Source: Myxococcota bacterium
Lineage (GTDB): Bacteria; Myxococcota_A; SURF-8
Assembly (NCBI GenBank): GCA_963674735.2
Contig: CAXXQS010000001.1
Coordinates: forward strand, 2,112,001 to 2,176,000
Direction of reading: 5' to 3'
Length of the DNA: 64,000 nt
Position numbers and translations under genes: made by a program. The notes beneath the pieces are model-generated. The model was given only the letters and a program-made list of their open reading frames with translations, did no database searches and was not told the origin of the DNA. Below are positions 1 to 64,000 of this stretch, piece after piece; within the stretch, counting starts at the first letter, position 1, and each line of letters begins with the position of its first letter.

Positions 1-70
1 TGACGCCTCGTTCGTCATACGCGATAAATGGGATGGTTTGAAGCAGGCTTTAACTCGAAACGAGGTACCC

Positions 71-1081
71 ATGTCTTCCGATCTGATCACAAGCGACGGC
101 CAAGCCGCCTTCGGTTTGTACAATGGCGAAATCAAAGATATCAACATGGACGCCTACCGCCATGCCGGAATCCCGCATTGGCTGCTGCCCTTTCGCTGCA
201 AACGCTGGCGCTTCGTGGGCCTGTTCAGCCGCGAGGTCGTGGTGGGCGCCGCCGTGGTGGACGTGGGATATGTGGGCACCACCTTCGTTTACGCCTTCGA
301 CATGAAAAGCGGCCGCATGCTGGAATTCCGCGCCCAGAGCATCGGCGCCCGGCATGTATCCATTTCCGACCATTCCATCGACGGACGCGCTGCGTATCAA
401 AAAGGGCGCAACCGCGTGATCATCGATTACGGTCCCACCACCAATCTGGATGTCGACGTTGCGCTGCCGGACGGCGGCCGCCTGTCGGTCAAAGCCACCA
501 TCGATGAGAGCCGCGAGGCGGCCATTCCGCATCAGATCGTGACCCCGACACCGGCCGACCGTTTCAGTTTTACGCATAAATCCGCGGGCTTGCCCGCCAC
601 CGGTCAGATTCAAACCCCCGACGGCAGCTATACCCTCAGCGAAGGCCAGGCCTTTGCGGGCGTGGATCATACCGCCGGGGTGCAGGATTACCACTGGGAG
701 TGGCGCTGGTCCAGCCTGGGCGGTCTGGCGACCGACGGAACCCGCGTCGGCCTCAACCTGGTCGAGCCGATCCACCATCCCACCTTCCAGGAAAACGCCT
801 TGTGGATCGGAGGCGAACGCATCTGCCTCGGCGCGGCCAGCTTCACTTACGACCCGGCCGACATTCTCAAAGAGTGGATGATTTCAACCGCCGACGGCCT
901 TGTCTCCCTGCGCTTCACGCCGCTGGGCGAGCGCCGGGAAACCCTCAATACCGGTCTGATCGTCAGCCGCTTCCACCAGCCGGTGGGCTTTTACAACGGC
1001 GAACTGCGCCACCCCGACGGCCAGGTTTTCACCCTCGAAAACGTTCCCGGCGTGGCCGAGGATCACGAGGCGCGCTGGTAG
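71..1081 (+). CDS. DUF2804 family protein
   Basis: ORF 38..1081; likely ATG at 71 after GAGGT. Motifs KRWRFVG, FTHK, WEWRWSSLGG, GLNL, ENALWIGG and SRFHQPVGFYNG fit DUF2804. Confidence 0.75.
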   Translation: MSSDLITSDGQAAFGLYNGEIKDINMDAYRHAGIPHWLLPFRCKRWRFVGLFSREVVVGAAVVDVGYVGTTFVYAFDMKSGRMLEFRAQSIGARHVSISDHSIDGRAAYQKGRNRVIIDYGPTTNLDVDVALPDGGRLSVKATIDESREAAIPHQIVTPTPADRFSFTHKSAGLPATGQIQTPDGSYTLSEGQAFAGVDHTAGVQDYHWEWRWSSLGGLATDGTRVGLNLVEPIHHPTFQENALWIGGERICLGAASFTYDPADILKEWMISTADGLVSLRFTPLGERRETLNTGLIVSRFHQPVGFYNGELRHPDGQVFTLENVPGVAEDHEARW

Positions 1082-1264
1082 GGTCGTCTGCGCATTCCGG
1101 CTGCTTTTTCATTCGTTCACGCGTTGCCACACCTCCGCTCTGCGGAGCCGTTTCAAGCTGATCAAACGCATAGACTTTTTCCGGCCGCCATCCCAAACTG
1201 GATGCCTTGATGGTGCCGGTGCGTCTTCTGCACCGACGAGTTGTCACCCGCTACGGAGGTTACC

Positions 1265-2320
1265 GTGAACGCTCCCGAAATCCTGCTGAGACATCCGAAC
1301 GAATTTATGGAACGCATGGGCCAGTCCACCGCCTTTTCGCGCCTGAACGAAGAGGACGATGCCGTATTTTACGCCCGCGACCGTCTCGTCGACCACCTCG
1401 ACCGCACCGCGCTTGAGATCGTCGAAACCCTTATCGGCGGTCTGATTATCGAATCTCGCCCGGCGGTTCTCGATCTGATGGCGAGCTGCAATTCGCATCT
1501 GCCCGCCGCTCTCGATTGCGCCGAGGTGGTTGGCCTGGGAATGAATCGACGCGAGCTGGAAGCGAACCCACGCCTGACGGAGCACGTGATTCACGATCTC
1601 AACCGACAGCCCGAACTCCCCTTCGCCGACAATCGTTTCGATGTGGTGCTCAATGTGGTGTCGGTGGACTACCTCATCCACCCGGTCGAGGTGTTCAATC
1701 AGGCCGCCCGTGTACTCAAACCCGGCGGTTTGTTCCTCGTGGTGTTTTCCAACCGTTTCTTCCCGCAAAAAGTGGTGCGGCTGTGGACCGACAGCAGCGA
1801 AGACGAACGCAACAAGATCGTGCAAAGCTATTTCGCCCGGGTGGCCGCCTTCGAAGACGCGCAGAGCTTTGCCTGCCTGGGCCGCCCGCGCCCGGAAGAC
1901 GACCGCTACGCCGGACGCGGCCTTCCGAGCGACCCGATTTACGCCGTCTACGCCGAAAAATTCGGAGCGCCAGCGGACCGCGCCGCACGCCCGACGGTGA
2001 CGATTCCCTACGGCCGTCCGCTCGATGCCGACGAACTCGCAAGACGCGTGGCCGCCATTCCCCAAACCCACGCCTGCCCCTATTGCGGCGAGCGTCTGCG
2101 CCTGTGGGCCGTGACCGAAAACCCGTTCACCACCTACGAAAACGACCTGTACATCTGCGTCAACGATGCCTGCGGTTATCTGGTGCGCGGCTGGAACACC
2201 CTCTACTCTCAGGGTAATTCCGGGTCAAGCTATCGCTTGATGTACAATCCCCGCAGTGGTAATGTAGGGCCGATACCAGTGCCCAACTTGTTCGCCATCA
2301 TGGATGAATTGATCGACTGA
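1265..2320 (+). CDS. Class I SAM-dependent methyltransferase with a C-terminal Cys4 zinc-ribbon-like domain
   Basis: GGAGGT RBS before GTG 1265. Motifs DDAVFY, VLDLMAS, GLGMN, HDLN..P.LPF, VSVDYL, FSNRFFPQK. C-terminal CPYC...ICVNDAC. Confidence 0.85.
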   Translation: MNAPEILLRHPNEFMERMGQSTAFSRLNEEDDAVFYARDRLVDHLDRTALEIVETLIGGLIIESRPAVLDLMASCNSHLPAALDCAEVVGLGMNRRELEANPRLTEHVIHDLNRQPELPFADNRFDVVLNVVSVDYLIHPVEVFNQAARVLKPGGLFLVVFSNRFFPQKVVRLWTDSSEDERNKIVQSYFARVAAFEDAQSFACLGRPRPEDDRYAGRGLPSDPIYAVYAEKFGAPADRAARPTVTIPYGRPLDADELARRVAAIPQTHACPYCGERLRLWAVTENPFTTYENDLYICVNDACGYLVRGWNTLYSQGNSGSSYRLMYNPRSGNVGPIPVPNLFAIMDELID

Positions 2321-2437
2321 CGGGCCTGCGACAGACAACGGTTTGCTTTGTCCGCCGTCCCGAACTCGCGGCGTTGCATGGGCACGGTCGTCACCAATCG
2401 CCCTTTTTATTGGTCGTGTTCCTTCAGCGGAGAGATC

Positions 2438-3427
2438 ATGTCCGACAAATCGCGCCCCCAGCTGTCGTTTCCCTGCCACTTTCAGCCGCCCAGCGGCACG
2501 GACAAACCCATCCCCCATGTGGAATCCGGAACCGCCGCCTGCGGTCTCAATTGCCAGGTCTGCCGTCTGCACATCCAGGGGGTGTGTTCGAGCTGCGGCA
2601 GCGGCACCAGCCAAGCCGCCCGCGACAAACTGGAAGCCCAGGTGCGCCTGTTCGGCCAAGGCTGTTCGGTCCTGGTCTGTGCGACGAATCGACAAGTGGC
2701 CTACTGCATGCGCGACTGCGACGACTTCCCCTGCGACGTTTTTCGAAGCGGTCCTTTCCCGCTTTCCGAAGGCTTTCTCACCATGCAGGCCCGCCGCCGC
2801 GAAAAAGCCGGGATCGAACAACAAGCCGGTTGGCCCGAAACCACGCCCGATTTCTGGGAGCGGCTCGACGAGCGCACGCCCGGCGATGTGATGGCCGCCA
2901 GCGGCGCGATCCGCAATCAAGCCGGTGGCTACACCCTGCAATGCCTCAACGAAACCTGGTCCATCGATCCCGCTTCCCGACAGATCCTCAAGCGCGAAGG
3001 CGCTTTCGGCGGCGAATGGGACCGCCAGGTGCCCTTTCTGATTTTGGTTTACCTGGCGCTGGCACGGGACGAAGCGCTCTCGGGCGAGTTGATCCCACCA
3101 CGCGATCTGCAACCCGGACAAGACTTCTTTCGGGGGAAATACAGCCTCAACACCACCGAGCTGGAGGCCCGTTTCGGTCGCGACAAAGCCGCGTTCGAAC
3201 GCGTCGGTCTAAGCCTGGGAGGCCGTCGTCTCGATCTGGCCGACGCCGCCTTCCGCCTGCACGTCTTCCCGCGTTTGGCTGTGGATTTTTTACTTTGGAC
3301 CGCCGACGAGGAATTCCCGGCGCGTGTCAACCTGCTGCTCGACCGCCGTCTACTGCGCCACTATCCCTTCGACGCCGCGGCGGTGGCGCTCAACCTGCTG
3401 ATTCAGCGACTGCTGGCGACAACCTGA
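2438..3427 (+). CDS. DUF3795 (Cys-rich, putative Fe-S/Zn) plus DUF3786 domain protein
   Basis: N-terminal ACGLNCQVC..C..C...C....C......CMRDCDDFPC. C-terminal LILVYL, GQDFFRG, ADAAF.L.VFPR, LWTADEEFPA is the DUF3786 signature. ATG 2438 follows GGAGA. Confidence 0.8.
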   Translation: MSDKSRPQLSFPCHFQPPSGTDKPIPHVESGTAACGLNCQVCRLHIQGVCSSCGSGTSQAARDKLEAQVRLFGQGCSVLVCATNRQVAYCMRDCDDFPCDVFRSGPFPLSEGFLTMQARRREKAGIEQQAGWPETTPDFWERLDERTPGDVMAASGAIRNQAGGYTLQCLNETWSIDPASRQILKREGAFGGEWDRQVPFLILVYLALARDEALSGELIPPRDLQPGQDFFRGKYSLNTTELEARFGRDKAAFERVGLSLGGRRLDLADAAFRLHVFPRLAVDFLLWTADEEFPARVNLLLDRRLLRHYPFDAAAVALNLLIQRLLATT

Positions 3428-3516
3428 TTTCGACGGCGGATTTTAATCGAATTTTCGTGAGACGAGAAGTCTGTCGCCGCGCCTCCACCGGTAAACCGAT
3501 CGCGGCATAACCCCCG

Positions 3517-5340
3517 TTACTTGGCGTCTAGCTCGCAAATAGCCGGAAAAGCGAAGCTGCAATATTTGTCGTTCCAGCCACCGTCGAGGTTTTCGCCCAG
3601 GACGACGCAGTTCTGGTTTTGATCGCCGTTGGGCTGGCCGGAGGCCCAAGCGGTGAATCCCAGCGTTTCCCCCGCCGGACCGGTAAACGTCCCGTCCGTT
3701 TCGCGATCGTTGACGCCGATCCACCAGTTTTCCTGCATGATTGCAAAGGCTTGCTCGACCAGAAAATCCTGTTCGGGCTGAGAGGTCGGCAGCGCCAGAT
3801 CACCGCCATGATATTCACAGTAGGCTTTCGCAAATTCCCAACTGCAGGTCGTCTGCGACAGCAAATAGTTTTTGCCGCCGAAGGTACGCGCCTGGGCCGG
3901 ACCGTCCATCGTCTGGCATTTCAACCAGTTCTGGGCGAATTCATGCCGATCCTCAATGAAGGCCTTCATTTCGGCCAGCTTTTGCGTGTGCAGATCCTGG
4001 GTGTAGGGCTTTCGCGTATCCGCCGCCATGTCGTCGGCGATCTGCGCGGCATAGGTGTCGACGCGCGCCTGTAGCGTGTCCACATCGTAATGAAAAAGCA
4101 CCTCGGCAATGACCTCCAGGTAACGGCTGCGCCAGGGATCGTCGGCCAGCAAAGTCAGAATATTCGCGGGCTTGCCGTTGTCGTACCCCACATCATAGGT
4201 GATCAGGTCGGCGCTGACGCTGCCGATTTCGAATGAGTAATCGATATCCCAGGGAATCATCACAATGCCGCGGCTCGGATGATTGTAGATGATCCAGTTC
4301 ATCCCCCCCACGAAATAGCCGTCGTATTGTGGGATGATCGATTCGGCCGCCCATTCGAGGATCACCTCCTCCACATCGAAAGACGCTTCCATCTCGCTGA
4401 CGCTGAGGTCGGAAATGAACAGTTCCAGATCCGATTTATCGGGATCGGATTCGTTGGTTTTTTTCTCGTGCCACTTGTACAGATTGCCTTCATCCTCATC
4501 CCCGAAATTGCGTTCCAGAAACTCCTGGTCCACATGCTCGATATGCGAATAAAAGCCGTAATATTCACCATTTACAACCAAACGCGCGTGATTGACGCAA
4601 GGAGCCGGCACGCCCGTCTCCCGCATGATTTCCATGCCCATCCGCTCGTGCAGCATGGTCTGGTCGTTATGCGGCGCATCGAGGTTGGTTTTGCGAACGC
4701 CGTGAAAACGATGCTTGTCGTTGATTTGCTTGAACGAAATATTGAACTGCATCTTGTCCGGACTCATCGCCCAATTCAGAGGGTTGCCCTTGAGGCGAAT
4801 CATGGCATCGTAAATCACTTCCTCTTGATATTTCAGGTGTCGAACAGGAAAATACGCCGATCGTTCTTCGTCCGAAATATCAAGTGTCTGCCAGTTGGCC
4901 CAGATATTCTCGATCTGCGCCCACACGGCGGAATCCACATCGATCTCGTAGGTGATGATCGGCGTCCGGTAGATATCCGAACAAGCTTTCGGCAGGCTGA
5001 CATCATCCTCCGAGTTTTCGCTTTCATCTGCGTCGCCATCGGGTGAGACATCCCCGTCGGGCGGCGTATCCCCATCGGGCGGCGTATCGCCGTCGGACGG
5101 CGTATCGCCATCCGGCAAGACATCCCCATCGGGTGTGTCGGCGAAATCGAACTCATAGGTTTCCTTATCCGTGTCGCCGTCCGGGGCCGGATCGGCATCC
5201 CCGTCGCTAAACGACGTGGACGAATCGGAACAGCCGACAGTGAAAAGCAGGATGCCGGACACGGCCAGCATCGAGAAAAAAACTCGCCACCTAAAACATT
5301 CAGCGGCTATCGTTCGTTCAGTCAACATAACCACACTCAC
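3517..5340 (-). CDS. CotH kinase family lipoprotein with DGD repeats and a C-terminal C-type lectin domain
   Basis: Lipobox LLFTVGC and PDGDTP repeats. CotH motifs IRLKGN, LHER, HARLVVNGEYYGFY..IE.VD, GNLYK, PWDIDYSF. CTLD motifs SWEFAKAYC..GGDLA, WWIG, WASGQPN, NCV, WNDKYC. Exact start uncertain. Confidence 0.88.
   Translation of the reverse strand: MSVVMLTERTIAAECFRWRVFFSMLAVSGILLFTVGCSDSSTSFSDGDADPAPDGDTDKETYEFDFADTPDGDVLPDGDTPSDGDTPPDGDTPPDGDVSPDGDADESENSEDDVSLPKACSDIYRTPIITYEIDVDSAVWAQIENIWANWQTLDISDEERSAYFPVRHLKYQEEVIYDAMIRLKGNPLNWAMSPDKMQFNISFKQINDKHRFHGVRKTNLDAPHNDQTMLHERMGMEIMRETGVPAPCVNHARLVVNGEYYGFYSHIEHVDQEFLERNFGDEDEGNLYKWHEKKTNESDPDKSDLELFISDLSVSEMEASFDVEEVILEWAAESIIPQYDGYFVGGMNWIIYNHPSRGIVMIPWDIDYSFEIGSVSADLITYDVGYDNGKPANILTLLADDPWRSRYLEVIAEVLFHYDVDTLQARVDTYAAQIADDMAADTRKPYTQDLHTQKLAEMKAFIEDRHEFAQNWLKCQTMDGPAQARTFGGKNYLLSQTTCSWEFAKAYCEYHGGDLALPTSQPEQDFLVEQAFAIMQENWWIGVNDRETDGTFTGPAGETLGFTAWASGQPNGDQNQNCVVLGENLDGGWNDKYCSFAFPAICELDAK
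5032..5134 (-). repeat. 18-bp coding tandem repeat encoding (PDGDxx)n
   Basis: Translation PDGDVL PDGDTP SDGDTP PDGDTP PDGDVS PDGDA. Confidence 0.85.
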
Positions 5341-6939
5341 TTAGCGGTTCAAATAACTGGACGCGGCTTGCTGGCGGTCTTGCAGATAGCTGCGCACCAC
5401 GTCGACCTCATTCTCCACCTCTTCCACCGTATAGCCACGCTTGGGATCATCGGCGACATACGATTCAAGCGAGCTTTCCAAGTCGTCGATCCAGGCATCC
5501 AGCCCCAGCGCTTGAATACCGCTGACCACAAGTTCGAGTTGGTCCTCATAGCGGGATTGACAGGCCGGGAGTTCCAGGCAGCGCGCAAACAACACACTGG
5601 AACTGACTCCGAAGCTCACTTCCTGCACGAAGGTTTTATCCGTCCCCGCCGGCAACATGGTGAAGAAACCCTGTTTATCGCTATGCAGATAATAGTTGTT
5701 GGCGGCCAGCGTATAGCCATCCGCCTGGCCGATGTAATGTTCCACGGCCATCAGCCGAAGGGCGAGATCCAGATCGATCACGGAACCCACCGCCGCCGCC
5801 CAATCGTCATCCGAACCGGAGTTGATGGTGCTGATTAGAAGAGCCAGGTCGCTGATATCGTCATCATCGCCTTCATCGACCTCGAAATTCTCTTCCTGGC
5901 CGAGATACAGATCCACCATACCCTCATAGACGTGCTCCATGCTCTCGAAGGTGGAATCGGTGTATATATCGTCATAGGGTTCGATAACCGCATAGAGACC
6001 GTAATCTTCGCCGTTGACTCGCACCCAGGCGTATCCGGTTCGAGAAGCGGGAATATCCACCTCACGGAAAATGTAATAGGACAACGCCTCGTGCAGCATG
6101 GAAGTATCGTCCACCATGTTGTTCAAGGTCAGCTTTTTCAGCCCGGCGAAGCGCAGGTTGTCGTCGTATTTGTCGAAACGAATCTTGAACGACGCCTTCT
6201 GATCGATCGGCCGGAACGACAAGCCGCTCTTCAGACGCAGCCCCACCGATAAGGAGCCGGAGCTTTCCCCATCGGCTGTCATGGCAAAATCGGCTTCGGT
6301 ATACTCGTAGGGAGACGTCAACAGGCTCTGATAGGCTTCATCGGTCACCGTCAAGTCGATCTCGTAGACCGCCATCGTGTCGAACACCGACGCGGGCGAA
6401 TCCGCCTGCAAGCGATTCGGCTCTTCCTTGGTGGGATAGGTGGCTTGCCACGAACCGGTCAGGTCGGGATAGCGTCCCCAGCTTTCGCCGTCCTTGAGCT
6501 CTCCGATTTTCACGTAATCCAGAATGGTTCCGGTAGGATCGATCAGGTAAGCGGTATCGCCCGATTTCACTCCGAAGCCGAAGCCCGCTTCATCATCTTC
6601 CTCCTGCTTAACCACCAGATGTCCGCCGGGGGGAATTTCGGCCGGGCCGGGAATCAGATATTGATGGCCCGACTTTTCCAGATCGTCCGCCACGATCCAA
6701 CCCGCCACATCGATCGTGTCTTCAGACGATCGATTGGCCAGTTCCAGCCAATCGCGCCCCTGCACGTCGATCTCATTGAGCACCAGATCCGTCGGGGGAA
6801 TGAATTCTTCGCCGGAGTCCAGATCGCCATCCGGGCTTTCGTTCCCATTATCTCCCGAGCAGGCGGATAGCAGCGAGAAGGCCAGCAGGCTCCCGAGTAA
6901 CAGCAGCCGGAAAAGGCTTGGTTTCATGTTTGATTTCAT
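5341..6939 (-). CDS. CotH kinase family lipoprotein with a lamin-tail domain
   Basis: Likely ATG 6939. Lipobox LLSAC and a single PDGD. Lamin-tail motifs LVLNEI..DWLELAN..SWGRYPD. CotH motifs GLRLK, KASFKIRF, LKKLTLNN, LHEALSY, GLYAVIE, DGY, NNYYL, PAGTDKTF. Confidence 0.88.
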   Translation of the reverse strand: MKSNMKPSLFRLLLLGSLLAFSLLSACSGDNGNESPDGDLDSGEEFIPPTDLVLNEIDVQGRDWLELANRSSEDTIDVAGWIVADDLEKSGHQYLIPGPAEIPPGGHLVVKQEEDDEAGFGFGVKSGDTAYLIDPTGTILDYVKIGELKDGESWGRYPDLTGSWQATYPTKEEPNRLQADSPASVFDTMAVYEIDLTVTDEAYQSLLTSPYEYTEADFAMTADGESSGSLSVGLRLKSGLSFRPIDQKASFKIRFDKYDDNLRFAGLKKLTLNNMVDDTSMLHEALSYYIFREVDIPASRTGYAWVRVNGEDYGLYAVIEPYDDIYTDSTFESMEHVYEGMVDLYLGQEENFEVDEGDDDDISDLALLISTINSGSDDDWAAAVGSVIDLDLALRLMAVEHYIGQADGYTLAANNYYLHSDKQGFFTMLPAGTDKTFVQEVSFGVSSSVLFARCLELPACQSRYEDQLELVVSGIQALGLDAWIDDLESSLESYVADDPKRGYTVEEVENEVDVVRSYLQDRQQAASSYLNR

Positions 6940-7009
6940 GTGCACTTCCAGATTTTCAACAAAAGATGAATGTTTCGTGCCAGCGCAGCCGTGAATTGTT
7001 AAGGCAGTA

Positions 7010-7780
7010 TTATAGCGCAGGATAATCCCGAGCGCCAGACGTGCCCTCCATAATTCTATCAACTGCATAACAATACTTGGAAAATCCGCGTTGGAGCAAG
7101 CCGAACTGTCGAATCATGTTCAGCATCCATAAGGGGACGCTCTGGGTGGTCTTCACTTCCAGAATCACCGGGGAATCGTCGTTTCTCGTGCTGATGGGAT
7201 CGTCATAATACAACATGGAGTGCTCGTCGGCTTCGAGTTGGGTGGACCCATGCGCCTTTTGGTAACACAAACGACGATCGAAGGTCACACGCCCGTACTC
7301 TTCGATCTCGCTGACGTAGGGTTCCCGGAAATAGCGTACGTGCAGAAGCGGACGCGCCCCGAAAACCCCTAGGATTTCCTCAAAGGTCTCCGGCCGTTCC
7401 TTGCACAGAGTCGGGCCCGGCGGCTGCGGCTCACGTTCGAGAATCGCGGGCCACTGGGCCAGGGGAATCATGTTGCGGCGTTTCCAGATGACGTTGTTGA
7501 ATTTGTGCTTGAGTTCCAACCAACAGAAATCTTCGGCTTTTTTGCCGTAAAAACGCACGCGCGGTTTGACTCGCATGAGCCGACGAAACTTGACATCGTA
7601 ATAAAAGCGCAGATCGGGGGTTTCGAAATAGAGGTTGTTGACCGTATAGCCGCGCGTCTCGGGCGAAGCATGCCGGTCGAGCGAGCAAATCGGCCGAATA
7701 TACTCACGAATTTGTCTGGCGAGAGACTCCGTAATGGTATACTTCAGTTCGTATCGTTGAATGATCTGAATATCGGCCAT
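7010..7780 (-). CDS. VTC domain (polyphosphate polymerase-like, CYTH/TTM fold) protein
   Basis: RYELKY, NLYFET, K.RVRFY, WLELKHK, Y.REPY, RVTFD, VILEVK, FSKYC are VTC family motifs. Confidence 0.92.
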   Translation of the reverse strand: MADIQIIQRYELKYTITESLARQIREYIRPICSLDRHASPETRGYTVNNLYFETPDLRFYYDVKFRRLMRVKPRVRFYGKKAEDFCWLELKHKFNNVIWKRRNMIPLAQWPAILEREPQPPGPTLCKERPETFEEILGVFGARPLLHVRYFREPYVSEIEEYGRVTFDRRLCYQKAHGSTQLEADEHSMLYYDDPISTRNDDSPVILEVKTTQSVPLWMLNMIRQFGLLQRGFSKYCYAVDRIMEGTSGARDYPAL

Positions 7781-7782
7781 GA

Positions 7783-9054
7783 CTAAGGCTGAATGTCCTC
7801 CGGGCCGTCGAGACCCAACGCAAGAGTCAGATCGAAGAGCGCGACGACCAGTTCCTTGCGCTTTTGCGCCTTGATCCGCAACGTCTCGTTGATGGTCAAG
7901 TTCAGTTCCAAGACCTCGTCACGCGGCAAGGTGTCGTGTTGCTTGGCGCTTTCGATGATGGTTTGGGCGTTTCGAACCAGTTCCCCGGCCGTTTCGCAAA
8001 ACATGTTCCAATCGAGCAGGGAATCGCGATAGATGTTATAGCGATTGCGCACCTGCGATTCGATGCGCTCCCGCACCGCATCGACCTGGGTTTCCTTACG
8101 CTCCACCGCTTGCCGCGTAGCCCGGATGTTGCCGAGATTCCAGTTGAATAACGGGAGATCGAATCCCATCATCAACTCGCCGTAATCGTCCTTGTCGTCC
8201 CGAAGATGATAGGAAAGCTGAACATAGCTGAACCAGGGGACATTCTTCAGCCTTTCCAGCGTATACTGCCTTTCGGCCAGATGCCGTCTCGCTTCAACGA
8301 CTTTCACCTCAGGACGATTCTCATAGGCGATACGCGTAAGCGTTTCCAGATCGAGTTCGACGACCGGCACGTCCATTTCCACCAGTTCAACATTCGCCGC
8401 AGCTCCCGTGAGACGCTTTAAGCGCCGCCGGGCACTGGCCTGCCGCTCCTTGGCGCGGGTACGATCGTTAAGCGATTCCGCCGACCACAAGCGCGCCTTG
8501 GTGAAATACACCACGGAGCGCCGTCCCAATTCGACCATCCGCTCGATAATGGCGATGCGCTCGCGTTCCAGTTCGACGCGTTCATTGGCCAAACGGGCCA
8601 GTTCGTCTTCCCGGATGACATCGGCATAGGTTTGAATCACACGCGCGATCAATTCCTGACGCTCGATCTGCTGCGTCAACTGCCGTTCCCACAGCTCGAC
8701 CCGCGCCTGCTGTTTGTCCTCGTCCAACTCTCCGATACGCGGCGGCCGCCAGCGCAAACCGAACTCGATATCATCGAATTCATCGGTAAAGTAGCTTGTT
8801 TTAATGTCGCTGATACGAAATTCCGGATTGCGGATCCAGCCCGCCGAATCCAGCCGCCCTTTGGCGATTTCGACGTTGGCCTCGTTGGCCTCGATCTCGC
8901 GGCTGCGCTCCAGCGCCAGTTCGACGGCCTGCTTCTCGGTCAAAGGCGGACCTGCTTCTGCCTGCGCCGACGCCTGCGCCGTCCAAGCGGCTGCACAACC
9001 GATCGCCAGACTCAGCAGGATTTTCATCAGCGATGGCCCTAATCGGCGTCTCAT
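7783..9054 (-). CDS. TolC family outer membrane efflux protein
   Basis: ATG 9054 overlaps the upstream stop (ATGA). Signal peptide AQA, PLTEKQAVELAL, NPEF, AYENRPEV, FDLPLFNWN.GNI, helical heptads. The 5' extension to 9429 overlaps another gene. Confidence 0.88.
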   Translation of the reverse strand: MRRRLGPSLMKILLSLAIGCAAAWTAQASAQAEAGPPLTEKQAVELALERSREIEANEANVEIAKGRLDSAGWIRNPEFRISDIKTSYFTDEFDDIEFGLRWRPPRIGELDEDKQQARVELWERQLTQQIERQELIARVIQTYADVIREDELARLANERVELERERIAIIERMVELGRRSVVYFTKARLWSAESLNDRTRAKERQASARRRLKRLTGAAANVELVEMDVPVVELDLETLTRIAYENRPEVKVVEARRHLAERQYTLERLKNVPWFSYVQLSYHLRDDKDDYGELMMGFDLPLFNWNLGNIRATRQAVERKETQVDAVRERIESQVRNRYNIYRDSLLDWNMFCETAGELVRNAQTIIESAKQHDTLPRDEVLELNLTINETLRIKAQKRKELVVALFDLTLALGLDGPEDIQP

Positions 9055-11120
9055 CGGTTCTCCTGTTCGGTCGAGATCCGAACCATGGACGGAGCGCGTT
9101 GATCCGAATCGAAGACCACGAGCAAGCCGTCCTCGGCGTCGCGGCACACCCCTTCCGGTTTCAGCTTCGGAAACCAGTACAGCGCCTTTTGTTTTTGTTC
9201 CGCTTGGCCGGGTTGGGTGATCATATGGACACCCCCCATTTGCTTGTCCCGCCCGACCCCCGGTGTCGTCGACAACACGATCAGCCGCCCATCCGCATCG
9301 AAAAGGAGGTCGGAAATCCCCGAGTTGCGCCCTTGCGGGTTGCGCAGATCGAAGTCGGCGAACAGCGTCAACTGACCCGGCAGCAGACGTTTGGTTTCGA
9401 ACAAGGCCAACGGATCGTTCAGCCGCCAAACCCGCGCCCCAGCCTCCGACAACGGTTGCTTCAAGCCGAGATAGAGAACGTTGTCGCGATAGGCCGCCCC
9501 TTCGATATTGAGAATTAGTTGCCGGTTGTGATCGTTTTCCCCGAGTCCCAATTGTTGGCGCTGAGCCTCATCGAGCGACGTCATCAGCAGATCGAAGAAA
9601 TTCACCCGTTTTTCCACCGACAAGCTGCGTCCGGAGCGTTTGACCAGCAACAGCGAGCAGCGGTCGTTACGGCGCTTGCCCTTGCGACTACTCGTCTGCG
9701 AACTGAGCAGCAATAGATGCTCGCCATCCACGGCCGTCACGGCCTCCAGGTCGTTGAGGCTCTCCACTCCCGATAACACCAGTGGTTCCGGCTCGATACG
9801 CCCTTCGCGATCCATAAGGAACAGCCAGGGTGCGTGCTCGTTGCGACTCGGATAGCCGGTATCGTCGCTGACGATCAGGTAGCGTTCGATGTCCGCCAGC
9901 CACAGGATTCCGGAGGGCTCGAAGCGGGTGCGCCGGATCAATTCGTCCGGGACTTGCAGCCCGCGTACACGCGGCGTTGTGAGGATCGGTGTACCGGCGG
10001 ATTCCCCCGCACCGGCGTTGGCTGACTTTGCAAGCGGCGGATCGTCGAGCGGGACGCGTTCGCTCGTCAGACGAATGTCCACGGCCTCGCCGGGCAACAG
10101 CCGGTGTCCTTCGTCCAATCGGATCTGAACGCGCCGCGACCAAAACACCTGCCCACGAAATTCAAGCCGCCCGACCATCGGCGAGAAACCGGGATGGAGA
10201 AACATCACGGTTCCCATCGCATCGTAGCCCCCCGAACGTTTCGACAGAACCCGCACGCGCATACCCGTTTCGATCACGGCATCCGACAATTCGGGCAGAT
10301 ACATCTCGACCAGCGAAACCTGACGTTCCTGAACTTCGATGATCGGCAGGAAGGCGTCGACGGTATCGCCGCGCCGTGCCAGAATCTTCACCACGTCGCC
10401 ATCACACGGCGCGATGACGGCCCGCATTTCCATGCGAGCCTCCAGCAACGCAACCATCCGTTCCAACTCATAAACCTGTTGGATACGATTACCAAGCATG
10501 GAGTTCAAAACCGGGTTGTCGGTCCCGGAAAGCGGCCGGAACTGTCCGGGCGACGCTTTTCGGGAGGCGCGGCTCCGCAACTCTCGGCGCAATTCGTCGA
10601 TATAACGCGCCAAGGCATCCCGGCGCACGATCAACCCGCCCAAGTCGGGCGAATGTCCCAGGCCATCTTCTTCGGCACGCTCCCAACGCCCGATCTCGCG
10701 GTTCAAACCTTCCAACTCCACGGATTTGGACCCGAGTTCGGCTTTCAGGACCATCAACGAGGAATTGTCGCTTTCAAGCTGCATGCGCAAGCGCTCATAT
10801 TCCAGCGAGTACCGTTCGCGATCCGCCGTGATGATTGTCTGGAGAACCGCCAGTTCCTCGTTAAGGGCATCACGCTCGGCTTTCAGATCGCTGGAATCGA
10901 GCACGGCGAGCACCTGTCCATGATGGACGCGATCCCCGCTCGCCACATACATCTCGGCAATCAGGCCCGGCTCGCGTGCGCCGACCGTGTGGGAGCGCGT
11001 TTCGACCAGACCGAGAAAGGTGCGGTCCACGTGCCAATTCAAATAGATCCAAACGCCGATGGCCACCGCCACCAGCCATAACACCAATAACCAATTACGT
11101 CGGGAAGGCATCCGAATCAT
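9051..11120 (-). CDS. HlyD-type periplasmic adaptor fused to a DUF3616-like beta-propeller
   Basis: N-terminal TM, lipoyl halves (GLIAEMYVASGDRVHHGQVLAVLD; IAPCDGDV..GDTV), coiled coil, LLPGEAV. C-terminal FEPSG, SDD, DLEAV, LNIEG, LGLKQPL, GISDL, KPEGV, VFD. Confidence 0.85.
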   Translation of the reverse strand: MIRMPSRRNWLLVLWLVAVAIGVWIYLNWHVDRTFLGLVETRSHTVGAREPGLIAEMYVASGDRVHHGQVLAVLDSSDLKAERDALNEELAVLQTIITADRERYSLEYERLRMQLESDNSSLMVLKAELGSKSVELEGLNREIGRWERAEEDGLGHSPDLGGLIVRRDALARYIDELRRELRSRASRKASPGQFRPLSGTDNPVLNSMLGNRIQQVYELERMVALLEARMEMRAVIAPCDGDVVKILARRGDTVDAFLPIIEVQERQVSLVEMYLPELSDAVIETGMRVRVLSKRSGGYDAMGTVMFLHPGFSPMVGRLEFRGQVFWSRRVQIRLDEGHRLLPGEAVDIRLTSERVPLDDPPLAKSANAGAGESAGTPILTTPRVRGLQVPDELIRRTRFEPSGILWLADIERYLIVSDDTGYPSRNEHAPWLFLMDREGRIEPEPLVLSGVESLNDLEAVTAVDGEHLLLLSSQTSSRKGKRRNDRCSLLLVKRSGRSLSVEKRVNFFDLLMTSLDEAQRQQLGLGENDHNRQLILNIEGAAYRDNVLYLGLKQPLSEAGARVWRLNDPLALFETKRLLPGQLTLFADFDLRNPQGRNSGISDLLFDADGRLIVLSTTPGVGRDKQMGGVHMITQPGQAEQKQKALYWFPKLKPEGVCRDAEDGLLVVFDSDQRAPSMVRISTEQENR

Positions 11121-11797
11121 ACCTCCACCGTGGTTTGTTGGTTCATATACGTCAAGCCCCGCAGGCCTTCCACCGCTTCCAGTTCGCGGATCAGGCGTAT
11201 CCCGTCATCGGGTTTGGCGAGCTTGACCTGGTAGGCATACTCGACCTGTTCGCCCTGGGCGATGCTGCGCATGGTCACCAACGCGAAATGGCGGGGAATG
11301 CGTCCCATGATGGAGACGATCAGCTCGGAGGTCGCCGCTCCCGACGAAGCCTGAAAGCGGATCAGTCCGTCGTGGGGACGCTGAGTACCGAAGGGCGAGT
11401 GATGCATGGCATAGGCGATGACACAGAAAACAATGCAGCCGATGATGGCCGCATCATAGCTCTGCACGCCCGACGCGACCCCCACACCGAAAGCGGCGAA
11501 CAAGAAGATCAAATCGCGTGGATCGCGCAGATTAGTGCGGAAACGAATCACGGCCAGAGAACCGACGATACCGATGCCGCGGGCGACGTTGTCGCCGATG
11601 GCGATCATCAACAGACAGCAGATCATGCTGCCCAGAATCATGGAGTGCAAAAGTCCACGCGACCACGACAAGCCTTGAAACGTCTTTTCGTACACCGTCG
11701 CAACGGCCGTTGACAGAATGAAAGCCAACAAAAACGACAGCAGAACCGAATGCCACTCAAGCTTGATCGATCCGAAACTGAACAGCAGATTTTCCAA
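11117..11797 (-). CDS. DUF4956 membrane protein (MgtC-like TM domain plus small C-terminal domain)
   Basis: TTG start after GAGGTG. IGDNVARGIGIVGSLAVIRFRTNLRDPRD is the DUF4956 signature. ATGA overlap with the next gene. Confidence 0.92.
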   Translation of the reverse strand: MENLLFSFGSIKLEWHSVLLSFLLAFILSTAVATVYEKTFQGLSWSRGLLHSMILGSMICCLLMIAIGDNVARGIGIVGSLAVIRFRTNLRDPRDLIFLFAAFGVGVASGVQSYDAAIIGCIVFCVIAYAMHHSPFGTQRPHDGLIRFQASSGAATSELIVSIMGRIPRHFALVTMRSIAQGEQVEYAYQVKLAKPDDGIRLIRELEAVEGLRGLTYMNQQTTVEV

Positions 11798-11955
11798 AAC
11801 CCACCTCGCTGACCCTGAGGAATCCCCGCTTCCCGCCGTTTACGGGAACCATCGGAAGGTAACGCAGTCGACCTGCGCCTCACAAACGCCAAAATCGAAA
11901 CGACCATCGAAAACCTGAGTTAATTCCGGTCGCTTCATCCATCCATATACTGAGA

Positions 11956-11984
11956 ATAATACCATGAAAGGTGGGTTGTTACAA
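11956..11984 (-). promoter_or_regulatory. Sigma70-type promoter of the DUF4956-VTC-CotH operon, overlapped by a palindrome
   Basis: Minus strand TTGTAA-17bp-TATTAT with extended-10 TG. Inverted repeat GTTGTT-AC-AACAAC at 11975-11988 covers the -35. Confidence 0.55.
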
Positions 11985-12013
11985 CAACTGAATTGTATGC
12001 AAATGTTCGGATA

Positions 12014-12043
12014 ACACAAAGGCCGGCCCCGCAGGACCGGCCT
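12014..12043 (-). terminator. Intrinsic terminator after the matrixin lipoprotein gene
   Basis: Minus strand AGGCCGGTCC-TGCG-GGGCCGGCCT followed by TTGTGTT. Confidence 0.65.
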
Positions 12044-12066
12044 CGTTGAATGAAATCCGCGTAAGC

Positions 12067-15000
12067 CTACTCGGGATAGATGAAGGCCACACCGTTGCTG
12101 TCCGAAGGTTCGAGGGTGACCTGATCGGCATTGCAGGGACCGGTTGCGTAATACATGGTGGCATCGGCCACGTCCGGATGGTCCAACCCGAGCATGTGAC
12201 CGATTTCATGCACCGCGATACCCCGAATGTCGAACTCGTCATAACAACCCGGAGCCAGCGCATCGGCGTGGGTGCAGAAATCGACGGCGTTATTGAAGAC
12301 GATATCCGTATCGACCAGACGCTTGAAGGTAAGGCCGCTGGTCTGCATGGTCTGGCTGTTCCAGATCGGCATGGCCGCCGCCAACACGCCGCTATCGAGA
12401 TCGTTGTCCGGGTCGTCCCAACTGACGGTGTTGTATCCGTCGTAGGTAAAACCTTCGCGCGTGGTACTGCCGCTGTAGGTGAAGGCGAGCGTCGCATCCG
12501 CCACGTCTTCCCACACCTGGAAAGCCGCTTCGACCTCATCGAATTCGGCATCGCCCGCAATGGAATCCTCACCCGACGGATTCATGCTGTAGGGAACCGG
12601 GACATCGGCCGGGAACCACTTCACGGCCGGATCGAGCAGGACGAAGGTGTCGTCACCGATGCTGAAGCTTTCCGGGCCCGCGATGTTGTTGTTCTCGACG
12701 CCCTCGCTCACCAGTTCCGTGGTATCAACCTGGAAATAGGAGGCGTAATTGCCTTGAGCCAACGCGGCACTGTCCAGAGTGAAGCTGTAGTCCTCACCCG
12801 CCGCCAGTCCGAGCAAGGTGCCGGTCCAATTGCTGCTAACCTGTCCGGGACTGGGGGGATTTTCGAGATCCATATAGAGGTCCATACGGAATTCGCTCAG
12901 GACGTCGACCGTCCCCAGGTTACTGACCGTGATGTCGTAGGTCACGTTGGACCCGGCCAGGTTGGCCGTGAATTCGGTGACCGCCAGGTCATAGGTGCCG
13001 CCGTTGAGAATGATGTAAAAGCGATCCGTCCAACTACGCCCGTTGCCGTCCTCGATCACGAGATCGAGGGGATACTGATAGGCGGAAGCTCCGGCTGCAA
13101 TCTGGATGGTGAAGGGATCGGTGGCCGCCTTGCTGCCGCTGGCCGTTACCGAGCCGAAATCGGCCGTGCTGTCCGTCACCGACACATCGCCGTTTGAAGA
13201 TGACAACTCGCCGGTGACGCCGGTCACCGCCAATGCCCCTTCATTCTGGATCGTCACGGTGAGGTTGACCGTGTCGCCGGGATCGATGCCGTCGCCCGAA
13301 TTGTCGATGTGGGAGGCATAGCTCAGCCGCGTGCCTTCACAGCCTTTGGGGAACAGATAGAGCATGGGGGAAACATAGTCGCCCTCGCCGTTCTGCCACC
13401 ACTCCGAGAACCACGAATCGCCGCTGTCGACACTGACCAGACCGTAGTTCAACGACGGTGAAGCCCCGTCGTCTTGGAACGGCAGCATCCAGTCGGTCCC
13501 GCTCTGATCGTCGAGCACCTCGACGGAAATCCAGAAAATCTCACCGATGGGGAAGGTCAACGGCGGATCCACGGTTTGGGTATAGCTGATGATACCGGTG
13601 CCGGATACGCTGCGAGATCCGCTTTCCCACAACACCTCTCCAGGCGCGCCCGCGCCGTGACGATGGACACGGAAGAAGAAGTTGGAGCTGTGCGTGCTGG
13701 TGGCGTTGGTGTAGAATTCGACATCGAATTCATGCAGCGTGAAATCGGCTTCAACCGGATAGGGATTGGCGTACATCGTCCCGACATCGGCTCCGAAAAG
13801 TTTCGCGGTAGCGTAAGTGTCGTCGTAATGGATATAATCCCCACTGATATCGCTATACGGCGCATCGCAGTCGACGGGCGTGGCATGCACGAAGACTTCC
13901 AGCCACTCGTACCAGATGTTGGTCCCGTCTTCGATCTGCAGAACCAGGTAATAGGAGCCGCCCGCCAGTTCGTCGAAAGTCAACGCAAAGGCTTGATCGG
14001 CCTGCCCGGTGGCACTCACCGCAATCCCCGACACATTCGCCGTATCGTTCCCGAGCGTGATGTCGTCGGTGTTGGACAAAAGCGTGACGACGAGGTCGAG
14101 GCTCGTATCGAAGCCGACATTCTCCAGGGTGACGGTAATAGCCGCGCTGTCACCGGCTTCGTAGATACCGCCGACGTTGTCCGTGCGGCTATGATAGCGG
14201 ATATCCGCCCCTTCACCGCAACCGATGGGATCGATGAACCAACTGGCCGAGAGGGCATACCAGCCCTCTTCGTAGTCGTTGGGGTCAGCCGTCTCGGGCC
14301 AGTAGAGATAACCGTTCCGTTCACTGGCCATGGCGCCGTCGTCGGCAAGCAGCGAGACGTAGTCCGCGCTATCGGTTTGGTCGTCTTCGTACACGAATCC
14401 CAGCCAGTAATAATCGGCGTTTTTCAATGCGACCGCCTGCTGGAAGTCGAAACGCACTTTCGACGGATAGAAGGCCGTGACCGCCTGCGAATCGGATTGC
14501 GCCAGCAACTCGCCCGGCCCGCCGTCCTCGTCGCGATAAAGCACGGCATGGAAATTACCACTGCCCACATCGCCTGAATCCTGCAACCAAACGGCCTCGA
14601 CGGCGAACAGGTTGACGCTGGCGGGAGTGACCATGTAACGGTTGAGCGCCAGAGCTCCGGCCGGCATGAGATAGGTTGTGTACGGAGTTCCGTAGCTTTG
14701 GGTCTGATAGGTTTCGTCCGTGCAGACCGCGCAGCCTTCGTCGATGCCGTACAGGCAGTTGTTGTCCTTGCCGTCGCACCATTCCACGTGCCCCGGATAG
14801 ACTTCGTCGTCTTCGTCCTGGCAATCGTTGCCGCCGCAAACCACGTCCACGTAGGTATCCTGATCAACATCTTTCGGTTCGCCCACGCACACGCCGCCCT
14901 GGCAGGCGTCGTTGAGGGTGCAGGTGTCGTCTTCGTCCTGACAGGCGGTATCGTCCGGCTTGTTGGTCGCTTCGCAGGCACCGGATACGCTGTTGCAGGT

Positions 15001-17352
15001 TACCGCCGCCTCGCATTGTTCGGGATCGCGACAGACGACCGGGTCGGAGCCATCGCACTGACCGCTCTGGCATTCGTCGTGCTGGGTGCAGGCATCCGCG
15101 TCGTCGCAGTCCGTACCGTCGGGTTCGTCGGCATAATCGCAGGTTCCGGTTGTGTCGTTGCAGATTCCGGCCTCCTTGCATTCCGCCGGAGCGGCGCAGA
15201 CCACATCATCGGAGCCGACGCAGTCGCCGGTAGCGCACTCGTCGGTTTGCGTGCAGGCATTGCCGTCGTTGCAATCGGTGCCATCCGCTTTGTTGACGGC
15301 ATCGCAGTTGCCGGTGGCCGAATTGCAGGCCACGCTCTGCTCGCACTGGCGCGGCGCAGGACATTGCACCGGATTGCCACCCACGCACTGGCCATTGTCG
15401 CAGGCATCGCTTTGGCTACAGGCATCGCTGTCGTCGCAGGGGTAGCCGTCGCTCTGGTTCTCGTACTCACAGGTGCCGGTTGCGGAATTGCATTCCCCGG
15501 CTTTCTTACACATTTCGGGATCGGCGCAGACAACCGGGTCTTCGCCACGGCAGCTCCCGTTGTAGCATTCATCCACCTGGGTACAGGCATCGCTGTCATC
15601 GCAATCGCTGCCGTTGGCTTTGCTGCGCCAGTGGCTCTGATCGAACACGGTGTCGCAGTATTGGCACTCGTTTCCGGGATTCTCCCAGGCATCTTCCAGG
15701 CACAATCCATCGATGTAGCAGAAATTCGCGATCGGCGGATGGGTGCACGTCCCGGCATCGCAGACATCGTCGGTACAGGCCACCTGGTCGTCGCTGCAAG
15801 CGCCGCCATTGTTTATCGGCAGACAGCCGTCGCAACAAGCGTCGTCGGTTCCGCAGGTGCAGCCATCTCCCAAGCACTGACCGCCCTGGCAGGCGTCATT
15901 GCCGGTATTGGGATTGCCGTCATCGCAAGCGGTGTCGTCATCCTTGTTGGCCACGTCGCACAGGCCGGTTTCTTCATTGCAGGTGATGCTTTCCTGGCAC
16001 TGGTTGGGATCGTCGCATTCCTTGAGATTACCGCCCAGGCACTGCCCCGTGTCGCAGAGGTCGGTCTGCGTACAGGCATTCCCGTCATCGCAGGGCGAAT
16101 CGTCCGCCGCGTCGGCATACTCGCAGAGACCGGACTCGCTATTGCAAACGCCCTCTTGTTTGCAGGCCTCCGGATCGGCGCAAACCACCGGATTTTCGCC
16201 GCGGCACGCTCCGTTGTAACAGGCATCGCTTTGCGTACAGGCATCGTCATCATCGCAGGCCGTGCTGTTGGCTTTGCTGCGCCAGCGGGTTTGTGAAATG
16301 GAGATATCGCAATACTGGCAATCGTTCTGGGGGTTATCCCAGGTATCCTCGTAACACTGACCATCGATGGCACAGAAGCCGCTTTGGGGGGTGTGCACGC
16401 ATATCCCCTCGTCGCAGACATCGTCCGTGCAGCTAAGGCTGTCGCTGGTGCAGGGCGTATCATCCTCCTCGAATGCGAAGAAGCAGACCCCCGTATTCGG
16501 GTTGCACACGCCGTCCTTTTTGCAGACATCCGCAGCCCCGCACACGACCGGGTTGGCGCCGACACAGATGCCGCTTTGGCAGCTATCGCTCTGGGTGCAG
16601 GCATTTTCGTCATCGCAAACCGTGTCATCCGCCACGTCGGCGTAATCGCATACACCCGTATCCGGGTTACAAATCCCCGTTTCCTTGCAGACCGCCGGAT
16701 CGGCGCACACGACCGGGTTGGTGCCGACACAGATGCCGCTCTGGCAACTATCGCTCTGGGTACAGGCATCCGCGTCGTCGCAAACCGTGTCATCCGCCAC
16801 GTCCGCGTAGTCGCACACACCCGTATTCGGGTTACAAATTCCCGCTTCCTTGCAAACGTCCGGATCGGCACAGACAACCGGGTTGGAGCCGATGCACGTG
16901 CCGCTCTGGCAACTATCGCTCTGAGTGCAGGCGTCCGCATCGTCGCAGAGCGTGCCATCGCTGACGTCGTTGTAATCGCAATTGCCCGTTACCGTGTTGT
17001 ACACATCGTCGGTACAGGGATTGCCATCGTCGCAGACGGTATCCACATCGCCGTCCGTATCGCCATCGACATCGCCATCGACATCGCCGTCGGTGGGATC
17101 GTCGCCATCGGCGGGTTTGTCACCGTCGGTGGGTGTGTCGCCATCGGTGGGATCGTCGCCGTCGGTCGGATCATCGCCATCGGTGGGATCGTCGCCGTCG
17201 GCGGGTTTGTCGCCATCGGTGGGGGTGTCGCCGTCCATGGGCAGATCGCCGTCTTCGGCGTTTTCGTCGTCACCACCGCAGGCGGACAGAACGAACAGGG
17301 AAAGAAATAAGACCAACAGCAGCTTGAATGTACTCGTATTCGCGGTTTTCAT
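12067..17352 (-). CDS. 1761-aa lipoprotein: DGD repeats, Cys-rich CDDxxACT repeats, MopE-like metal motif, Ig/CARDB-like domains, C-terminal matrixin (M10) metalloprotease
   Basis: Lipobox VLSAC, (PTDGDD)n and many CDD(G/A)xACTxxDxC units. DVDQD...DC...VYPG..EWCDGKDNNC. CARDB-like DLAVTEF..E..ENNN. Metzincin HEIGHMLGLDH (12178-12210) with Met-turn ATMY. Confidence 0.9.
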   Translation of the reverse strand: MKTANTSTFKLLLVLFLSLFVLSACGGDDENAEDGDLPMDGDTPTDGDKPADGDDPTDGDDPTDGDDPTDGDTPTDGDKPADGDDPTDGDVDGDVDGDTDGDVDTVCDDGNPCTDDVYNTVTGNCDYNDVSDGTLCDDADACTQSDSCQSGTCIGSNPVVCADPDVCKEAGICNPNTGVCDYADVADDTVCDDADACTQSDSCQSGICVGTNPVVCADPAVCKETGICNPDTGVCDYADVADDTVCDDENACTQSDSCQSGICVGANPVVCGAADVCKKDGVCNPNTGVCFFAFEEDDTPCTSDSLSCTDDVCDEGICVHTPQSGFCAIDGQCYEDTWDNPQNDCQYCDISISQTRWRSKANSTACDDDDACTQSDACYNGACRGENPVVCADPEACKQEGVCNSESGLCEYADAADDSPCDDGNACTQTDLCDTGQCLGGNLKECDDPNQCQESITCNEETGLCDVANKDDDTACDDGNPNTGNDACQGGQCLGDGCTCGTDDACCDGCLPINNGGACSDDQVACTDDVCDAGTCTHPPIANFCYIDGLCLEDAWENPGNECQYCDTVFDQSHWRSKANGSDCDDSDACTQVDECYNGSCRGEDPVVCADPEMCKKAGECNSATGTCEYENQSDGYPCDDSDACSQSDACDNGQCVGGNPVQCPAPRQCEQSVACNSATGNCDAVNKADGTDCNDGNACTQTDECATGDCVGSDDVVCAAPAECKEAGICNDTTGTCDYADEPDGTDCDDADACTQHDECQSGQCDGSDPVVCRDPEQCEAAVTCNSVSGACEATNKPDDTACQDEDDTCTLNDACQGGVCVGEPKDVDQDTYVDVVCGGNDCQDEDDEVYPGHVEWCDGKDNNCLYGIDEGCAVCTDETYQTQSYGTPYTTYLMPAGALALNRYMVTPASVNLFAVEAVWLQDSGDVGSGNFHAVLYRDEDGGPGELLAQSDSQAVTAFYPSKVRFDFQQAVALKNADYYWLGFVYEDDQTDSADYVSLLADDGAMASERNGYLYWPETADPNDYEEGWYALSASWFIDPIGCGEGADIRYHSRTDNVGGIYEAGDSAAITVTLENVGFDTSLDLVVTLLSNTDDITLGNDTANVSGIAVSATGQADQAFALTFDELAGGSYYLVLQIEDGTNIWYEWLEVFVHATPVDCDAPYSDISGDYIHYDDTYATAKLFGADVGTMYANPYPVEADFTLHEFDVEFYTNATSTHSSNFFFRVHRHGAGAPGEVLWESGSRSVSGTGIISYTQTVDPPLTFPIGEIFWISVEVLDDQSGTDWMLPFQDDGASPSLNYGLVSVDSGDSWFSEWWQNGEGDYVSPMLYLFPKGCEGTRLSYASHIDNSGDGIDPGDTVNLTVTIQNEGALAVTGVTGELSSSNGDVSVTDSTADFGSVTASGSKAATDPFTIQIAAGASAYQYPLDLVIEDGNGRSWTDRFYIILNGGTYDLAVTEFTANLAGSNVTYDITVSNLGTVDVLSEFRMDLYMDLENPPSPGQVSSNWTGTLLGLAAGEDYSFTLDSAALAQGNYASYFQVDTTELVSEGVENNNIAGPESFSIGDDTFVLLDPAVKWFPADVPVPYSMNPSGEDSIAGDAEFDEVEAAFQVWEDVADATLAFTYSGSTTREGFTYDGYNTVSWDDPDNDLDSGVLAAAMPIWNSQTMQTSGLTFKRLVDTDIVFNNAVDFCTHADALAPGCYDEFDIRGIAVHEIGHMLGLDHPDVADATMYYATGPCNADQVTLEPSDSNGVAFIYPE
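16460..16955 (-). repeat. Three tandem copies of a 165-bp (55-aa) Cys-rich unit
   Basis: CDDADACTQSDSCQSGxCxGxNPVVCADPxVCKExGICNPxTGVCDYADVADDTV recurs. The anchor ctatcgctctg recurs about every 165 bp (near 16582, 16748, 16913). Confidence 0.85.
17042..17255 (-). repeat. 18-bp and 12-bp coding tandem repeats, (PxDGDx)n and (DGDV)n
   Basis: Translation PMDGDT PTDGDK PADGDD PTDGDD ... DGDV DGDV DGDT DGDV. Confidence 0.9.
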
Positions 17353-17363
17353 TTCGTCCCCCC

Positions 17364-17936
17364 TTACTTGGCCTGATGCCGTTCAATGATGCCGAGCAGA
17401 TCGCTCATGGGAATCACGCGCAGGTTTTCCGGCTTCTCCGGTTTTTGCGACGAGCGCTTGACCACGTGCACGCCCTGAGCGAATTCCGTCCGCTCCACCA
17501 AGCGCGCACCCGATTTTCCATCGCGCAGCAAGCGGCATTTTCCCTGGCTCAATCCTACCGTAACGAACGCGCCATCGGGTCGGCTTTCGAGGAAGACCAC
17601 CACATCTTCACCCGCCTCATATTTCGGCGCACCCAGAAGCCGCGCGCCCACGCCATCCACTTCACCGCCAAGTTGGCGGATCAGGACGGTCTTGCCCGCC
17701 TGCCCTTTCAGCACCTCGGATACCTCCACGGCAGAGGTGGTGTAGATCTTGGTTTTATCCGCATTCCAGTGGGAATGGCTCTCGACGACCGTCCCCGTCA
17801 CGATAATGGATGATCGCTCGACCATCTCTTGCCAGTTCAAACCAAGCACGGTGGTCGCCCAGGCACTGGATCCCAACCCAATGAGTATCCCGGCGATCAA
17901 CAGAACCGGCATAACGTTCATAGCTCTGCGCAACAT
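17364..17936 (-). CDS. Secreted protein resembling the N-terminal accessory domain seen in or beside bacterial matrixins
   Basis: GAGGAG RBS before ATG 17936. Signal peptide ending AWA-TTV. Motif IVTGTV...S.W...IYT...EV.EVLKG...QLGGEVDG....GAP.Y..GE.VVVFL. Its stop lies 11 bp before the matrixin gene start. Confidence 0.7.
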   Translation of the reverse strand: MLRRAMNVMPVLLIAGILIGLGSSAWATTVLGLNWQEMVERSSIIVTGTVVESHSHWNADKTKIYTTSAVEVSEVLKGQAGKTVLIRQLGGEVDGVGARLLGAPKYEAGEDVVVFLESRPDGAFVTVGLSQGKCRLLRDGKSGARLVERTEFAQGVHVVKRSSQKPEKPENLRVIPMSDLLGIIERHQAK

Positions 17937-18039
17937 AATATCTCCTCTTTCTCGCTTGGAAATTGGTGTATAATAATATTCCGCTATAAGCGAAAATCGG
18001 CTTTCGAATTTGGCTCGGTACGGCTTAATGGCCAGCGCC

Positions 18040-18068
18040 ATTATGCAAAGGATGGACGGGAGCGTCAA
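18040..18068 (-). promoter_or_regulatory. Sigma70-type promoter for the 17936/17352 gene pair
   Basis: Minus strand TTGACG-17bp-CATAAT. Confidence 0.6.
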
Positions 18069-18188
18069 GCACTTTCCCGTATTTTTACACACGTCCGCAG
18101 ACACGCGATGAAAGCGCCTTACCTGCGGTTATCACTAACTTTTTAAGCCTTACCGAAAAGGCGGGAGTCCTGGCGAAGTTTTCCAGAA

Positions 18189-19124
18189 TTAATGAGAACG
18201 CACGTCGCCTCTCCCGACATTCCGCTCCGCGTCCGGGTTGATGATCTGCTTGCGCACCCTCGGAAGAATTTTCTCGATGTTTTCCATGTACAAGCGATGG
18301 GCAGTGACATCCCGCGCTTTGCGGTATTGCTTCCAATTGGCCAGAAAACGCGCCGCATCGCCACGGGCGATTTGCACCATCTCGCCCGCCACCGCTTCCG
18401 ATTCGCGCGTCATACGTTCGGCATCGGCCCGCGCTTCGGGAAGACGGCGATTGCGCTCGCCATTGGCTTCCTGCAATAGTTTATGGGCATCTTCCCGCGC
18501 CGAAGCCACATCCTTGAAGGCCCGCGCCACCCCTTGGGGAGGCTCGACCTGCTTGATCTGCATGGAGACGATGCGCAGCCCCAAGTGCAGTTCATCGGTT
18601 TTTTTCTGCACGATCCTGCGCAAGTCCTGCTGAATACGGTTACGAGCGGTGGTCAGGGCGTCTTCAATGAGCATTCCGGCAAAAATCCGCATGCAGGACG
18701 ACTGAATATAGCGTTCGAGCAACGCCACCGGATCTTCCGAAGCGGTGAAATACTCTTTCGGACGCTCGATGGTGTATTGGGTCATCAAGGTCAGCAGGAG
18801 AAGGTTCTCGTCACCGGTTAAAAGCGCCCCGCCGCTCGGGTCTCCGCCCGTGGCGCTCGTGCGATCGAAAGTCAGCGTCAGGCTGCGTACTTCCTTGGTG
18901 TTCGGCACAGTGACACTTTCGATCGGCCAGGGCCAATGGTAATGAATACCCGGCGACACGTCGTCGACGATGATTTCACCGAAACGCTTGACGATACCGG
19001 TCTGTTCCGGTTTGACCGAGTAAATGCCGCTGGCCAGATAGACCAGCAGCAGCAAGAAGACGGCACCCGCCACAATCTTGCGGGTGTTACGAAATATGCG
19101 TTGATTGATGGTTGGTTGGCTCAT
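18189..19124 (-). CDS. hflK: HflK-like SPFH protein
   Basis: TM helix, G..KRFG, PGIHYHWPWPIE, LLTGDEN, PP..V..AFKDVASARED, A.GDA.RF, RLYME. Confidence 0.85.
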   Translation of the reverse strand: MSQPTINQRIFRNTRKIVAGAVFLLLLVYLASGIYSVKPEQTGIVKRFGEIIVDDVSPGIHYHWPWPIESVTVPNTKEVRSLTLTFDRTSATGGDPSGGALLTGDENLLLLTLMTQYTIERPKEYFTASEDPVALLERYIQSSCMRIFAGMLIEDALTTARNRIQQDLRRIVQKKTDELHLGLRIVSMQIKQVEPPQGVARAFKDVASAREDAHKLLQEANGERNRRLPEARADAERMTRESEAVAGEMVQIARGDAARFLANWKQYRKARDVTAHRLYMENIEKILPRVRKQIINPDAERNVGRGDVRSH

Positions 19125-19126
19125 GA

Positions 19127-20011
19127 CTAGCGTCCTTGCGGGGGCGTTTCGAGGTAACGGAACAAGGGAGAATCCGCCGATAAAATCAAGGTCGTGTTCT
19201 CATCCAGCACTTTCTGATAGGCTTCCAAAGTACGGGTGAACTTGAAAAAGCGGGCGTCCTTCGAGAAGGCGTCGGCGTAGATGCGAATCGCGTCCGCCTC
19301 ACCCTTTCCCGTGGTAATCTGCGCGTTTCGATAGGCCTCCGCCAGCAATTCACGCACTTCCTTGTCGGTCTGCGAACGAATCTTGGAAGCCTCTTCCTCG
19401 CCCTCCGCGCGATATTTTTTGGCGATACGCTCACGCTCGGCACGCATACGGTCGTAAACGGAACGCAGGTTCTGGGTGGGGAAGCCCAGTCGCCTGAGTT
19501 GGACGTCCAACAGGTTCACACCGAAATCATTGGCGGCATGTTCCCGCGTTCTCTGAAGAACGGTCTCGGCAATCGCACCGATTTGCGACCCTTCCTCTCC
19601 GGCTGTGAGAAAATCATGCAACGGATGCTCGCCGATGGATATACCCAATTCGGACCCGACCAGGTCGGCGATGCGTTTCTCGGCATTGGACTTGTTGCGC
19701 ACACTCTGAATAAAGCGCTGCGGATCTTCGATTTTCCACAAAATGAAACTGCTGGCCACAACATTTTTCTTGTCGCGGGTGAGGTACTCACTGAGATTGG
19801 AATCCAAGGCCTGCAGGCGTCGATCCAGGCGAATGACGGTTTGCACCGGGTCGGGCCACTTCGCTTGCAGCCCCGCCTCGGTCACCACGCGGGTGGGCCG
19901 GTTGAAGAGCGTGATAATGGCGATTTCCGTTTCGTCCACAACCACCAGGGAGCTGCTGACCAGATAACCGCAAACAACCAGAAAACCGAGTAAAGCCAGG
20001 ATTTTCTTCAT
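19127..20011 (-). CDS. hflC: HflC-like SPFH protein
   Basis: VDETE.AI, LTRDKKN, VYDRMRAERERIA..YRAEGEE, G.GEA.A..IYADAF.KD..FF.F.RTLEAY, DSPLFRYL. Confidence 0.92.
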   Translation of the reverse strand: MKKILALLGFLVVCGYLVSSSLVVVDETEIAIITLFNRPTRVVTEAGLQAKWPDPVQTVIRLDRRLQALDSNLSEYLTRDKKNVVASSFILWKIEDPQRFIQSVRNKSNAEKRIADLVGSELGISIGEHPLHDFLTAGEEGSQIGAIAETVLQRTREHAANDFGVNLLDVQLRRLGFPTQNLRSVYDRMRAERERIAKKYRAEGEEEASKIRSQTDKEVRELLAEAYRNAQITTGKGEADAIRIYADAFSKDARFFKFTRTLEAYQKVLDENTTLILSADSPLFRYLETPPQGR

Positions 20012-21873
20012 TTTACTGCTCCTTCGGCGTTTTTCATTCCAAACGGAAACCCGCCCTTTTCAGGGGCGAAGAGCCAGAGTTTGTAGCCGCCGCGATTGAC
20101 GGCGGGATCAGCGATGATTTTACGTTTTCCCTGTAAACCCCGTTCGGCCATTTCGATGAACAGGCGATAGTGGGTGACATCCGGATTCCTGCGTGCAGCC
20201 GCCGAGGTCAAGGCGAAACGTCCGGCATCCCCGGTGGCGCGCTCGCGACGTTCCGTGGCATCGGCGGTGGCGTCGAGCAACTTCTGCAAGCTGTCCGAAC
20301 GAGCCTGCGGCAAAGAGGTGTTGCGGTAGGTCTCCGCTTCATTGAGCATTTGCGCCCGACTTTCTCGCGCGGAAAAAACATCGCGAAAAGCGTCCACTAC
20401 TTCGACCGGCGGATGCAGATCGTGACAGAAGACATCGAGGATCTCAACACCCAAGCCTAAGGCTGCCTGCTTTTCGCGAACCAGGACGGCAATGCTTTCA
20501 AGCACCCCCTTGCGATTTTCGACCAACAGTTGGTCGGCTTTCTGGGTGGCCAACACCTGGCGCACGGAGGCTTCGAGCAATCCGTTCAACACCCGTTTGA
20601 TCCCGTTGACGCGAAACAAGGCGGTGACGGGATCCGTTAACCGGTAATGCAGCACCAGGCTGATATCGATGATGTTTTCATCACCCGAGAGAGAAATCGA
20701 CTCCTTTTTGACCTTGCGGTAGCCCTTGACGACATGAGACGACTCCCACAAACTCGGGGAAATACTGCCCACGATCTTGCTATCCGTACGAAAGCCGAGT
20801 TCGACTCGCTGGATATCCTGCAGGCGCACCCGTTTGACCTCCCCCAACGGCCACGGATACGACCAGGTCAACCCGCTGGACAGGTCGGTCGCCACAATCC
20901 GGCCACAAAACAGGCGCACTCCGGTTTCACCGAGTCGGATCATCGTCACTCCGCTACCCGCATAGACAATCAGAACCAGCCCCAGCAAGACTGCCAGACG
21001 TCGATGGCTGTACCAACGGCGCAAGGACAGGCGTTCGGCCAGACGCAGATCGGCCAGCCCCAGATCGCGTCCAAGCAGTTTCATGGCCAGGTAAGCAAAG
21101 CCGACCTCGGCCTGCTTGTTGAGCCAGGTGAACAGCGATTGCCTCCGTAAGGGGCTGCCATTTATGAAGCCGATGATGGACGTCACGAACAGCTCCAGGC
21201 CGATCATCCCGATCATCACGGCGATCACGACCGCCACCAACGGGTCCAGCCGAATCCCGATCATCTGCCCCATCAGCGAGGCCAATACGGCCAGCGAGGT
21301 GAACATGTCCATGCGACTGTGATAGCCATCGGCCACCAAAGCCGGAGATTCGACTTCCCGCCCCATAATCAGCTTATAGCGCGAAAGGAAATAGGCGATG
21401 ACGATGCAGATGATCACACCCAGCACGGCCACCCAGGCATACTTCAGATCGTTGTTCTTGTTTTCCCTGACACCCGAAATAATTACGTAAGGAATGTAAA
21501 GAATCACCAACGAAATCACGTAGGCGATGGCAGCCTCGATCCAGTAGCCGGGCTTGCGCTCCGGAAAGATTTTCCCCTCCGGACCCGCTTTGGCAGGACT
21601 CTCCTCGCTTGGTGGCTCGTTTTCGTCCATATCTTCCGGCAACACCTGCGTTCCCGCTTCGGCGGCCTTGCGTTCCTCACGTTTCTCAAGCCAGGTGCGG
21701 GCGGATGCACCCAACAGCACGGCCAAAGAGACGAACAGATCACTCAGGCTGTGATAAGCATCGGCCAGAAGCGCCGCGCTTCCTGACAGAAAAGCCAGGA
21801 TGATTTTCACCCCGATCAAAAATCCGTCGGCCCCGATGGAAATCACCGAAGCCTTGATTCGTCGATTCATCAT
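20008..21873 (-). CDS. Cation diffusion facilitator TM domain fused to an HflK-like SPFH domain
   Basis: GSAALLADAYHSLSD and SPALVADGYHSRMD are CDF HxxxD sites; also LDP..A..IA. These are followed by TM, WSYPWP, SGDEN, DLHPP.EV.DAFRDV.SARE. Confidence 0.88.
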   Translation of the reverse strand: MMNRRIKASVISIGADGFLIGVKIILAFLSGSAALLADAYHSLSDLFVSLAVLLGASARTWLEKREERKAAEAGTQVLPEDMDENEPPSEESPAKAGPEGKIFPERKPGYWIEAAIAYVISLVILYIPYVIISGVRENKNNDLKYAWVAVLGVIICIVIAYFLSRYKLIMGREVESPALVADGYHSRMDMFTSLAVLASLMGQMIGIRLDPLVAVVIAVMIGMIGLELFVTSIIGFINGSPLRRQSLFTWLNKQAEVGFAYLAMKLLGRDLGLADLRLAERLSLRRWYSHRRLAVLLGLVLIVYAGSGVTMIRLGETGVRLFCGRIVATDLSSGLTWSYPWPLGEVKRVRLQDIQRVELGFRTDSKIVGSISPSLWESSHVVKGYRKVKKESISLSGDENIIDISLVLHYRLTDPVTALFRVNGIKRVLNGLLEASVRQVLATQKADQLLVENRKGVLESIAVLVREKQAALGLGVEILDVFCHDLHPPVEVVDAFRDVFSARESRAQMLNEAETYRNTSLPQARSDSLQKLLDATADATERRERATGDAGRFALTSAAARRNPDVTHYRLFIEMAERGLQGKRKIIADPAVNRGGYKLWLFAPEKGGFPFGMKNAEGAVK

Positions 21874-21887
21874 ACTGCTCCGCTTCT

Positions 21888-22379
21888 TCAGTCCATTCGA
21901 TTTCGGCGGATCAGATCCCCGCCCGGACTATAAGTTCTGATTTCGACCTGCAAATTATCTTCGAATTCCACTTCGCTCATCACCGTTCCCGTCGGATAAT
22001 AGGCCCGCCAGACTCCGGCCGGACGCCCTTCCTGGAAATGTTTGATCAGCTTCGGCTGCCCATAGGCTTCCTTGGGATTTTCTTCCTCCCCGGCCGGATA
22101 CCACTGCACCATCGTTCCACTCCAGGGACGACCGTCTTTCTCGATCCAACAACCCACGAACGAGCCATCGGGTGTATACGCGCAGTAATGCGAATGACGG
22201 ACACCGCCATCGCGCCAGTTGCAGGCATCAAGCTTCACCTGCCCGTTACGCCAATGAGAATGGGGGGAAAGCGTGCAACCGGGTTCGAGATCGCCTTCCG
22301 GCCACAACACCCACAAAGCGATTCCAAGAGGTATCGCAACCAGCAGTCCCCCCAGGGCCCACATTGCAGGTTTAGTCAT
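21888..22379 (-). CDS. Membrane-anchored MORN-variant repeat protein
   Basis: Likely ATG 22379 with an N-terminal TM. Repeats GTMVQWYP.G, G.WRAYYPTGTVMSE, TYSPGG. Confidence 0.65.
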   Translation of the reverse strand: MTKPAMWALGGLLVAIPLGIALWVLWPEGDLEPGCTLSPHSHWRNGQVKLDACNWRDGGVRHSHYCAYTPDGSFVGCWIEKDGRPWSGTMVQWYPAGEEENPKEAYGQPKLIKHFQEGRPAGVWRAYYPTGTVMSEVEFEDNLQVEIRTYSPGGDLIRRNRMD

Positions 22380-22462
22380 TGACCATCCATTATGTACATC
22401 ATCAATCCGCGCCTTTTCGCACGGAGACTTGTCTTCGGAATTATAGTTGTAATTTTGAGTCG

Positions 22463-22861
22463 TTACACAACTGGAGGAGATTGTTTGGGAGCAAGCAGGA
22501 GGGGAGAAACGTCGTTGGAAGCGGGATAATCGGGAACCTGTCCCCGGCTTGGCGAATCGCACCGGACAGAGCTGTGATCGCCATCCTCGCACCAGGCCTG
22601 CGAATGACGTAGCAACCACGCAATCGGACAGACTTCCAGGCGCCCCGTACCGCCAACGGACAGGTCGCTAAAGGTATCGCTCGTTTCCGCTTGGTGTAGC
22701 AGCGGGCTGGAGAAATGGGGGAAATGCAGGTAGGCTTGAACCTGCGGGTTCCAGCGATGTTCGAAGAAAAAAACGTCCGCCGTCGCCGCCAGGCCGGTAA
22801 CAAACAGGGCGGTTAGGATGAAGAGAGTCAAGCGGCGATATGTACGATTTCTGGCGGTCAT
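22463..22861 (-). CDS. Small exported His/Cys-containing protein ending ..LLAPKQSPPVV; candidate regulatory leader
   Basis: Signal-peptide-like N-terminus, several His and Cys residues, Pro-Pro C-terminal motif, first gene upstream of the CDF-HflK operon. Confidence 0.55.
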   Translation of the reverse strand: MTARNRTYRRLTLFILTALFVTGLAATADVFFFEHRWNPQVQAYLHFPHFSSPLLHQAETSDTFSDLSVGGTGRLEVCPIAWLLRHSQAWCEDGDHSSVRCDSPSRGQVPDYPASNDVSPLLLAPKQSPPVV

Positions 22862-22949
22862 TTTCTACAATCCGGCAAACAAATTAGGTGGACTTTACCG
22901 CGTGCCTACCGTCCAGCCAAATGATTTTTTCGTGAAATCACCTCTCGAA

Positions 22950-22986
22950 ATGGAAACGGCCCCCGCATCGAATCAGCGGGGGCCGT
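22950..22986 (-). terminator. Hairpin, probable terminator after the DUF1566 gene
   Basis: 11-bp perfect stem ACGGCCCCCGC / GCGGGGGCCGT (22956-22986) with a weak T tail on the minus strand. Confidence 0.55.
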
Positions 22987-23080
22987 CTATTAACCCTAAC
23001 GTTATTTAATGCATCGGCGAAAAAGACCTCTACTCGCACAATAACGGGTCTCTTGCAGCCGTGCACTGGATGTCGGCGAT

Positions 23081-23773
23081 CTATTCCAGTCCTGGCCTGG
23101 ATTGGCGCACGCAGCGGACATTGGCCTGGCCGCCTTTTTGATTCCAGCCAAGGTCGGGCCTGTAAAAGCCGATGAACCACGCTTTTTCAGTCTCGGTAAA
23201 ATTAAGAACGATTGACGAAGACCAGAAATAAGCGCCAGCTTCGCAGCTTCCTTCCAATTCCTCCGGCCAATGGCAGCCTCCGCCGGCATCGGGACAAAGG
23301 CAGGAGTCGGTCTCGCTGCACGATGGATAGCCGAGGCAGTTGTCTGTAACCTGACAGCTTCCGCCGATTTCCAATTGGGGACAATTGCGAACCAACGACC
23401 GCAGCTCGCTGATCGTCGGCAAGCGCCAGTCATCATAGCCTCCAATATCCCGTTCGTAACAATAGTTCCAGGCGGCGCCCCAGTTCATCGTTTTGGGAGG
23501 GGATGGCGACTCCCAGGTCAGGCCGGTGGCGGGATCAAACCATACACCATCGGGTGTCTCGGCATCTGCCGTCTCGCCATCGCCATCGGGTGCCTCGGCA
23601 TCCACCGTTTCGCCATCGCCGTCGGGCACCTCGGCATCCGCCGTTTCGCCGTCGCCGTCGCATTCGCAGACCGCTCCATCGTTCGAGCCTTCAGCGCAGC
23701 CGAGAATCGACAGCACCATGGCTAGAACCCAAACCCATCGAAAACAAAACTCTACGTTGACACTGATTTTCAT
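23081..23773 (-). CDS. DUF1566 (Lcl C-terminal) domain lipoprotein with DGD repeats
   Basis: Lipobox SILGC; three copies of DGDGETxDAExP. DPATGLTWE, NW..A..YC, GGYDDWRLPTISELRSL, YFWSSS, VRCVR. Start uncertain (23818 TTG or 23773 ATG). Confidence 0.88.
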   Translation of the reverse strand: MKISVNVEFCFRWVWVLAMVLSILGCAEGSNDGAVCECDGDGETADAEVPDGDGETVDAEAPDGDGETADAETPDGVWFDPATGLTWESPSPPKTMNWGAAWNYCYERDIGGYDDWRLPTISELRSLVRNCPQLEIGGSCQVTDNCLGYPSCSETDSCLCPDAGGGCHWPEELEGSCEAGAYFWSSSIVLNFTETEKAWFIGFYRPDLGWNQKGGQANVRCVRQSRPGLE

Positions 23774-23807
23774 GGTTTCACCGACCTTGTACTTCACTGT
23801 TCGTCCT

Positions 23808-25268
23808 TCATTCGACAATGTATCTCGCCACGACCATCTCGTCGCCTTCGTCCTCGCCGATAACGACCCTTTGGTCCGACGCTTCGACGCCGACCACGAT
23901 CAGCTTGCCGTCCGGCTGCGTGGCCAGACCCAGAATACGAAAATCGGAAGTGAAAACACCATTCTCGCCGAAGGACTCGTCGAATTCACTGCCGGGATCA
24001 AGGCGCACGAGGAAATCAAAGGCGGGATCGCCGAACGTGGTGCTGAAGGAGCCCGCTACCAGCGCCCGGTCTTTATCGTCGAGGATAAGCGCCGTCATTC
24101 CGCCGGTCTGGCCCAGATCAAATTTCAAGACGCCGCCCTCTCCGTAACCGGAATCCGGCTGGCCATCGACCGTGAAGCGAACTACCGTAGCATCCCGGAG
24201 GTCTGAAAAATCATCGCTCCAGGCATTGCCGGAGGCGATCAGCTTGCCGTCTTGCTGTTCGGCCGGATTCGACAGCCCCTCCCCGCCGGTTGAAGGACCG
24301 ATGGCGACGCCGACACCATCCTCGCCGAAGGCCGTATCCAGAGAGCCATCGGGATTATAACGAGCCAGAGCGTAATTACTGGGCGGTATTGGTTCTCCAG
24401 TAGCTTTGGAGCTGACGGTGACGATTTTGCCATCCACTTGCAACAAGGCACCGGAGCATGACCGGGTCGCATCCGAAACAACCACACCACCTTCGCCAAA
24501 GGTTTCATCCAGGGTGCCGTTTGGGGTCAGACCGACCAGTATCGAGCCCGCGTTATTGATCCCGCCTACAAGTAGGAGGTCATCGTCAGAGCGAACCAGC
24601 ACCGATGAAACGAATCGCACTAGATCGGTTTGGGCGGGAAGGATGAACACTCCCTCTTCGGCGAAATGGGAATCCAGAGTTCCGTCCAGATTGAAGCGGC
24701 TCACGATTAAACGTCCACTTCCTTCCACGCCTGCGGCAACCACTTTCCCGTCGGGCTGAACAGTCAAGGCGAAGCTCTGTCCGTATTCTGCCGAGAAGGG
24801 AAGCACCAACCCATTTTCCGAGCCGAAAGTGTCATCCAGGGTTCCATCTTGAGAAAGACGTTGGATGAACAAGAAAGCGTCACCCTCTTCCGGCTGACGC
24901 GAACCAGCCACGTAAAGCCATCCTTCGGCATCGACAGCAACGCTTTTTGCGCGAGTGATTCCCGAGCCATAACGGCTTTTCATGATTCCGCAGACCCCGA
25001 ACTCCGGATCCAACCGGGGAATGGAATCGCTGGATTGGATGGCGCAGCCTGCTTCGGCGTCGCCGTCGTGGTCGCCATCATTATCGTCGGCGTCGGTCAT
25101 GTCACCATCAGTAATATCGCCGTCGCTTGCGTCGGCGTCGGCTCCGGAAGGTTCGGCAATGTCGGAACCGCCTCCATTTCCAGAGCAAGCGAAGACCAGC
25201 AGCCCAAAGACGAGACTGGTAGCCGACAGACGCAATAGGCGCAACAGCGACAAAACCGGGGATTTCAT
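23808..25268 (-). CDS. Delta-60 repeat (DUF5122) beta-propeller lipoprotein
   Basis: Lipobox LVFAC and DGD linker. Repeated QPDGK(I/L)V..G and R...DG.LD..FG..G. Confidence 0.9.
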   Translation of the reverse strand: MKSPVLSLLRLLRLSATSLVFGLLVFACSGNGGGSDIAEPSGADADASDGDITDGDMTDADDNDGDHDGDAEAGCAIQSSDSIPRLDPEFGVCGIMKSRYGSGITRAKSVAVDAEGWLYVAGSRQPEEGDAFLFIQRLSQDGTLDDTFGSENGLVLPFSAEYGQSFALTVQPDGKVVAAGVEGSGRLIVSRFNLDGTLDSHFAEEGVFILPAQTDLVRFVSSVLVRSDDDLLLVGGINNAGSILVGLTPNGTLDETFGEGGVVVSDATRSCSGALLQVDGKIVTVSSKATGEPIPPSNYALARYNPDGSLDTAFGEDGVGVAIGPSTGGEGLSNPAEQQDGKLIASGNAWSDDFSDLRDATVVRFTVDGQPDSGYGEGGVLKFDLGQTGGMTALILDDKDRALVAGSFSTTFGDPAFDFLVRLDPGSEFDESFGENGVFTSDFRILGLATQPDGKLIVVGVEASDQRVVIGEDEGDEMVVARYIVE

Positions 25269-25440
25269 TTTTTCGCTCCAACGTTAGGCGCTTCGGAAGC
25301 AAATTAAGTACAGCTTAGCCAATCCACGCAAGTTGATCAATCAAAAGCAGAGAAAGTCAATCCTAACGTTGCTAAAACACCGGCGAAAAGCGCTATGCTC
25401 ACGCGATAGCACGCCGTTTGCGGTCCTGCTTGCTTTAAGA

Positions 25441-26775
25441 CTAGCCCATATCCACGCAAATTCCTTCAATGCACTGGGCCGTCCCGTCGCAGTCGTCATC
25501 GGAATCGCAAGTGGTGATACTGCCGTCATCCTCAATGCAGTAATTGACCACGCAAATATAATTCGCGTCGCAGTCGTCGTCGCTTTCGCAGGTATCCATT
25601 CCCGAATCTTCAACACAATATCCCGAGTTGCAGATTTCTCCCACACCACAGTCGGCATCGCTTTGGCAGGTATCAGGAATATCGCTTTCATCGAAGCAGA
25701 AACCTTCCGAGCAGACTTCGCCCGCCCCGCAATCCGCGTCACTACTGCAGGTATCGGGGATGAAGTCTTCATCCACACAATACGTTTCGTAGCAGATTTC
25801 GCCCGCGTCGCAATCGGCATCGCTGTCGCAGGGAGCCATACTTTCATCGATACACAGGCCACTCAAACAGACCTCACCGACGGCACAATCGGAGTCGCTC
25901 GCACAGGTATCCGGCATGGGGATATCACCTTCCATGCAGATTCCGTAAACGCAGCTTTCGTTGCTCTCGCAATCGGCGTCGCTTTCGCACATGCTGACAT
26001 CGGGTTGGCAGTAGCCGTCCCGGCAAACGAAATCGCCTTCGCAGTCGGCATCGACGGTGCAGGTTCCACCGGTACTATCGGCCTCCATGGCGCAATAGCC
26101 GAGCACACAAATCGTCCCACCCGAACAATCCGCATCCGAGCTACAAGTGGCCGATTGATCGGGTGCCACGGCGCAGGCTTCAGTGTCGCCGGAAGTGTTG
26201 AAGATCGTACCGCAGGCAGCGAGATCCGCTTCGGTGTATTGTTCGGTACTGCCATCCGGACAGGTAACGTTCAACGCGGTCATTTCGGCAGAGGTATTCA
26301 CGGTAACGGTATACTCGAAATGTCCGCTGGCGTTATCGACTTCCACATCCGCCGTACTCGCGTCGTCCGTTTGGTGCACACGCTCCGTATTGCACAGCGT
26401 CCCATCGCTGCTGTAGTATTCGCCAACCGCCCAATCGTCGTCGGTTATCGATAAGACGATGTAAAATCCGTTCTCCCACTTCACGATGACATCGTCGGCT
26501 TGCTCGTCGATCACCACCACACAGGCCATTTCCGGCGTCGCCGAACAGTTGGGCTGCGCGATATCCGCCATACACGACTGATCAGCATCCAAGAGAGGAC
26601 AATCACCGAGATCATCGCCATCCGGATCATCACCATCCGGATCATCGCCATCCGAGTCGTCGCCGTCACTCGAGTCGCCATCCTCATCCGTTTCGAGACA
26701 GCCGTACATGATCAATGAACAAACAACCAGCAAACTGACCATACCCAACAACACCCACCTTAATGAACGCTTCAT
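25441..26775 (-). CDS. Cys-rich acidic repeat lipoprotein
   Basis: ATG 26775; lipobox MYGC; (DGDDP)n. About nine C.SD.DC..G..C..G.C repeats fill the C-terminal half. Confidence 0.85.
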   Translation of the reverse strand: MKRSLRWVLLGMVSLLVVCSLIMYGCLETDEDGDSSDGDDSDGDDPDGDDPDGDDLGDCPLLDADQSCMADIAQPNCSATPEMACVVVIDEQADDVIVKWENGFYIVLSITDDDWAVGEYYSSDGTLCNTERVHQTDDASTADVEVDNASGHFEYTVTVNTSAEMTALNVTCPDGSTEQYTEADLAACGTIFNTSGDTEACAVAPDQSATCSSDADCSGGTICVLGYCAMEADSTGGTCTVDADCEGDFVCRDGYCQPDVSMCESDADCESNESCVYGICMEGDIPMPDTCASDSDCAVGEVCLSGLCIDESMAPCDSDADCDAGEICYETYCVDEDFIPDTCSSDADCGAGEVCSEGFCFDESDIPDTCQSDADCGVGEICNSGYCVEDSGMDTCESDDDCDANYICVVNYCIEDDGSITTCDSDDDCDGTAQCIEGICVDMG

Positions 26776-27324
26776 CGTACCCCTTCCTTTCACCGACATT
26801 CATTACAACTTAGTCGAAAATAGTCACAATTCGGAATTCCACTTGTGCGACATCCGCCCCGTTCACCAAGCCTCAATCCGTCCTCACCGGCATTGAAACT
26901 CAGCCAAAGCAGCCGCGCCTTCTTTGCTTACTTATTTTCGGTCGTTTCTGTTTGTTACCCTGTGGAACATAGTATGCCGGATCGAAACGAAAGAATCAAC
27001 ACGAATAATTGAATTTCGCCACCCCGGTGCGACTCAATGGAAACCGGCCGGACAAGCGAAAGATGCCGTACCGACAACACCCTACTGCTTGTTTTCAAGC
27101 TGGTGCACAACGGCTTGTACACGGCCGCCGCCGCCACCCTGACCTGGATACCAGAATCGCAGGCCCCCAGACTGTTTGAGGAAACCGCCGGGATGGCCTG
27201 GTTATATTACCGGAATGATTCCGAAAGCTTTTCCATCTAGCAAACAACGTTCCAGTACCGAACTTTTCCGGTAGTGGACTTACGAAAACAAACGAACCCG
27301 ACACCGAACAGAGGAGGGAAGCTT

Positions 27325-27936
27325 ATGAAAAAGCTTGCACTATTCAGCGTTTTACTTCTGGTATTGGTCCTGCAGATCTCGCCGGTTTCGGCCGAAGACG
27401 CCAAGCCATCCGCCTGGCAGCTGGACACCTATCACAGCACGGTCGCCTTCACGGTTCGCCACCTCGGTATTTCCAAGGTCAAGGGCAGTTTCGGAACCTT
27501 CACGGGCACGGTTACAACTGCCGATCCGGACGGCAAGCTGTCGGCTTTCGAAGGATCGGTGACCATCGACGCCATTGACACCGGCATCGAAAAGCGCGAT
27601 GCACATCTCAAAGCCCCCGATTTCTTTGACGCCGCCAAATTCCCCAAGGGAACGCTGAAATCGAAATCCATCACCTGGGACGGGGACAAAATCACCGTTT
27701 TGGCAGCCCTGACACTGAAGGGTGTCACCAAGGATATTACCTTGACGGGTGAATATCTGGGCAAGCAGAAAGCCAATTTCGGCCAGGGCGACCAACTACG
27801 TGCGGGCTACAGCCTTGAAGGCAAGATCAATCGCCAGGATTTCGGCTTGAATTTCAATAAGTTGGTTGAAGGCGTTTCCATCGTCTCGGACGAAATCACC
27901 ATCCAAATCGACGTGGAAATCTACCGCGTTTTGTAA
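27325..27936 (+). CDS. yceI: YceI family periplasmic lipid/polyisoprenoid-binding protein
   Basis: GAGGAGG RBS, signal peptide, WQLD..HS.V.F.VRHLGIS.V.G.F, IDTG..KRD.HLK..DFFDA.KFP, LTLKGVTK, INRQDFGL. Confidence 0.95.
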   Translation: MKKLALFSVLLLVLVLQISPVSAEDAKPSAWQLDTYHSTVAFTVRHLGISKVKGSFGTFTGTVTTADPDGKLSAFEGSVTIDAIDTGIEKRDAHLKAPDFFDAAKFPKGTLKSKSITWDGDKITVLAALTLKGVTKDITLTGEYLGKQKANFGQGDQLRAGYSLEGKINRQDFGLNFNKLVEGVSIVSDEITIQIDVEIYRVL

Positions 27937-27959
27937 CGTTCTCGATACAACCGCATTCG

Positions 27960-27997
27960 AACGAAAGCCGGTTTTTTAATCGGCTTTCGTTAGTTTA
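27960..27997 (+). terminator. Intrinsic terminator after yceI
   Basis: AACGAAAGCCG / CGGCTTTCGTT stem followed by AGTTTAT. Confidence 0.7.
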
Positions 27998-28171
27998 TGC
28001 CCCTATAAGCAACACAGCCAGCCATCACTTCGCCATTATGGGAACAACTCGGCTGGAGCCGTCCAAGCCCGCCCTTTTGGGGCAATTATCCATGCCATAT
28101 TTAATTATTACCATGTAATAACAGCTGCTTGCACTTTTCATATGTAATTTATGATTTTCTCGATTTATCTG

Positions 28172-28200
28172 TTGCGCTAGGCTACCCGGGCTGCTAGACT
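28172..28200 (+). promoter_or_regulatory. Sigma70-type promoter of the five-gene lipoprotein operon
   Basis: TTGCGC-17bp-TAGACT with extended-10 TG, preceded by an AT-rich tract (about 28095-28170). Confidence 0.5.
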
Positions 28201-28266
28201 ATCCATACATCACCAGTTTCATTACTATTGTGTAGCACACAAATCTTCACCAAAGGGGGCCCGCGA

Positions 28267-29946
28267 ATGAAGATCTATATCCTTACTTTCACATTTGTGT
28301 TGCTTGTCTTACTGGCAGCAGGCTGCAACGATGATTCAGATAACATCGACGGTGACACGTCCGACGGCGACAGGTCCGATGGCGACAATCCCGATGGCGA
28401 CGAGCCCGACGGCGACGAGCCCGATGGCGACGAGCCCGATGGCGACGAGCCCGACGGCGACGATCCCGATGGCGACGATCCCGATGGTGACATGGAAAGG
28501 GAGATTGAGCAGGAAAACGATAGCGACGATCCCGACGGCGATATGGAAATGGAGATTGAGCAGGAAAACGATGGCGATACGGATTTCGAAGAAGAACTCG
28601 AAGTCGACGATGCTGAAGGCGAAACCGATGGGGACCTATCCGAAGCGGAATCCGATGAAATGGATTCGGAGTCAGCGGAAGCGGAGTTGGAAGAAGAGGC
28701 TCCTGAGCTCAAAGGTTATGGCGACATCGTAGTTGGCGTGCCCGGACATTCCTGGACGGGCTTGGCAATGGCCTTTCACGGATCCGCCACCGGCCCGTCG
28801 ACCACGGCCGACTGGTCGAGTACCGGACCCGATTATTCGGACTACGGCTACGTAGTTGCCTCGGCGGGCGATGTGAACGACGACGGCTACGACGATGTCA
28901 TTGTTGGAATGAATGACAATGATGGAACCGCGTATGTCTATCACGGTTCCGCATCCGGCTTGTCGGCAAACGAAGATTGGTCCGATGCGGCTGCAAACGG
29001 CGACTGGTTTGGCAGTTCGGTTGCCTCGGCGGGCGACATCAACAAAGACGGCTATGCCGATGTGGTCATCGGAGCTCCAGGCACTGACGGATCGAAAGGA
29101 AAAGCCTACGCCTATTACGGATCGAGTACGGGGTTATCCGATACGGCCGACTGGGCTCTGAGCAACCCCAGCCTATACAACGGCTTTGGAATTTCCGTCA
29201 GTGGGGCGGGCGACGTGAACAATGACGGCTATGACGATGTCGTCATCGCGGGTGAATACTACACGGGCTTTGCCTACCTGTACCTAGGATCGGCAAGCGG
29301 TCTGGCAACGACCGCATCCTGGACCGCCAGCGCGTCCTCGGAAGCGAGCTACCTTGGCACTGCAATCGCATCCGCAGGAGACGTAAACAAAGACGGCTAC
29401 GACGATGTGATCGTCGGCGCGAAAGGCTATGGCACCGATCAAGGCATTGTCTATGTTTATTTAGGAGGAAGCGGAGGCCTATCCGCTACAGCCAGCTGGA
29501 CAATAATGGGAGAAGGAAACAATGACTTCTTCGGCTGTAGTGTGGCAAGCGCCGGCGACGTCAACGGCGACGGCTACGACGATGTCATCGTCGGCGCAAG
29601 CCTCATCAACTCAGACAAGGGTAAAGCCTATGTCTACTACGGTTCGGCCTCGGGTTTGAGCAACTCTCCCGACTGGGTAGTCGACGGCGAAAATGCCTAT
29701 GACAGATTTGGGCACAGTGTCGCCTCGGCCGGTGACGTCAACGGTGACGGCTACGACGATGTGATTGTCGGAGCGAAAAACTACACATTCAGCACTTCCA
29801 GTAAAGGAAAAGCCTACCTGTATCTCGGGTCGGAATCGGGCCTGAGCACAACGGCGACCTGGACCATCGAAGGAACCAGTTCAAGCGGAAACCTCGGCAA
29901 TTCGGTTGCGGCCGCCGGAAATGTCAACGGCGATGTTGTCCCATAG
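28267..29946 (+). CDS. FG-GAP (integrin-alpha-like) seven-bladed beta-propeller lipoprotein with DGD and Glu-rich linker
   Basis: Lipobox LAAGC; (DGDxP)n. Six full G..(V/I)..AGD(V/I)N.DGY.DV repeats plus one split repeat. Confidence 0.92.
   Translation: MKIYILTFTFVLLVLLAAGCNDDSDNIDGDTSDGDRSDGDNPDGDEPDGDEPDGDEPDGDEPDGDDPDGDDPDGDMEREIEQENDSDDPDGDMEMEIEQENDGDTDFEEELEVDDAEGETDGDLSEAESDEMDSESAEAELEEEAPELKGYGDIVVGVPGHSWTGLAMAFHGSATGPSTTADWSSTGPDYSDYGYVVASAGDVNDDGYDDVIVGMNDNDGTAYVYHGSASGLSANEDWSDAAANGDWFGSSVASAGDINKDGYADVVIGAPGTDGSKGKAYAYYGSSTGLSDTADWALSNPSLYNGFGISVSGAGDVNNDGYDDVVIAGEYYTGFAYLYLGSASGLATTASWTASASSEASYLGTAIASAGDVNKDGYDDVIVGAKGYGTDQGIVYVYLGGSGGLSATASWTIMGEGNNDFFGCSVASAGDVNGDGYDDVIVGASLINSDKGKAYVYYGSASGLSNSPDWVVDGENAYDRFGHSVASAGDVNGDGYDDVIVGAKNYTFSTSSKGKAYLYLGSESGLSTTATWTIEGTSSSGNLGNSVAAAGNVNGDVVP
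28348..28497 (+). repeat. 15-bp coding tandem repeat (DGDxx)x10
   Basis: gayggcgacgagccc-type units: DGDTS DGDRS DGDNP DGDEP x4 DGDDP x2 DGDME. Confidence 0.9.
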
Positions 29947-30010
29947 CATTCGGAATTTCGTATCGCACAGATAGGCTCATCGAGAAGCCAGCCATGCCTC
30001 AGGAGGCCTT

Positions 30011-31585
30011 ATGTTGAAGTATACATTACAATCGCTGTTATTGATCGTCACTCTCGTTTTGCTCTTCGGCTGTGGTTCGGATAGCGATTCCGATCCCGAT
30101 GGGGATGAACTTGACGGCGACAGCCAGGAAAACCCGGACGGTGACGATCCTGACGGCGACAGCCCCGACGGCGACAGCCCCGACGGCGACAGCCCCGACG
30201 GCGACAGCCCCGACGGCGACAATCCAGACGGCGACAACCCGGATGGCGACACCGACCGCGATAGCGATAGTGATGGTGACAACGATAACGTTGAATACGA
30301 CAGCGATGGCGACCTTGAACCCGACATCGACACTTCGCCTGACGGCGATACCGAGGCGGAAAACGAGGGCGACCAAGACCTCGATGTGGAGGAAAATGAG
30401 GAAGAGGGAGATACGGAAGCGGAAAATCTCGATTCGGCCTGCGTGCGGCGGGTCGATGTCACGGTTTCGCCCGTGCCTGCCCAGCCGGACGGACTAAGCT
30501 GGGAAACCGCATTCACAAAGCTTCAAGCCGGTATAGACGCCGCTTCGGCAGCCCTGGACACACGGAACTGCTCCAGCGCTGAAGTTTGGGTTGCGGCTGG
30601 CACCTACACCATCCGCGGTAACACCGGAGTTTCGGGAGATATGTCCAATAGCCTTTCACTGAAAATAGGAGTGGCCGTTTACGGCGGTTTCTCCGGCAGT
30701 GAATCGCTGCGTGATGATCGGCAATGGTGGACAAATGAATGCGTAATCGATGGCGAAGATCTGGTCTACCATGTTGTCTCCTGTTTGGAAAACATCTGCG
30801 GTGAAGAACAAAACGACGACCATGCAACCCTTGACGGATTCACCATCACGGGGGGAATGGCGCGCAAGGGGGCTCTCGATACACCGGGTGACACTTCCGA
30901 CGATGGCTATACTATCGAAGGAAACTGCGGCGGCGGACTGTTCGTCGAAAAACATAACCCGATCATCTCCAACTGCACCTTTACGGGAAACAGCGCCATC
31001 AGCGGAGGCGGCGCCTGCGTCGAAGGCTGGGCACCGGTTTTCACCAACTGCCTGTTCGTCGACAACTCGGCCGACTGGCACGGCGGAGGTTTGTTCGCTT
31101 ATGAATTTGCACAGCCGGTAATCCACAACAGTACCTTCGTCGCCAACACGGCAGGAGGTGACGGAGGCGGCATCTCCACCTACAATACCAACTTCATGGG
31201 AACATGCTACCAGCCAACCATGGCCAATTGTATTGTCTGGGGTAATACACCGGCTCTTTCCACCGACAACCAAATCTTTTCCCAAACCTATTGTGAGCCA
31301 TTGGTAAGTTACTCCAACGTGCAGTGGGGTTGGGGCGACTTCGGAACTAACGGCAACATCGGCCACAACCCTGCCATTCACGATCCTCAATTCGTCGCAA
31401 CAACGGGAGATGTGGACTATCGTCTGCAATCGTCATCACCCAGCATCGATACGGGCGACAACGAGACCGTCACCATAGATCATGATCTTGACGGGCAATC
31501 CCGTACCATCGATGGCAACGCCATTCCCGGTGCGGTTGTCGATATGGGCGCCTACGAATACCAGCCACCCGTTAGCAAGAACTAG
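30011..31585 (+). CDS. Right-handed beta-helix (Pmp-like, choice-of-anchor Q) lipoprotein with DGD repeats
   Basis: Lipobox LLFGC. DG.SWETAF..LQ.GI, VWVAAGTY, VYGGFSG.E, GGG/FxxN repeats, YRLQSSSPSIDTG..DLDG..R...VDMGAYE. Confidence 0.88.
   Translation: MLKYTLQSLLLIVTLVLLFGCGSDSDSDPDGDELDGDSQENPDGDDPDGDSPDGDSPDGDSPDGDSPDGDNPDGDNPDGDTDRDSDSDGDNDNVEYDSDGDLEPDIDTSPDGDTEAENEGDQDLDVEENEEEGDTEAENLDSACVRRVDVTVSPVPAQPDGLSWETAFTKLQAGIDAASAALDTRNCSSAEVWVAAGTYTIRGNTGVSGDMSNSLSLKIGVAVYGGFSGSESLRDDRQWWTNECVIDGEDLVYHVVSCLENICGEEQNDDHATLDGFTITGGMARKGALDTPGDTSDDGYTIEGNCGGGLFVEKHNPIISNCTFTGNSAISGGGACVEGWAPVFTNCLFVDNSADWHGGGLFAYEFAQPVIHNSTFVANTAGGDGGGISTYNTNFMGTCYQPTMANCIVWGNTPALSTDNQIFSQTYCEPLVSYSNVQWGWGDFGTNGNIGHNPAIHDPQFVATTGDVDYRLQSSSPSIDTGDNETVTIDHDLDGQSRTIDGNAIPGAVVDMGAYEYQPPVSKN
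30137..30250 (+). repeat. 15-bp coding tandem repeat (DGDxP)x7
   Basis: gacggcgacagcccc occurs four times, plus variants. Confidence 0.9.
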
Positions 31586-31609
31586 GTCTCAAACTACAGG
31601 GAGCCTGAC

Positions 31610-34600
31610 ATGCGTAAATTCCTGTTTGTTTTACTTCTTTCAATCGCCCTGTTTACTTGTGTTGCTTGCGCGGGTGGAAGCGATTCAGATGCGGATGGCG
31701 ACAGCGGAACCGATGGCGACAGTTCCGACCCGGACGGCGACAATCCAGATGGCGACAATCCAGATGGCGACGACCCCGACGGTGACAATCCGGACGGCGA
31801 TGAACCCGATGGCGACAATGACAGCGATAATGACAGCGACGGCGATATGGACGATACCGAAAACGAGGAAGACACCGAGGAAGTCGAACAAGATCCCATC
31901 ATCGATTGTATTTTTTATGTCGATGCCACAATCAGCAGTCCAGGAAACGGGGCCAATCCAGCTTCGGCCTTCGCCAGCATTCAACCGGCTTTGAATGCCG
32001 CCGCCACAATGGCCACCGAAACCGACCCCTGCGAAGTGCGTGTTGCGGCCGGATCCTACTTCATTTACGTTGACGGACCGTTGAACACCATCACGCTAAA
32101 ACCTCACGTTTCGCTTCTCGGCGGCTACCCTACCAACTTCGATGAAGCCCGCGACAGCACCGCAAATGAGACCGTGCTCGACGGACGCCAAGAAGATGCA
32201 GCCCAATCTCCACGTGTTTACCATGTCGTAACCGGCTCCAACCATGCTCGGATGGGCGGTTTCACAATTCGTTACGGCAACGCCCACGAGGACGACAACG
32301 CCGCCAACACGCATAACCTAGGTGGCGGAATGTTCAATACATTGACATCCCCCACCGTGGCGAACTGTCTGTTCGAACTGAACGAGGCCCGATACGGCGG
32401 AGCGGTCTACAACACCGGCGGTACTCCCGCATTTGAAAACGTCACGTTTTCACAAAACTCGGCCAGCGAAGACGGTGGAGCCGTGATGAACGCGACCAAC
32501 GGAAACGCGACCTTCGTCAATCCCGTTTTCACGGGTAACACGGCCACTCGTGGCGCAGGCCTTTTCAATGCACAAGGGACGGTCATCTCCATGAGTCGCG
32601 CAGGTATTGGCCAATGTCTGCTCAAAGCGAACGCAGCCAGCGAAGACGGCGGAGGCATATATGCCGACTCGGGCAGTACGCTCCTCGCCACCGGCTGTGT
32701 CTTCCAGGCCTGCGACGCCACCGGAAAAGGAGGCGGCCTATCGGCCTATCTCACCACGTTGGTCATGGGTAACTGCGCGTTCGTCAACAACAGCGCGGAG
32801 GAAGGTGCCGGACTGGCGGCAGAATACTATACCTCCGCCACGGCCATCAATTGCAGCTTCGCCGGAAATACAGCCTCCACCAGCGGAGGCGCGATCGCGC
32901 TTATCGACACCAGCGCCATCAACATCGTCAACGGTATTTTGTGGGACGACACGCCGGAAGAAATCGCCGCCGGAGCGGGCAGCTCGGCTACAGTCAGCTA
33001 CAGTAGCGTTGAAACCGGCAGCGGGGCAATGAGCGGTGAAGGTAATGTCGAACTGGACCCGGCGTTTGTCGACCTGTCGACCGGCAACTTCCGGCTTGAT
33101 CTCACCTCCCCCTGCCTGGATATCGGCAACCCGGATGCCGCCAGTGATGCGGGATTGACCGAAGATTTCGAGGGCCAACCGCGCGTTCTTTTCTACGGCG
33201 TGGATCTGGGTGCGGATGAAATGAGCTTTGACTCCTTCGACATCAACACACTATATGTCGATGCCGATGCCAGCGGCGACAACAACGGTTCCAGTTGGGA
33301 TAACGCGTTTACAACCCTGACTCCGGCACTCAACGCCGCCCAGGCAGGTGATCAAATCTGGGTGGCCGAAGGAACCTACACGCCCGAAACCGCCACGGAC
33401 GGCCGGTTTTCCAGTTTCACCCTTCCCTACCTGGTCAGCCTGTACGGCGGCTTCGATCCCACCAACGACGTTGTTTTATTCGATGATCGCGATCCCGGGA
33501 CCTACACCACCACCCTAAGCGGCGACATAAACGGAAACGATGGCGCAAAAGGCGTCGGCACCGACAACGTCTATCATGTCCTGATCGGCGGTGACCGCAG
33601 CCTGTTAAACGGATTTACCGTTTCGGGTGGGAACTCGGATCTAAGTTGTGAAGCCAAGCGCAGCACCGACCACTGCCGTCATGGCGGTGGCCTTTATTCG
33701 ACGGGGGACATTTCGATCACGATCCAGGATTGCATCTTCGAAAATAATGCCGCAACGGTTGGCGCGGGTCTTGTCGCCCTCAACGGTGTCGATCTTACGC
33801 TCAAAAACACGGTTATCCGCAATAATATTGCAGACTGGAGTGGTGGAGCCTTGACGGCGGGCTCGACCGGATCCACGGTCGGCTCTGTCACATTCGATAC
33901 GTGTCGCATAGAAAACAACGAATCCAATCGCCTTTCCGGCGGCGCGATCAGCATCAGTAAAATGGGTTCGTTTACCATGTTGAAGAGCGAAATCATCGGC
34001 AATAGTTCGAATGTAACCGACATCCCCGGATATGGCTACGGAGGTGGTTTGAAACTCAGCGGTGACATTCCAACGGTCTTGATTGCCGATTGCTTGTTTG
34101 AAAGCAATTCCGCCGACACCCACGGAGGCGCTATATTTATGAGCGCTTCACTGGGAATACCGGAAATCGTCAACTGCCGTTTCATCGACAATTCGGCAAC
34201 GGAAGACGGGGGGGGCGTGTTTAACGTCAGCAACTCCACAAGTAGCGTCAATGCCCATTATTCGAATTGCCTGTTCGCCGGAAACAACGCGGCCCAAGGC
34301 GGTGCGATGTCCATCTTGGATTCCATTCCGATCTTGACAAACTGCACGATGACCGGCAACACGGCTTCCACATCCGGCGGTGCGATCTATTTTAAGGACA
34401 CCCTTCAGAACTCATGTAACGGAGACAATGCCACCATCACCAACAGCATCCTCTGGGACAATACCGGCGGCGAAATCATTCACGATTCAACCCAACCCGC
34501 CTGCAAACCGCTGATTGCTTACAGCGATATCAAAGGCGGCTGTACGGAATCAAGCAACTGCACCACCGATGAGTCGGGCAATATCGGGGCGAACACAAGC

Positions 34601-34786
34601 GACCACAACCCCGATTTTTTCAACGTTGCGGGCGATGACTATAGCTTGAAAACGGGATCACCGTGCATCAACACAGGGTCGGATTCCTATGTGCTGCGGC
34701 CGGATGATCCGGATTTGGCCGGTAACGGACGCTTCAACGGTCAAGTCGACATGGGGGCCTACGAGTATCACGATACCCGCAACTAG
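31610..34786 (+). CDS. Tandem two-module beta-helix (choice-of-anchor Q) lipoprotein with DGD repeats
   Basis: Lipobox near CVAC. Two modules, each YVDA...AF..(I/L)..AL..V.V/W.A.G.Y and ending D(L/M)GA(D/Y)E; many GGA / F..N motifs. Confidence 0.88.
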   Translation: MRKFLFVLLLSIALFTCVACAGGSDSDADGDSGTDGDSSDPDGDNPDGDNPDGDDPDGDNPDGDEPDGDNDSDNDSDGDMDDTENEEDTEEVEQDPIIDCIFYVDATISSPGNGANPASAFASIQPALNAAATMATETDPCEVRVAAGSYFIYVDGPLNTITLKPHVSLLGGYPTNFDEARDSTANETVLDGRQEDAAQSPRVYHVVTGSNHARMGGFTIRYGNAHEDDNAANTHNLGGGMFNTLTSPTVANCLFELNEARYGGAVYNTGGTPAFENVTFSQNSASEDGGAVMNATNGNATFVNPVFTGNTATRGAGLFNAQGTVISMSRAGIGQCLLKANAASEDGGGIYADSGSTLLATGCVFQACDATGKGGGLSAYLTTLVMGNCAFVNNSAEEGAGLAAEYYTSATAINCSFAGNTASTSGGAIALIDTSAINIVNGILWDDTPEEIAAGAGSSATVSYSSVETGSGAMSGEGNVELDPAFVDLSTGNFRLDLTSPCLDIGNPDAASDAGLTEDFEGQPRVLFYGVDLGADEMSFDSFDINTLYVDADASGDNNGSSWDNAFTTLTPALNAAQAGDQIWVAEGTYTPETATDGRFSSFTLPYLVSLYGGFDPTNDVVLFDDRDPGTYTTTLSGDINGNDGAKGVGTDNVYHVLIGGDRSLLNGFTVSGGNSDLSCEAKRSTDHCRHGGGLYSTGDISITIQDCIFENNAATVGAGLVALNGVDLTLKNTVIRNNIADWSGGALTAGSTGSTVGSVTFDTCRIENNESNRLSGGAISISKMGSFTMLKSEIIGNSSNVTDIPGYGYGGGLKLSGDIPTVLIADCLFESNSADTHGGAIFMSASLGIPEIVNCRFIDNSATEDGGGVFNVSNSTSSVNAHYSNCLFAGNNAAQGGAMSILDSIPILTNCTMTGNTASTSGGAIYFKDTLQNSCNGDNATITNSILWDNTGGEIIHDSTQPACKPLIAYSDIKGGCTESSNCTTDESGNIGANTSDHNPDFFNVAGDDYSLKTGSPCINTGSDSYVLRPDDPDLAGNGRFNGQVDMGAYEYHDTRN

Positions 34787-34836
34787 ATCCAGTCGAACAG
34801 GAACTGGAATTTACGTTATTTGAGGAGAATCGAAAC

Positions 34837-37800
34837 ATGCGTAGATGGCTTTTAACAATAGCTGTAACCGTGATCCTGTCGGCAACATGCTTCGGCTGTT
34901 CCGGCGGGTCGAATACGATTGATGGCGACGCGCCGGACGGAGACATGTCGGACGGCGATAGCGACGGTCCCGATCCGGACGGCGACGAGGAAGCCGATAT
35001 AGAGCTCAGCGATGATGTCGGTTCCGACCTCAGTTCCTACCAATGCACGCGCGATTCCGATCTGCTCGACTCATTGGGGAATTGTCGCCGCGACGAGCAT
35101 TGTCCTTGCGGGGCCTATTGCCAGCTTGGATTATGCCATTTCGACTGCCTGCGCAATGCGGACTGTCCAGATGGCTGGTGCGATTACTTCGGGCGCTGCC
35201 GCGACGAAGATGATTACGCTATCTCGCCGCCGCTCGTTGATCGCAGCCAAGGTGGATTGAAATTGCATCCATCCTTCATCCCCATATACAACCGTGAGGC
35301 CCAGCCGGTGATCACCCTATCGGCGAATACGCAAGGCTTCACCGATCTGCGTCTCGAAGCCAGCGACGGCCTGCTGATCGATTGCAACGGAACGTTCTCT
35401 TCGACTTGCAACATCGAATCGCTGAGCACCGATGATTCGATGACCTTTACCCTCAAACTCGATGAAAGTGAAGCGGATTTGGCTGAGTGGTTTGTCAGCG
35501 TGTTTTACGATGATCGGATGGCGACGGTTGCCCTTAGCGAAATCGCCCGCTCCGATGAAACCGAACTGAGTCCGGGTGTCTATCGAGGAAAGGTATGGGT
35601 TTCCTCAAGTTCGACTCTGTTGCAAACGGAAGCCGCCTCCCAAGCGGTCGACATCGTCCACAGCCACCCGATGTTCAGCTTTCCCTTCGAAATAATTTTG
35701 TTTGAGGACAACACCCTGGTATTCCACGACGCACGTAAAGTCCTCCCCGAAAACTGGGTCTTCACCCTCGATGCCTCGGGAAGCTTCGACGCCTTGGGTG
35801 GAATGGGCGACGGTTCACGCGTCGTATACATGGGAAACGCCGAATCGTCCGACGACGAAACGGCAACCGAGGTTAGCTTGTCCGCGTCAGGGGCCATAAG
35901 AGAAATCTTCGAAGGCTCGGTACTTGGAACACTAAATATGACCGTCGGCGGTCTCGGGCTGGATTATGCAGAGGCCAACGGCATCGACGAGCGTCTAAAT
36001 ATCGATTGGAATTTCTCCGTCCAACGTTTCCGAGATCTTGGTGAAAACGAAACGGTCCCCTCCCAAACGGGTGACACCCCGGTGTTTGCTGAAAGTGCGG
36101 ACCGGTACGGCGATGCCTTGCCCTGGTATGCCATCATGCGCGATGTCGAACTCGATCACGAACAAGACAGCATCGATATTCCGTCCTGGTCACAGGAACT
36201 TCAATACCTTCTCTGTTACGATCGCAACCGCGATCCTGGAGTTGAGGTTATCAACACACGTTCCGTCCCCTTCACGCAAAGTGTTGCCGACGATATCGGA
36301 GTAGGCGACTATATGTGCGATCGCGGCAACAGCGATTCCCTTCTCGCCCTACCCTTCTTCGCCATTGACTCGGCGAGCGGCTCGGTGCAAGCGGGTCTCA
36401 CCCTCGATGCCTGTATAACCGAACTGGAACGCAGTTTCGAAGCACCTCCCGCGTGCGGCGACACAACCGACCTCAATTGTTTGAGCGGCCATGTGCTCGA
36501 TGATCCGCTCCCCGACTGCATCGACACCCCCCTGGTTCTTGGTGCTCTGGGGGGAGGCTTGGCGTTGGTCGAACGCTCGGGCTATCCCGGCGGCGTAATG
36601 TGGGAATCCCGCTCCGACGACGGATTACGGATGGCCTTGCGCATCCTGCAACAGTGGATTCAGACCCACCAGTTTATCGTCAACGAAGCCGTGCAGGCCA
36701 ACGACCTTCCGCTATGGACTGACGCCCCCCCTAACCTGACCGACACACTGGATCTCGGTCTCGATGGGTGGGATATCGTGCTTCACCCTCACACGATGGG
36801 TCGGCTGATGCACATCCCCAGCGCCATCCTCAACGAACCCGATTACCGTGAAAGCCAAAATCAACCCGCGGCCTATGGCGACGAGACACAAACGTTCGGC
36901 ATCCCGATTGTCATTCTGCATGCTTTGCGTACTCAGCTTCAAGCCGCGACATTCCTTGTTCGCCAAGCCCGATTTGCCAGTCAAATCGTTCCTCCCGAAC
37001 AAGTCAACCGAACTTTACATTATGTCACGGTCCTCGCTCCCTTGGCGCGGCTTCTTTATGAAAAGAGCTTGCTTGCGGGAGAACCCGCCTGGGAACCAGT
37101 TTGGCAAAACGCCCAGGGTCTGTTCGACGCAGCCCTGCAGGATTTGATGACGGAATGGGATTCGCTCGAAGAAGGGCGCAACCCGCTCGGGATCGACGAT
37201 GTCGATCTTCCTTTGTATACCAACACGTTGAATGACCCGCAAAGCGACGGCGAGAAATTCCTTTCCGTTTCATCTTATTTTCTCTACGAATCCACCGGTG
37301 GATTGGACAACTCGGGCTGGGCAACCAAAGCGGTACAAACTGCCACCGATTCCTTCGATGCCGCTCGAACGGCTTGGTCAGACATGGTTGACCGCACACT
37401 TCAAGGCATCCTCGAAGAACAAAACGTGAACGACCGAGTCAGTCAGATCAAACGAAACTTCGGCGAAAAGATTTTGAATCTGTGCGGAAACAACCTTTTC
37501 GAAAACACCACCACCGGCAACCCGATCGTCTCAGAAGACGTGCTCGACGAGCTTGAAGCACATCCGCAGATCGGGTCCACGAACTGCTTCATGGATCAAG
37601 GCAACCCCGCCTGTGTGTTCGACTACGACGCTCTGACGTCTTCGCTGACCAAAGACGATCTCGGCTACCGGATGTGTGTACTGGTGGGAATGCGCGAAGG
37701 CTTCGCGGGGAAAGTCGAATTCAAAGAAGACTGGGCCAACGACTTTCTAGATGAAGCGCAAGAGTTGATGAGTGGAGCGCTCGAACAGTTGCCTGTCAAT

Positions 37801-39636
37801 GTTTTTTCTTACGGAATGTCAACGATGTTGACGGACCTCGAAACCACCATCAATTACCTGGGTGGCGATCAGGCTTTTCACGACCTTCTTTCAGATGAAA
37901 GCCTGGAGGTGCGCAACCACGACGCCCTGATTCTTGAAGATGCGGAGTTGAAGTGCCAAGCCCTTTTCCCGAATGGAGTACCGATCACGAAGAAAATGAT
38001 CGATGTCGAAACCTCGCCGCTCGAACAACCCGACTGCTATCACGGCAGCATCGGTGAATTGGCACTCGCAGCCATGTCGGCGGCCCAGGACATAGAGGTG
38101 GCCAATCAAAAACTTCAGGATTTCCTCGATGCCTACGACATCGCCACCAACAATTGCATCCTTCTCGAAAGTGCAATCAACCAGTCTCAGGATATCAAAG
38201 AAGCCTACTGGCAAATATCGAAAGAACTCAAAGCAGTCAAGCGAACCGCCGATGCGGCTTTCGGGTTGGCGGAAACCAGTTTCGGTTGCGCTACCTCCGG
38301 TGCCTGGATGTCGGCCCTGACCTGCTTTGCCAAGTCGGGCAGCAAGCACATCTGGGAAAACACCAAGAGCAGTGTAAACAAAGCCATCCCCATCGACAAG
38401 CTTGAATCCAAGCACGAATACTTCCTCGGCCTGATTCAGGATCAAGTAAGTATCGCACAATGCTTCAATGATGCGGAAATGCACCTGATCGGCGCCGATT
38501 CGCAGGCCCTGATCATCGAACGCGTCAAGCTCGAGTTGGCCGAAAGCATGCTGGCGCTGTACAACGCTCAAGAACAAATGTCGCAACTCGCCTATGAAGG
38601 AAAGCGGCGCGTGGCGGCTGAAGAGAATCGCAACAGCACACGCCTGTTCAACGACATCTGGTCGGACATGGGTGAACGCCAAGATGAAACCTACTCCAGC
38701 GCGATCAACATCTACCGACGCGATCTGGCGATTGCGCGTCGCGCCGTTTATCTGGCCGTACGCGCGGTCGAGTATGAGCTGCAGCTCACCCACGATACCT
38801 GGCGGCAAGATGTACTCATGGCCGCCAACGCCGTCGATCTGAACAACGTGCTCGTTTCCTTGCGTACCGAGTTGGCCGCCGGGGCCTCGATCGGCGGCAA
38901 TATCGCCGTCGAGCTACCAGTCGTCGTCTCATTGAAAAAGCATTTGCTGCAATTGGGCGATTTGGGTGAATTCCCCGATGGGTGGCACATCATGGACGAC
39001 ACAGAACGGCTTCATACCGTGTTGAGCAACCCCCGCTATGCCGTTTTCGATGCAGACGGCCAGTACTTGGGGCAGGAAATACCTTTCTCCGTCGTACCCA
39101 TGGGTTCCTTGGGAATGGGTGAAACCTTCGGCATTCCGATCCTAGCCGGTAGCGACTGTGCCGAACGTCTGTGGGGAGTCAATGCGACCATCCAGGGCAA
39201 CGATCTGACCACAAATGAAAGTGGATCATACACACGCGTCACCTTGAAACATAAAAACACATTCTTCAGCCAATGGTGCCTTGATGTCGGTGAGGAATTC
39301 GGCGACCTGCAACGATCGACGGTGCGACCGGCTAAAAATCTGTTTAAGGATCCCGTTTGGGGCGGTGAAGACGCCGTGACGGAAGGCACGGATCTCAACC
39401 AAAACGACTACAAGTCCGCACGCATCCTCGCCTATCACAATAAAACGCAGGCCGAACTCGAAGACGTCGGTTACACCACAGGTGCCAGCGAGGAACTGCG
39501 GGCCCGTGGGTTGTATGGTGATTACGCCCTGTTCATCGACAAGGATTACCTCGCAACCGACGAGAGCGATGGGTTGAACCTTCAGCAGGTGAGCGACATC
39601 CTGCTACGATTTGATTATCTGTCGATCGCCAAGTAA
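34837..39636 (+). CDS. 1599-aa lipoprotein with Cys-rich N-terminus, long helical region and a C-terminus resembling Tc toxin A (TcB-binding-like) domains
   Basis: Lipobox CFGC, DGD linker and C..D..C repeats. RNPLG..DLPLY; coiled-coil-like stretches around a small-residue hairpin; RRAVYLAVRAVEYE; RGLYGDYALFID..LNL..VSDILLRFDYLS. The ORF is certain; the toxin relationship is inference. Confidence 0.6.
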   Translation: MRRWLLTIAVTVILSATCFGCSGGSNTIDGDAPDGDMSDGDSDGPDPDGDEEADIELSDDVGSDLSSYQCTRDSDLLDSLGNCRRDEHCPCGAYCQLGLCHFDCLRNADCPDGWCDYFGRCRDEDDYAISPPLVDRSQGGLKLHPSFIPIYNREAQPVITLSANTQGFTDLRLEASDGLLIDCNGTFSSTCNIESLSTDDSMTFTLKLDESEADLAEWFVSVFYDDRMATVALSEIARSDETELSPGVYRGKVWVSSSSTLLQTEAASQAVDIVHSHPMFSFPFEIILFEDNTLVFHDARKVLPENWVFTLDASGSFDALGGMGDGSRVVYMGNAESSDDETATEVSLSASGAIREIFEGSVLGTLNMTVGGLGLDYAEANGIDERLNIDWNFSVQRFRDLGENETVPSQTGDTPVFAESADRYGDALPWYAIMRDVELDHEQDSIDIPSWSQELQYLLCYDRNRDPGVEVINTRSVPFTQSVADDIGVGDYMCDRGNSDSLLALPFFAIDSASGSVQAGLTLDACITELERSFEAPPACGDTTDLNCLSGHVLDDPLPDCIDTPLVLGALGGGLALVERSGYPGGVMWESRSDDGLRMALRILQQWIQTHQFIVNEAVQANDLPLWTDAPPNLTDTLDLGLDGWDIVLHPHTMGRLMHIPSAILNEPDYRESQNQPAAYGDETQTFGIPIVILHALRTQLQAATFLVRQARFASQIVPPEQVNRTLHYVTVLAPLARLLYEKSLLAGEPAWEPVWQNAQGLFDAALQDLMTEWDSLEEGRNPLGIDDVDLPLYTNTLNDPQSDGEKFLSVSSYFLYESTGGLDNSGWATKAVQTATDSFDAARTAWSDMVDRTLQGILEEQNVNDRVSQIKRNFGEKILNLCGNNLFENTTTGNPIVSEDVLDELEAHPQIGSTNCFMDQGNPACVFDYDALTSSLTKDDLGYRMCVLVGMREGFAGKVEFKEDWANDFLDEAQELMSGALEQLPVNVFSYGMSTMLTDLETTINYLGGDQAFHDLLSDESLEVRNHDALILEDAELKCQALFPNGVPITKKMIDVETSPLEQPDCYHGSIGELALAAMSAAQDIEVANQKLQDFLDAYDIATNNCILLESAINQSQDIKEAYWQISKELKAVKRTADAAFGLAETSFGCATSGAWMSALTCFAKSGSKHIWENTKSSVNKAIPIDKLESKHEYFLGLIQDQVSIAQCFNDAEMHLIGADSQALIIERVKLELAESMLALYNAQEQMSQLAYEGKRRVAAEENRNSTRLFNDIWSDMGERQDETYSSAINIYRRDLAIARRAVYLAVRAVEYELQLTHDTWRQDVLMAANAVDLNNVLVSLRTELAAGASIGGNIAVELPVVVSLKKHLLQLGDLGEFPDGWHIMDDTERLHTVLSNPRYAVFDADGQYLGQEIPFSVVPMGSLGMGETFGIPILAGSDCAERLWGVNATIQGNDLTTNESGSYTRVTLKHKNTFFSQWCLDVGEEFGDLQRSTVRPAKNLFKDPVWGGEDAVTEGTDLNQNDYKSARILAYHNKTQAELEDVGYTTGASEELRARGLYGDYALFIDKDYLATDESDGLNLQQVSDILLRFDYLSIAK

Positions 39637-39712
39637 TCAGGAGCCATGTTTGCTTTTGTGTCGCCACCCACCAGCGTGGCGGCAACGCCTGTCAACAGCA
39701 AAGGACTGGATT

Positions 39713-41830
39713 ATGACAGCCTTTAAAAACAGTTACTGGGTAATACTTATTTTGACCAGCGTCTGGTTGTTCGCCTGCGGAGGCGGATCGGACTCTACCA
39801 CTCCCGACGGCGATTCCGACAACAGCGGCGACATCGATGGTGACTTCGATGCGGGTGGTGGCGAAAATGACGCGGATGGCGACTCGTCGGACTCCGATGG
39901 AGACCTTTCCGAAACCGATGGCGACCTCACCGACGGCGACAGTTCTGAGGGAGTCGAGCAAAGCGATTCGGACGCCGGAGTGGTACTGGACAAGGACCGT
40001 GACGGATTCACCGAAGAGCAAGGCGACTGCAACGACAACAACCGGTCCGTTTATCCGGGAGCCCCGGACATCCCCGATTTCGACGGCATCGATCAGAACT
40101 GCGACGGGAAGGACGGGAATACTTCCACCGATCGATATCTATCGGCGTCATCGAATTCGGCCGACTTCGCTTCGACCATCGCCCAGTGCACGGCCATTAC
40201 AGGTTGTCATATCCTGGTCGAACAGAGCTACTACCAATTTTCACCCCCCTTGAATCTGATCGCTGGAACCCGGATGTACGGCGGCTACACCGATGACTTC
40301 AGCAAACGTGCCATCATCGATCCCGCCTTGCAGGTTTATACCACCACCCTGGCATCGGGAAACGGCGAACAAAACCACACGGTAACCATTGAAGACCAAA
40401 TAACAACGGTACTGCTGGACGGCTTTCACATTCTCGGTCCTTCCTACCCCTTCGCAACCACGGAAACCTATGCCTTGTGGATTAAAAGCTCTGCGGATGT
40501 ACGTATCCGTCATTGTCTGATTGAAGGCGGAAACGCAGCCGACGGAGCCGATGGAACTCATGGCCGCGACGGAGAAGACGGTGGGAACGCAGACAACGTC
40601 TTCGGAGGTGAAGCGGGTTATCCAAACGATTTGTCGTACATCAACGGAGGAAATGGGGGATATCAAACCTATTGGGGTGAAGAAGACTCCTGGAATATGG
40701 TCCAAAATTCCAGTTCCTCCGTCACGTGCAACTACTGGAACCAGAAACCGAAAGACGGCATTGACCTGTGCGATGACTACTGGGTTCCCCCTCTCAGCTA
40801 CTGCGATGAGTCGGTTGACGATCCGGGCAACTGCCGCTCGGCGGATGATCGTGATCGCAGCCTGCTCGACTTGGATGGTTGCCAACTCAAGCCCATAAAC
40901 AACGACATCCAACCCTCACAAATTTGTTGGTGCATTCACGATCCCGACTCATCATATGCCAATGATGTGGGAGAAGATGGTGTTTTTCTTGAATCGCAAC
41001 ACGGCTGCGATGGTCAATGCGGAATGGGGGGAGAGGCGGTCTCGGTATCGAGTGGAAGTGTGAACACGGAAGGATTCTGGGTTAACGACACGAATCGAGG
41101 CGAAAACGGCCTCGGCGGGAGCTATGGACAAGGCGGTGCCGGTGGCGTCGCCGGTGGCATGTATATGTGTGTCGCTCAAAACATGTGGGCCACTTGGATG
41201 ACCCTAGCGCAACCTGGCGGCCCGGGCGGGGGCGGTGGCGCCGGAGGTTGGGGAGGCGGAGGCGGCCAGGGTGGCGAACATGGAGCGCCTGCTATTGCGG
41301 CTCTGATCGTCGATTCGACCGTCGACCTATCCGATATCACCATTAAACTCGGCTCGGGTGGAAACGGCGGACAAGGAGGCGATGGTGGTTCGGGAGGAAC
41401 AGGTGGAATCGGTGGAGGCGGATGGCATGCCTGCCCGGTCCCTGGTTGGGGCTCCATCCAGCACTTCAGTTGCGGTGCAGCCGATAACGACTTGGTCAGT
41501 AATTGCAATTACGACGAAGAACACAATTTCTGGGAAGACAAGTGGAACGGCGGCAAAGGCGCAGCGGGCGGAAACGGCGGTGATGCCGGTTCAGGCGGTG
41601 GCGGAGCGGGCGGCAATGGCGGATCGGCCTTCGGTATCGGATTCGCTAACAGCACGATTCATCAACATGCCTTGGAATACACCGGTGGTTCGGCCGGAGC
41701 AGGAGGAAGCGGGGGAAACTCCGGGTTATCCGGTTCCGACAAAGCCAGTTGCACCGCATCAACCGAAAACCTGACCGGTGAAAACGGTGCAAACGGATCC
41801 GTAATACATGAAATCGATTTATCGAATTAG
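39713..41830 (+). CDS. Lipoprotein with DGD linker, MopE-like putative metal-binding motif and PGRS-like Gly-rich segments
   Basis: ATG 39713 after AAGGA; lipobox LFAC. DKDRDGF...GDCND....YPGA.D..DGIDQNCDG; MYGGY; GGxGGxGG runs. Confidence 0.85.
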   Translation: MTAFKNSYWVILILTSVWLFACGGGSDSTTPDGDSDNSGDIDGDFDAGGGENDADGDSSDSDGDLSETDGDLTDGDSSEGVEQSDSDAGVVLDKDRDGFTEEQGDCNDNNRSVYPGAPDIPDFDGIDQNCDGKDGNTSTDRYLSASSNSADFASTIAQCTAITGCHILVEQSYYQFSPPLNLIAGTRMYGGYTDDFSKRAIIDPALQVYTTTLASGNGEQNHTVTIEDQITTVLLDGFHILGPSYPFATTETYALWIKSSADVRIRHCLIEGGNAADGADGTHGRDGEDGGNADNVFGGEAGYPNDLSYINGGNGGYQTYWGEEDSWNMVQNSSSSVTCNYWNQKPKDGIDLCDDYWVPPLSYCDESVDDPGNCRSADDRDRSLLDLDGCQLKPINNDIQPSQICWCIHDPDSSYANDVGEDGVFLESQHGCDGQCGMGGEAVSVSSGSVNTEGFWVNDTNRGENGLGGSYGQGGAGGVAGGMYMCVAQNMWATWMTLAQPGGPGGGGGAGGWGGGGGQGGEHGAPAIAALIVDSTVDLSDITIKLGSGGNGGQGGDGGSGGTGGIGGGGWHACPVPGWGSIQHFSCGAADNDLVSNCNYDEEHNFWEDKWNGGKGAAGGNGGDAGSGGGGAGGNGGSAFGIGFANSTIHQHALEYTGGSAGAGGSGGNSGLSGSDKASCTASTENLTGENGANGSVIHEIDLSN

Positions 41831-41906
41831 CGGCGAGAGTGTTCTCGCACGCTACCCATTAAACCTTCATAGGAAACCCAAACGGCTGCTTGCAAGCCAT
41901 ACATTT

Positions 41907-43274
41907 TTATCGGGCAGCCGGATCGACCGGATCGCCGAGTCGGATGCTGGGACGAACCAGCAGCCGACCGTTGCGGATCACGTGCAACTCGCAGTCCTCG
42001 ATGGTCGAAGCCAGCGCTTCGCCGTCGACGGTATCGGTTGTGAAGACAAGAAAATCTCCGTAGTTATCGGAATAATCTTCATTGGGATCGACAAACCAAC
42101 TGCCGCTTTTGGTTTCGGAAATCGCTTCCTCGCCGCCGCTGGTATAGCGGGTGCCGCTATGGTTGAAGTTAAAGGAGTCATCGCCGGCGAGAGTCAGAGT
42201 TTCCGTCACATCCTCCGCCAATTCCAGATCCGCCCCATCGGGTAGATAATAGGCGTAGCTTCTTTCCCAAGTTCCCACGACATTTCCAACGGTTCCCGCC
42301 GTACGCGTATAGGGACGATCGGAGAAATAGACTCCATCCACATGATAGACCGCCTCACGCTTCCACTCGGTGGTGCTGGAATCGGTATCATCGGGAGTAT
42401 CGCCATTTTGATGAGTAGTTTCACTGATTTCGAGATCGCTGTCATCGCCCGCATAGATTCCGGCCTGCACGAAGGCCTCGTTCAAAATGCTGCCGCTCCA
42501 ACTGAGGTCCGAGGCAAAAGTACGCTGATTTCGCTGATAAGTGGAATGGCTCGATCCATTTTTTTGGAACAATCGTTCTTCCCAGTCGCCAACCAAAGCT
42601 TCCAACAATTCAGGCAGAACCAGCACATAAGAGTGCTCCCCGCTGTTTCCGGCTTCGTCCGTCACCTGCACGCCAACTCGTGAACCGGAAGTCAGTTCGA
42701 CTGTCACGCGCCATAGTCCATTTCGGTAATTCCGGCTGACCACGTTCGGAGCCGACCCACCTTCTATATCCACCACGTCCACAACAAGCTGTTCGCGGTC
42801 GGTGACATTGTCACTGGCTTGAACGGTGAACTCGGCTTCTGCCGCCACCGGCAAAACGCGCACCACGTCACTCTCATTCAATGAAAACGACGAACTGAAT
42901 TCGCCTGCAATCGCCACTTGTACATTCTGAATTTCGGGTGAAATACTGTCGGAAGGATCATCGCCATCGGGGTTGTCGCCGTCGGGGTCGTCGCCATCGG
43001 GGTCATCGCCGTCGGGGTCGTCGCCGTCGGGGTCGTCGCCGTCGGGGTCGTCGCCGTCGGGGTCGTCGCCATCGGGGTCGTCGCCGTCGGGTTCATCGCC
43101 GTCGGGTTCATCGCCGTCGGGGTTATCGCCGTCGGGATTGTCGCCATCCGCGCTGTCATTGTCGCCATCGCAACCGATCAGAATCAATCCCATCATCACC
43201 AGTATAAGCAATATCCAAATGGAAGCCACGACCCGATCGCGACCTTTATTTTTGTTTCTCCGAGACATGTTCAT
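41907..43274 (-). CDS. DGD-repeat lipoprotein, unknown function (Ig-like then lipocalin-like beta domains)
   Basis: AAGGAG RBS; lipobox ILIGC; 13 DGDxP units; two VG.W (LVGDW, VVGTW) beta modules. Confidence 0.8.
   Translation of the reverse strand: MNMSRRNKNKGRDRVVASIWILLILVMMGLILIGCDGDNDSADGDNPDGDNPDGDEPDGDEPDGDDPDGDDPDGDDPDGDDPDGDDPDGDDPDGDDPDGDNPDGDDPSDSISPEIQNVQVAIAGEFSSSFSLNESDVVRVLPVAAEAEFTVQASDNVTDREQLVVDVVDIEGGSAPNVVSRNYRNGLWRVTVELTSGSRVGVQVTDEAGNSGEHSYVLVLPELLEALVGDWEERLFQKNGSSHSTYQRNQRTFASDLSWSGSILNEAFVQAGIYAGDDSDLEISETTHQNGDTPDDTDSSTTEWKREAVYHVDGVYFSDRPYTRTAGTVGNVVGTWERSYAYYLPDGADLELAEDVTETLTLAGDDSFNFNHSGTRYTSGGEEAISETKSGSWFVDPNEDYSDNYGDFLVFTTDTVDGEALASTIEDCELHVIRNGRLLVRPSIRLGDPVDPAAR
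42954..43148 (-). repeat. 15-bp coding tandem repeat (DGD[D/N/E]P)x13
   Basis: Near-perfect tcgccgtcggggtcg units over 195 bp. Confidence 0.95.
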
Positions 43275-43323
43275 CTCCTTCGATCAATCCGACAAAGACA
43301 TCCGACGGCTTCATTCCCAGCAT

Positions 43324-43358
43324 AAAAAAGCCTACCGGCGTTTGCAACCCCGGTAGGC
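43324..43358 (-). terminator. Intrinsic terminator after the arylsulfotransferase gene
   Basis: GCCTACCGG / CCGGTAGGC stem followed by TTTTTT on the minus strand. Confidence 0.75.
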
Positions 43359-43381
43359 CGAATTTCTCCACGATTGCTTAT

Positions 43382-45271
43382 TTATTTGATGGTGCGCGAA
43401 TGCAGATCGGTGATCCGCTCTGCACGATAGCCGTTCCATTGCTGAACGACAATCTGCTGCATCTCGGGATCGCCGTCGGCTTCCACTTCATCGTCCGTAT
43501 CGCCATCCACCACCGGCTCCATCGTCACGGTCGGCGGCAATTCGAATTCGAAAACGACGGTGTTCGGGCTGCCCGGTTTCACTTCGGCCACCCGCGGACT
43601 CAGCAAAGATTCCCCGTTGAAATCCAGACTCCGCCCACCGTCACAGACCATGACATTGCCATTGGCCAAGCGATCGGCATCGCCGACAAAGCTGGCGAAA
43701 TACGGGACGGAACCGGTGTGCTCCCAGGTCTGAGTCGCAGTCTTGTTGTCATAATCAAGTGAGAATTGAACGGCCCGCGAAAAGTCAGTACCCGAACGCG
43801 TCAATTCCTGGCTGATATTGCCGTTGTCGAAAATCAGCAGTTCGCCATTGGCCTGCCACTCAGGCGCATGCTGATGGCTGAACCAACTGCCTGATGACAA
43901 AGTGAAATCGCCGTTTTCGCCCAGTTTCCACATCAAAGCGCCTGTGGTGCGATTGACCGCGATAATGTAATCGAGATGACGAGCCGAGAAGATGATGGAA
44001 TCATCGGATGCGCGATACACCAAAGCGTTGCCATGGCTCCAATCTCGGTTGTTCGGCAAAGGGAACCGGCGCAAAGAGCTATCAAAACCAGTGCGCCGAT
44101 AATCAGTGCTGACATAGTCAAACAAGCTCCAGGAATTGACAATCACTCCGGCAGTCGTGATTTCGTAAGCGATATCACCCACGATATTGATGACTTCCTG
44201 CTCGACTTCAGCTTCAACTTCGGCTTCCGCTTCGACTTCAGCCTCTACTTCCTGTTCGGCTTCGACTTCGTCGTCAGCATCACCATCGACGACAGTACGG
44301 GCGACCGCAGGAGCAACCACTTCCTCAACCGCATTTCGGGATAAAGCCAGAAAATTTCCGTTGGGCAACTCGATGATATCATGATGGAAACCATAGACGG
44401 GCTCACCCTCATAGGTCTCCCCATCGAAATCAAGTTCCAGAACGGCATTGCCCATCCAGTCGTATTCGACGATGACCGATCCGGCGGTGGTCAGGATGTT
44501 TCCCCGGCTGGTGATGTGGAAAACACCACCAAAATCGAGGGTATACCAAACGATTTCACCGGCTTCATCAACGATAAGCCAGCCATTTTCCGTACTGGCG
44601 CCGCGTCCCGAAAACGAAACCGCCGTATACCCGGGAGCCATTTGTGCCGTATCTGCAGAAATCAAGTTAACCGTCGGCAGGGTAGCGGGCAGTGCGGCCG
44701 TAGTGAAATTCTGTGCTGTGCCACGTGCTTCCGAACCGGCTTCGGCAGTCGCCGCAATCGGAGTGAACGTATAGGCCGTTTCCGCATGCAGCCCGATGAT
44801 ACCGATTTCAAAGCTTTTCGCCAAAGCGCTGGTCGGTCCGACGACCCAACTCGTATCAGTCCCCACCTCAGCCACTTCCACACTACCGTAGGCATCGATG
44901 TCCGTGTCGAAAGTCACGGTTCCCGACAAGACATTGTTGATGTTTTCAAGAGCCAAGATGTTGGAAATAACCGGTTTGACGATCACGGCATCGCCATCGC
45001 TATCCCCATCGGTATCGCCATCGGGGACATCCCCATCGGGGCTCTCTTCTTCTTCATCCCCATCGGTATCGCCGTCGGGTTCATCACCGTCAGGATCGTC
45101 GCCGTCGGGATCATCGCCGTCGGGTTCGTCGCCATCCGGATCATCGCCATCGGGGGCTTCCGATTCCGTATCGCCATCTATTCCGCTGTCACTCTCATCG
45201 CCGCAAGCCCACGTAAGCAAAGCGATCATGGCAATCATAAACAAAATCGTTATTGCGTTGCTCTTTTTCAC
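43382..45271 (-). CDS. Aryl-sulfate sulfotransferase (ASST) family lipoprotein with DGD repeats
   Basis: GTG 45271 after GAGGTG; lipobox TWAC. Ig-like N-domain, D..GEIVWY, FHHDI..LPNGN, DWSHGNAL, SARH, WKLG, FSHQHAP, FDNG, SRAV, RL.NGN, YRA.R. Confidence 0.9.
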   Translation of the reverse strand: MKKSNAITILFMIAMIALLTWACGDESDSGIDGDTESEAPDGDDPDGDEPDGDDPDGDDPDGDEPDGDTDGDEEEESPDGDVPDGDTDGDSDGDAVIVKPVISNILALENINNVLSGTVTFDTDIDAYGSVEVAEVGTDTSWVVGPTSALAKSFEIGIIGLHAETAYTFTPIAATAEAGSEARGTAQNFTTAALPATLPTVNLISADTAQMAPGYTAVSFSGRGASTENGWLIVDEAGEIVWYTLDFGGVFHITSRGNILTTAGSVIVEYDWMGNAVLELDFDGETYEGEPVYGFHHDIIELPNGNFLALSRNAVEEVVAPAVARTVVDGDADDEVEAEQEVEAEVEAEAEVEAEVEQEVINIVGDIAYEITTAGVIVNSWSLFDYVSTDYRRTGFDSSLRRFPLPNNRDWSHGNALVYRASDDSIIFSARHLDYIIAVNRTTGALMWKLGENGDFTLSSGSWFSHQHAPEWQANGELLIFDNGNISQELTRSGTDFSRAVQFSLDYDNKTATQTWEHTGSVPYFASFVGDADRLANGNVMVCDGGRSLDFNGESLLSPRVAEVKPGSPNTVVFEFELPPTVTMEPVVDGDTDDEVEADGDPEMQQIVVQQWNGYRAERITDLHSRTIK

Positions 45272-45362
45272 CAAACACCTCCTCGGGTATTTCAAGCGCA
45301 AGCGCTCATCCCCAGTTAAATTCTTTTCGGCTATGCCAATCCATAATTTCCAATTTTTGGAT

Positions 45363-45378
45363 TGCAACTATTTTGCCT
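45363..45378 (-). promoter_or_regulatory. Possible sigma54 promoter for the ASST gene
   Basis: Minus strand AGGCAAAATAGTTGCA gives GG-N10-GC with TTGCA, about 90 bp upstream of the start. The -24 element is imperfect. Confidence 0.3.
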
Positions 45379-45475
45379 TTTATTTCCTCCGATGTCAATT
45401 CTTTGCGAGCTTGCGGGTAATTCAAGCCAATTTTAAATGTATCTCAAGCAAAAAGCTCACTCATCTGCTCATGCT

Positions 45476-45504
45476 TTGGGAATCGCAAGGCAATATGCTA
45501 TACT
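45476..45504 (+). promoter_or_regulatory. Possible sigma70 promoter of the membrane protein gene
   Basis: TTGGGA-17bp-TATACT with extended-10 TG. Confidence 0.4.
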
Positions 45505-45543
45505 TTTTCCTCTTTTCTCGGATACCCGCAGGAATCGACTTAA

Positions 45544-47862
45544 ATGCCCTCAACCACGAACAAGATGCAATCATTGCCACCCGATACCTTCATCACGCTC
45601 AGGCGATTGATTGTCGCCACGATCGGACTGCTTGTCGGAGCCGGAAGCGCCGGGATTCTGTTGGTACAACTACCGGAACGGGTACGATACAAGGGGCACA
45701 TCGGGGTCGAGCTATGGTCGCAGCAACCCCAACGCAACGAGGATATCGCCTTTTTCGTTTTTGTCCTCGTTACGGCCTTCACCGCCTTCGGGCTGGATTT
45801 TCTTCTCCAACGCTTTGGGGGAAACAGCGCTCCGACTGCAGTTCCTAAAACAGATAAAACCACCCCCCTTCACCGATTCACGCTTATTCTATCCCTTCTG
45901 ATCGGCGTTTTGATCGTGGCCGCCGAGGCTTTCGGCTACCGTTTCTTTTTTTTACCGACCCTCGACCTGTTCCATCTGGGCGAGCAGGTCGTTCCCGCGA
46001 TGCAACTCAACCAGGGAGCCATTCCCTATCAGAACACGTGGTTCATTCATGGTTTCGGGGTCGACGCCGCCCCCGCTCTCGTCGGGCAAGCTCTCGGTTT
46101 CCCCCTTTTAGAAGGAAAAGTGCTGGTAGACAGCCTGCTTTTAGCGCTGACATGGGCGGTTTACCTGCTTGTGCTCGTCTGGCTCAGTTCCCCCCTCGTC
46201 GGGGTCGCTCTCGGTGCGGCGACCTGGTTATCGGGACTCGATCTCAACCTCCCGCGCCTTTTACCCTTGCTGCTGGTCATCCGCTTTCTAGGCAGCGCTC
46301 CCGACCCACAATCGCTTGCTCGCCGCAGTTTCGTCGCCGCCCTGATCGCAACACCTTTTTCCTTGTGGTTCTCGCAAGATAGCGGCTACACAGCCATCGC
46401 ATTGTTCGTAGGACTGGCCGGGTTCTCCTTGATTCTGGCATTCGTACACAGCCACCGATATCTGGCAGTGGCCGGGGCCGCTGTGGCAGGACTCGCAAGC
46501 GGACTCATCCTGCTTTTGCTCCTCGCGTGGCTCTGGCTGGGCGGAGAAGCCCTGCAAACCGCGTTGTCCACCCATGCCTGGATTCTGGCGGCGAAAAGCG
46601 CTCACGACGCCATCCCCTTCAACTTCCAGGACAAATCGTTCAGTCTGGTTCTGCGTATCCTGCGCCAGCCGATCCTGATTGCTGCCTGCGCCTTCGCCGT
46701 CTTGTCCATGCTGCGCGACGCACGCCGTCCGGATGCCGACTTACGTCCGCTCGTGACGCTGGTTCTGCTGACCCTGGTGGCGACGATCTGGAGCAAGAAA
46801 ATGCTCGACCGCTCCGATCCCATACACATTTTGGTCGGTAACGCCCTCTTCCCGGCCTTGGCCGCCGCTTTCTATCAATGGCTCCCCATGCGCCGCCGAA
46901 TCGTCCCGGCATTGGCGACACTGGCGCTGGCCGTCTGGCTATGCGCCCCCAAAGAAGGATACGCAGACCTGGCCGCATACAAAGTGGAACCCCTCACCAG
47001 CGCCCGACCCGATGCCTTTGACGAACATCTCTGCCAGGACTTCCCCTGGCGTAGCCGCATCAGCGTGCCCGTTCCCAACAACTGGTGCGAGCGGTTCAAT
47101 CCACCGCTTTTAGCTCTGGAAGCCCAACTCGCCCCAACCGACACTTTTTACGATTTCACCAACGCCGGACTGGCGTACTACATCCTTGACCGCCCAGCAC
47201 CGATACGTTTCGTTCAGCCCCTGCACCTGATGAACCCCACCATGCAGCGTGAAGCCGTCGAGGCATTGAAAACCGTTCAACCGGCCGCTGTCCTTTTCAA
47301 GCTGAGCGGGTACTGGGGCGAAGAGATCGACAAGCTTTCGAATGAACTGCGCCATCCCATCTTGTCGGCCTGGTTGCTCGATCACTACACGGTTGCACGG
47401 GTCGTAGAAGGAGCGGTGATTCTCTCTCCGAAACATTCCGGAGACGATTCCGCCTTCATTGCGAGCCCGCCACACGACAATTTGAACATGAAGTGGCTGG
47501 CCTACGCCTGGGGCGAAAAGAACCCCTACGGGTTCGATACCGCCAAGTTTCTCAACCAAGTACCGGTCGTAAACCGACCTCCACGTCCGTTTCCCATGAC
47601 CGCTCCCCACAGCTGGGCTGGAATGATCCTGGAAATCGACTCTCCCTCCCGCGATGAAGCCGGTATCCACTGGCAACGATCCGACAGGCCGGGGCGTGTG
47701 GGAATCCGGTTTCAAACGGAAACGGGTCGCCATCGCTATTTCATTCCGTTGGCCAGCTTATCACTCTGGCAATGGTCCAAACACTTTAACGACCTGCGTC
47801 TGCCGGTCGAAACGACGCGACTCTGGCTGATCCCGAAAACCGCCATGCCGGTCATCCCCTAA
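45544..47862 (+). CDS. Polytopic membrane protein, possibly GT-C-fold glycosyltransferase-like
   Basis: More than 10 hydrophobic segments, periplasmic loop DLFHLGE..P.....HG, RSD..H, and a soluble C-terminal domain (FYDFTN.GL.YY.L.RP). Function is inference; start may be 45565. Confidence 0.6.
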   Translation: MPSTTNKMQSLPPDTFITLRRLIVATIGLLVGAGSAGILLVQLPERVRYKGHIGVELWSQQPQRNEDIAFFVFVLVTAFTAFGLDFLLQRFGGNSAPTAVPKTDKTTPLHRFTLILSLLIGVLIVAAEAFGYRFFFLPTLDLFHLGEQVVPAMQLNQGAIPYQNTWFIHGFGVDAAPALVGQALGFPLLEGKVLVDSLLLALTWAVYLLVLVWLSSPLVGVALGAATWLSGLDLNLPRLLPLLLVIRFLGSAPDPQSLARRSFVAALIATPFSLWFSQDSGYTAIALFVGLAGFSLILAFVHSHRYLAVAGAAVAGLASGLILLLLLAWLWLGGEALQTALSTHAWILAAKSAHDAIPFNFQDKSFSLVLRILRQPILIAACAFAVLSMLRDARRPDADLRPLVTLVLLTLVATIWSKKMLDRSDPIHILVGNALFPALAAAFYQWLPMRRRIVPALATLALAVWLCAPKEGYADLAAYKVEPLTSARPDAFDEHLCQDFPWRSRISVPVPNNWCERFNPPLLALEAQLAPTDTFYDFTNAGLAYYILDRPAPIRFVQPLHLMNPTMQREAVEALKTVQPAAVLFKLSGYWGEEIDKLSNELRHPILSAWLLDHYTVARVVEGAVILSPKHSGDDSAFIASPPHDNLNMKWLAYAWGEKNPYGFDTAKFLNQVPVVNRPPRPFPMTAPHSWAGMILEIDSPSRDEAGIHWQRSDRPGRVGIRFQTETGRHRYFIPLASLSLWQWSKHFNDLRLPVETTRLWLIPKTAMPVIP

Positions 47863-47900
47863 TTTCCGATCAAGCACTCCAATGAGAGGGAGCACTCACC

Positions 47901-48617
47901 TTGTCCAAGTCATCCAAACCGACCACTAAACACCTGCCCAAAGATCTTGTGATCCTCCATGAAGACCGCGACATTCTGGTGGTGGACAAGCCCCCGGGCC
48001 TTTTGACCATTGCCACTCAAGATCAGAAAACGCGCACGGCCTACTACATGCTGACCGACTATGTCCGCAAGGGTTGCGCCAAATCAAACAACCGGCTTTT
48101 CATCGTGCATCGGCTCGACCGGGACGCCTCCGGAATTCTGGTCTTTGCGAAAAGCGTTCAAGCCAAGGAAACGCTGCAAAAGGAATGGTCGGATGCACGG
48201 AAGAAGTATCTAGCGGTGGTCCATGGCCATTTTAAGACTCCGGCGGACACGCTTTCGTCCTATCTCACGGAGAACCGGCAATTTCGCGTTTATTCCACAC
48301 CCGACACCAAGATCGGCAAGTTTTCCGAAACCGCTTACAAGGTAATCAAGGAAACCCCGACCCTCTCTCTGCTGGAAATCGATTTGCTCACGGGTCGAAA
48401 ACACCAGATTCGCGTACATCTGGCCGACAGCGGACATCCGATCGTAGGCGATAAAAAATACGGGAAAGGCAAACCCGCTCATAAGCGGCTGGCGCTGCAT
48501 GCATTCTCCCTCTCGTTTCTTCATCCTTACAGCGGCAAACCCTGTCATTTCGAAACAGGCATCCCGCCCTATTTCCGGGATCTCGTCGGAGGAATGCGGC
48601 AACCACCCAGCAAATGA
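47901..48617 (+). CDS. RluA family pseudouridine synthase
   Basis: ILHED..ILVVDKPPGLL, VHRLDRDASG, K.YLAVV.G, TGRKHQIRVHL...GHPIVGD.KYG, LALHA. Confidence 0.95.
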   Translation: MSKSSKPTTKHLPKDLVILHEDRDILVVDKPPGLLTIATQDQKTRTAYYMLTDYVRKGCAKSNNRLFIVHRLDRDASGILVFAKSVQAKETLQKEWSDARKKYLAVVHGHFKTPADTLSSYLTENRQFRVYSTPDTKIGKFSETAYKVIKETPTLSLLEIDLLTGRKHQIRVHLADSGHPIVGDKKYGKGKPAHKRLALHAFSLSFLHPYSGKPCHFETGIPPYFRDLVGGMRQPPSK

Positions 48618-48668
48618 TTTCTCGGCCAATCCGGGTCTCTCTGGAAAACTCCGCCAAGCGGGAACATG

Positions 48669-48696
48669 AAAAAACGCCACCTGTTTCCAGGCGGCG
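48669..48696 (-). terminator. Intrinsic terminator
   Basis: Minus strand CGCCGCCTG-GAAA-CAGGTGGCG-TTTTTT. Confidence 0.75.
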
Positions 48697-48735
48697 CCAG
48701 TATACTTCGTTTTTCCGATTGTCGAAATGACCCGG

Positions 48736-49245
48736 CTAATCGCTTTGGCATCCCCCGCGTTTGGCCGGAACACTTCGAACCCGCCGCGTTCGTCCGTTTT
48801 TATCGGTTTTGATTTTCGGTTCTTGGGTCGAGGGCGGATTGACCGGCAGCACGAAAGCGGCGTTCATGACTTCATTGCCCAGCCCAAGAACCCGTGCCAC
48901 AATCACGACCTGGGCGGGATCGGCCGTTTTCAGGAGCAAGCTATAGGTCAAGACGGCCGGAGTTTCCGGTTGCAAATCGCGGAGTTGGCGAATGGGTTCA
49001 CCCTTTGCCAACACGATGGAATCCGGCAGTTTCAGCAAAACCTCCACGCCTTCGAAAGTCTGTTGGAAACTCAAATGCAGGTCGACGTCGACCGTCTGTC
49101 CGGGCTTCCCGGCAATCGAGGCGGGGATGAAGTCTCCCTGTATCGGCAAGGGTTCCTTCGCCATGGATTCACCGACAGTCATCGCCATAAATGCCAGCAA
49201 TCCCAACAATCCCAGGACAGTGGTGTACAAGAAGCGGATCAGCAT
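48736..49245 (-). CDS. Small secreted protein (Ig-like) co-transcribed with the peptidase lipoprotein
   Basis: GGAGGG RBS, signal peptide, beta-rich body, basic tail. Confidence 0.7.
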   Translation of the reverse strand: MLIRFLYTTVLGLLGLLAFMAMTVGESMAKEPLPIQGDFIPASIAGKPGQTVDVDLHLSFQQTFEGVEVLLKLPDSIVLAKGEPIRQLRDLQPETPAVLTYSLLLKTADPAQVVIVARVLGLGNEVMNAAFVLPVNPPSTQEPKIKTDKNGRTRRVRSVPAKRGGCQSD

Positions 49246-49263
49246 GGTGCACCCTCCCGGTCA

Positions 49264-51648
49264 TTATTCACAGGAGGCCAATTCCGGGAAATCGTAGCTG
49301 AGCTGGTACAATCCCTTCACGATCCCTCGCAGGCCGCTTTCGTCGTTCTCGCCTTTGTTGCCGTATCCCAAACAGAACCAGCCGTCCAGAAAGTCGACCA
49401 GATCGCGTCCGGCGTAGCCGCGATCGCTGAACTTGGCGTAATCTTTGCCCAGATAAGTTGTGACAACCGGCCAGACACCAATGTTGGTGACGGTATCCTT
49501 GCTTTCGTTGCTGCTATCGAAAATATCCAGCAGCACCGCGGCCGCAATCGCTTCGGATAGATTGCCGTCGAGCTTGCCATCCTTATTGCCGCGCGGTTTA
49601 CTGGCAGGCGGTGTTTCGATGCTGTAGAATACGCCCATGCCACCAGCATTGGTGTCCATATAACGCGTCTCGTTGTGGGCGGTAACACCAAAGAAAGTCG
49701 CCCACCCCTCGCTCCAGGAAAGAGTCGGCTCTTCCTGTCGGTTGGATGAATGCCCACCCCCCGGACTATCGCTCTTGCTGATAACATTCATCACGAAATG
49801 ACCGTATTCGTGCCCGATGATAATATCATCGTAGGCGTCTGAATCCGCCGCCGCGCCCAGGATGTAGATTTTGTTTGTCCGCGTACAGAACGAAGCATTT
49901 TTCCCACCTGGTTTTTGGCCGTCTGTCCAATAAAACGGCATCATGGGCATGGTTTGACCGCTGTAAATACGCGCGTAAGTGCTGCACTTGACGCCGGTCT
50001 CCCAGATATTGAGCGCCGCCGCGTCTTCGTCTTTCTTGATTTCGAAATCCACATCCTTGTTATCCGGTACTTCATTCTCGTTGAATCGGTCTTCCAGCAC
50101 CCAGCTGTACAGTTTGCCGCTCAGATCATTCACCGATTGTTTGAGACGTTCGTTATCCTGTTCAGCCACCACTTCGACGTAATAGCCGGGGACACCATCG
50201 TTCTCGAAGCTGATTTCATACCGACCGCGAGAATCCGTCTGGCCTTCGGCCAGCAGTTCGTCATCATCATCGCGACGCACTTCCACTTTGATGAAACGCA
50301 CCGGCACCATGACGCCGTTGTTGGAAAGTCCCGCAGCCGTGACGGCGAAATCCTCATACTTCACCTTTCCCGAAACCTTGTAGGTGCACTTGTTCTCGAA
50401 TGTCCAACTCACCGAGTCTCCGGCGGGTCCGAGACTGAAACTTTCGACGAGCGGAGAATCCTCACCGCAGAAAGCCATTGTCACTGTCCCGCTGGCCCCA
50501 CCCAACTCGCAATCGGAATACATGCGCGCCTGAACGGTGAAAGTCCCATTGGGCGACTGTCCATCGGGCCAAAAGACGTTCTCGTTGTTTACATTATCGA
50601 TATCGCATCCGGCGTTTGAATCCAGATCGAGTTGGCCGCCGGTTCCGGAAACCTTGTGCCCATAGTAAATCTGCTCGCCGCCGGGTTCATCGACATGAAG
50701 ATCCACATCCGTGGCGGTATCCCACGACAAACTGACCTTGACTTCACCGCTTTGGACCTCCACTCCGTTGAGCGCCAGTGGTTGTTCCGGGCCGAGACGG
50801 CCCAAGGCATCCAGCAACGACACCAGAATATTCAAGGCTCCCCCGTCTTTGAAAGCCGGACGCGCCGATGGCTGGCTGAAAATATCCGAGTCGAATTTAA
50901 GTGTGAACGGAATGGTGAGCGCCGGTCCCGTCACCGGCAGGACGAAATACCCTTCGTAGCCCTGCACCTGAATGAGCGCTTGATAAATGGGTTTCTCGGA
51001 ACTGTAGGTGATGTCGTAATTGGCGCTGCCGCCATTGATGAACGTAACCGGACCCGCCAATGTCTGAATCGATGGCGCTCCCACGTCCGCCGAAGCCGTG
51101 GGGATCGGATCGAAGGTGAAATCCGCTCCAACCACTTCTACGGGAGGATAGCCGGGTTCGGAGGCAATCACTTCGACCTGCCCTTCGAACACTTGCGTAC
51201 CACCGCTGGACAACGTCAGTTCCGCATGCAAGCGGCAAACGCCGCTGACGCCGACATTACCGGAGATGGTCAAGGGTGAGGCTCCGCTTCCACTGGCCAG
51301 ACTGCCGCAACCGGTCCCCACCGCCTGTACGTTGATCGCGCTGGCGGCGGCGTATTCGACGGTCACCGTTACCGTCTCACCCGCCGCAGCTCGTTCCGGA
51401 TCGATGTGAAAAAACGGCGGCGAGTCGATGCCATCCGCCTTCAGTTCTTCATCGTTACTGATGGGATCATCGACTTCCATGGTGTCATCATCGTCATCAT
51501 CATCGTCTTTGTCTTTTTTATCCTTATCCTCGTCACTACCGGCACAACCCGTCAAAAGAAAGACTAGCACCAAAGCCAGTGTCAATGCGAAACGCACAGA
51601 CCTAGCCATGGCGGCCAACTGCCACTGCCAATTTTTCTCATTTTTCAT
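49264..51648 (-). CDS. Lipoprotein with poly-Asp linker, YfaP/DUF2135-like domain and C-terminal HExxH zinc peptidase
   Basis: Lipobox LLTGC and a D9 tract. VSLSWD..TDVDLHV.EP.G..IYY....GG.LDLDSN..C...NNENV. HEYGH...SDSPGG.H...SWSEGWA is gluzincin-like. Confidence 0.85.
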   Translation of the reverse strand: MKNEKNWQWQLAAMARSVRFALTLALVLVFLLTGCAGSDEDKDKKDKDDDDDDDDTMEVDDPISNDEELKADGIDSPPFFHIDPERAAAGETVTVTVEYAAASAINVQAVGTGCGSLASGSGASPLTISGNVGVSGVCRLHAELTLSSGGTQVFEGQVEVIASEPGYPPVEVVGADFTFDPIPTASADVGAPSIQTLAGPVTFINGGSANYDITYSSEKPIYQALIQVQGYEGYFVLPVTGPALTIPFTLKFDSDIFSQPSARPAFKDGGALNILVSLLDALGRLGPEQPLALNGVEVQSGEVKVSLSWDTATDVDLHVDEPGGEQIYYGHKVSGTGGQLDLDSNAGCDIDNVNNENVFWPDGQSPNGTFTVQARMYSDCELGGASGTVTMAFCGEDSPLVESFSLGPAGDSVSWTFENKCTYKVSGKVKYEDFAVTAAGLSNNGVMVPVRFIKVEVRRDDDDELLAEGQTDSRGRYEISFENDGVPGYYVEVVAEQDNERLKQSVNDLSGKLYSWVLEDRFNENEVPDNKDVDFEIKKDEDAAALNIWETGVKCSTYARIYSGQTMPMMPFYWTDGQKPGGKNASFCTRTNKIYILGAAADSDAYDDIIIGHEYGHFVMNVISKSDSPGGGHSSNRQEEPTLSWSEGWATFFGVTAHNETRYMDTNAGGMGVFYSIETPPASKPRGNKDGKLDGNLSEAIAAAVLLDIFDSSNESKDTVTNIGVWPVVTTYLGKDYAKFSDRGYAGRDLVDFLDGWFCLGYGNKGENDESGLRGIVKGLYQLSYDFPELASCE

Positions 51649-51685
51649 GTTTGAGCCCTTATTCAGTGATGGTTGTTAGGTGAAA

Positions 51686-51714
51686 ATTATAGCGCGAACG
51701 GGGGCGTTTTGCAA
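51686..51714 (-). promoter_or_regulatory. Sigma70 promoter for the peptidase lipoprotein
   Basis: Minus strand TTGCAA-17bp-TATAAT, 38 bp upstream of ATG 51648. Confidence 0.7.
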
Positions 51715-51842
51715 GGAAGAATAGTCGCAGAGCGTGTGGAGATTTTAGAAGCCAAAGGATGCTGCGTCGGCGGGCACTTCCGATCCAACCTCTTGAAATA
51801 ATTGTTAAATTGAGGACAACGGTACAGTCAGAGAAAACAAGC

Positions 51843-53345
51843 TCAAGGCGTCGGCAACACAATCGGCATTCCCATGAGCGGCCAGATCAGCCACACAAAC
51901 AAAGCTAGAACGACCATCAGCAGCAATGAAACCGGTAAACCGGTGAGGAAAAACTCGCCGGAGGTAAACTGCTTGCTCCCGTAAGCAATGGCATTGGGCG
52001 CAGCACCGACCAGCAGTAAAAACGGCATACCCGCCGTCACCAGCGAGGCATAGACCACCACATCGGGTGCGACTCCCAAGTAAGGTGCGACAACCAGCGC
52101 CACTGGCATCGTCGCGGCAATGGCCGCTACGTTCATGATAAAATTCGTTAGCAGCATCACTAAGAAAGCCACGCTGAGCACAAACACGAACCAACTATAG
52201 CTCTGGAAAAGCGTCAGCCAATGCACCGCCATCCAGTTAGCTGCACCGGTCTGCCACAGGCAAAACCCGATGCTCATCGCCCCACCGAACAGCAGAATGA
52301 TGTTCCAGGGAATGCTTTCGAGATCCTTCAACGTGAGAATATTGAAGGCGAAAAAGAGCACGGTGGCAGCCAGAATAATGGCGCTTTTGTTGACGGGAGC
52401 TAACACGGGCACAAACGAGCGCAGCGAAAGCAGCAGGATAACGCCTGAAACCAGCAGCAATGCGATCACTTCCTGACTGGTGATGCGTCCCAATTGCGTA
52501 TAGAGTTTCTGGGCGCGTTCGCGCAAACCGGGAATCGTGCTCTTCTCGGGGCGATACCACAGCATGAAATAGACCCACAAAAGCAGGGTCATCGCAACAC
52601 CGACCGGAGCCATATAGTAGGACAACTCGAAGAAGCTGATCTCCTGGCCGGTCAACTCTCGGAAGAAACCGATAGCCACCGCACCGCGAGCGGCGCCGAG
52701 CAGGGTGATGATCGATCCCGCACCAGCGACGTAGGCCATCCCCATAAATAGTCCTTTTCCGAATCTGGATGGCTTGCCCGTTTCGTCGTACAGGGCGTAG
52801 ATGGTGGTCAGTAGAGGGAAAATCGTGGCCGCCACGGCGGTATGCGCCATAACCAGAGTCAGACACATGGTCAACAGAAAAGCCCCGAGATAGATCATGG
52901 ACGTTCGTTCACCCACGACGGAAAGCATTTTATAGGCCATGCGGCGGGTCAACCCGGTTTTGGTGAAAACGATCCCGATCACCAGGGAACCAAAAATGAA
53001 CCAGACGGAGGGGTCCATGAAATCGGTGAGCGCCACACGCGGTTCCCGAATGATGAAGAGCGCCTGAAAAACGCCGATGGCGATGGAAGTAACACCGATG
53101 GGCAGCACCTCGAAAATCCACCAAGTGGAGGCCAGAAGGAACAGGCCCAGCGCCAATTGTCCTTCACGCGTGAGGGGAAAGGCTTGCCCCTTGGGATCGA
53201 TGGCCGATTCGGGCGAAGGCAGGAAATAAGTCAAAGCAAAAAAAGCCAAACCGAGAAAGAAAAAAAGGAGTCGCTGCTTGTTGATGGGACCGTAAGGAAG
53301 CAACCACCCGAAGAATCCGGGACGAGCCTGAACCGTCTGCGCCAT
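51843..53345 (-). CDS. SLC13/DASS family anion (dicarboxylate/sulfate) symporter
   Basis: ATG 53345 after GGAGTG. WWIFEVLPIG.TS, KTGL.RR.A, HTA.AA...P, IPW.IILLFGG, TNF..N.A, PNAIAY. Confidence 0.9.
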   Translation of the reverse strand: MAQTVQARPGFFGWLLPYGPINKQRLLFFFLGLAFFALTYFLPSPESAIDPKGQAFPLTREGQLALGLFLLASTWWIFEVLPIGVTSIAIGVFQALFIIREPRVALTDFMDPSVWFIFGSLVIGIVFTKTGLTRRMAYKMLSVVGERTSMIYLGAFLLTMCLTLVMAHTAVAATIFPLLTTIYALYDETGKPSRFGKGLFMGMAYVAGAGSIITLLGAARGAVAIGFFRELTGQEISFFELSYYMAPVGVAMTLLLWVYFMLWYRPEKSTIPGLRERAQKLYTQLGRITSQEVIALLLVSGVILLLSLRSFVPVLAPVNKSAIILAATVLFFAFNILTLKDLESIPWNIILLFGGAMSIGFCLWQTGAANWMAVHWLTLFQSYSWFVFVLSVAFLVMLLTNFIMNVAAIAATMPVALVVAPYLGVAPDVVVYASLVTAGMPFLLLVGAAPNAIAYGSKQFTSGEFFLTGLPVSLLLMVVLALFVWLIWPLMGMPIVLPTP

Positions 53346-53512
53346 TTCGTCACTCCCTGTTTCAATCTCCGGCCAGCTTTGCGCATTTTGCGCATCGAAC
53401 TCAGCTTGCAAGGGACGTGGAAGAAGATTCGCCCCCTTGTAAATGCATGATAAAACAGGGTTTTGTCAAGATTTTTCCGAGTCTTTTCAGGTTGGGACCA
53501 ACAGACGTAAAT

Positions 53513-53554
53513 AAAAAAATCCTCCGAAGATGCAAATGACATTCTTCGGAGGAT
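53513..53554 (-). terminator. Intrinsic terminator after the propeller lipoprotein pair
   Basis: 12-bp stem ATCCTCCGAAGA / TCTTCGGAGGAT followed by a T run on the minus strand. Confidence 0.8.
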
Positions 53555-53614
53555 GAAAAACCAGTAACAGACCGGACAAATCGCAAATAGAATCGCGGGA
53601 TACGACCGCCCAAA

Positions 53615-55327
53615 TCAATCCAAGGCGGATAGAAAACCCTCCAACTCGACAACATCGAAACTATCCGTGTCCACGGTCACTAGGCGATCAGGATTATCTC
53701 CATCCTGGAAAATCAGCATCTGCGGTTCGTCATCGGTCGCGGGCAGCGATCGAATTTCTTCCTCGACATTCGACAGCTCGACGTGGCTTACCGCCCGTTC
53801 CGAGTCGAAGAGATCGATTCCGTAAAGATCGCAAATACGTTCCTCGGGCTCTTCCTCATCCAACCAATAGCAGTATCCCGTCATGTACAATTTTCCCGCT
53901 GCCAGATCGGGCGAATCATCGGCCACATCCAATTCGATGCGCTGAACCGAGGCACTGAGATCGTCTTCCGTTAAGGCTTCGAGATCGATAGCCGCCAGGC
54001 GTGTGGGGCGCTGATCCAGACAAAGCGCACGCCAGGACTCGTCGGTATCCAACACGATGCGATCGGCGCTGAAGCCGATTACGGCCTCCGTCACATTTTT
54101 CGCTCCGAACACCGCCAGATCCTGCAGTTTCACGACAGCCAAGGCGTCGCTACCATCCAAAAGCGCATACTCGGCCCGACCCTCGCGTTCCAGAAGTCGA
54201 ATTCGGCGGAGGTTGCCCTCGACCGCCAACCGCGAGACCCGAGCGCTGTCCACATGGACGCTCGCCAACTCACCCCAGCCAAGCGCCAACAGATAAAGCT
54301 CGCCCCGATCGACATACGGCACGCTGTCGTAAGGAACCAGCGGCAACGGAAATTTGTTGATCGCGAAACTCAGAGCCTCGTTGTCATCATCCCAAACCAT
54401 GTTGAGCGCCAGCACGTCGGAACCCAGATTCAAGTTCACGAAAAGAATCTCGCGGTCGTCCGTCCCTTCTTCCGGCTCGGCCATGTTGGCACTGATGCGC
54501 AAGCCCGTGATCCCAACACGCGAGGACGATTCCAGGCTCAGCGGAACCACGTTCACGTGGGCTTCCGCCTGATCCGCCGGATTGAACAACCACAGACGCC
54601 CGACGCCCGCCGCCACGATCAACTCCATCGAGCGCGCATCCGCATCCGCGCATAGATCCCCGGTGGTGCACAGGCGGAAAGTGCCGCTGAAGCGAATGGA
54701 ATCAATGCGGACGTCGTTTTGCGGCAAATCCAGCGTAAATGTTTCGCCGGCTTCGCGATCCACCACCAACAAGCGATGTTCGTTTTGCAGAATGGACGGC
54801 GACTCCGGAAAGTCGAAAGAATCCAATGATCGGTTGATGCCCGAATCGAACGGCTCCGCCTCCCTATCCTGGATATTGGAATCCGCATTGACGTAAAAGA
54901 CCAGCCAGCGACCATCGGGGGAGAACGAGGCGGCGTTGATGAGCGGCGACACATCCGGGATACTCAGCACTAACTCGCCCGCTTCGTCCGAAACGATGTG
55001 GAAGGTATTGATGTCTTGGGCCGCATACACGACATGGCTGCCGTCCGGATATACCAGCACCTGCCGCCAGCCTGCGACAATGTCTTCTTCCTTCTCCGCA
55101 CCGGGTAGATGCACAATCTGTGCTTTTTTATCGGGTTGACGCGGATCGACCAGCGCTACCTGGCCCGTTTCTGTCTCAACGTAAGCTAGATGCGTGTTCA
55201 AAAAGGTCGGTCCTCGCCAATCGTTTTTTTCCGACTCGGGACAACCCGCCAACGGGATCACCATCAAGCCGAGAAGCAAAACGGTCCAAAAGCGAGCGTA
55301 ACGGATGTTGTTTTTCATCGTTTTCAT
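53615..55327 (-). CDS. Beta-propeller lipoprotein (no DGD repeat)
   Basis: Lipobox PLAGC; YPDGSH and FSPDGRW propeller turns. Confidence 0.75.
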   Translation of the reverse strand: MKTMKNNIRYARFWTVLLLGLMVIPLAGCPESEKNDWRGPTFLNTHLAYVETETGQVALVDPRQPDKKAQIVHLPGAEKEEDIVAGWRQVLVYPDGSHVVYAAQDINTFHIVSDEAGELVLSIPDVSPLINAASFSPDGRWLVFYVNADSNIQDREAEPFDSGINRSLDSFDFPESPSILQNEHRLLVVDREAGETFTLDLPQNDVRIDSIRFSGTFRLCTTGDLCADADARSMELIVAAGVGRLWLFNPADQAEAHVNVVPLSLESSSRVGITGLRISANMAEPEEGTDDREILFVNLNLGSDVLALNMVWDDDNEALSFAINKFPLPLVPYDSVPYVDRGELYLLALGWGELASVHVDSARVSRLAVEGNLRRIRLLEREGRAEYALLDGSDALAVVKLQDLAVFGAKNVTEAVIGFSADRIVLDTDESWRALCLDQRPTRLAAIDLEALTEDDLSASVQRIELDVADDSPDLAAGKLYMTGYCYWLDEEEPEERICDLYGIDLFDSERAVSHVELSNVEEEIRSLPATDDEPQMLIFQDGDNPDRLVTVDTDSFDVVELEGFLSALD

Positions 55328-55339
55328 TTCCCCCTCCCC

Positions 55340-57016
55340 TCAGTCTATCTGGCCGTTAAGCTCGAATCCGGTAATCGTCACCGGTTCATCCGTGACGGTG
55401 TCGATGAACGTGATACGCCCATCCGGATGATCCTGAGCCACATACATGCGCCTCCCATCGGCCATGAGCCCGAGACTGGTGGGAGTCGAACTGAGATCCA
55501 TTTCGATAATACGCGCCCCACCGGCGGCCTTGAGGTCCATGATATGCACCTGGCGCGTGCCCGATCCCGCAACCGAAAGGTATCCCTTCGCTCCGTCACC
55601 GGTAAACGTGAATGCAGCCGGGTGAGCGTCGGTCAATTGCAGGACCGTCATGCCGGTCGCCAGATCGAGAACGGAATAACCATAGGAACGATCGATGGTG
55701 TCGTAGTAGTCGTCCTCGTAGTATGCATCCCCTTGATTTTTCTTATGCAAAACCAACAGGCGCAACACGCCGTCGCTGTCGGGTGGAGCAAAAGACAACG
55801 CCTGGGTGCGCTTGATCAGGTTGTGGGAATTCAGGCTTTCGTCATCGAGGCTGAAGATCCACACGTTACGGGTATTATTCAAGGTTGAATACAGCGCAAT
55901 CGTATTGTTGTCGGCGGCGGGTTCGGCCACGCCGATACCCTCGGGAATATCATAGAGATCGACCGCCTCGGCATCGGCAAAACCACCGGGAATGGATACG
56001 ACCAGCAGTTGATGCGTTTCACGCAGGGTGATGATCGCCCGACTGTCGTCGGGGAGCAAGTCGAGGTCGGTGGGAGGCGCGTCCAGTTCGAGTACCGCCA
56101 CCTCGCCGTTTTCGAAATCCACCATCCGCAGTTCGGCGGTTTCGATGCGCCGCACCAGGGCATACCGACCATCGGCGGTCACAAGCACTTCCCGATCGAG
56201 CGACGGCCCGGAAACCGCTTCAAGGGGGATATTCGGCGTCACTTCGGGGCTGTCCGGGTTGCCGAGATCGATAATGGTCGCCCCTTGATCGGTAATGACG
56301 AAAGCCTTCGATCCGTCGTTTTTCCAATGAACCGCCGTTGGATTAAGGCCGACGGTCAGCGGAAGGATCGGTGAATCAAGCTCGTCCAGGTCCGACGGAT
56401 CGCGCATGTCCACCAAACCGACGGATTGCAGGCTGCCGTATGCGGATGACGCATTCCCGGCCAGTTGACTGTTGAAATAAACGATGGCAAAAAGCCCGTT
56501 GGGCGCACAGGAAATCATGTTATAGCCCGCCGTTTTATCCGGATCGAGCGCCCAACTTGCCGTGCGGTCTTCATCCGGCTGCGCCATCACCAGACGGTCG
56601 GATGTTCGGTCGATGATCAGGGCGGTATTGGTTTCGGGTAACACCTGAATCGCGATCGGATCGCTTCCGGTGGACAGCGTGTGAATCACGAGCGTATCCG
56701 AGGCAATCGCGACCAGGTTTCCGGTCGCCGGATTGATCACGAAGAGGTAGTCATTGCTCGTCACCGGACGACTCACGTCGATCTCGATTTCCTGCTCGGG
56801 GGTATAGGGATCGTCTCCATCGGGATCGTCGCCGTCGGGATCGTCGCCGTCGGGATCGTCACCATCGGGGCTATCCCCATCCATTGGGGCGTCGCCATCA
56901 ACCGAATTGTCCCCCGACATCGATTCAGCGCTATCACTCCCACAAGCGACCGCCATCGCGAGAACCGACACTATCATCAGCCCACTCAAGAAAAACTCCC
57001 GCTTCATCCATCGCAT
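55340..57016 (-). CDS. YncE/YVTN-like beta-propeller lipoprotein with DGD repeats
   Basis: ATG 57016 after GGAGGTGG; lipobox AVAC; (DGDDP)n. TGSDP, VGLNPTAV, TADGRYA, PTDLDL.PD, MADGRRMYV, GRITFID. Confidence 0.85.
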   Translation of the reverse strand: MRWMKREFFLSGLMIVSVLAMAVACGSDSAESMSGDNSVDGDAPMDGDSPDGDDPDGDDPDGDDPDGDDPYTPEQEIEIDVSRPVTSNDYLFVINPATGNLVAIASDTLVIHTLSTGSDPIAIQVLPETNTALIIDRTSDRLVMAQPDEDRTASWALDPDKTAGYNMISCAPNGLFAIVYFNSQLAGNASSAYGSLQSVGLVDMRDPSDLDELDSPILPLTVGLNPTAVHWKNDGSKAFVITDQGATIIDLGNPDSPEVTPNIPLEAVSGPSLDREVLVTADGRYALVRRIETAELRMVDFENGEVAVLELDAPPTDLDLLPDDSRAIITLRETHQLLVVSIPGGFADAEAVDLYDIPEGIGVAEPAADNNTIALYSTLNNTRNVWIFSLDDESLNSHNLIKRTQALSFAPPDSDGVLRLLVLHKKNQGDAYYEDDYYDTIDRSYGYSVLDLATGMTVLQLTDAHPAAFTFTGDGAKGYLSVAGSGTRQVHIMDLKAAGGARIIEMDLSSTPTSLGLMADGRRMYVAQDHPDGRITFIDTVTDEPVTITGFELNGQID

Positions 57017-57333
57017 GCGCCACCTCCTCCCATTGTCACCGGTCTTTGATATAGACAGACCGTTTCCAATGCAATTAACGCACCAGCCGCGACATGCCGT
57101 GATTATACACAGTATTATCATCGTTCTACAGCATTTCCCCCGCAGGCAACCACGACAAATATGTCATACAACCCGTCGGTCGGATTTTTTTGTCAGAGTT
57201 TTATGGGATTCCCTGGGCATCACGCAAAGGACTGTTTTCTCGATTGGAAAACAGAATTTACCAGATCCATTTATGGAGATCCTGCATCGCGAGTTAAGCC
57301 CAGGTTGCGGGCTGTCCGGATTCTCCGTCTCAC

Positions 57334-57705
57334 TCACTCGCTTTCCGGCATACTGCGCGTGGCAACAACGTCCACGCCTTCACCCAACGCATCGGCCAGA
57401 ATTACATCACCCATTTTCACAGGAGCATCGAGTGTCAATTTGTGCAATTCCTTGCATAGCTCCACCACCCGCCCCTTGGGGATGGGTGCAACGGTCTTGA
57501 CCGGCAGCTTTGGCCATAGTCCTCCCCGAGTTCGTAGTGTAGTGGTGACCATGCGGCGCGGATCGGTGTGCTCCTGCTCGGCAAAGGTCTTGCCACGCTT
57601 GCATCCCTGTCCACGTATTTCCACGATCTGCGTCCCGTCTTCCTCGACTTCCAGCCGACATCCGAGTGGACAGCCGATGCAGAGATAATTTGTCAACTCC
57701 GCCAT
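57334..57705 (-). CDS. DUF1667 family protein (CxxC metal-binding)
   Basis: CIGCPLGCRL, G..CKRG..FA..E...P.R..TTT, LPVKT..PIPK, APVK.GDVI. Confidence 0.92.
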   Translation of the reverse strand: MAELTNYLCIGCPLGCRLEVEEDGTQIVEIRGQGCKRGKTFAEQEHTDPRRMVTTTLRTRGGLWPKLPVKTVAPIPKGRVVELCKELHKLTLDAPVKMGDVILADALGEGVDVVATRSMPESE

Positions 57706-57706
57706 A

Positions 57707-58978
57707 TCAGGCCTCCCCTCTGGGTAAAATATCGATACGCAGTTGATCGCCGTGAAAGGCTTCCAGAAATTCCGGTTTAACTTTCAAGCTGACCATTTCG
57801 GCCGGGAAGGCATAGCGCAGTTTCTTCTCGTAAGCGTCACCCAGCTTGATCACACATTTCTCGAACGGCTTACGCACGCGCATATATACCGTGTGCGTCC
57901 GCTCGGTGGAAAGCGTATGCGGCACGCAATACGCCACGTTATCCCCCGGTATCAGGCGGATATTGTCGGGCGCGCGCCGGACCCCGGTGGCGAAATAGCC
58001 CGCGTTTTCACCGGCTAAAATAGACTCTTGAGATACGAAGTCGACCAAATCATGAATGTGCACCACGTTGCCGCAGGCGAAAATGCCATCCATGCTGGTT
58101 TCCATAGCACTGGTCACCACCGGACCGCTGGTCGTCGGATCGAGCCGAAGGTTCAAACTACGACTCAGTTCGTTTTCAGGAATCAAGCCGATCGAAAGCA
58201 AAGCCGTATCGCACTCGATATCCCAGGCTTTATCCACAATGGGTCGCAGTCGCTCGTCCACCGGTGCAACGGTCACCCCTTCGAGGCGATCGCGTCCACG
58301 CACTTCGGCCACACTGGTGGATAAATGCAGCGGAATGTCGAAATCGTGCAAACACTGAACAACATTGCGATTTAGCCCATTCGAATAGGGCATAATCTCG
58401 AACACGCCCTTGACCTCCACCCCTTCGAGCGTCAGACGCCGCGCCATAATCAAGCCGATATCGCCGGACCCGAGAATGATCACCCGGCGGCCCGGCAATA
58501 CTCCCATCATGTTGACAAACTTCTGTGCCAGTCCGGCAGTCAGCACCCCCGCCGGTCGCGTGCCGGGAATACGAATCGCCCCGCGCGTGCGTTCTCGCGC
58601 CCCCATGGCCAACACCACCGCGCGGGTTTTCACCACGCGCAAACCGTGATTCGGACTCATCAACTTGACGTTGAGATCCTTGTCGATATCGAGAACGTAT
58701 GTCTCGCTCACCACATCCACCCCTTCTTCCAGTACGTTCGCCAGAAAGCGCTCGGCGTACTCGGGACCGGTGAGTTCTTCTTTAAAGTAATGCAGGCCAA
58801 AGCCCGGATGAATACACTGAAGCAGAATGCCTCCCGCCTCTTGCTCGCGATCGGTAATGAGGATGCGCTCGGCTCCGGCGCGACGTGCCCCCAAAGCCGC
58901 CGCCATCCCGGCCGGTCCACCGCCCACCACCACGATATCGTAGTTATCCCGGATCTGCGTCAGCTTGGCATCAATCAT
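57707..58978 (-). CDS. NAD(P)/FAD-dependent oxidoreductase, partner of the GlpA-like dehydrogenase
   Basis: ATG 58978 after [63 protein letters not shown]. Confidence 0.92.
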
Positions 58979-60410
58979 GGGCCACCTCCTGCCCCTCGGG
59001 ACAAATGATCCACGATCCGCCACCGCGCTTGGTGATATCGTAAATGGAGACACCCAGTTCCTTCGCCAGCAATTCCATACAGCGCCAGGAGCAGAACCCG
59101 CCTTGACAGCGTCCCATTCCCGCGCGCACGCGGAACTTGATACCATCGAGGGTGCGCGCCCCGGCGTGAATAGCATCGACGATCTCGCGTTCGGTGATAC
59201 CCTCGCACCGGCAGACCATCCGCCCGTAACGCGGATCCTCCTCCACTAACTCGGTCTGGCGTTCGGTGGGCAGCTGGGCGAAATGCACCGGATGCGGAAT
59301 CGACGGCTTGAAGTCGTCTTTCTCGATCAAGTTCAGACCTTCGTCTTGCAGAATATTCGCGACCATTACGGCAATGGCCGGAGCCGACGTAAGTCCCGGC
59401 GATTGGATACCCGCTACGTTGATGAAACCTTTCAATCCCGTGGGACCGATGATGAAATCTTCCGAAGCAGCCACCGCCCGCATCCCGGCAAATTGGGCGA
59501 TACAATCGCGTTCGCTGATGCCCGGCACCACGTCACGCACCTTCCCGAACACCTCGTCCGAACCGGCCAAAGTGGTGGTAACAGCTTCCTTATTTTCCAT
59601 CTCGTGGGCGGTCGGGCCCACCATCAGCGTGCCGTCGAAAGTGGGGATAACCAGAATGCCCTTGGACGTCGGCGTGGGGCAGGGAAAAATAATGCGCTTA
59701 ACCAGCCCTTTGAGACGTTTATCCAGAAGGTATTCTTCACCTTTACGCGGTGTGATGACAAAGTCGCCCTGCCCCGCAAGAGCCGCGACATGGTCGGAAT
59801 AGATACCGGCCGCATTGATCACAAAGCGTGTGCGGATCAGCTGATGCGTCGTCTTAACCGTCAGGCCGTCACCATGTTGTCCAATGCCGACAACGGGATT
59901 TTCAACCAATAGTTCCACCCCATTGATACGGGCGCTCTCAATCAGAGCGAAACAGGCTTCATAAGGATTGACGACCCCACTTGTCGGGGCATGCAACGCA
60001 GCCACAGCCTTCTCACTCAGATTGGGTTCTTCGCGCCGCAACCTTTCACGCTCCCAGATCTCCAACCCCGGTACGCCTTTTTGCGTTCCGTTGGCCAAGA
60101 GTTTGTCCAGCACCGGGCGTTGATCGTCGGCCATGGCCACCGTCAATTCGCCCACGCGCTTGAAACCGAATCCCAAATCCGCGCACAGGCCGTCCCACAT
60201 TTGGTTGCCTTCCCACTCAAGCCGCCCTTTCAGCGTAGACGACGCCGCATGGTGACCACCGTGGATGATACCGCTGTTGGTCTTGCTCGTGCCGAAACCG
60301 ACCTCGCAATCCTTCTCCACCAGAACGACCCGCAGTCGGTAGCGTGACAGTTCACGAGCGATGGCACAACCAATCACCCCACCCCCGACAATCACCACGT
60401 CATAGCGCAT
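58971..60410 (-). CDS. FAD-dependent glycerol-3-phosphate dehydrogenase-like (GlpA/LhgO family) protein with a BFD-like [2Fe-2S] domain
   Basis: [64 protein letters not shown]. Confidence 0.9.
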
Positions 60411-60477
60411 GGTGCATCCTTTCGAAATTGTTTTATACCTCCACTCTTATATTATCTTTCATGCTCGGTCAAGAAGC

Positions 60478-60504
60478 AAAACGGCGATGGAAAACCACCG
60501 CCGC
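60478..60504 (-). terminator. Hairpin terminator, near-identical to the one at 62084-62110
   Basis: AAAACGGCGATGG-AAAA-CCACCGCCGC. Confidence 0.6.
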
Positions 60505-60595
60505 ACATGACAAGTGAAAACGGCAAGCACACACGACTTTGCCTACGTAGTTAAGGAGAATGTCGGAAACGGACTGCAATTAAGGATTATGATTC

Positions 60596-61996
60596 TCAGT
60601 AATCCCCGCAAGTCGATCGCTCTTTGCAGGTTGCAAATCGAATCGTGTCGTTGTCATCGTAGAAAGTCATGATTCGTCCGGCCTGTCCCGAGCCGGATGT
60701 GCCGACGATCGCGAGGTTGGACGCAAAATGCCAGGCCGTCTGTGGAATCGAATCCAGCGGAACCGAGTACCAGTCTCCCTGGGTTCTGGATAGAAACAGC
60801 ATCGATAAAGCATTTTTAGCGCTACGATAGGCTACCCATGGATAACGAACACTTGCATTGGGTCCGGTTGCTTCCGTGTGCGTCGTAATGCCGCAGGGGC
60901 CGGGGAAACCGATTTCAAAGGTCCGATCTTCGCTAAACGGCAGGGCGTTGGTCCCGCCGGTGACCCACAAATATGGGGTTTCGTCGTTTTCATCTAAAAA
61001 GCCAACGACACACATCTGGATCGGGGCATTATCGTTTTCGGGATACTGAATCTGGCGGAATGCGAAGAGGTTCTCCATGTTGTCGATGGCGAAGTTACTC
61101 GCCTTGTAACCACGGTTATTGAAACCGTTGAACAACTCCTCAGACTCCCGAAAACGTTGAGTTTCGTAGTCGTATTGATCCCAGACGGAATAGAGGTAGC
61201 GCAGTTGGGAGTTGGCATCGATCAGAATGATGGCACTAGCATCGTAATAGTTCGAACGAAACTTGCCGAAAACAACCTGTTTGGCATTGTTGAAAATATC
61301 CTGACCTTCGGTGATTTCGTCGAAAAGGTTTTCGCGTTTGACCCACCTCTCGGTCCTCTCCGTATCGTAATCCCACATCACGGAATCCGTGATGTGCGGA
61401 TCATCATCATAGATGCTATCCCAACCGTAGGTGTAAGCCAAAACCTGACCGCGAATGCCACCCATACAGCCGTCCACCCAGAGATAGGCATGGTTATAAG
61501 CCCCGATCTGATAGACGTCATTCCCGTCTACATTGACCCACACCATGTTGGTGTCTCCGCCCATTTGCGAAGCTAAAAAGTACAATCGGCCGCAGGCGTC
61601 CGTATCGAAATCCTTGACCTCGTAGTTTACCAGACCGAAATCACTCAAACGCGCGATGGTTTCGGTTCGATCCTGTATTTCATAGTCGTCGGTCATTCCG
61701 GAAAAATGATAGGCGTAGAGAATGGAATCGCTGTTACCGTTGACGAAAGACGCATAGTAGAAAACAGAATCGTTTTTCAACGCGATCTTTTCACCGTAAT
61801 AAGCCAATTCGCCATCTCCCGTCATCGGGGCGATGGACTTGCGGACGAAAGGATCGTCGGGGTTGTCGCCGTCGGGCGTGTCACCGTCATCACGATCATC
61901 ATCGTCGTCTTCCGGTTCATCCTCCCCACCACAGCCGACCACCAGTGACAGCACGAGCAGCAACAGAAATAACAGCTTTAAAACGTTCTTTAGCAT
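60596..61996 (-). CDS. Acidic/DGD-linker lipoprotein of unknown function
   Basis: ATG 61996 after GAGGA; lipobox VVGC; EDDDDDRDDGDTPDGDNPDD; Tyr/Trp/Asp-rich beta domain. Confidence 0.8.
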   Translation of the reverse strand: MLKNVLKLLFLLLLVLSLVVGCGGEDEPEDDDDDRDDGDTPDGDNPDDPFVRKSIAPMTGDGELAYYGEKIALKNDSVFYYASFVNGNSDSILYAYHFSGMTDDYEIQDRTETIARLSDFGLVNYEVKDFDTDACGRLYFLASQMGGDTNMVWVNVDGNDVYQIGAYNHAYLWVDGCMGGIRGQVLAYTYGWDSIYDDDPHITDSVMWDYDTERTERWVKRENLFDEITEGQDIFNNAKQVVFGKFRSNYYDASAIILIDANSQLRYLYSVWDQYDYETQRFRESEELFNGFNNRGYKASNFAIDNMENLFAFRQIQYPENDNAPIQMCVVGFLDENDETPYLWVTGGTNALPFSEDRTFEIGFPGPCGITTHTEATGPNASVRYPWVAYRSAKNALSMLFLSRTQGDWYSVPLDSIPQTAWHFASNLAIVGTSGSGQAGRIMTFYDDNDTIRFATCKERSTCGDY

Positions 61997-62082
61997 CGGG
62001 TGTGTCCTCACAGCTGAATTCAACATACGGATAGTTTGATTATCTTATATCTTTTCAAGTTTGTCCAGACGGCCATGCAACG

Positions 62083-62110
62083 AAAAACGGCGGTGGAAAT
62101 CCACCGCCGC
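62083..62110 (-). terminator. Intrinsic terminator after the thiolase gene
   Basis: Minus strand CGGCGGTGG-ATTT-CCACCGCCG-TTTTT. Confidence 0.75.
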
Positions 62111-62152
62111 TTGTAGGCGTTCGACAAACCGGCGCGCTCACGCCGTGTTGAT

Positions 62153-63340
62153 TTAGTTCTTCGGACGCTCGAACAGACCGGCCGCGCCCATGCCGCCGCC
62201 GATGCACATGGACACCACGCCGAAGCGCGCGTCACGACGCTCCAACTCGTACACGAGCTGGGTGGTCAGTTTGGCACCGGTGCAACCCAAGGGGTGGCCC
62301 AGGGCGATCGCGCCGCCGTTGACGTTGATGCGATCCATCAGATGTTCGATGCCCATCTGACGCACGGAGTAAACGGCCTGGCTGGCGAAGGCTTCATTGA
62401 TCTCGTAGAGATCCACGTCGTCATATTTGATGCCGTAATGTTCCAGTACCTTCGGAATCGCGAAGGCCGGGCCAACACCCATGACTTCCGGATCCACACC
62501 GATAACCTGATAGTCACGGAAATAAGCCATGACCTTCAGGCCACGCTTGTCGGCTTCTTCCTTGCTCATGATCATGACGAACGCAGCCGCGTCATCCATC
62601 TGAGAGGAGTTGGCCGCCGTCACAATGCCGCCCTTGGCGCGGAACACGGGGCGCAGTTTGCCCAACGATTCCATCGAGGACGCGCGCGGACCTTCGTCCG
62701 TATCGTGGATGGCTTCGATTTTTTTGCCGTTCTTCCAGGTCGTGTAGGTGACCGGCACGATCTGCTCTTTGAAGTAACCCTCTTTTTGGGCGTTCAGCGC
62801 GTTGTTCTGGGAACGCAGCGCAAACTTGTCGAGCTCGTCGCGAGTCAGATTGAATTCTTCACCATAACGCTCCACCACGTTCTCCGCGGTGTTACCCATG
62901 GAGCAGTACGCGCCCAAAGCCGGAGAATTCAACGTGGTCTCGTTGCCGCGGATTTTGTTTCCGCCCATGGGGATCATGGACATGGTTTCCACGCCACCGG
63001 CGATAACGATGTCCTGAAAACCGGCGATGACGCGCGTGGCGGCCATGGCGATGGTTTCCAGACCCGAAGAACAGAAACGGTTCACGGTAACGGCCGGAAC
63101 GCTTTCCGGCAGACCCGCATGCAAACCGAGGATACGACCGATATTCATACCCTGCTCAGCCTCAGGCATAGCGCAACCGACAACCAGATCATCGATGTCT
63201 TTGCCGTCAACACCGGTGGTGTCCATTAGACTCTGGATGACCGGCTTCGCCAGGTCTTCAACGCGCATATATTTGAGTACGCCGCGACTGGCTTTACCCA
63301 CCGCCGTCCGCTTAGCGGCTACAATGACAGCCTCTCTCAT
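62153..63340 (-). CDS. fadA: Acetyl-CoA C-acyltransferase (thiolase)
   Basis: AGGAG RBS before ATG 63340. [47 protein letters not shown]. Confidence 0.95.
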
Positions 63341-63390
63341 GGTATTCACTCCTTGTTAAAGGTTGTATTCACGTTATTCGTGCATCCGCC

Positions 63391-64000
63391 TTAGTTGCGC
63401 AGCGGCCGACCGGTGGTCAGCAAGGACTGCATACGTTCGATGGCTTTCGGCTCACCAACCAAGCTCATGAAGGCTTCCTTCTCGAGTTCGAGCAGGCGTT
63501 CTTCCGTCACGGCCGTGTTGGGCTCGATGTCGCCACCACACAGAACGTTGGCCAGCTTCGCCGCGATTTTCTTCTCGAAATCGGTGACATAGCCGCCCAT
63601 GTTCATGTTGTACAAACCGGTCTCGAATGTCGCCGCACCCACGCGACCCGGCAGGATCAGGTAGTCGGGCTTTTCGGGAGCGCGGTAGCCGCCTTCCCAC
63701 ATACCCTTGACCATGCGCTTGGCTTCGTAGGTCAGTTCGTCGCGGTTCATGACCACGCGGTCACTGTAACGCAGCACCTTCATGTCTTTGGCGATCGCGG
63801 CGCTCAAGGAAACCTTGGCCATGGCGATCTGCTCGAAGACACGCTGGATGATCGGGAAGCGATCGATGGCCATATCGGCCGGAACGTTTTCGAGATAATG
63901 CATCAGCAGATTCTTGTTGCCCGCGCCGCCCGGAATCAGGCCCGCGCCCAACTCGACCAGACCCGCGTACAATTCGGAATGCGCGCACACCGCATCGGCG
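63391..64000 (-). CDS. fadN: C-terminal part of a FadN-type 3-hydroxyacyl-CoA dehydrogenase/enoyl-CoA hydratase (5' end outside the window)
   Basis: E.Y.GLVE.G.GLIP..G, I.MAKVS.SA, LLELE.EAF..L, L.TG.PLRN C-terminus; lies directly upstream of the thiolase. Confidence 0.85.
   Translation of the reverse strand, partial: ADAVCAHSELYAGLVELGAGLIPGGAGNKNLLMHYLENVPADMAIDRFPIIQRVFEQIAMAKVSLSAAIAKDMKVLRYSDRVVMNRDELTYEAKRMVKGMWEGGYRAPEKPDYLILPGRVGAATFETGLYNMNMGGYVTDFEKKIAAKLANVLCGGDIEPNTAVTEERLLELEKEAFMSLVGEPKAIERMQSLLTTGRPLRN

What the first reader, a model, noticed from the sequence alone, without database searches (positions are those of the whole stretch)
3517..61996. A shared DGD-repeat module follows the lipobox of 15 unrelated lipoproteins
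Seen: the architecture is signal II - Cys - short G/S/D spacer - (DGDxP)n or spaced DGD - often a Glu-rich stretch - cargo. It occurs in genes starting at 5340, 6939 (one copy), 17352, 23773, 25268, 26775, 28267, 30011, 31610, 34837, 39713, 43274, 45271, 57016 and 61996; the gene at 51648 has poly-Asp instead. The period varies (4, 5, 6 or 12 aa) and codons vary, yet DGD is kept. It is absent as a repeat from cytoplasmic proteins and from the non-lipoprotein secreted proteins here (YceI, TolC, 17936, 49245). Inference: selection on the tripeptide, so more than a random linker. Options are (a) a surface-export or sorting signal, like the acidic lipoprotein export signal of Bacteroidetes; (b) a Ca2+-folding stalk related to DxDxDG or thrombospondin type-3 loops; (c) a modification or release site, since Asp-Gly forms isoAsp and Asp-Pro bonds are labile; (d) a cation or polyP-mineral binding surface layer working with the VTC operon.
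Basis: partly seen in the sequence, partly recalled or inferred. Interest (0 to 1): 0.82.

Follow-up and report, generated by a model that had tools for sequence, protein, structure and literature searches.

The report
DGD code on lipid-anchored surface proteins
More than half of the roughly 600 predicted lipoproteins of this likely myxobacterial relative, and most of its proteins with a tail-end lipid-anchor signal, carry exact Asp-Gly-Asp repeats that begin about ten residues from the anchor; housekeeping envelope proteins mostly lack them and other myxobacterial families use different repeat words in the same place, so they likely form an undescribed tag that would help route anchored proteins to the cell surface.

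Summary
Confirmed, and genome-wide. 327 of 609 predicted lipoproteins have DGD within 60 residues of the lipid Cys (1247 copies against 218 shuffled). The first copy peaks at +9 to +13. Arrays also precede C-terminal MYXO-CTERM anchors (23 of 26), with a mirrored DGD-free zone of about 9 residues, and fill internal linkers at the same density. Every copy is under strict purifying selection: 144 synonymous and 0 replacement changes at the two Asp, Glu included. Envelope housekeeping lipoproteins mostly lack it. DGD is a family dialect: a sister family has G-D-x-D/E at +12, and other Myxococcota use DAG or (DT)n in that place.

Best reading (0.36): a sequence-read tag on a flexible acidic stalk, used by the surface-export route for lipid-anchored proteins (T2SS, LolE-cleft height). 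Rivals: a per-copy covalent modification site (0.22) or a cation-binding stalk (0.22). It fails the tested membership features of the LES, EF-hand/DxDxDG and TSP3 families, and shows no link to VTC. Close paralogs that lost the tether argue against an obligatory signal. No function was tested.

This scan noted DGD after the lipobox before; the C-terminal symmetry, selection test and dialects were not in those listings.

The parts
5032..5205 (-). DGD tether (8 copies, first at +10) of the CotH/C-lectin lipoprotein 3517-5340; Cys codon starts at 5232
6823..6831 (-). single DGD at +11 of the LTD-CotH lipoprotein 5341-6939
17047..17253 (-). DGD tether (13 copies, period 6 then 4, first at +10) of the 1761-aa CARDB/M10 peptidase lipoprotein 12067-17352
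23579..23659 (-). 3 DGD, period 12, first at +14; Lcl_C lipoprotein 23081-23773
25059..25124 (-). 4 DGD, first at +22; delta-60/DUF5122 lipoprotein 23808-25268
26614..26682 (-). 5 DGD, period 5, first at +7; Cys-rich DUF7107 lipoprotein 25441-26775
28348..28635 (+). 13 DGD (period-5 array, then spaced copies in a Glu-rich stretch), first at +9; FG-GAP lipoprotein 28267-29946
30098..30349 (+). 13 DGD, first at +10; beta-helix/choice-of-anchor-Q lipoprotein 30011-31585
31694..31846 (+). 9 DGD, first at +10; PMP-repeat lipoprotein 31610-34786
34921..34986 (+). 4 DGD, first at +9; 1599-aa lipoprotein 34837-39636, no Pfam hit
39806..39940 (+). 6 spaced DGD, first at +11; MopE-motif lipoprotein 39713-41830
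42960..43169 (-). 14 DGD (one at +2, then 13 in period 5 from +9); lipoprotein 41907-43274; tether modelled as low-confidence coil
44990..45178 (-). 12 tether DGD, first at +10; arylsulfate sulfotransferase lipoprotein 43382-45271
51484..51507 (-). poly-Asp run (about +14 to +21) in lipoprotein 49264-51648, no DGD; its closest homologs also have poly-Asp or short acidic tethers
56813..56899 (-). 6 DGD, first at +16 (an S-G-D at +10); lipoprotein 55340-57016
61865..61888 (-). 2 DGD after a poly-Asp run, first at +16; lipoprotein 60596-61996

Best explanation
DGD is this family's word in an acidic repeat stalk that lies between a predicted lipid anchor (N-terminal lipobox or C-terminal MYXO-CTERM) and the cargo domains and starts about 9-13 residues from the anchor Cys, and it is likely read as an exact sequence by envelope export machinery that would route lipid-anchored proteins to the cell surface. 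Shown: the register, the restriction to anchored accessory proteins, strict conservation of each copy, the lineage dialects, and the presence of myxosortase, two T2SS secretins, LolA and a LolC/E-type transporter. Inferred: the stalk is disordered; the carriers face outward; a periplasmic reader at a fixed height above the membrane (T2SS components, or the LolE-type cleft that grips residues 12-16 in E. coli) binds the first unit; extra copies add avidity and length; and the word co-evolved with its reader (DGD here, G-D-x-D/E in a sister family, DAG or (DT)n elsewhere). A separate acidic G/S/D patch at +2 to +8 resembles the Bacteroidota LES and may be part of the same address.
For: Register: first DGD at +9..+13 in 212 of 305 against 57 in token shuffles, and at +2..+8 in 16 against 156. 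Mirror at C-terminal anchors: last DGD within 9 residues of the Cys in 1 of 38 against 17. Sister genome G018 has G-D-x-D/E with G at +11..+13 in 15 of 53 lipoproteins against 0.7 shuffled, mostly as one copy. Restriction: envelope-type Pfam hits in about 35 of 124 DGD-free but 2 of 75 DGD-bearing lipoproteins; 2 of 21 further envelope-type paralogs carry DGD; 252 of 308 long Lys-poor acidic lipoproteins against 4 of 60 Lys-rich ones. Of 17 array-bearing proteins my regex left unanchored, 16 have on inspection a lipobox, a MYXO-like tail, a CFI-box or are half of a split MYXO gene. Selection. Dialects are mutually exclusive, and the same cargo carries other tethers elsewhere. Machinery. MYXO-CTERM proteins and PulA-type lipoproteins both use the T2SS (PMC11980579, passages). 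The LolE cleft binds triplets at residues 12-16 (PMC12846838, section 6).
Against: No localisation or binding data. Close paralogs have lost the whole DGD stretch with the frame intact (a 92% identical pair, FGE-family and Lcl_C pairs), and about 14 of 124 DGD-free lipoproteins have enzyme or cargo domains, so DGD is not obligatory. Enrichment is as strong in internal linkers more than 150 aa from the Cys (246 vs 41) as in tethers (1329 vs 225), and middle copies of long arrays are conserved too; both fit a per-copy function better than a single tag. An AhpC/TSA lipoprotein has 4 DGD and a HlyD-type protein 1. G005 (same order) shows G-D-x-D/E in 0 of 19 and G048 at the register in 2 of 20. 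The E. coli LolE contact is sequence-independent, and MYXO-CTERM proteins are not known Lol substrates. The C-terminal free zone partly reflects the Gly/Ser signature of MYXO-CTERM itself. The genome offers almost no unanchored secreted enzymes as a control.
Confidence: 0.36

Rival explanations
1. Each DGD is a site for a covalent modification added outside the cytoplasm by a membrane-bound enzyme, giving a decorated, protease-resistant stalk like the glycosylated Ser-Asp repeats of staphylococcal adhesins; the free zone is the part of the chain the enzyme cannot reach.
For: Per-copy purifying selection with no Asp-to-Glu or Asp-to-Asn change; equal density in internal linkers; lineage-exclusive words; dispensable in paralogs; 23 PMT_2 (GT-C fold) and 4 Wzy_C proteins over cut-off in the genome.
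Against: 869 of 1772 units have no Ser/Thr within -1..+2, so the acceptor would have to be Asp, and I know no periplasmic Asp-directed chemistry of this kind (recalled). Acidic linkers of periplasm-facing proteins lack DGD, unlike general O-glycosylation systems (recalled). No candidate enzyme was linked to the motif.
Confidence: 0.22
2. DGD is a short Ca2+/Mg2+-chelating turn; arrays form a cation-loaded stalk that stiffens or bridges to LPS and lifts the cargo, with no protein reader.
For: Asp strictly preferred over Glu and Gly fixed, as metal-loop geometry needs; Asp/Asn at -2 in 35% against 20% background, giving a D-x-D-G-D triad; related DGDGD motifs are conserved in DDxP adhesin repeats, discussed there beside Ca-stabilised surface proteins (PMC7730722, passages).
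Against: Only 260 of 1705 copies lie in Dx[DN]xDG and 5 TSP3-like motifs were found. The EF-hand Gly6 position is not enriched (6% vs 7%). Periods vary (4, 5, 6, 12). It does not explain a unit fixed at +12 in G018 or lineage-exclusive words.
Confidence: 0.22
3. DGD is only the founder sequence of an acidic disordered linker spread by module shuffling and slippage; selection acts on charge and disorder alone.
For: Dialects differ by lineage, orthologous linkers are DGD, poly-Asp or mixed in sister families, and tethers are lost in paralogs.
Against: Charge-keeping Asp-to-Glu changes: 0 seen where about 17 were expected, while the neighbouring position accepts them. Synonymous sites are largely randomised (same codon 0.61 vs 0.50-0.55 expected) and signal peptides are unrelated (18% identity). 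Fixed register.
Confidence: 0.08
4. DGD is a release site (an Asp-specific protease, or isoAsp/Asp-Pro lability) that sheds cargo from the anchor.
For: It lies between anchor and cargo at both ends, is avoided by envelope proteins, and Asp followed by a small residue is common to the DGD, DAG and DT words.
Against: 36 of 274 lipoprotein arrays are internal and would cut proteins apart. Up to 16 copies are all conserved. The second Asp is not needed for isoAsp formation, yet DG is followed by D in 1247 of 1559 cases.
Confidence: 0.07
5. The arrays form a polyphosphate or mineral-binding layer working with the VTC-DUF4956-CotH genes.
For: Two DGD lipoproteins with CotH lie beside the VTC gene.
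Against: 327 carriers are spread over the genome. VTC was not found in DGD-rich G024, has two copies in DGD-poor G018, and occurs in unrelated control genomes.
Confidence: 0.02

Closest known systems
Lipoprotein export signal (LES) of Bacteroidota, CS(D/E)2 / K-(D/E)2 (PMC6222051; passages read)
   Same: Acidic sequence after the lipid Cys that marks hydrolase-type lipoproteins and is missing from periplasm-facing ones; the DGD carriers also have an acidic, base-free patch at +2..+8 (202 of 327 vs 6 of 43).
   Different: DGD starts at +9..+13, not +3/+4; it does not accept Glu; it is repeated up to 16 times; it also occurs before C-terminal anchors and in internal linkers.
Disordered N-terminal linkers of E. 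coli outer-membrane lipoproteins and the LolE cleft (10.1101/2021.01.05.425367, abstract and outline; PMC12846838, passages and section 6)
   Same: Flexible linker between lipid Cys and domain; the LolE cleft grips three residues at 12-16, overlapping the first DGD.
   Different: In E. coli only length and disorder matter and the contact is sequence-independent; here an exact tripeptide is selected, and housekeeping lipoproteins lack it.
MYXO-CTERM / myxosortase / T2SS sorting (PMC11980579, passages; 10.1101/2023.06.07.544157, abstract, passages and section 13)
   Same: The C-terminal carriers are members: TIGR03901 over cut-off, one myxosortase, T2SS secretins.
   Different: My term look-ups ('linker', 'low complexity', 'acidic', 'spacer') in the two main texts found no description of an upstream acidic repeat. 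Supplements were not read.
M. xanthus ECM sorting signal, Ala at +7 (PMC3222651; passages read)
   Same: Position-specific lipoprotein sorting near the Cys in the same phylum; the export route was left unknown.
   Different: That study aligned only the first eight residues, so +9..+13 was outside its view; Ala at +7 is 7% here.
Staphylococcal Ser-Asp repeats glycosylated by SdgA/SdgB (PMC3794999, PMC8561734; search listing only)
   Same: Long strict acidic repeat in anchored surface proteins (its role as a stalk between anchor and cargo is recalled).
   Different: Half of DGD units have no Ser/Thr; lipid anchors in a diderm; fixed register from the anchor.
Dx[DN]xDG, EF-hand and thrombospondin type-3 Ca loops (recalled); DGDGD of DDxP adhesins (PMC7730722, passages)
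   Same: D-G-D core, with Asp/Asn often two residues before.
   Different: No Gly after the last Asp, few full motifs, and the units sit in predicted flexible linkers rather than folded domains.

Membership tests
Bacteroidota LES | Two or more acidic residues directly after the Cys (+3/+4) | tested here: not met
   DGD starts at +2..+8 in only 16 of 305. A separate acidic patch at +2..+8 is present in 202 of 327 carriers, so that patch, not DGD, is the LES look-alike.
Bacteroidota LES | Asp and Glu interchangeable (CSEE behaves like wild type) | tested here: not met
   0 Asp-to-Glu changes where about 17 were expected; EGE 36, DGE 58, EGD 33 against DGD 1247.
Bacteroidota LES | Required for surface exposure | not testable with these tools
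   Needs reporter experiments.
Dx[DN]xDG / EF-hand-like Ca loop | Acidic ligands at 1, 3, 5 and Gly at 6 | tested here: not met
   260 of 1705 DGD lie in Dx[DN]xDG; Gly after DGD 6% vs 7% background; Asp/Asn at -2 35% vs 20%.
Dx[DN]xDG / EF-hand-like Ca loop | Ca2+ binding | not testable with these tools
   Needs ITC or NMR.
Thrombospondin type-3 repeat | DxDxDGxxDxxD motif (recalled) | tested here: not met
   5 matches in the first 120 residues of 609 lipoproteins; no TSP3 Pfam hit in the 26 window proteins.
MYXO-CTERM sorting system (C-terminal carriers only) | TIGR03901 tail over cut-off | tested here: met
   14 over cut-off among 33 matches at E<=10; 10 of 10 genomes of the order.
MYXO-CTERM sorting system (C-terminal carriers only) | Myxosortase (NF040914) and T2SS secretin in the genome | tested here: met
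   One myxosortase at 130 bits; two GspD.
MYXO-CTERM sorting system (C-terminal carriers only) | Cys lipidation, cleavage and surface display | not testable with these tools
   Cleavage and surface anchoring shown for M. xanthus TraA, lipidation predicted.
E. coli-type disordered Lol linker | Intrinsically disordered | tested here: inconclusive
   Single-sequence AlphaFold2 gives coil with pLDDT about 39-45 for residues 1-79, but most of the cargo is low-confidence too.
E. coli-type disordered Lol linker | Sequence-independent | tested here: not met
   Exact tripeptide selected.
Staphylococcal SD-repeat glyco-stalk | Ser acceptor in every unit | tested here: not met
   869 of 1772 units lack Ser/Thr within -1..+2.
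M. xanthus ECM signal | Ala at +7 | tested here: not met
   Ala 7% at +7 over 609 lipoproteins.

The most novel reading that the evidence does not exclude
Myxococcota have an undescribed, dialect-coded address on lipid-anchored surface proteins: an Asp-centred word (DGD, G-D-x-D/E, DAG, DT) set about ten residues from the lipid on either end of the chain and read by one periplasmic machine, an exporter or an Asp-modifying enzyme, that handles N- and C-lipidated proteins alike and decides the fate of hundreds of proteins per genome.
Probability: 0.4. Interest if true: 0.85.

Novelty: new variant of a known kind. Interest (0 to 1): 0.66.

Why it matters
How myxobacteria send lipoproteins to the surface or matrix was left open by the study that looked at it, which examined only the first eight residues (PMC3222651). 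A strictly conserved word at +9 to +13, mirrored before MYXO-CTERM anchors and swapped between families, gives a direct mutational handle; the DAG dialect, common elsewhere in the phylum, may allow the test in cultured species. If it is an export tag, it predicts the surface proteome (hundreds of hydrolases and adhesin-like proteins per genome) from sequence and offers a display tag. If it is a modification site, it implies new Asp-directed envelope chemistry.

Tried and rejected
Literature: 'DGD repeat'+'lipoprotein' 0 papers; 'myxobacteria'+'lipoprotein'+'Asp-Ala-Gly' 0; Myxococcota/low-complexity/aspartate-rich 1 unrelated review; Asp-Gly-Asp/repeats/calcium 1, DDxP adhesins; searches listed nothing on this motif by title or abstract start. 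Subscription papers are mostly not held; the 2020 MYXO-CTERM/T2SS paper could not be read, and no supplements were read, so prior description is not excluded.

NCBIfam has no model hitting the tether in 20 window proteins. The AlphaFold2 model was uninformative, so no fold search was run. No complex prediction was sent, since a short flexible peptide would not be scored meaningfully.

Rejected: recent DNA slippage alone; one shared signal-peptide cassette (18% identity); a VTC link; canonical Ca loops. The first pN/pS estimate was inflated by out-of-register units and was redone with a DNA-level filter. The all-prokaryote pattern scan stopped at 80 loci: 14 came from two Myxococcota-titled records and were mostly lipoprotein or MYXO-CTERM tethers; the other 66 were single loci per record, mostly actinobacterial and mostly not lipoprotein tethers. 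Planned samples from four more families were not obtained, so dialects outside the order rest on two sampled genomes, a few small loci, homolog N-termini and pattern counts.
Full report
1. Observation. All 15 genes are lipobox ORFs with DGD after the Cys. First-copy offsets are 7 to 16 in 13 of 15, 22 in one, and 2 in one whose array starts at +9. The coding pattern for DGDxPDGD matches 45 times in the window and never in 100 shuffles. Gene 51648 has poly-Asp, and a further lipoprotein (55327) has no tether DGD. My lipobox regex also flags a false positive (58971-60410, a nucleotide-binding enzyme by eye), so DGD-free counts include some non-lipoproteins.

2. Genome. G000 is 5.26 Mb and 94% complete. 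No gene caller or SignalP was installed, so I called 3771 genes with a dicodon model and classed them by regex. Of 609 predicted lipoproteins, 327 have at least one, 247 at least two and 183 at least three DGD within 60 residues of the Cys; 15 of 2204 proteins classed as cytoplasmic have two within any 60 residues. DGD occurs 1247 times in these tethers against 218 in composition shuffles; DGE (0.99), EGD (0.58) and NGD (1.2) are near or below chance and DAD/DSD are at 1.4. Spacing 5 dominates (648), then 6 (150) and 4 (130). The phylum is inferred to be Myxococcota: myxosortase is over cut-off in 239 of 301 sampled genomes of it, and the two records with several long arrays in the all-prokaryote scan are titled Myxococcota or Myxococcales bacterium.

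3. Register. The first DGD starts at +9..+13 in 212 of 305 lipoproteins (57 expected when DGD is shuffled as a token) and at +2..+8 in 16 (156 expected). Single-copy proteins show the same peak (43 of 80). The +2..+8 stretch is itself an acidic, base-free patch in 202 of 327 carriers against 6 of 43 envelope-type lipoproteins.

4. The genome has MYXO-CTERM tails (14 over cut-off of 33 matches), one myxosortase, two GspD secretins, LolA and a LolC/E-type gene, below the family cut-off but next to an ABC ATPase and a BamA-like gene by eye. 23 of 26 regex MYXO proteins have two or more DGD within 60 residues. In 38 such proteins from G000, G036 and G024 the last DGD lies within 9 residues of the Cys once, against 17 expected; part of this gap is the Gly/Ser signature of the tail itself. 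Seventeen array-bearing proteins fell outside my anchored classes. By eye 10 have a MYXO-like tail, 4 a missed lipobox, 1 is half of a split MYXO gene, 1 has a CFI-box-CTERM (confirmed) and 1 is unresolved.

5. Which proteins carry it. I scanned 199 of the 609 lipoproteins against Pfam (first 520 residues), from 40 regions chosen to be rich in DGD-free ones, so this is not a random sample. About 35 of 124 DGD-free ones hit envelope families (LptE, BamB, LpoB, PilP, AMIN, OmpA, PPIase, ZnuA, HlyD, LemA, LysM-M23, TPR). Of 75 DGD-bearing ones, 36 had a hit, mostly glycosidases, lipases, phosphatases, Ig-like, PKD, EGF, Lcl_C and FGE domains; 2 were envelope-type (AhpC/TSA with 4 copies, HlyD with 1). 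Against this, about 14 DGD-free ones have cargo-like domains (GH31, GDPD, S15, Lcl_C, FGE and others). A phmmer search with 24 DGD-free envelope queries found 21 further lipoproteins, 2 with DGD. DGD is about 6-fold enriched in acidic low-complexity segments of tethers (1329 vs 225), of internal lipoprotein linkers (246 vs 41) and before C-terminal anchors (119 vs 20). The raw ratios in my 'other' classes were also 4-5, but by eye those copies come from misclassified anchored proteins, and true cytoplasmic, periplasmic and membrane proteins have almost none. Several close paralogs have lost the DGD stretch.

6. Selection. Adjacent copies share a codon 0.61 of the time against 0.50-0.55 if independent, and signal peptides are unrelated. 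For period-5 units flanked by DGD on both sides and kept by DNA similarity alone, the first Asp shows 71 synonymous and 0 replacement changes (288 codons), Gly 55 and 1 (327), the second Asp 73 and 0 (321), while the next position accepts Asp/Glu and other swaps. About 17 Asp-to-Glu changes were expected if only charge mattered. Block duplications make these counts non-independent, and units beyond the filter were dropped (70 of 616 middle units were not DGD before filtering).

7. Relatives. DGDxPDGD counts are 545 in G000, 262, 128, 44, 6 and 4 in its five family members, 35 in G012 (another family of the order), 0 in G005, G018 and G048, and at most 8 in the other 291 genomes. In 500 kb of G018, G-D-x-D/E has its Gly at +11..+13 in 15 of 53 lipoproteins against 0.7 shuffled; I saw the motif in the first 21, and 8 of the 32 fetched afterwards also have it (by eye). 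G048 gave 2 of 20 and G005 0 of 19. G012 uses DGD after the lipobox (7 of 17) and poly-Asp before MYXO tails. One orthologous MYXO linker is DGD in G000 and G036, poly-Asp in G012 and mixed in G018. Outside the order, G239 uses DAG (top tripeptide; first unit at +8..+12 in about 16 of 34 by eye; also before a MYXO tail) and G151 uses (DT)n in 3 of 20. DAGxxDAG reaches 60-240 copies in 14 of 301 genomes, which have 0-1 DGDxPDGD, and 0-7 in G000's order. None of 88 homologs of the window's sulfotransferase has a DGD tether; nine have DAG/PDA-type tethers starting near +7..+13, only one with a taxon label (Kofleriaceae). The closest homologs of 51648 (51-60% identity) carry poly-Asp or short acidic tethers, so its tether probably came with the gene.

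8. Mechanism. Register, restriction to anchored cargo proteins, both anchor types and lineage-exclusive words point to a reader that measures from the lipid. MYXO-CTERM proteins and PulA-type lipoproteins share the T2SS route, GspD matches occur in 10 of 10 genomes of the order (8 over cut-off), and the E. coli LolE cleft grips residues 12-16, without sequence preference. I therefore rank an export tag first (0.36). Per-copy conservation, internal arrays and dispensability fit a modification site (0.22; 23 GT-C-fold proteins are present, but half the units lack Ser/Thr) or a cation-binding stalk (0.22; canonical motifs not met) about as well. No function was tested; outward orientation is inferred from cargo type.

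9. Known systems and novelty. It works like the Bacteroidota LES or a Lol linker but fails their tested features. The M. xanthus sorting study looked only at the first eight residues. My searches found no description of the motif; subscription papers and supplements were not seen. This scan recorded DGD after the lipobox at least five times; I had found the register before reading those notes, and they are not independent support. The short listings do not mention the C-terminal symmetry, the selection test or the DAG/DT dialects, and a look-up for the dialect found nothing relevant. Verdict: real, a new variant of acidic lipoprotein tether signals, interest 0.66.

Noticed in passing
window:3517-11797: Cluster of two CotH lipoproteins, a VTC-domain gene, a TolC-type OEP, a HlyD-phytase-like fusion and DUF4956; VTC homologs in 4 of 5 relatives tested.
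   Followed up: partly
window:18189-21873: Band-7 (HflK/HflC-like by eye) pair next to a cation-efflux/Band_7 fusion protein.
   Followed up: no
window:49264-51648: Lipoprotein of an unannotated family (37 homologs, no Pfam hit) with a poly-Asp tether like its closest relatives; possibly acquired from a poly-Asp lineage.
   Followed up: partly
window:45544-47862: 772-aa membrane protein with no Pfam or NCBIfam hit, lying among the lipoprotein genes.
   Followed up: no
G000:C2:2223065-2225050: A second GspD secretin outside the T2SS operon; two GspD matches in 9 of 10 genomes of the order.
   Followed up: partly
G000 genome-wide: 23 PMT_2 (GT-C fold) glycosyltransferases over cut-off, plus 4 Wzy_C proteins.
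   Followed up: no
G000:C1:952082-954857: A MYXO-CTERM gene appears split by a frame change just after its DGD array.
   Followed up: no
G000:C1:854941-860493 and G000:C2:1904697-1905611: Proteins flagged with both a lipobox-like N-terminus and a MYXO-CTERM tail; the first has 16 DGD before the tail and none after the N-terminal Cys.
   Followed up: no
G000:C1:957351-958820: The only CFI-box-CTERM protein of the genome also carries DGD linkers.
   Followed up: partly
G000 genome-wide: About 16% of called genes (609 of 3771) are predicted lipoproteins by regex, and few long secreted enzymes lack an anchor.
   Followed up: partly
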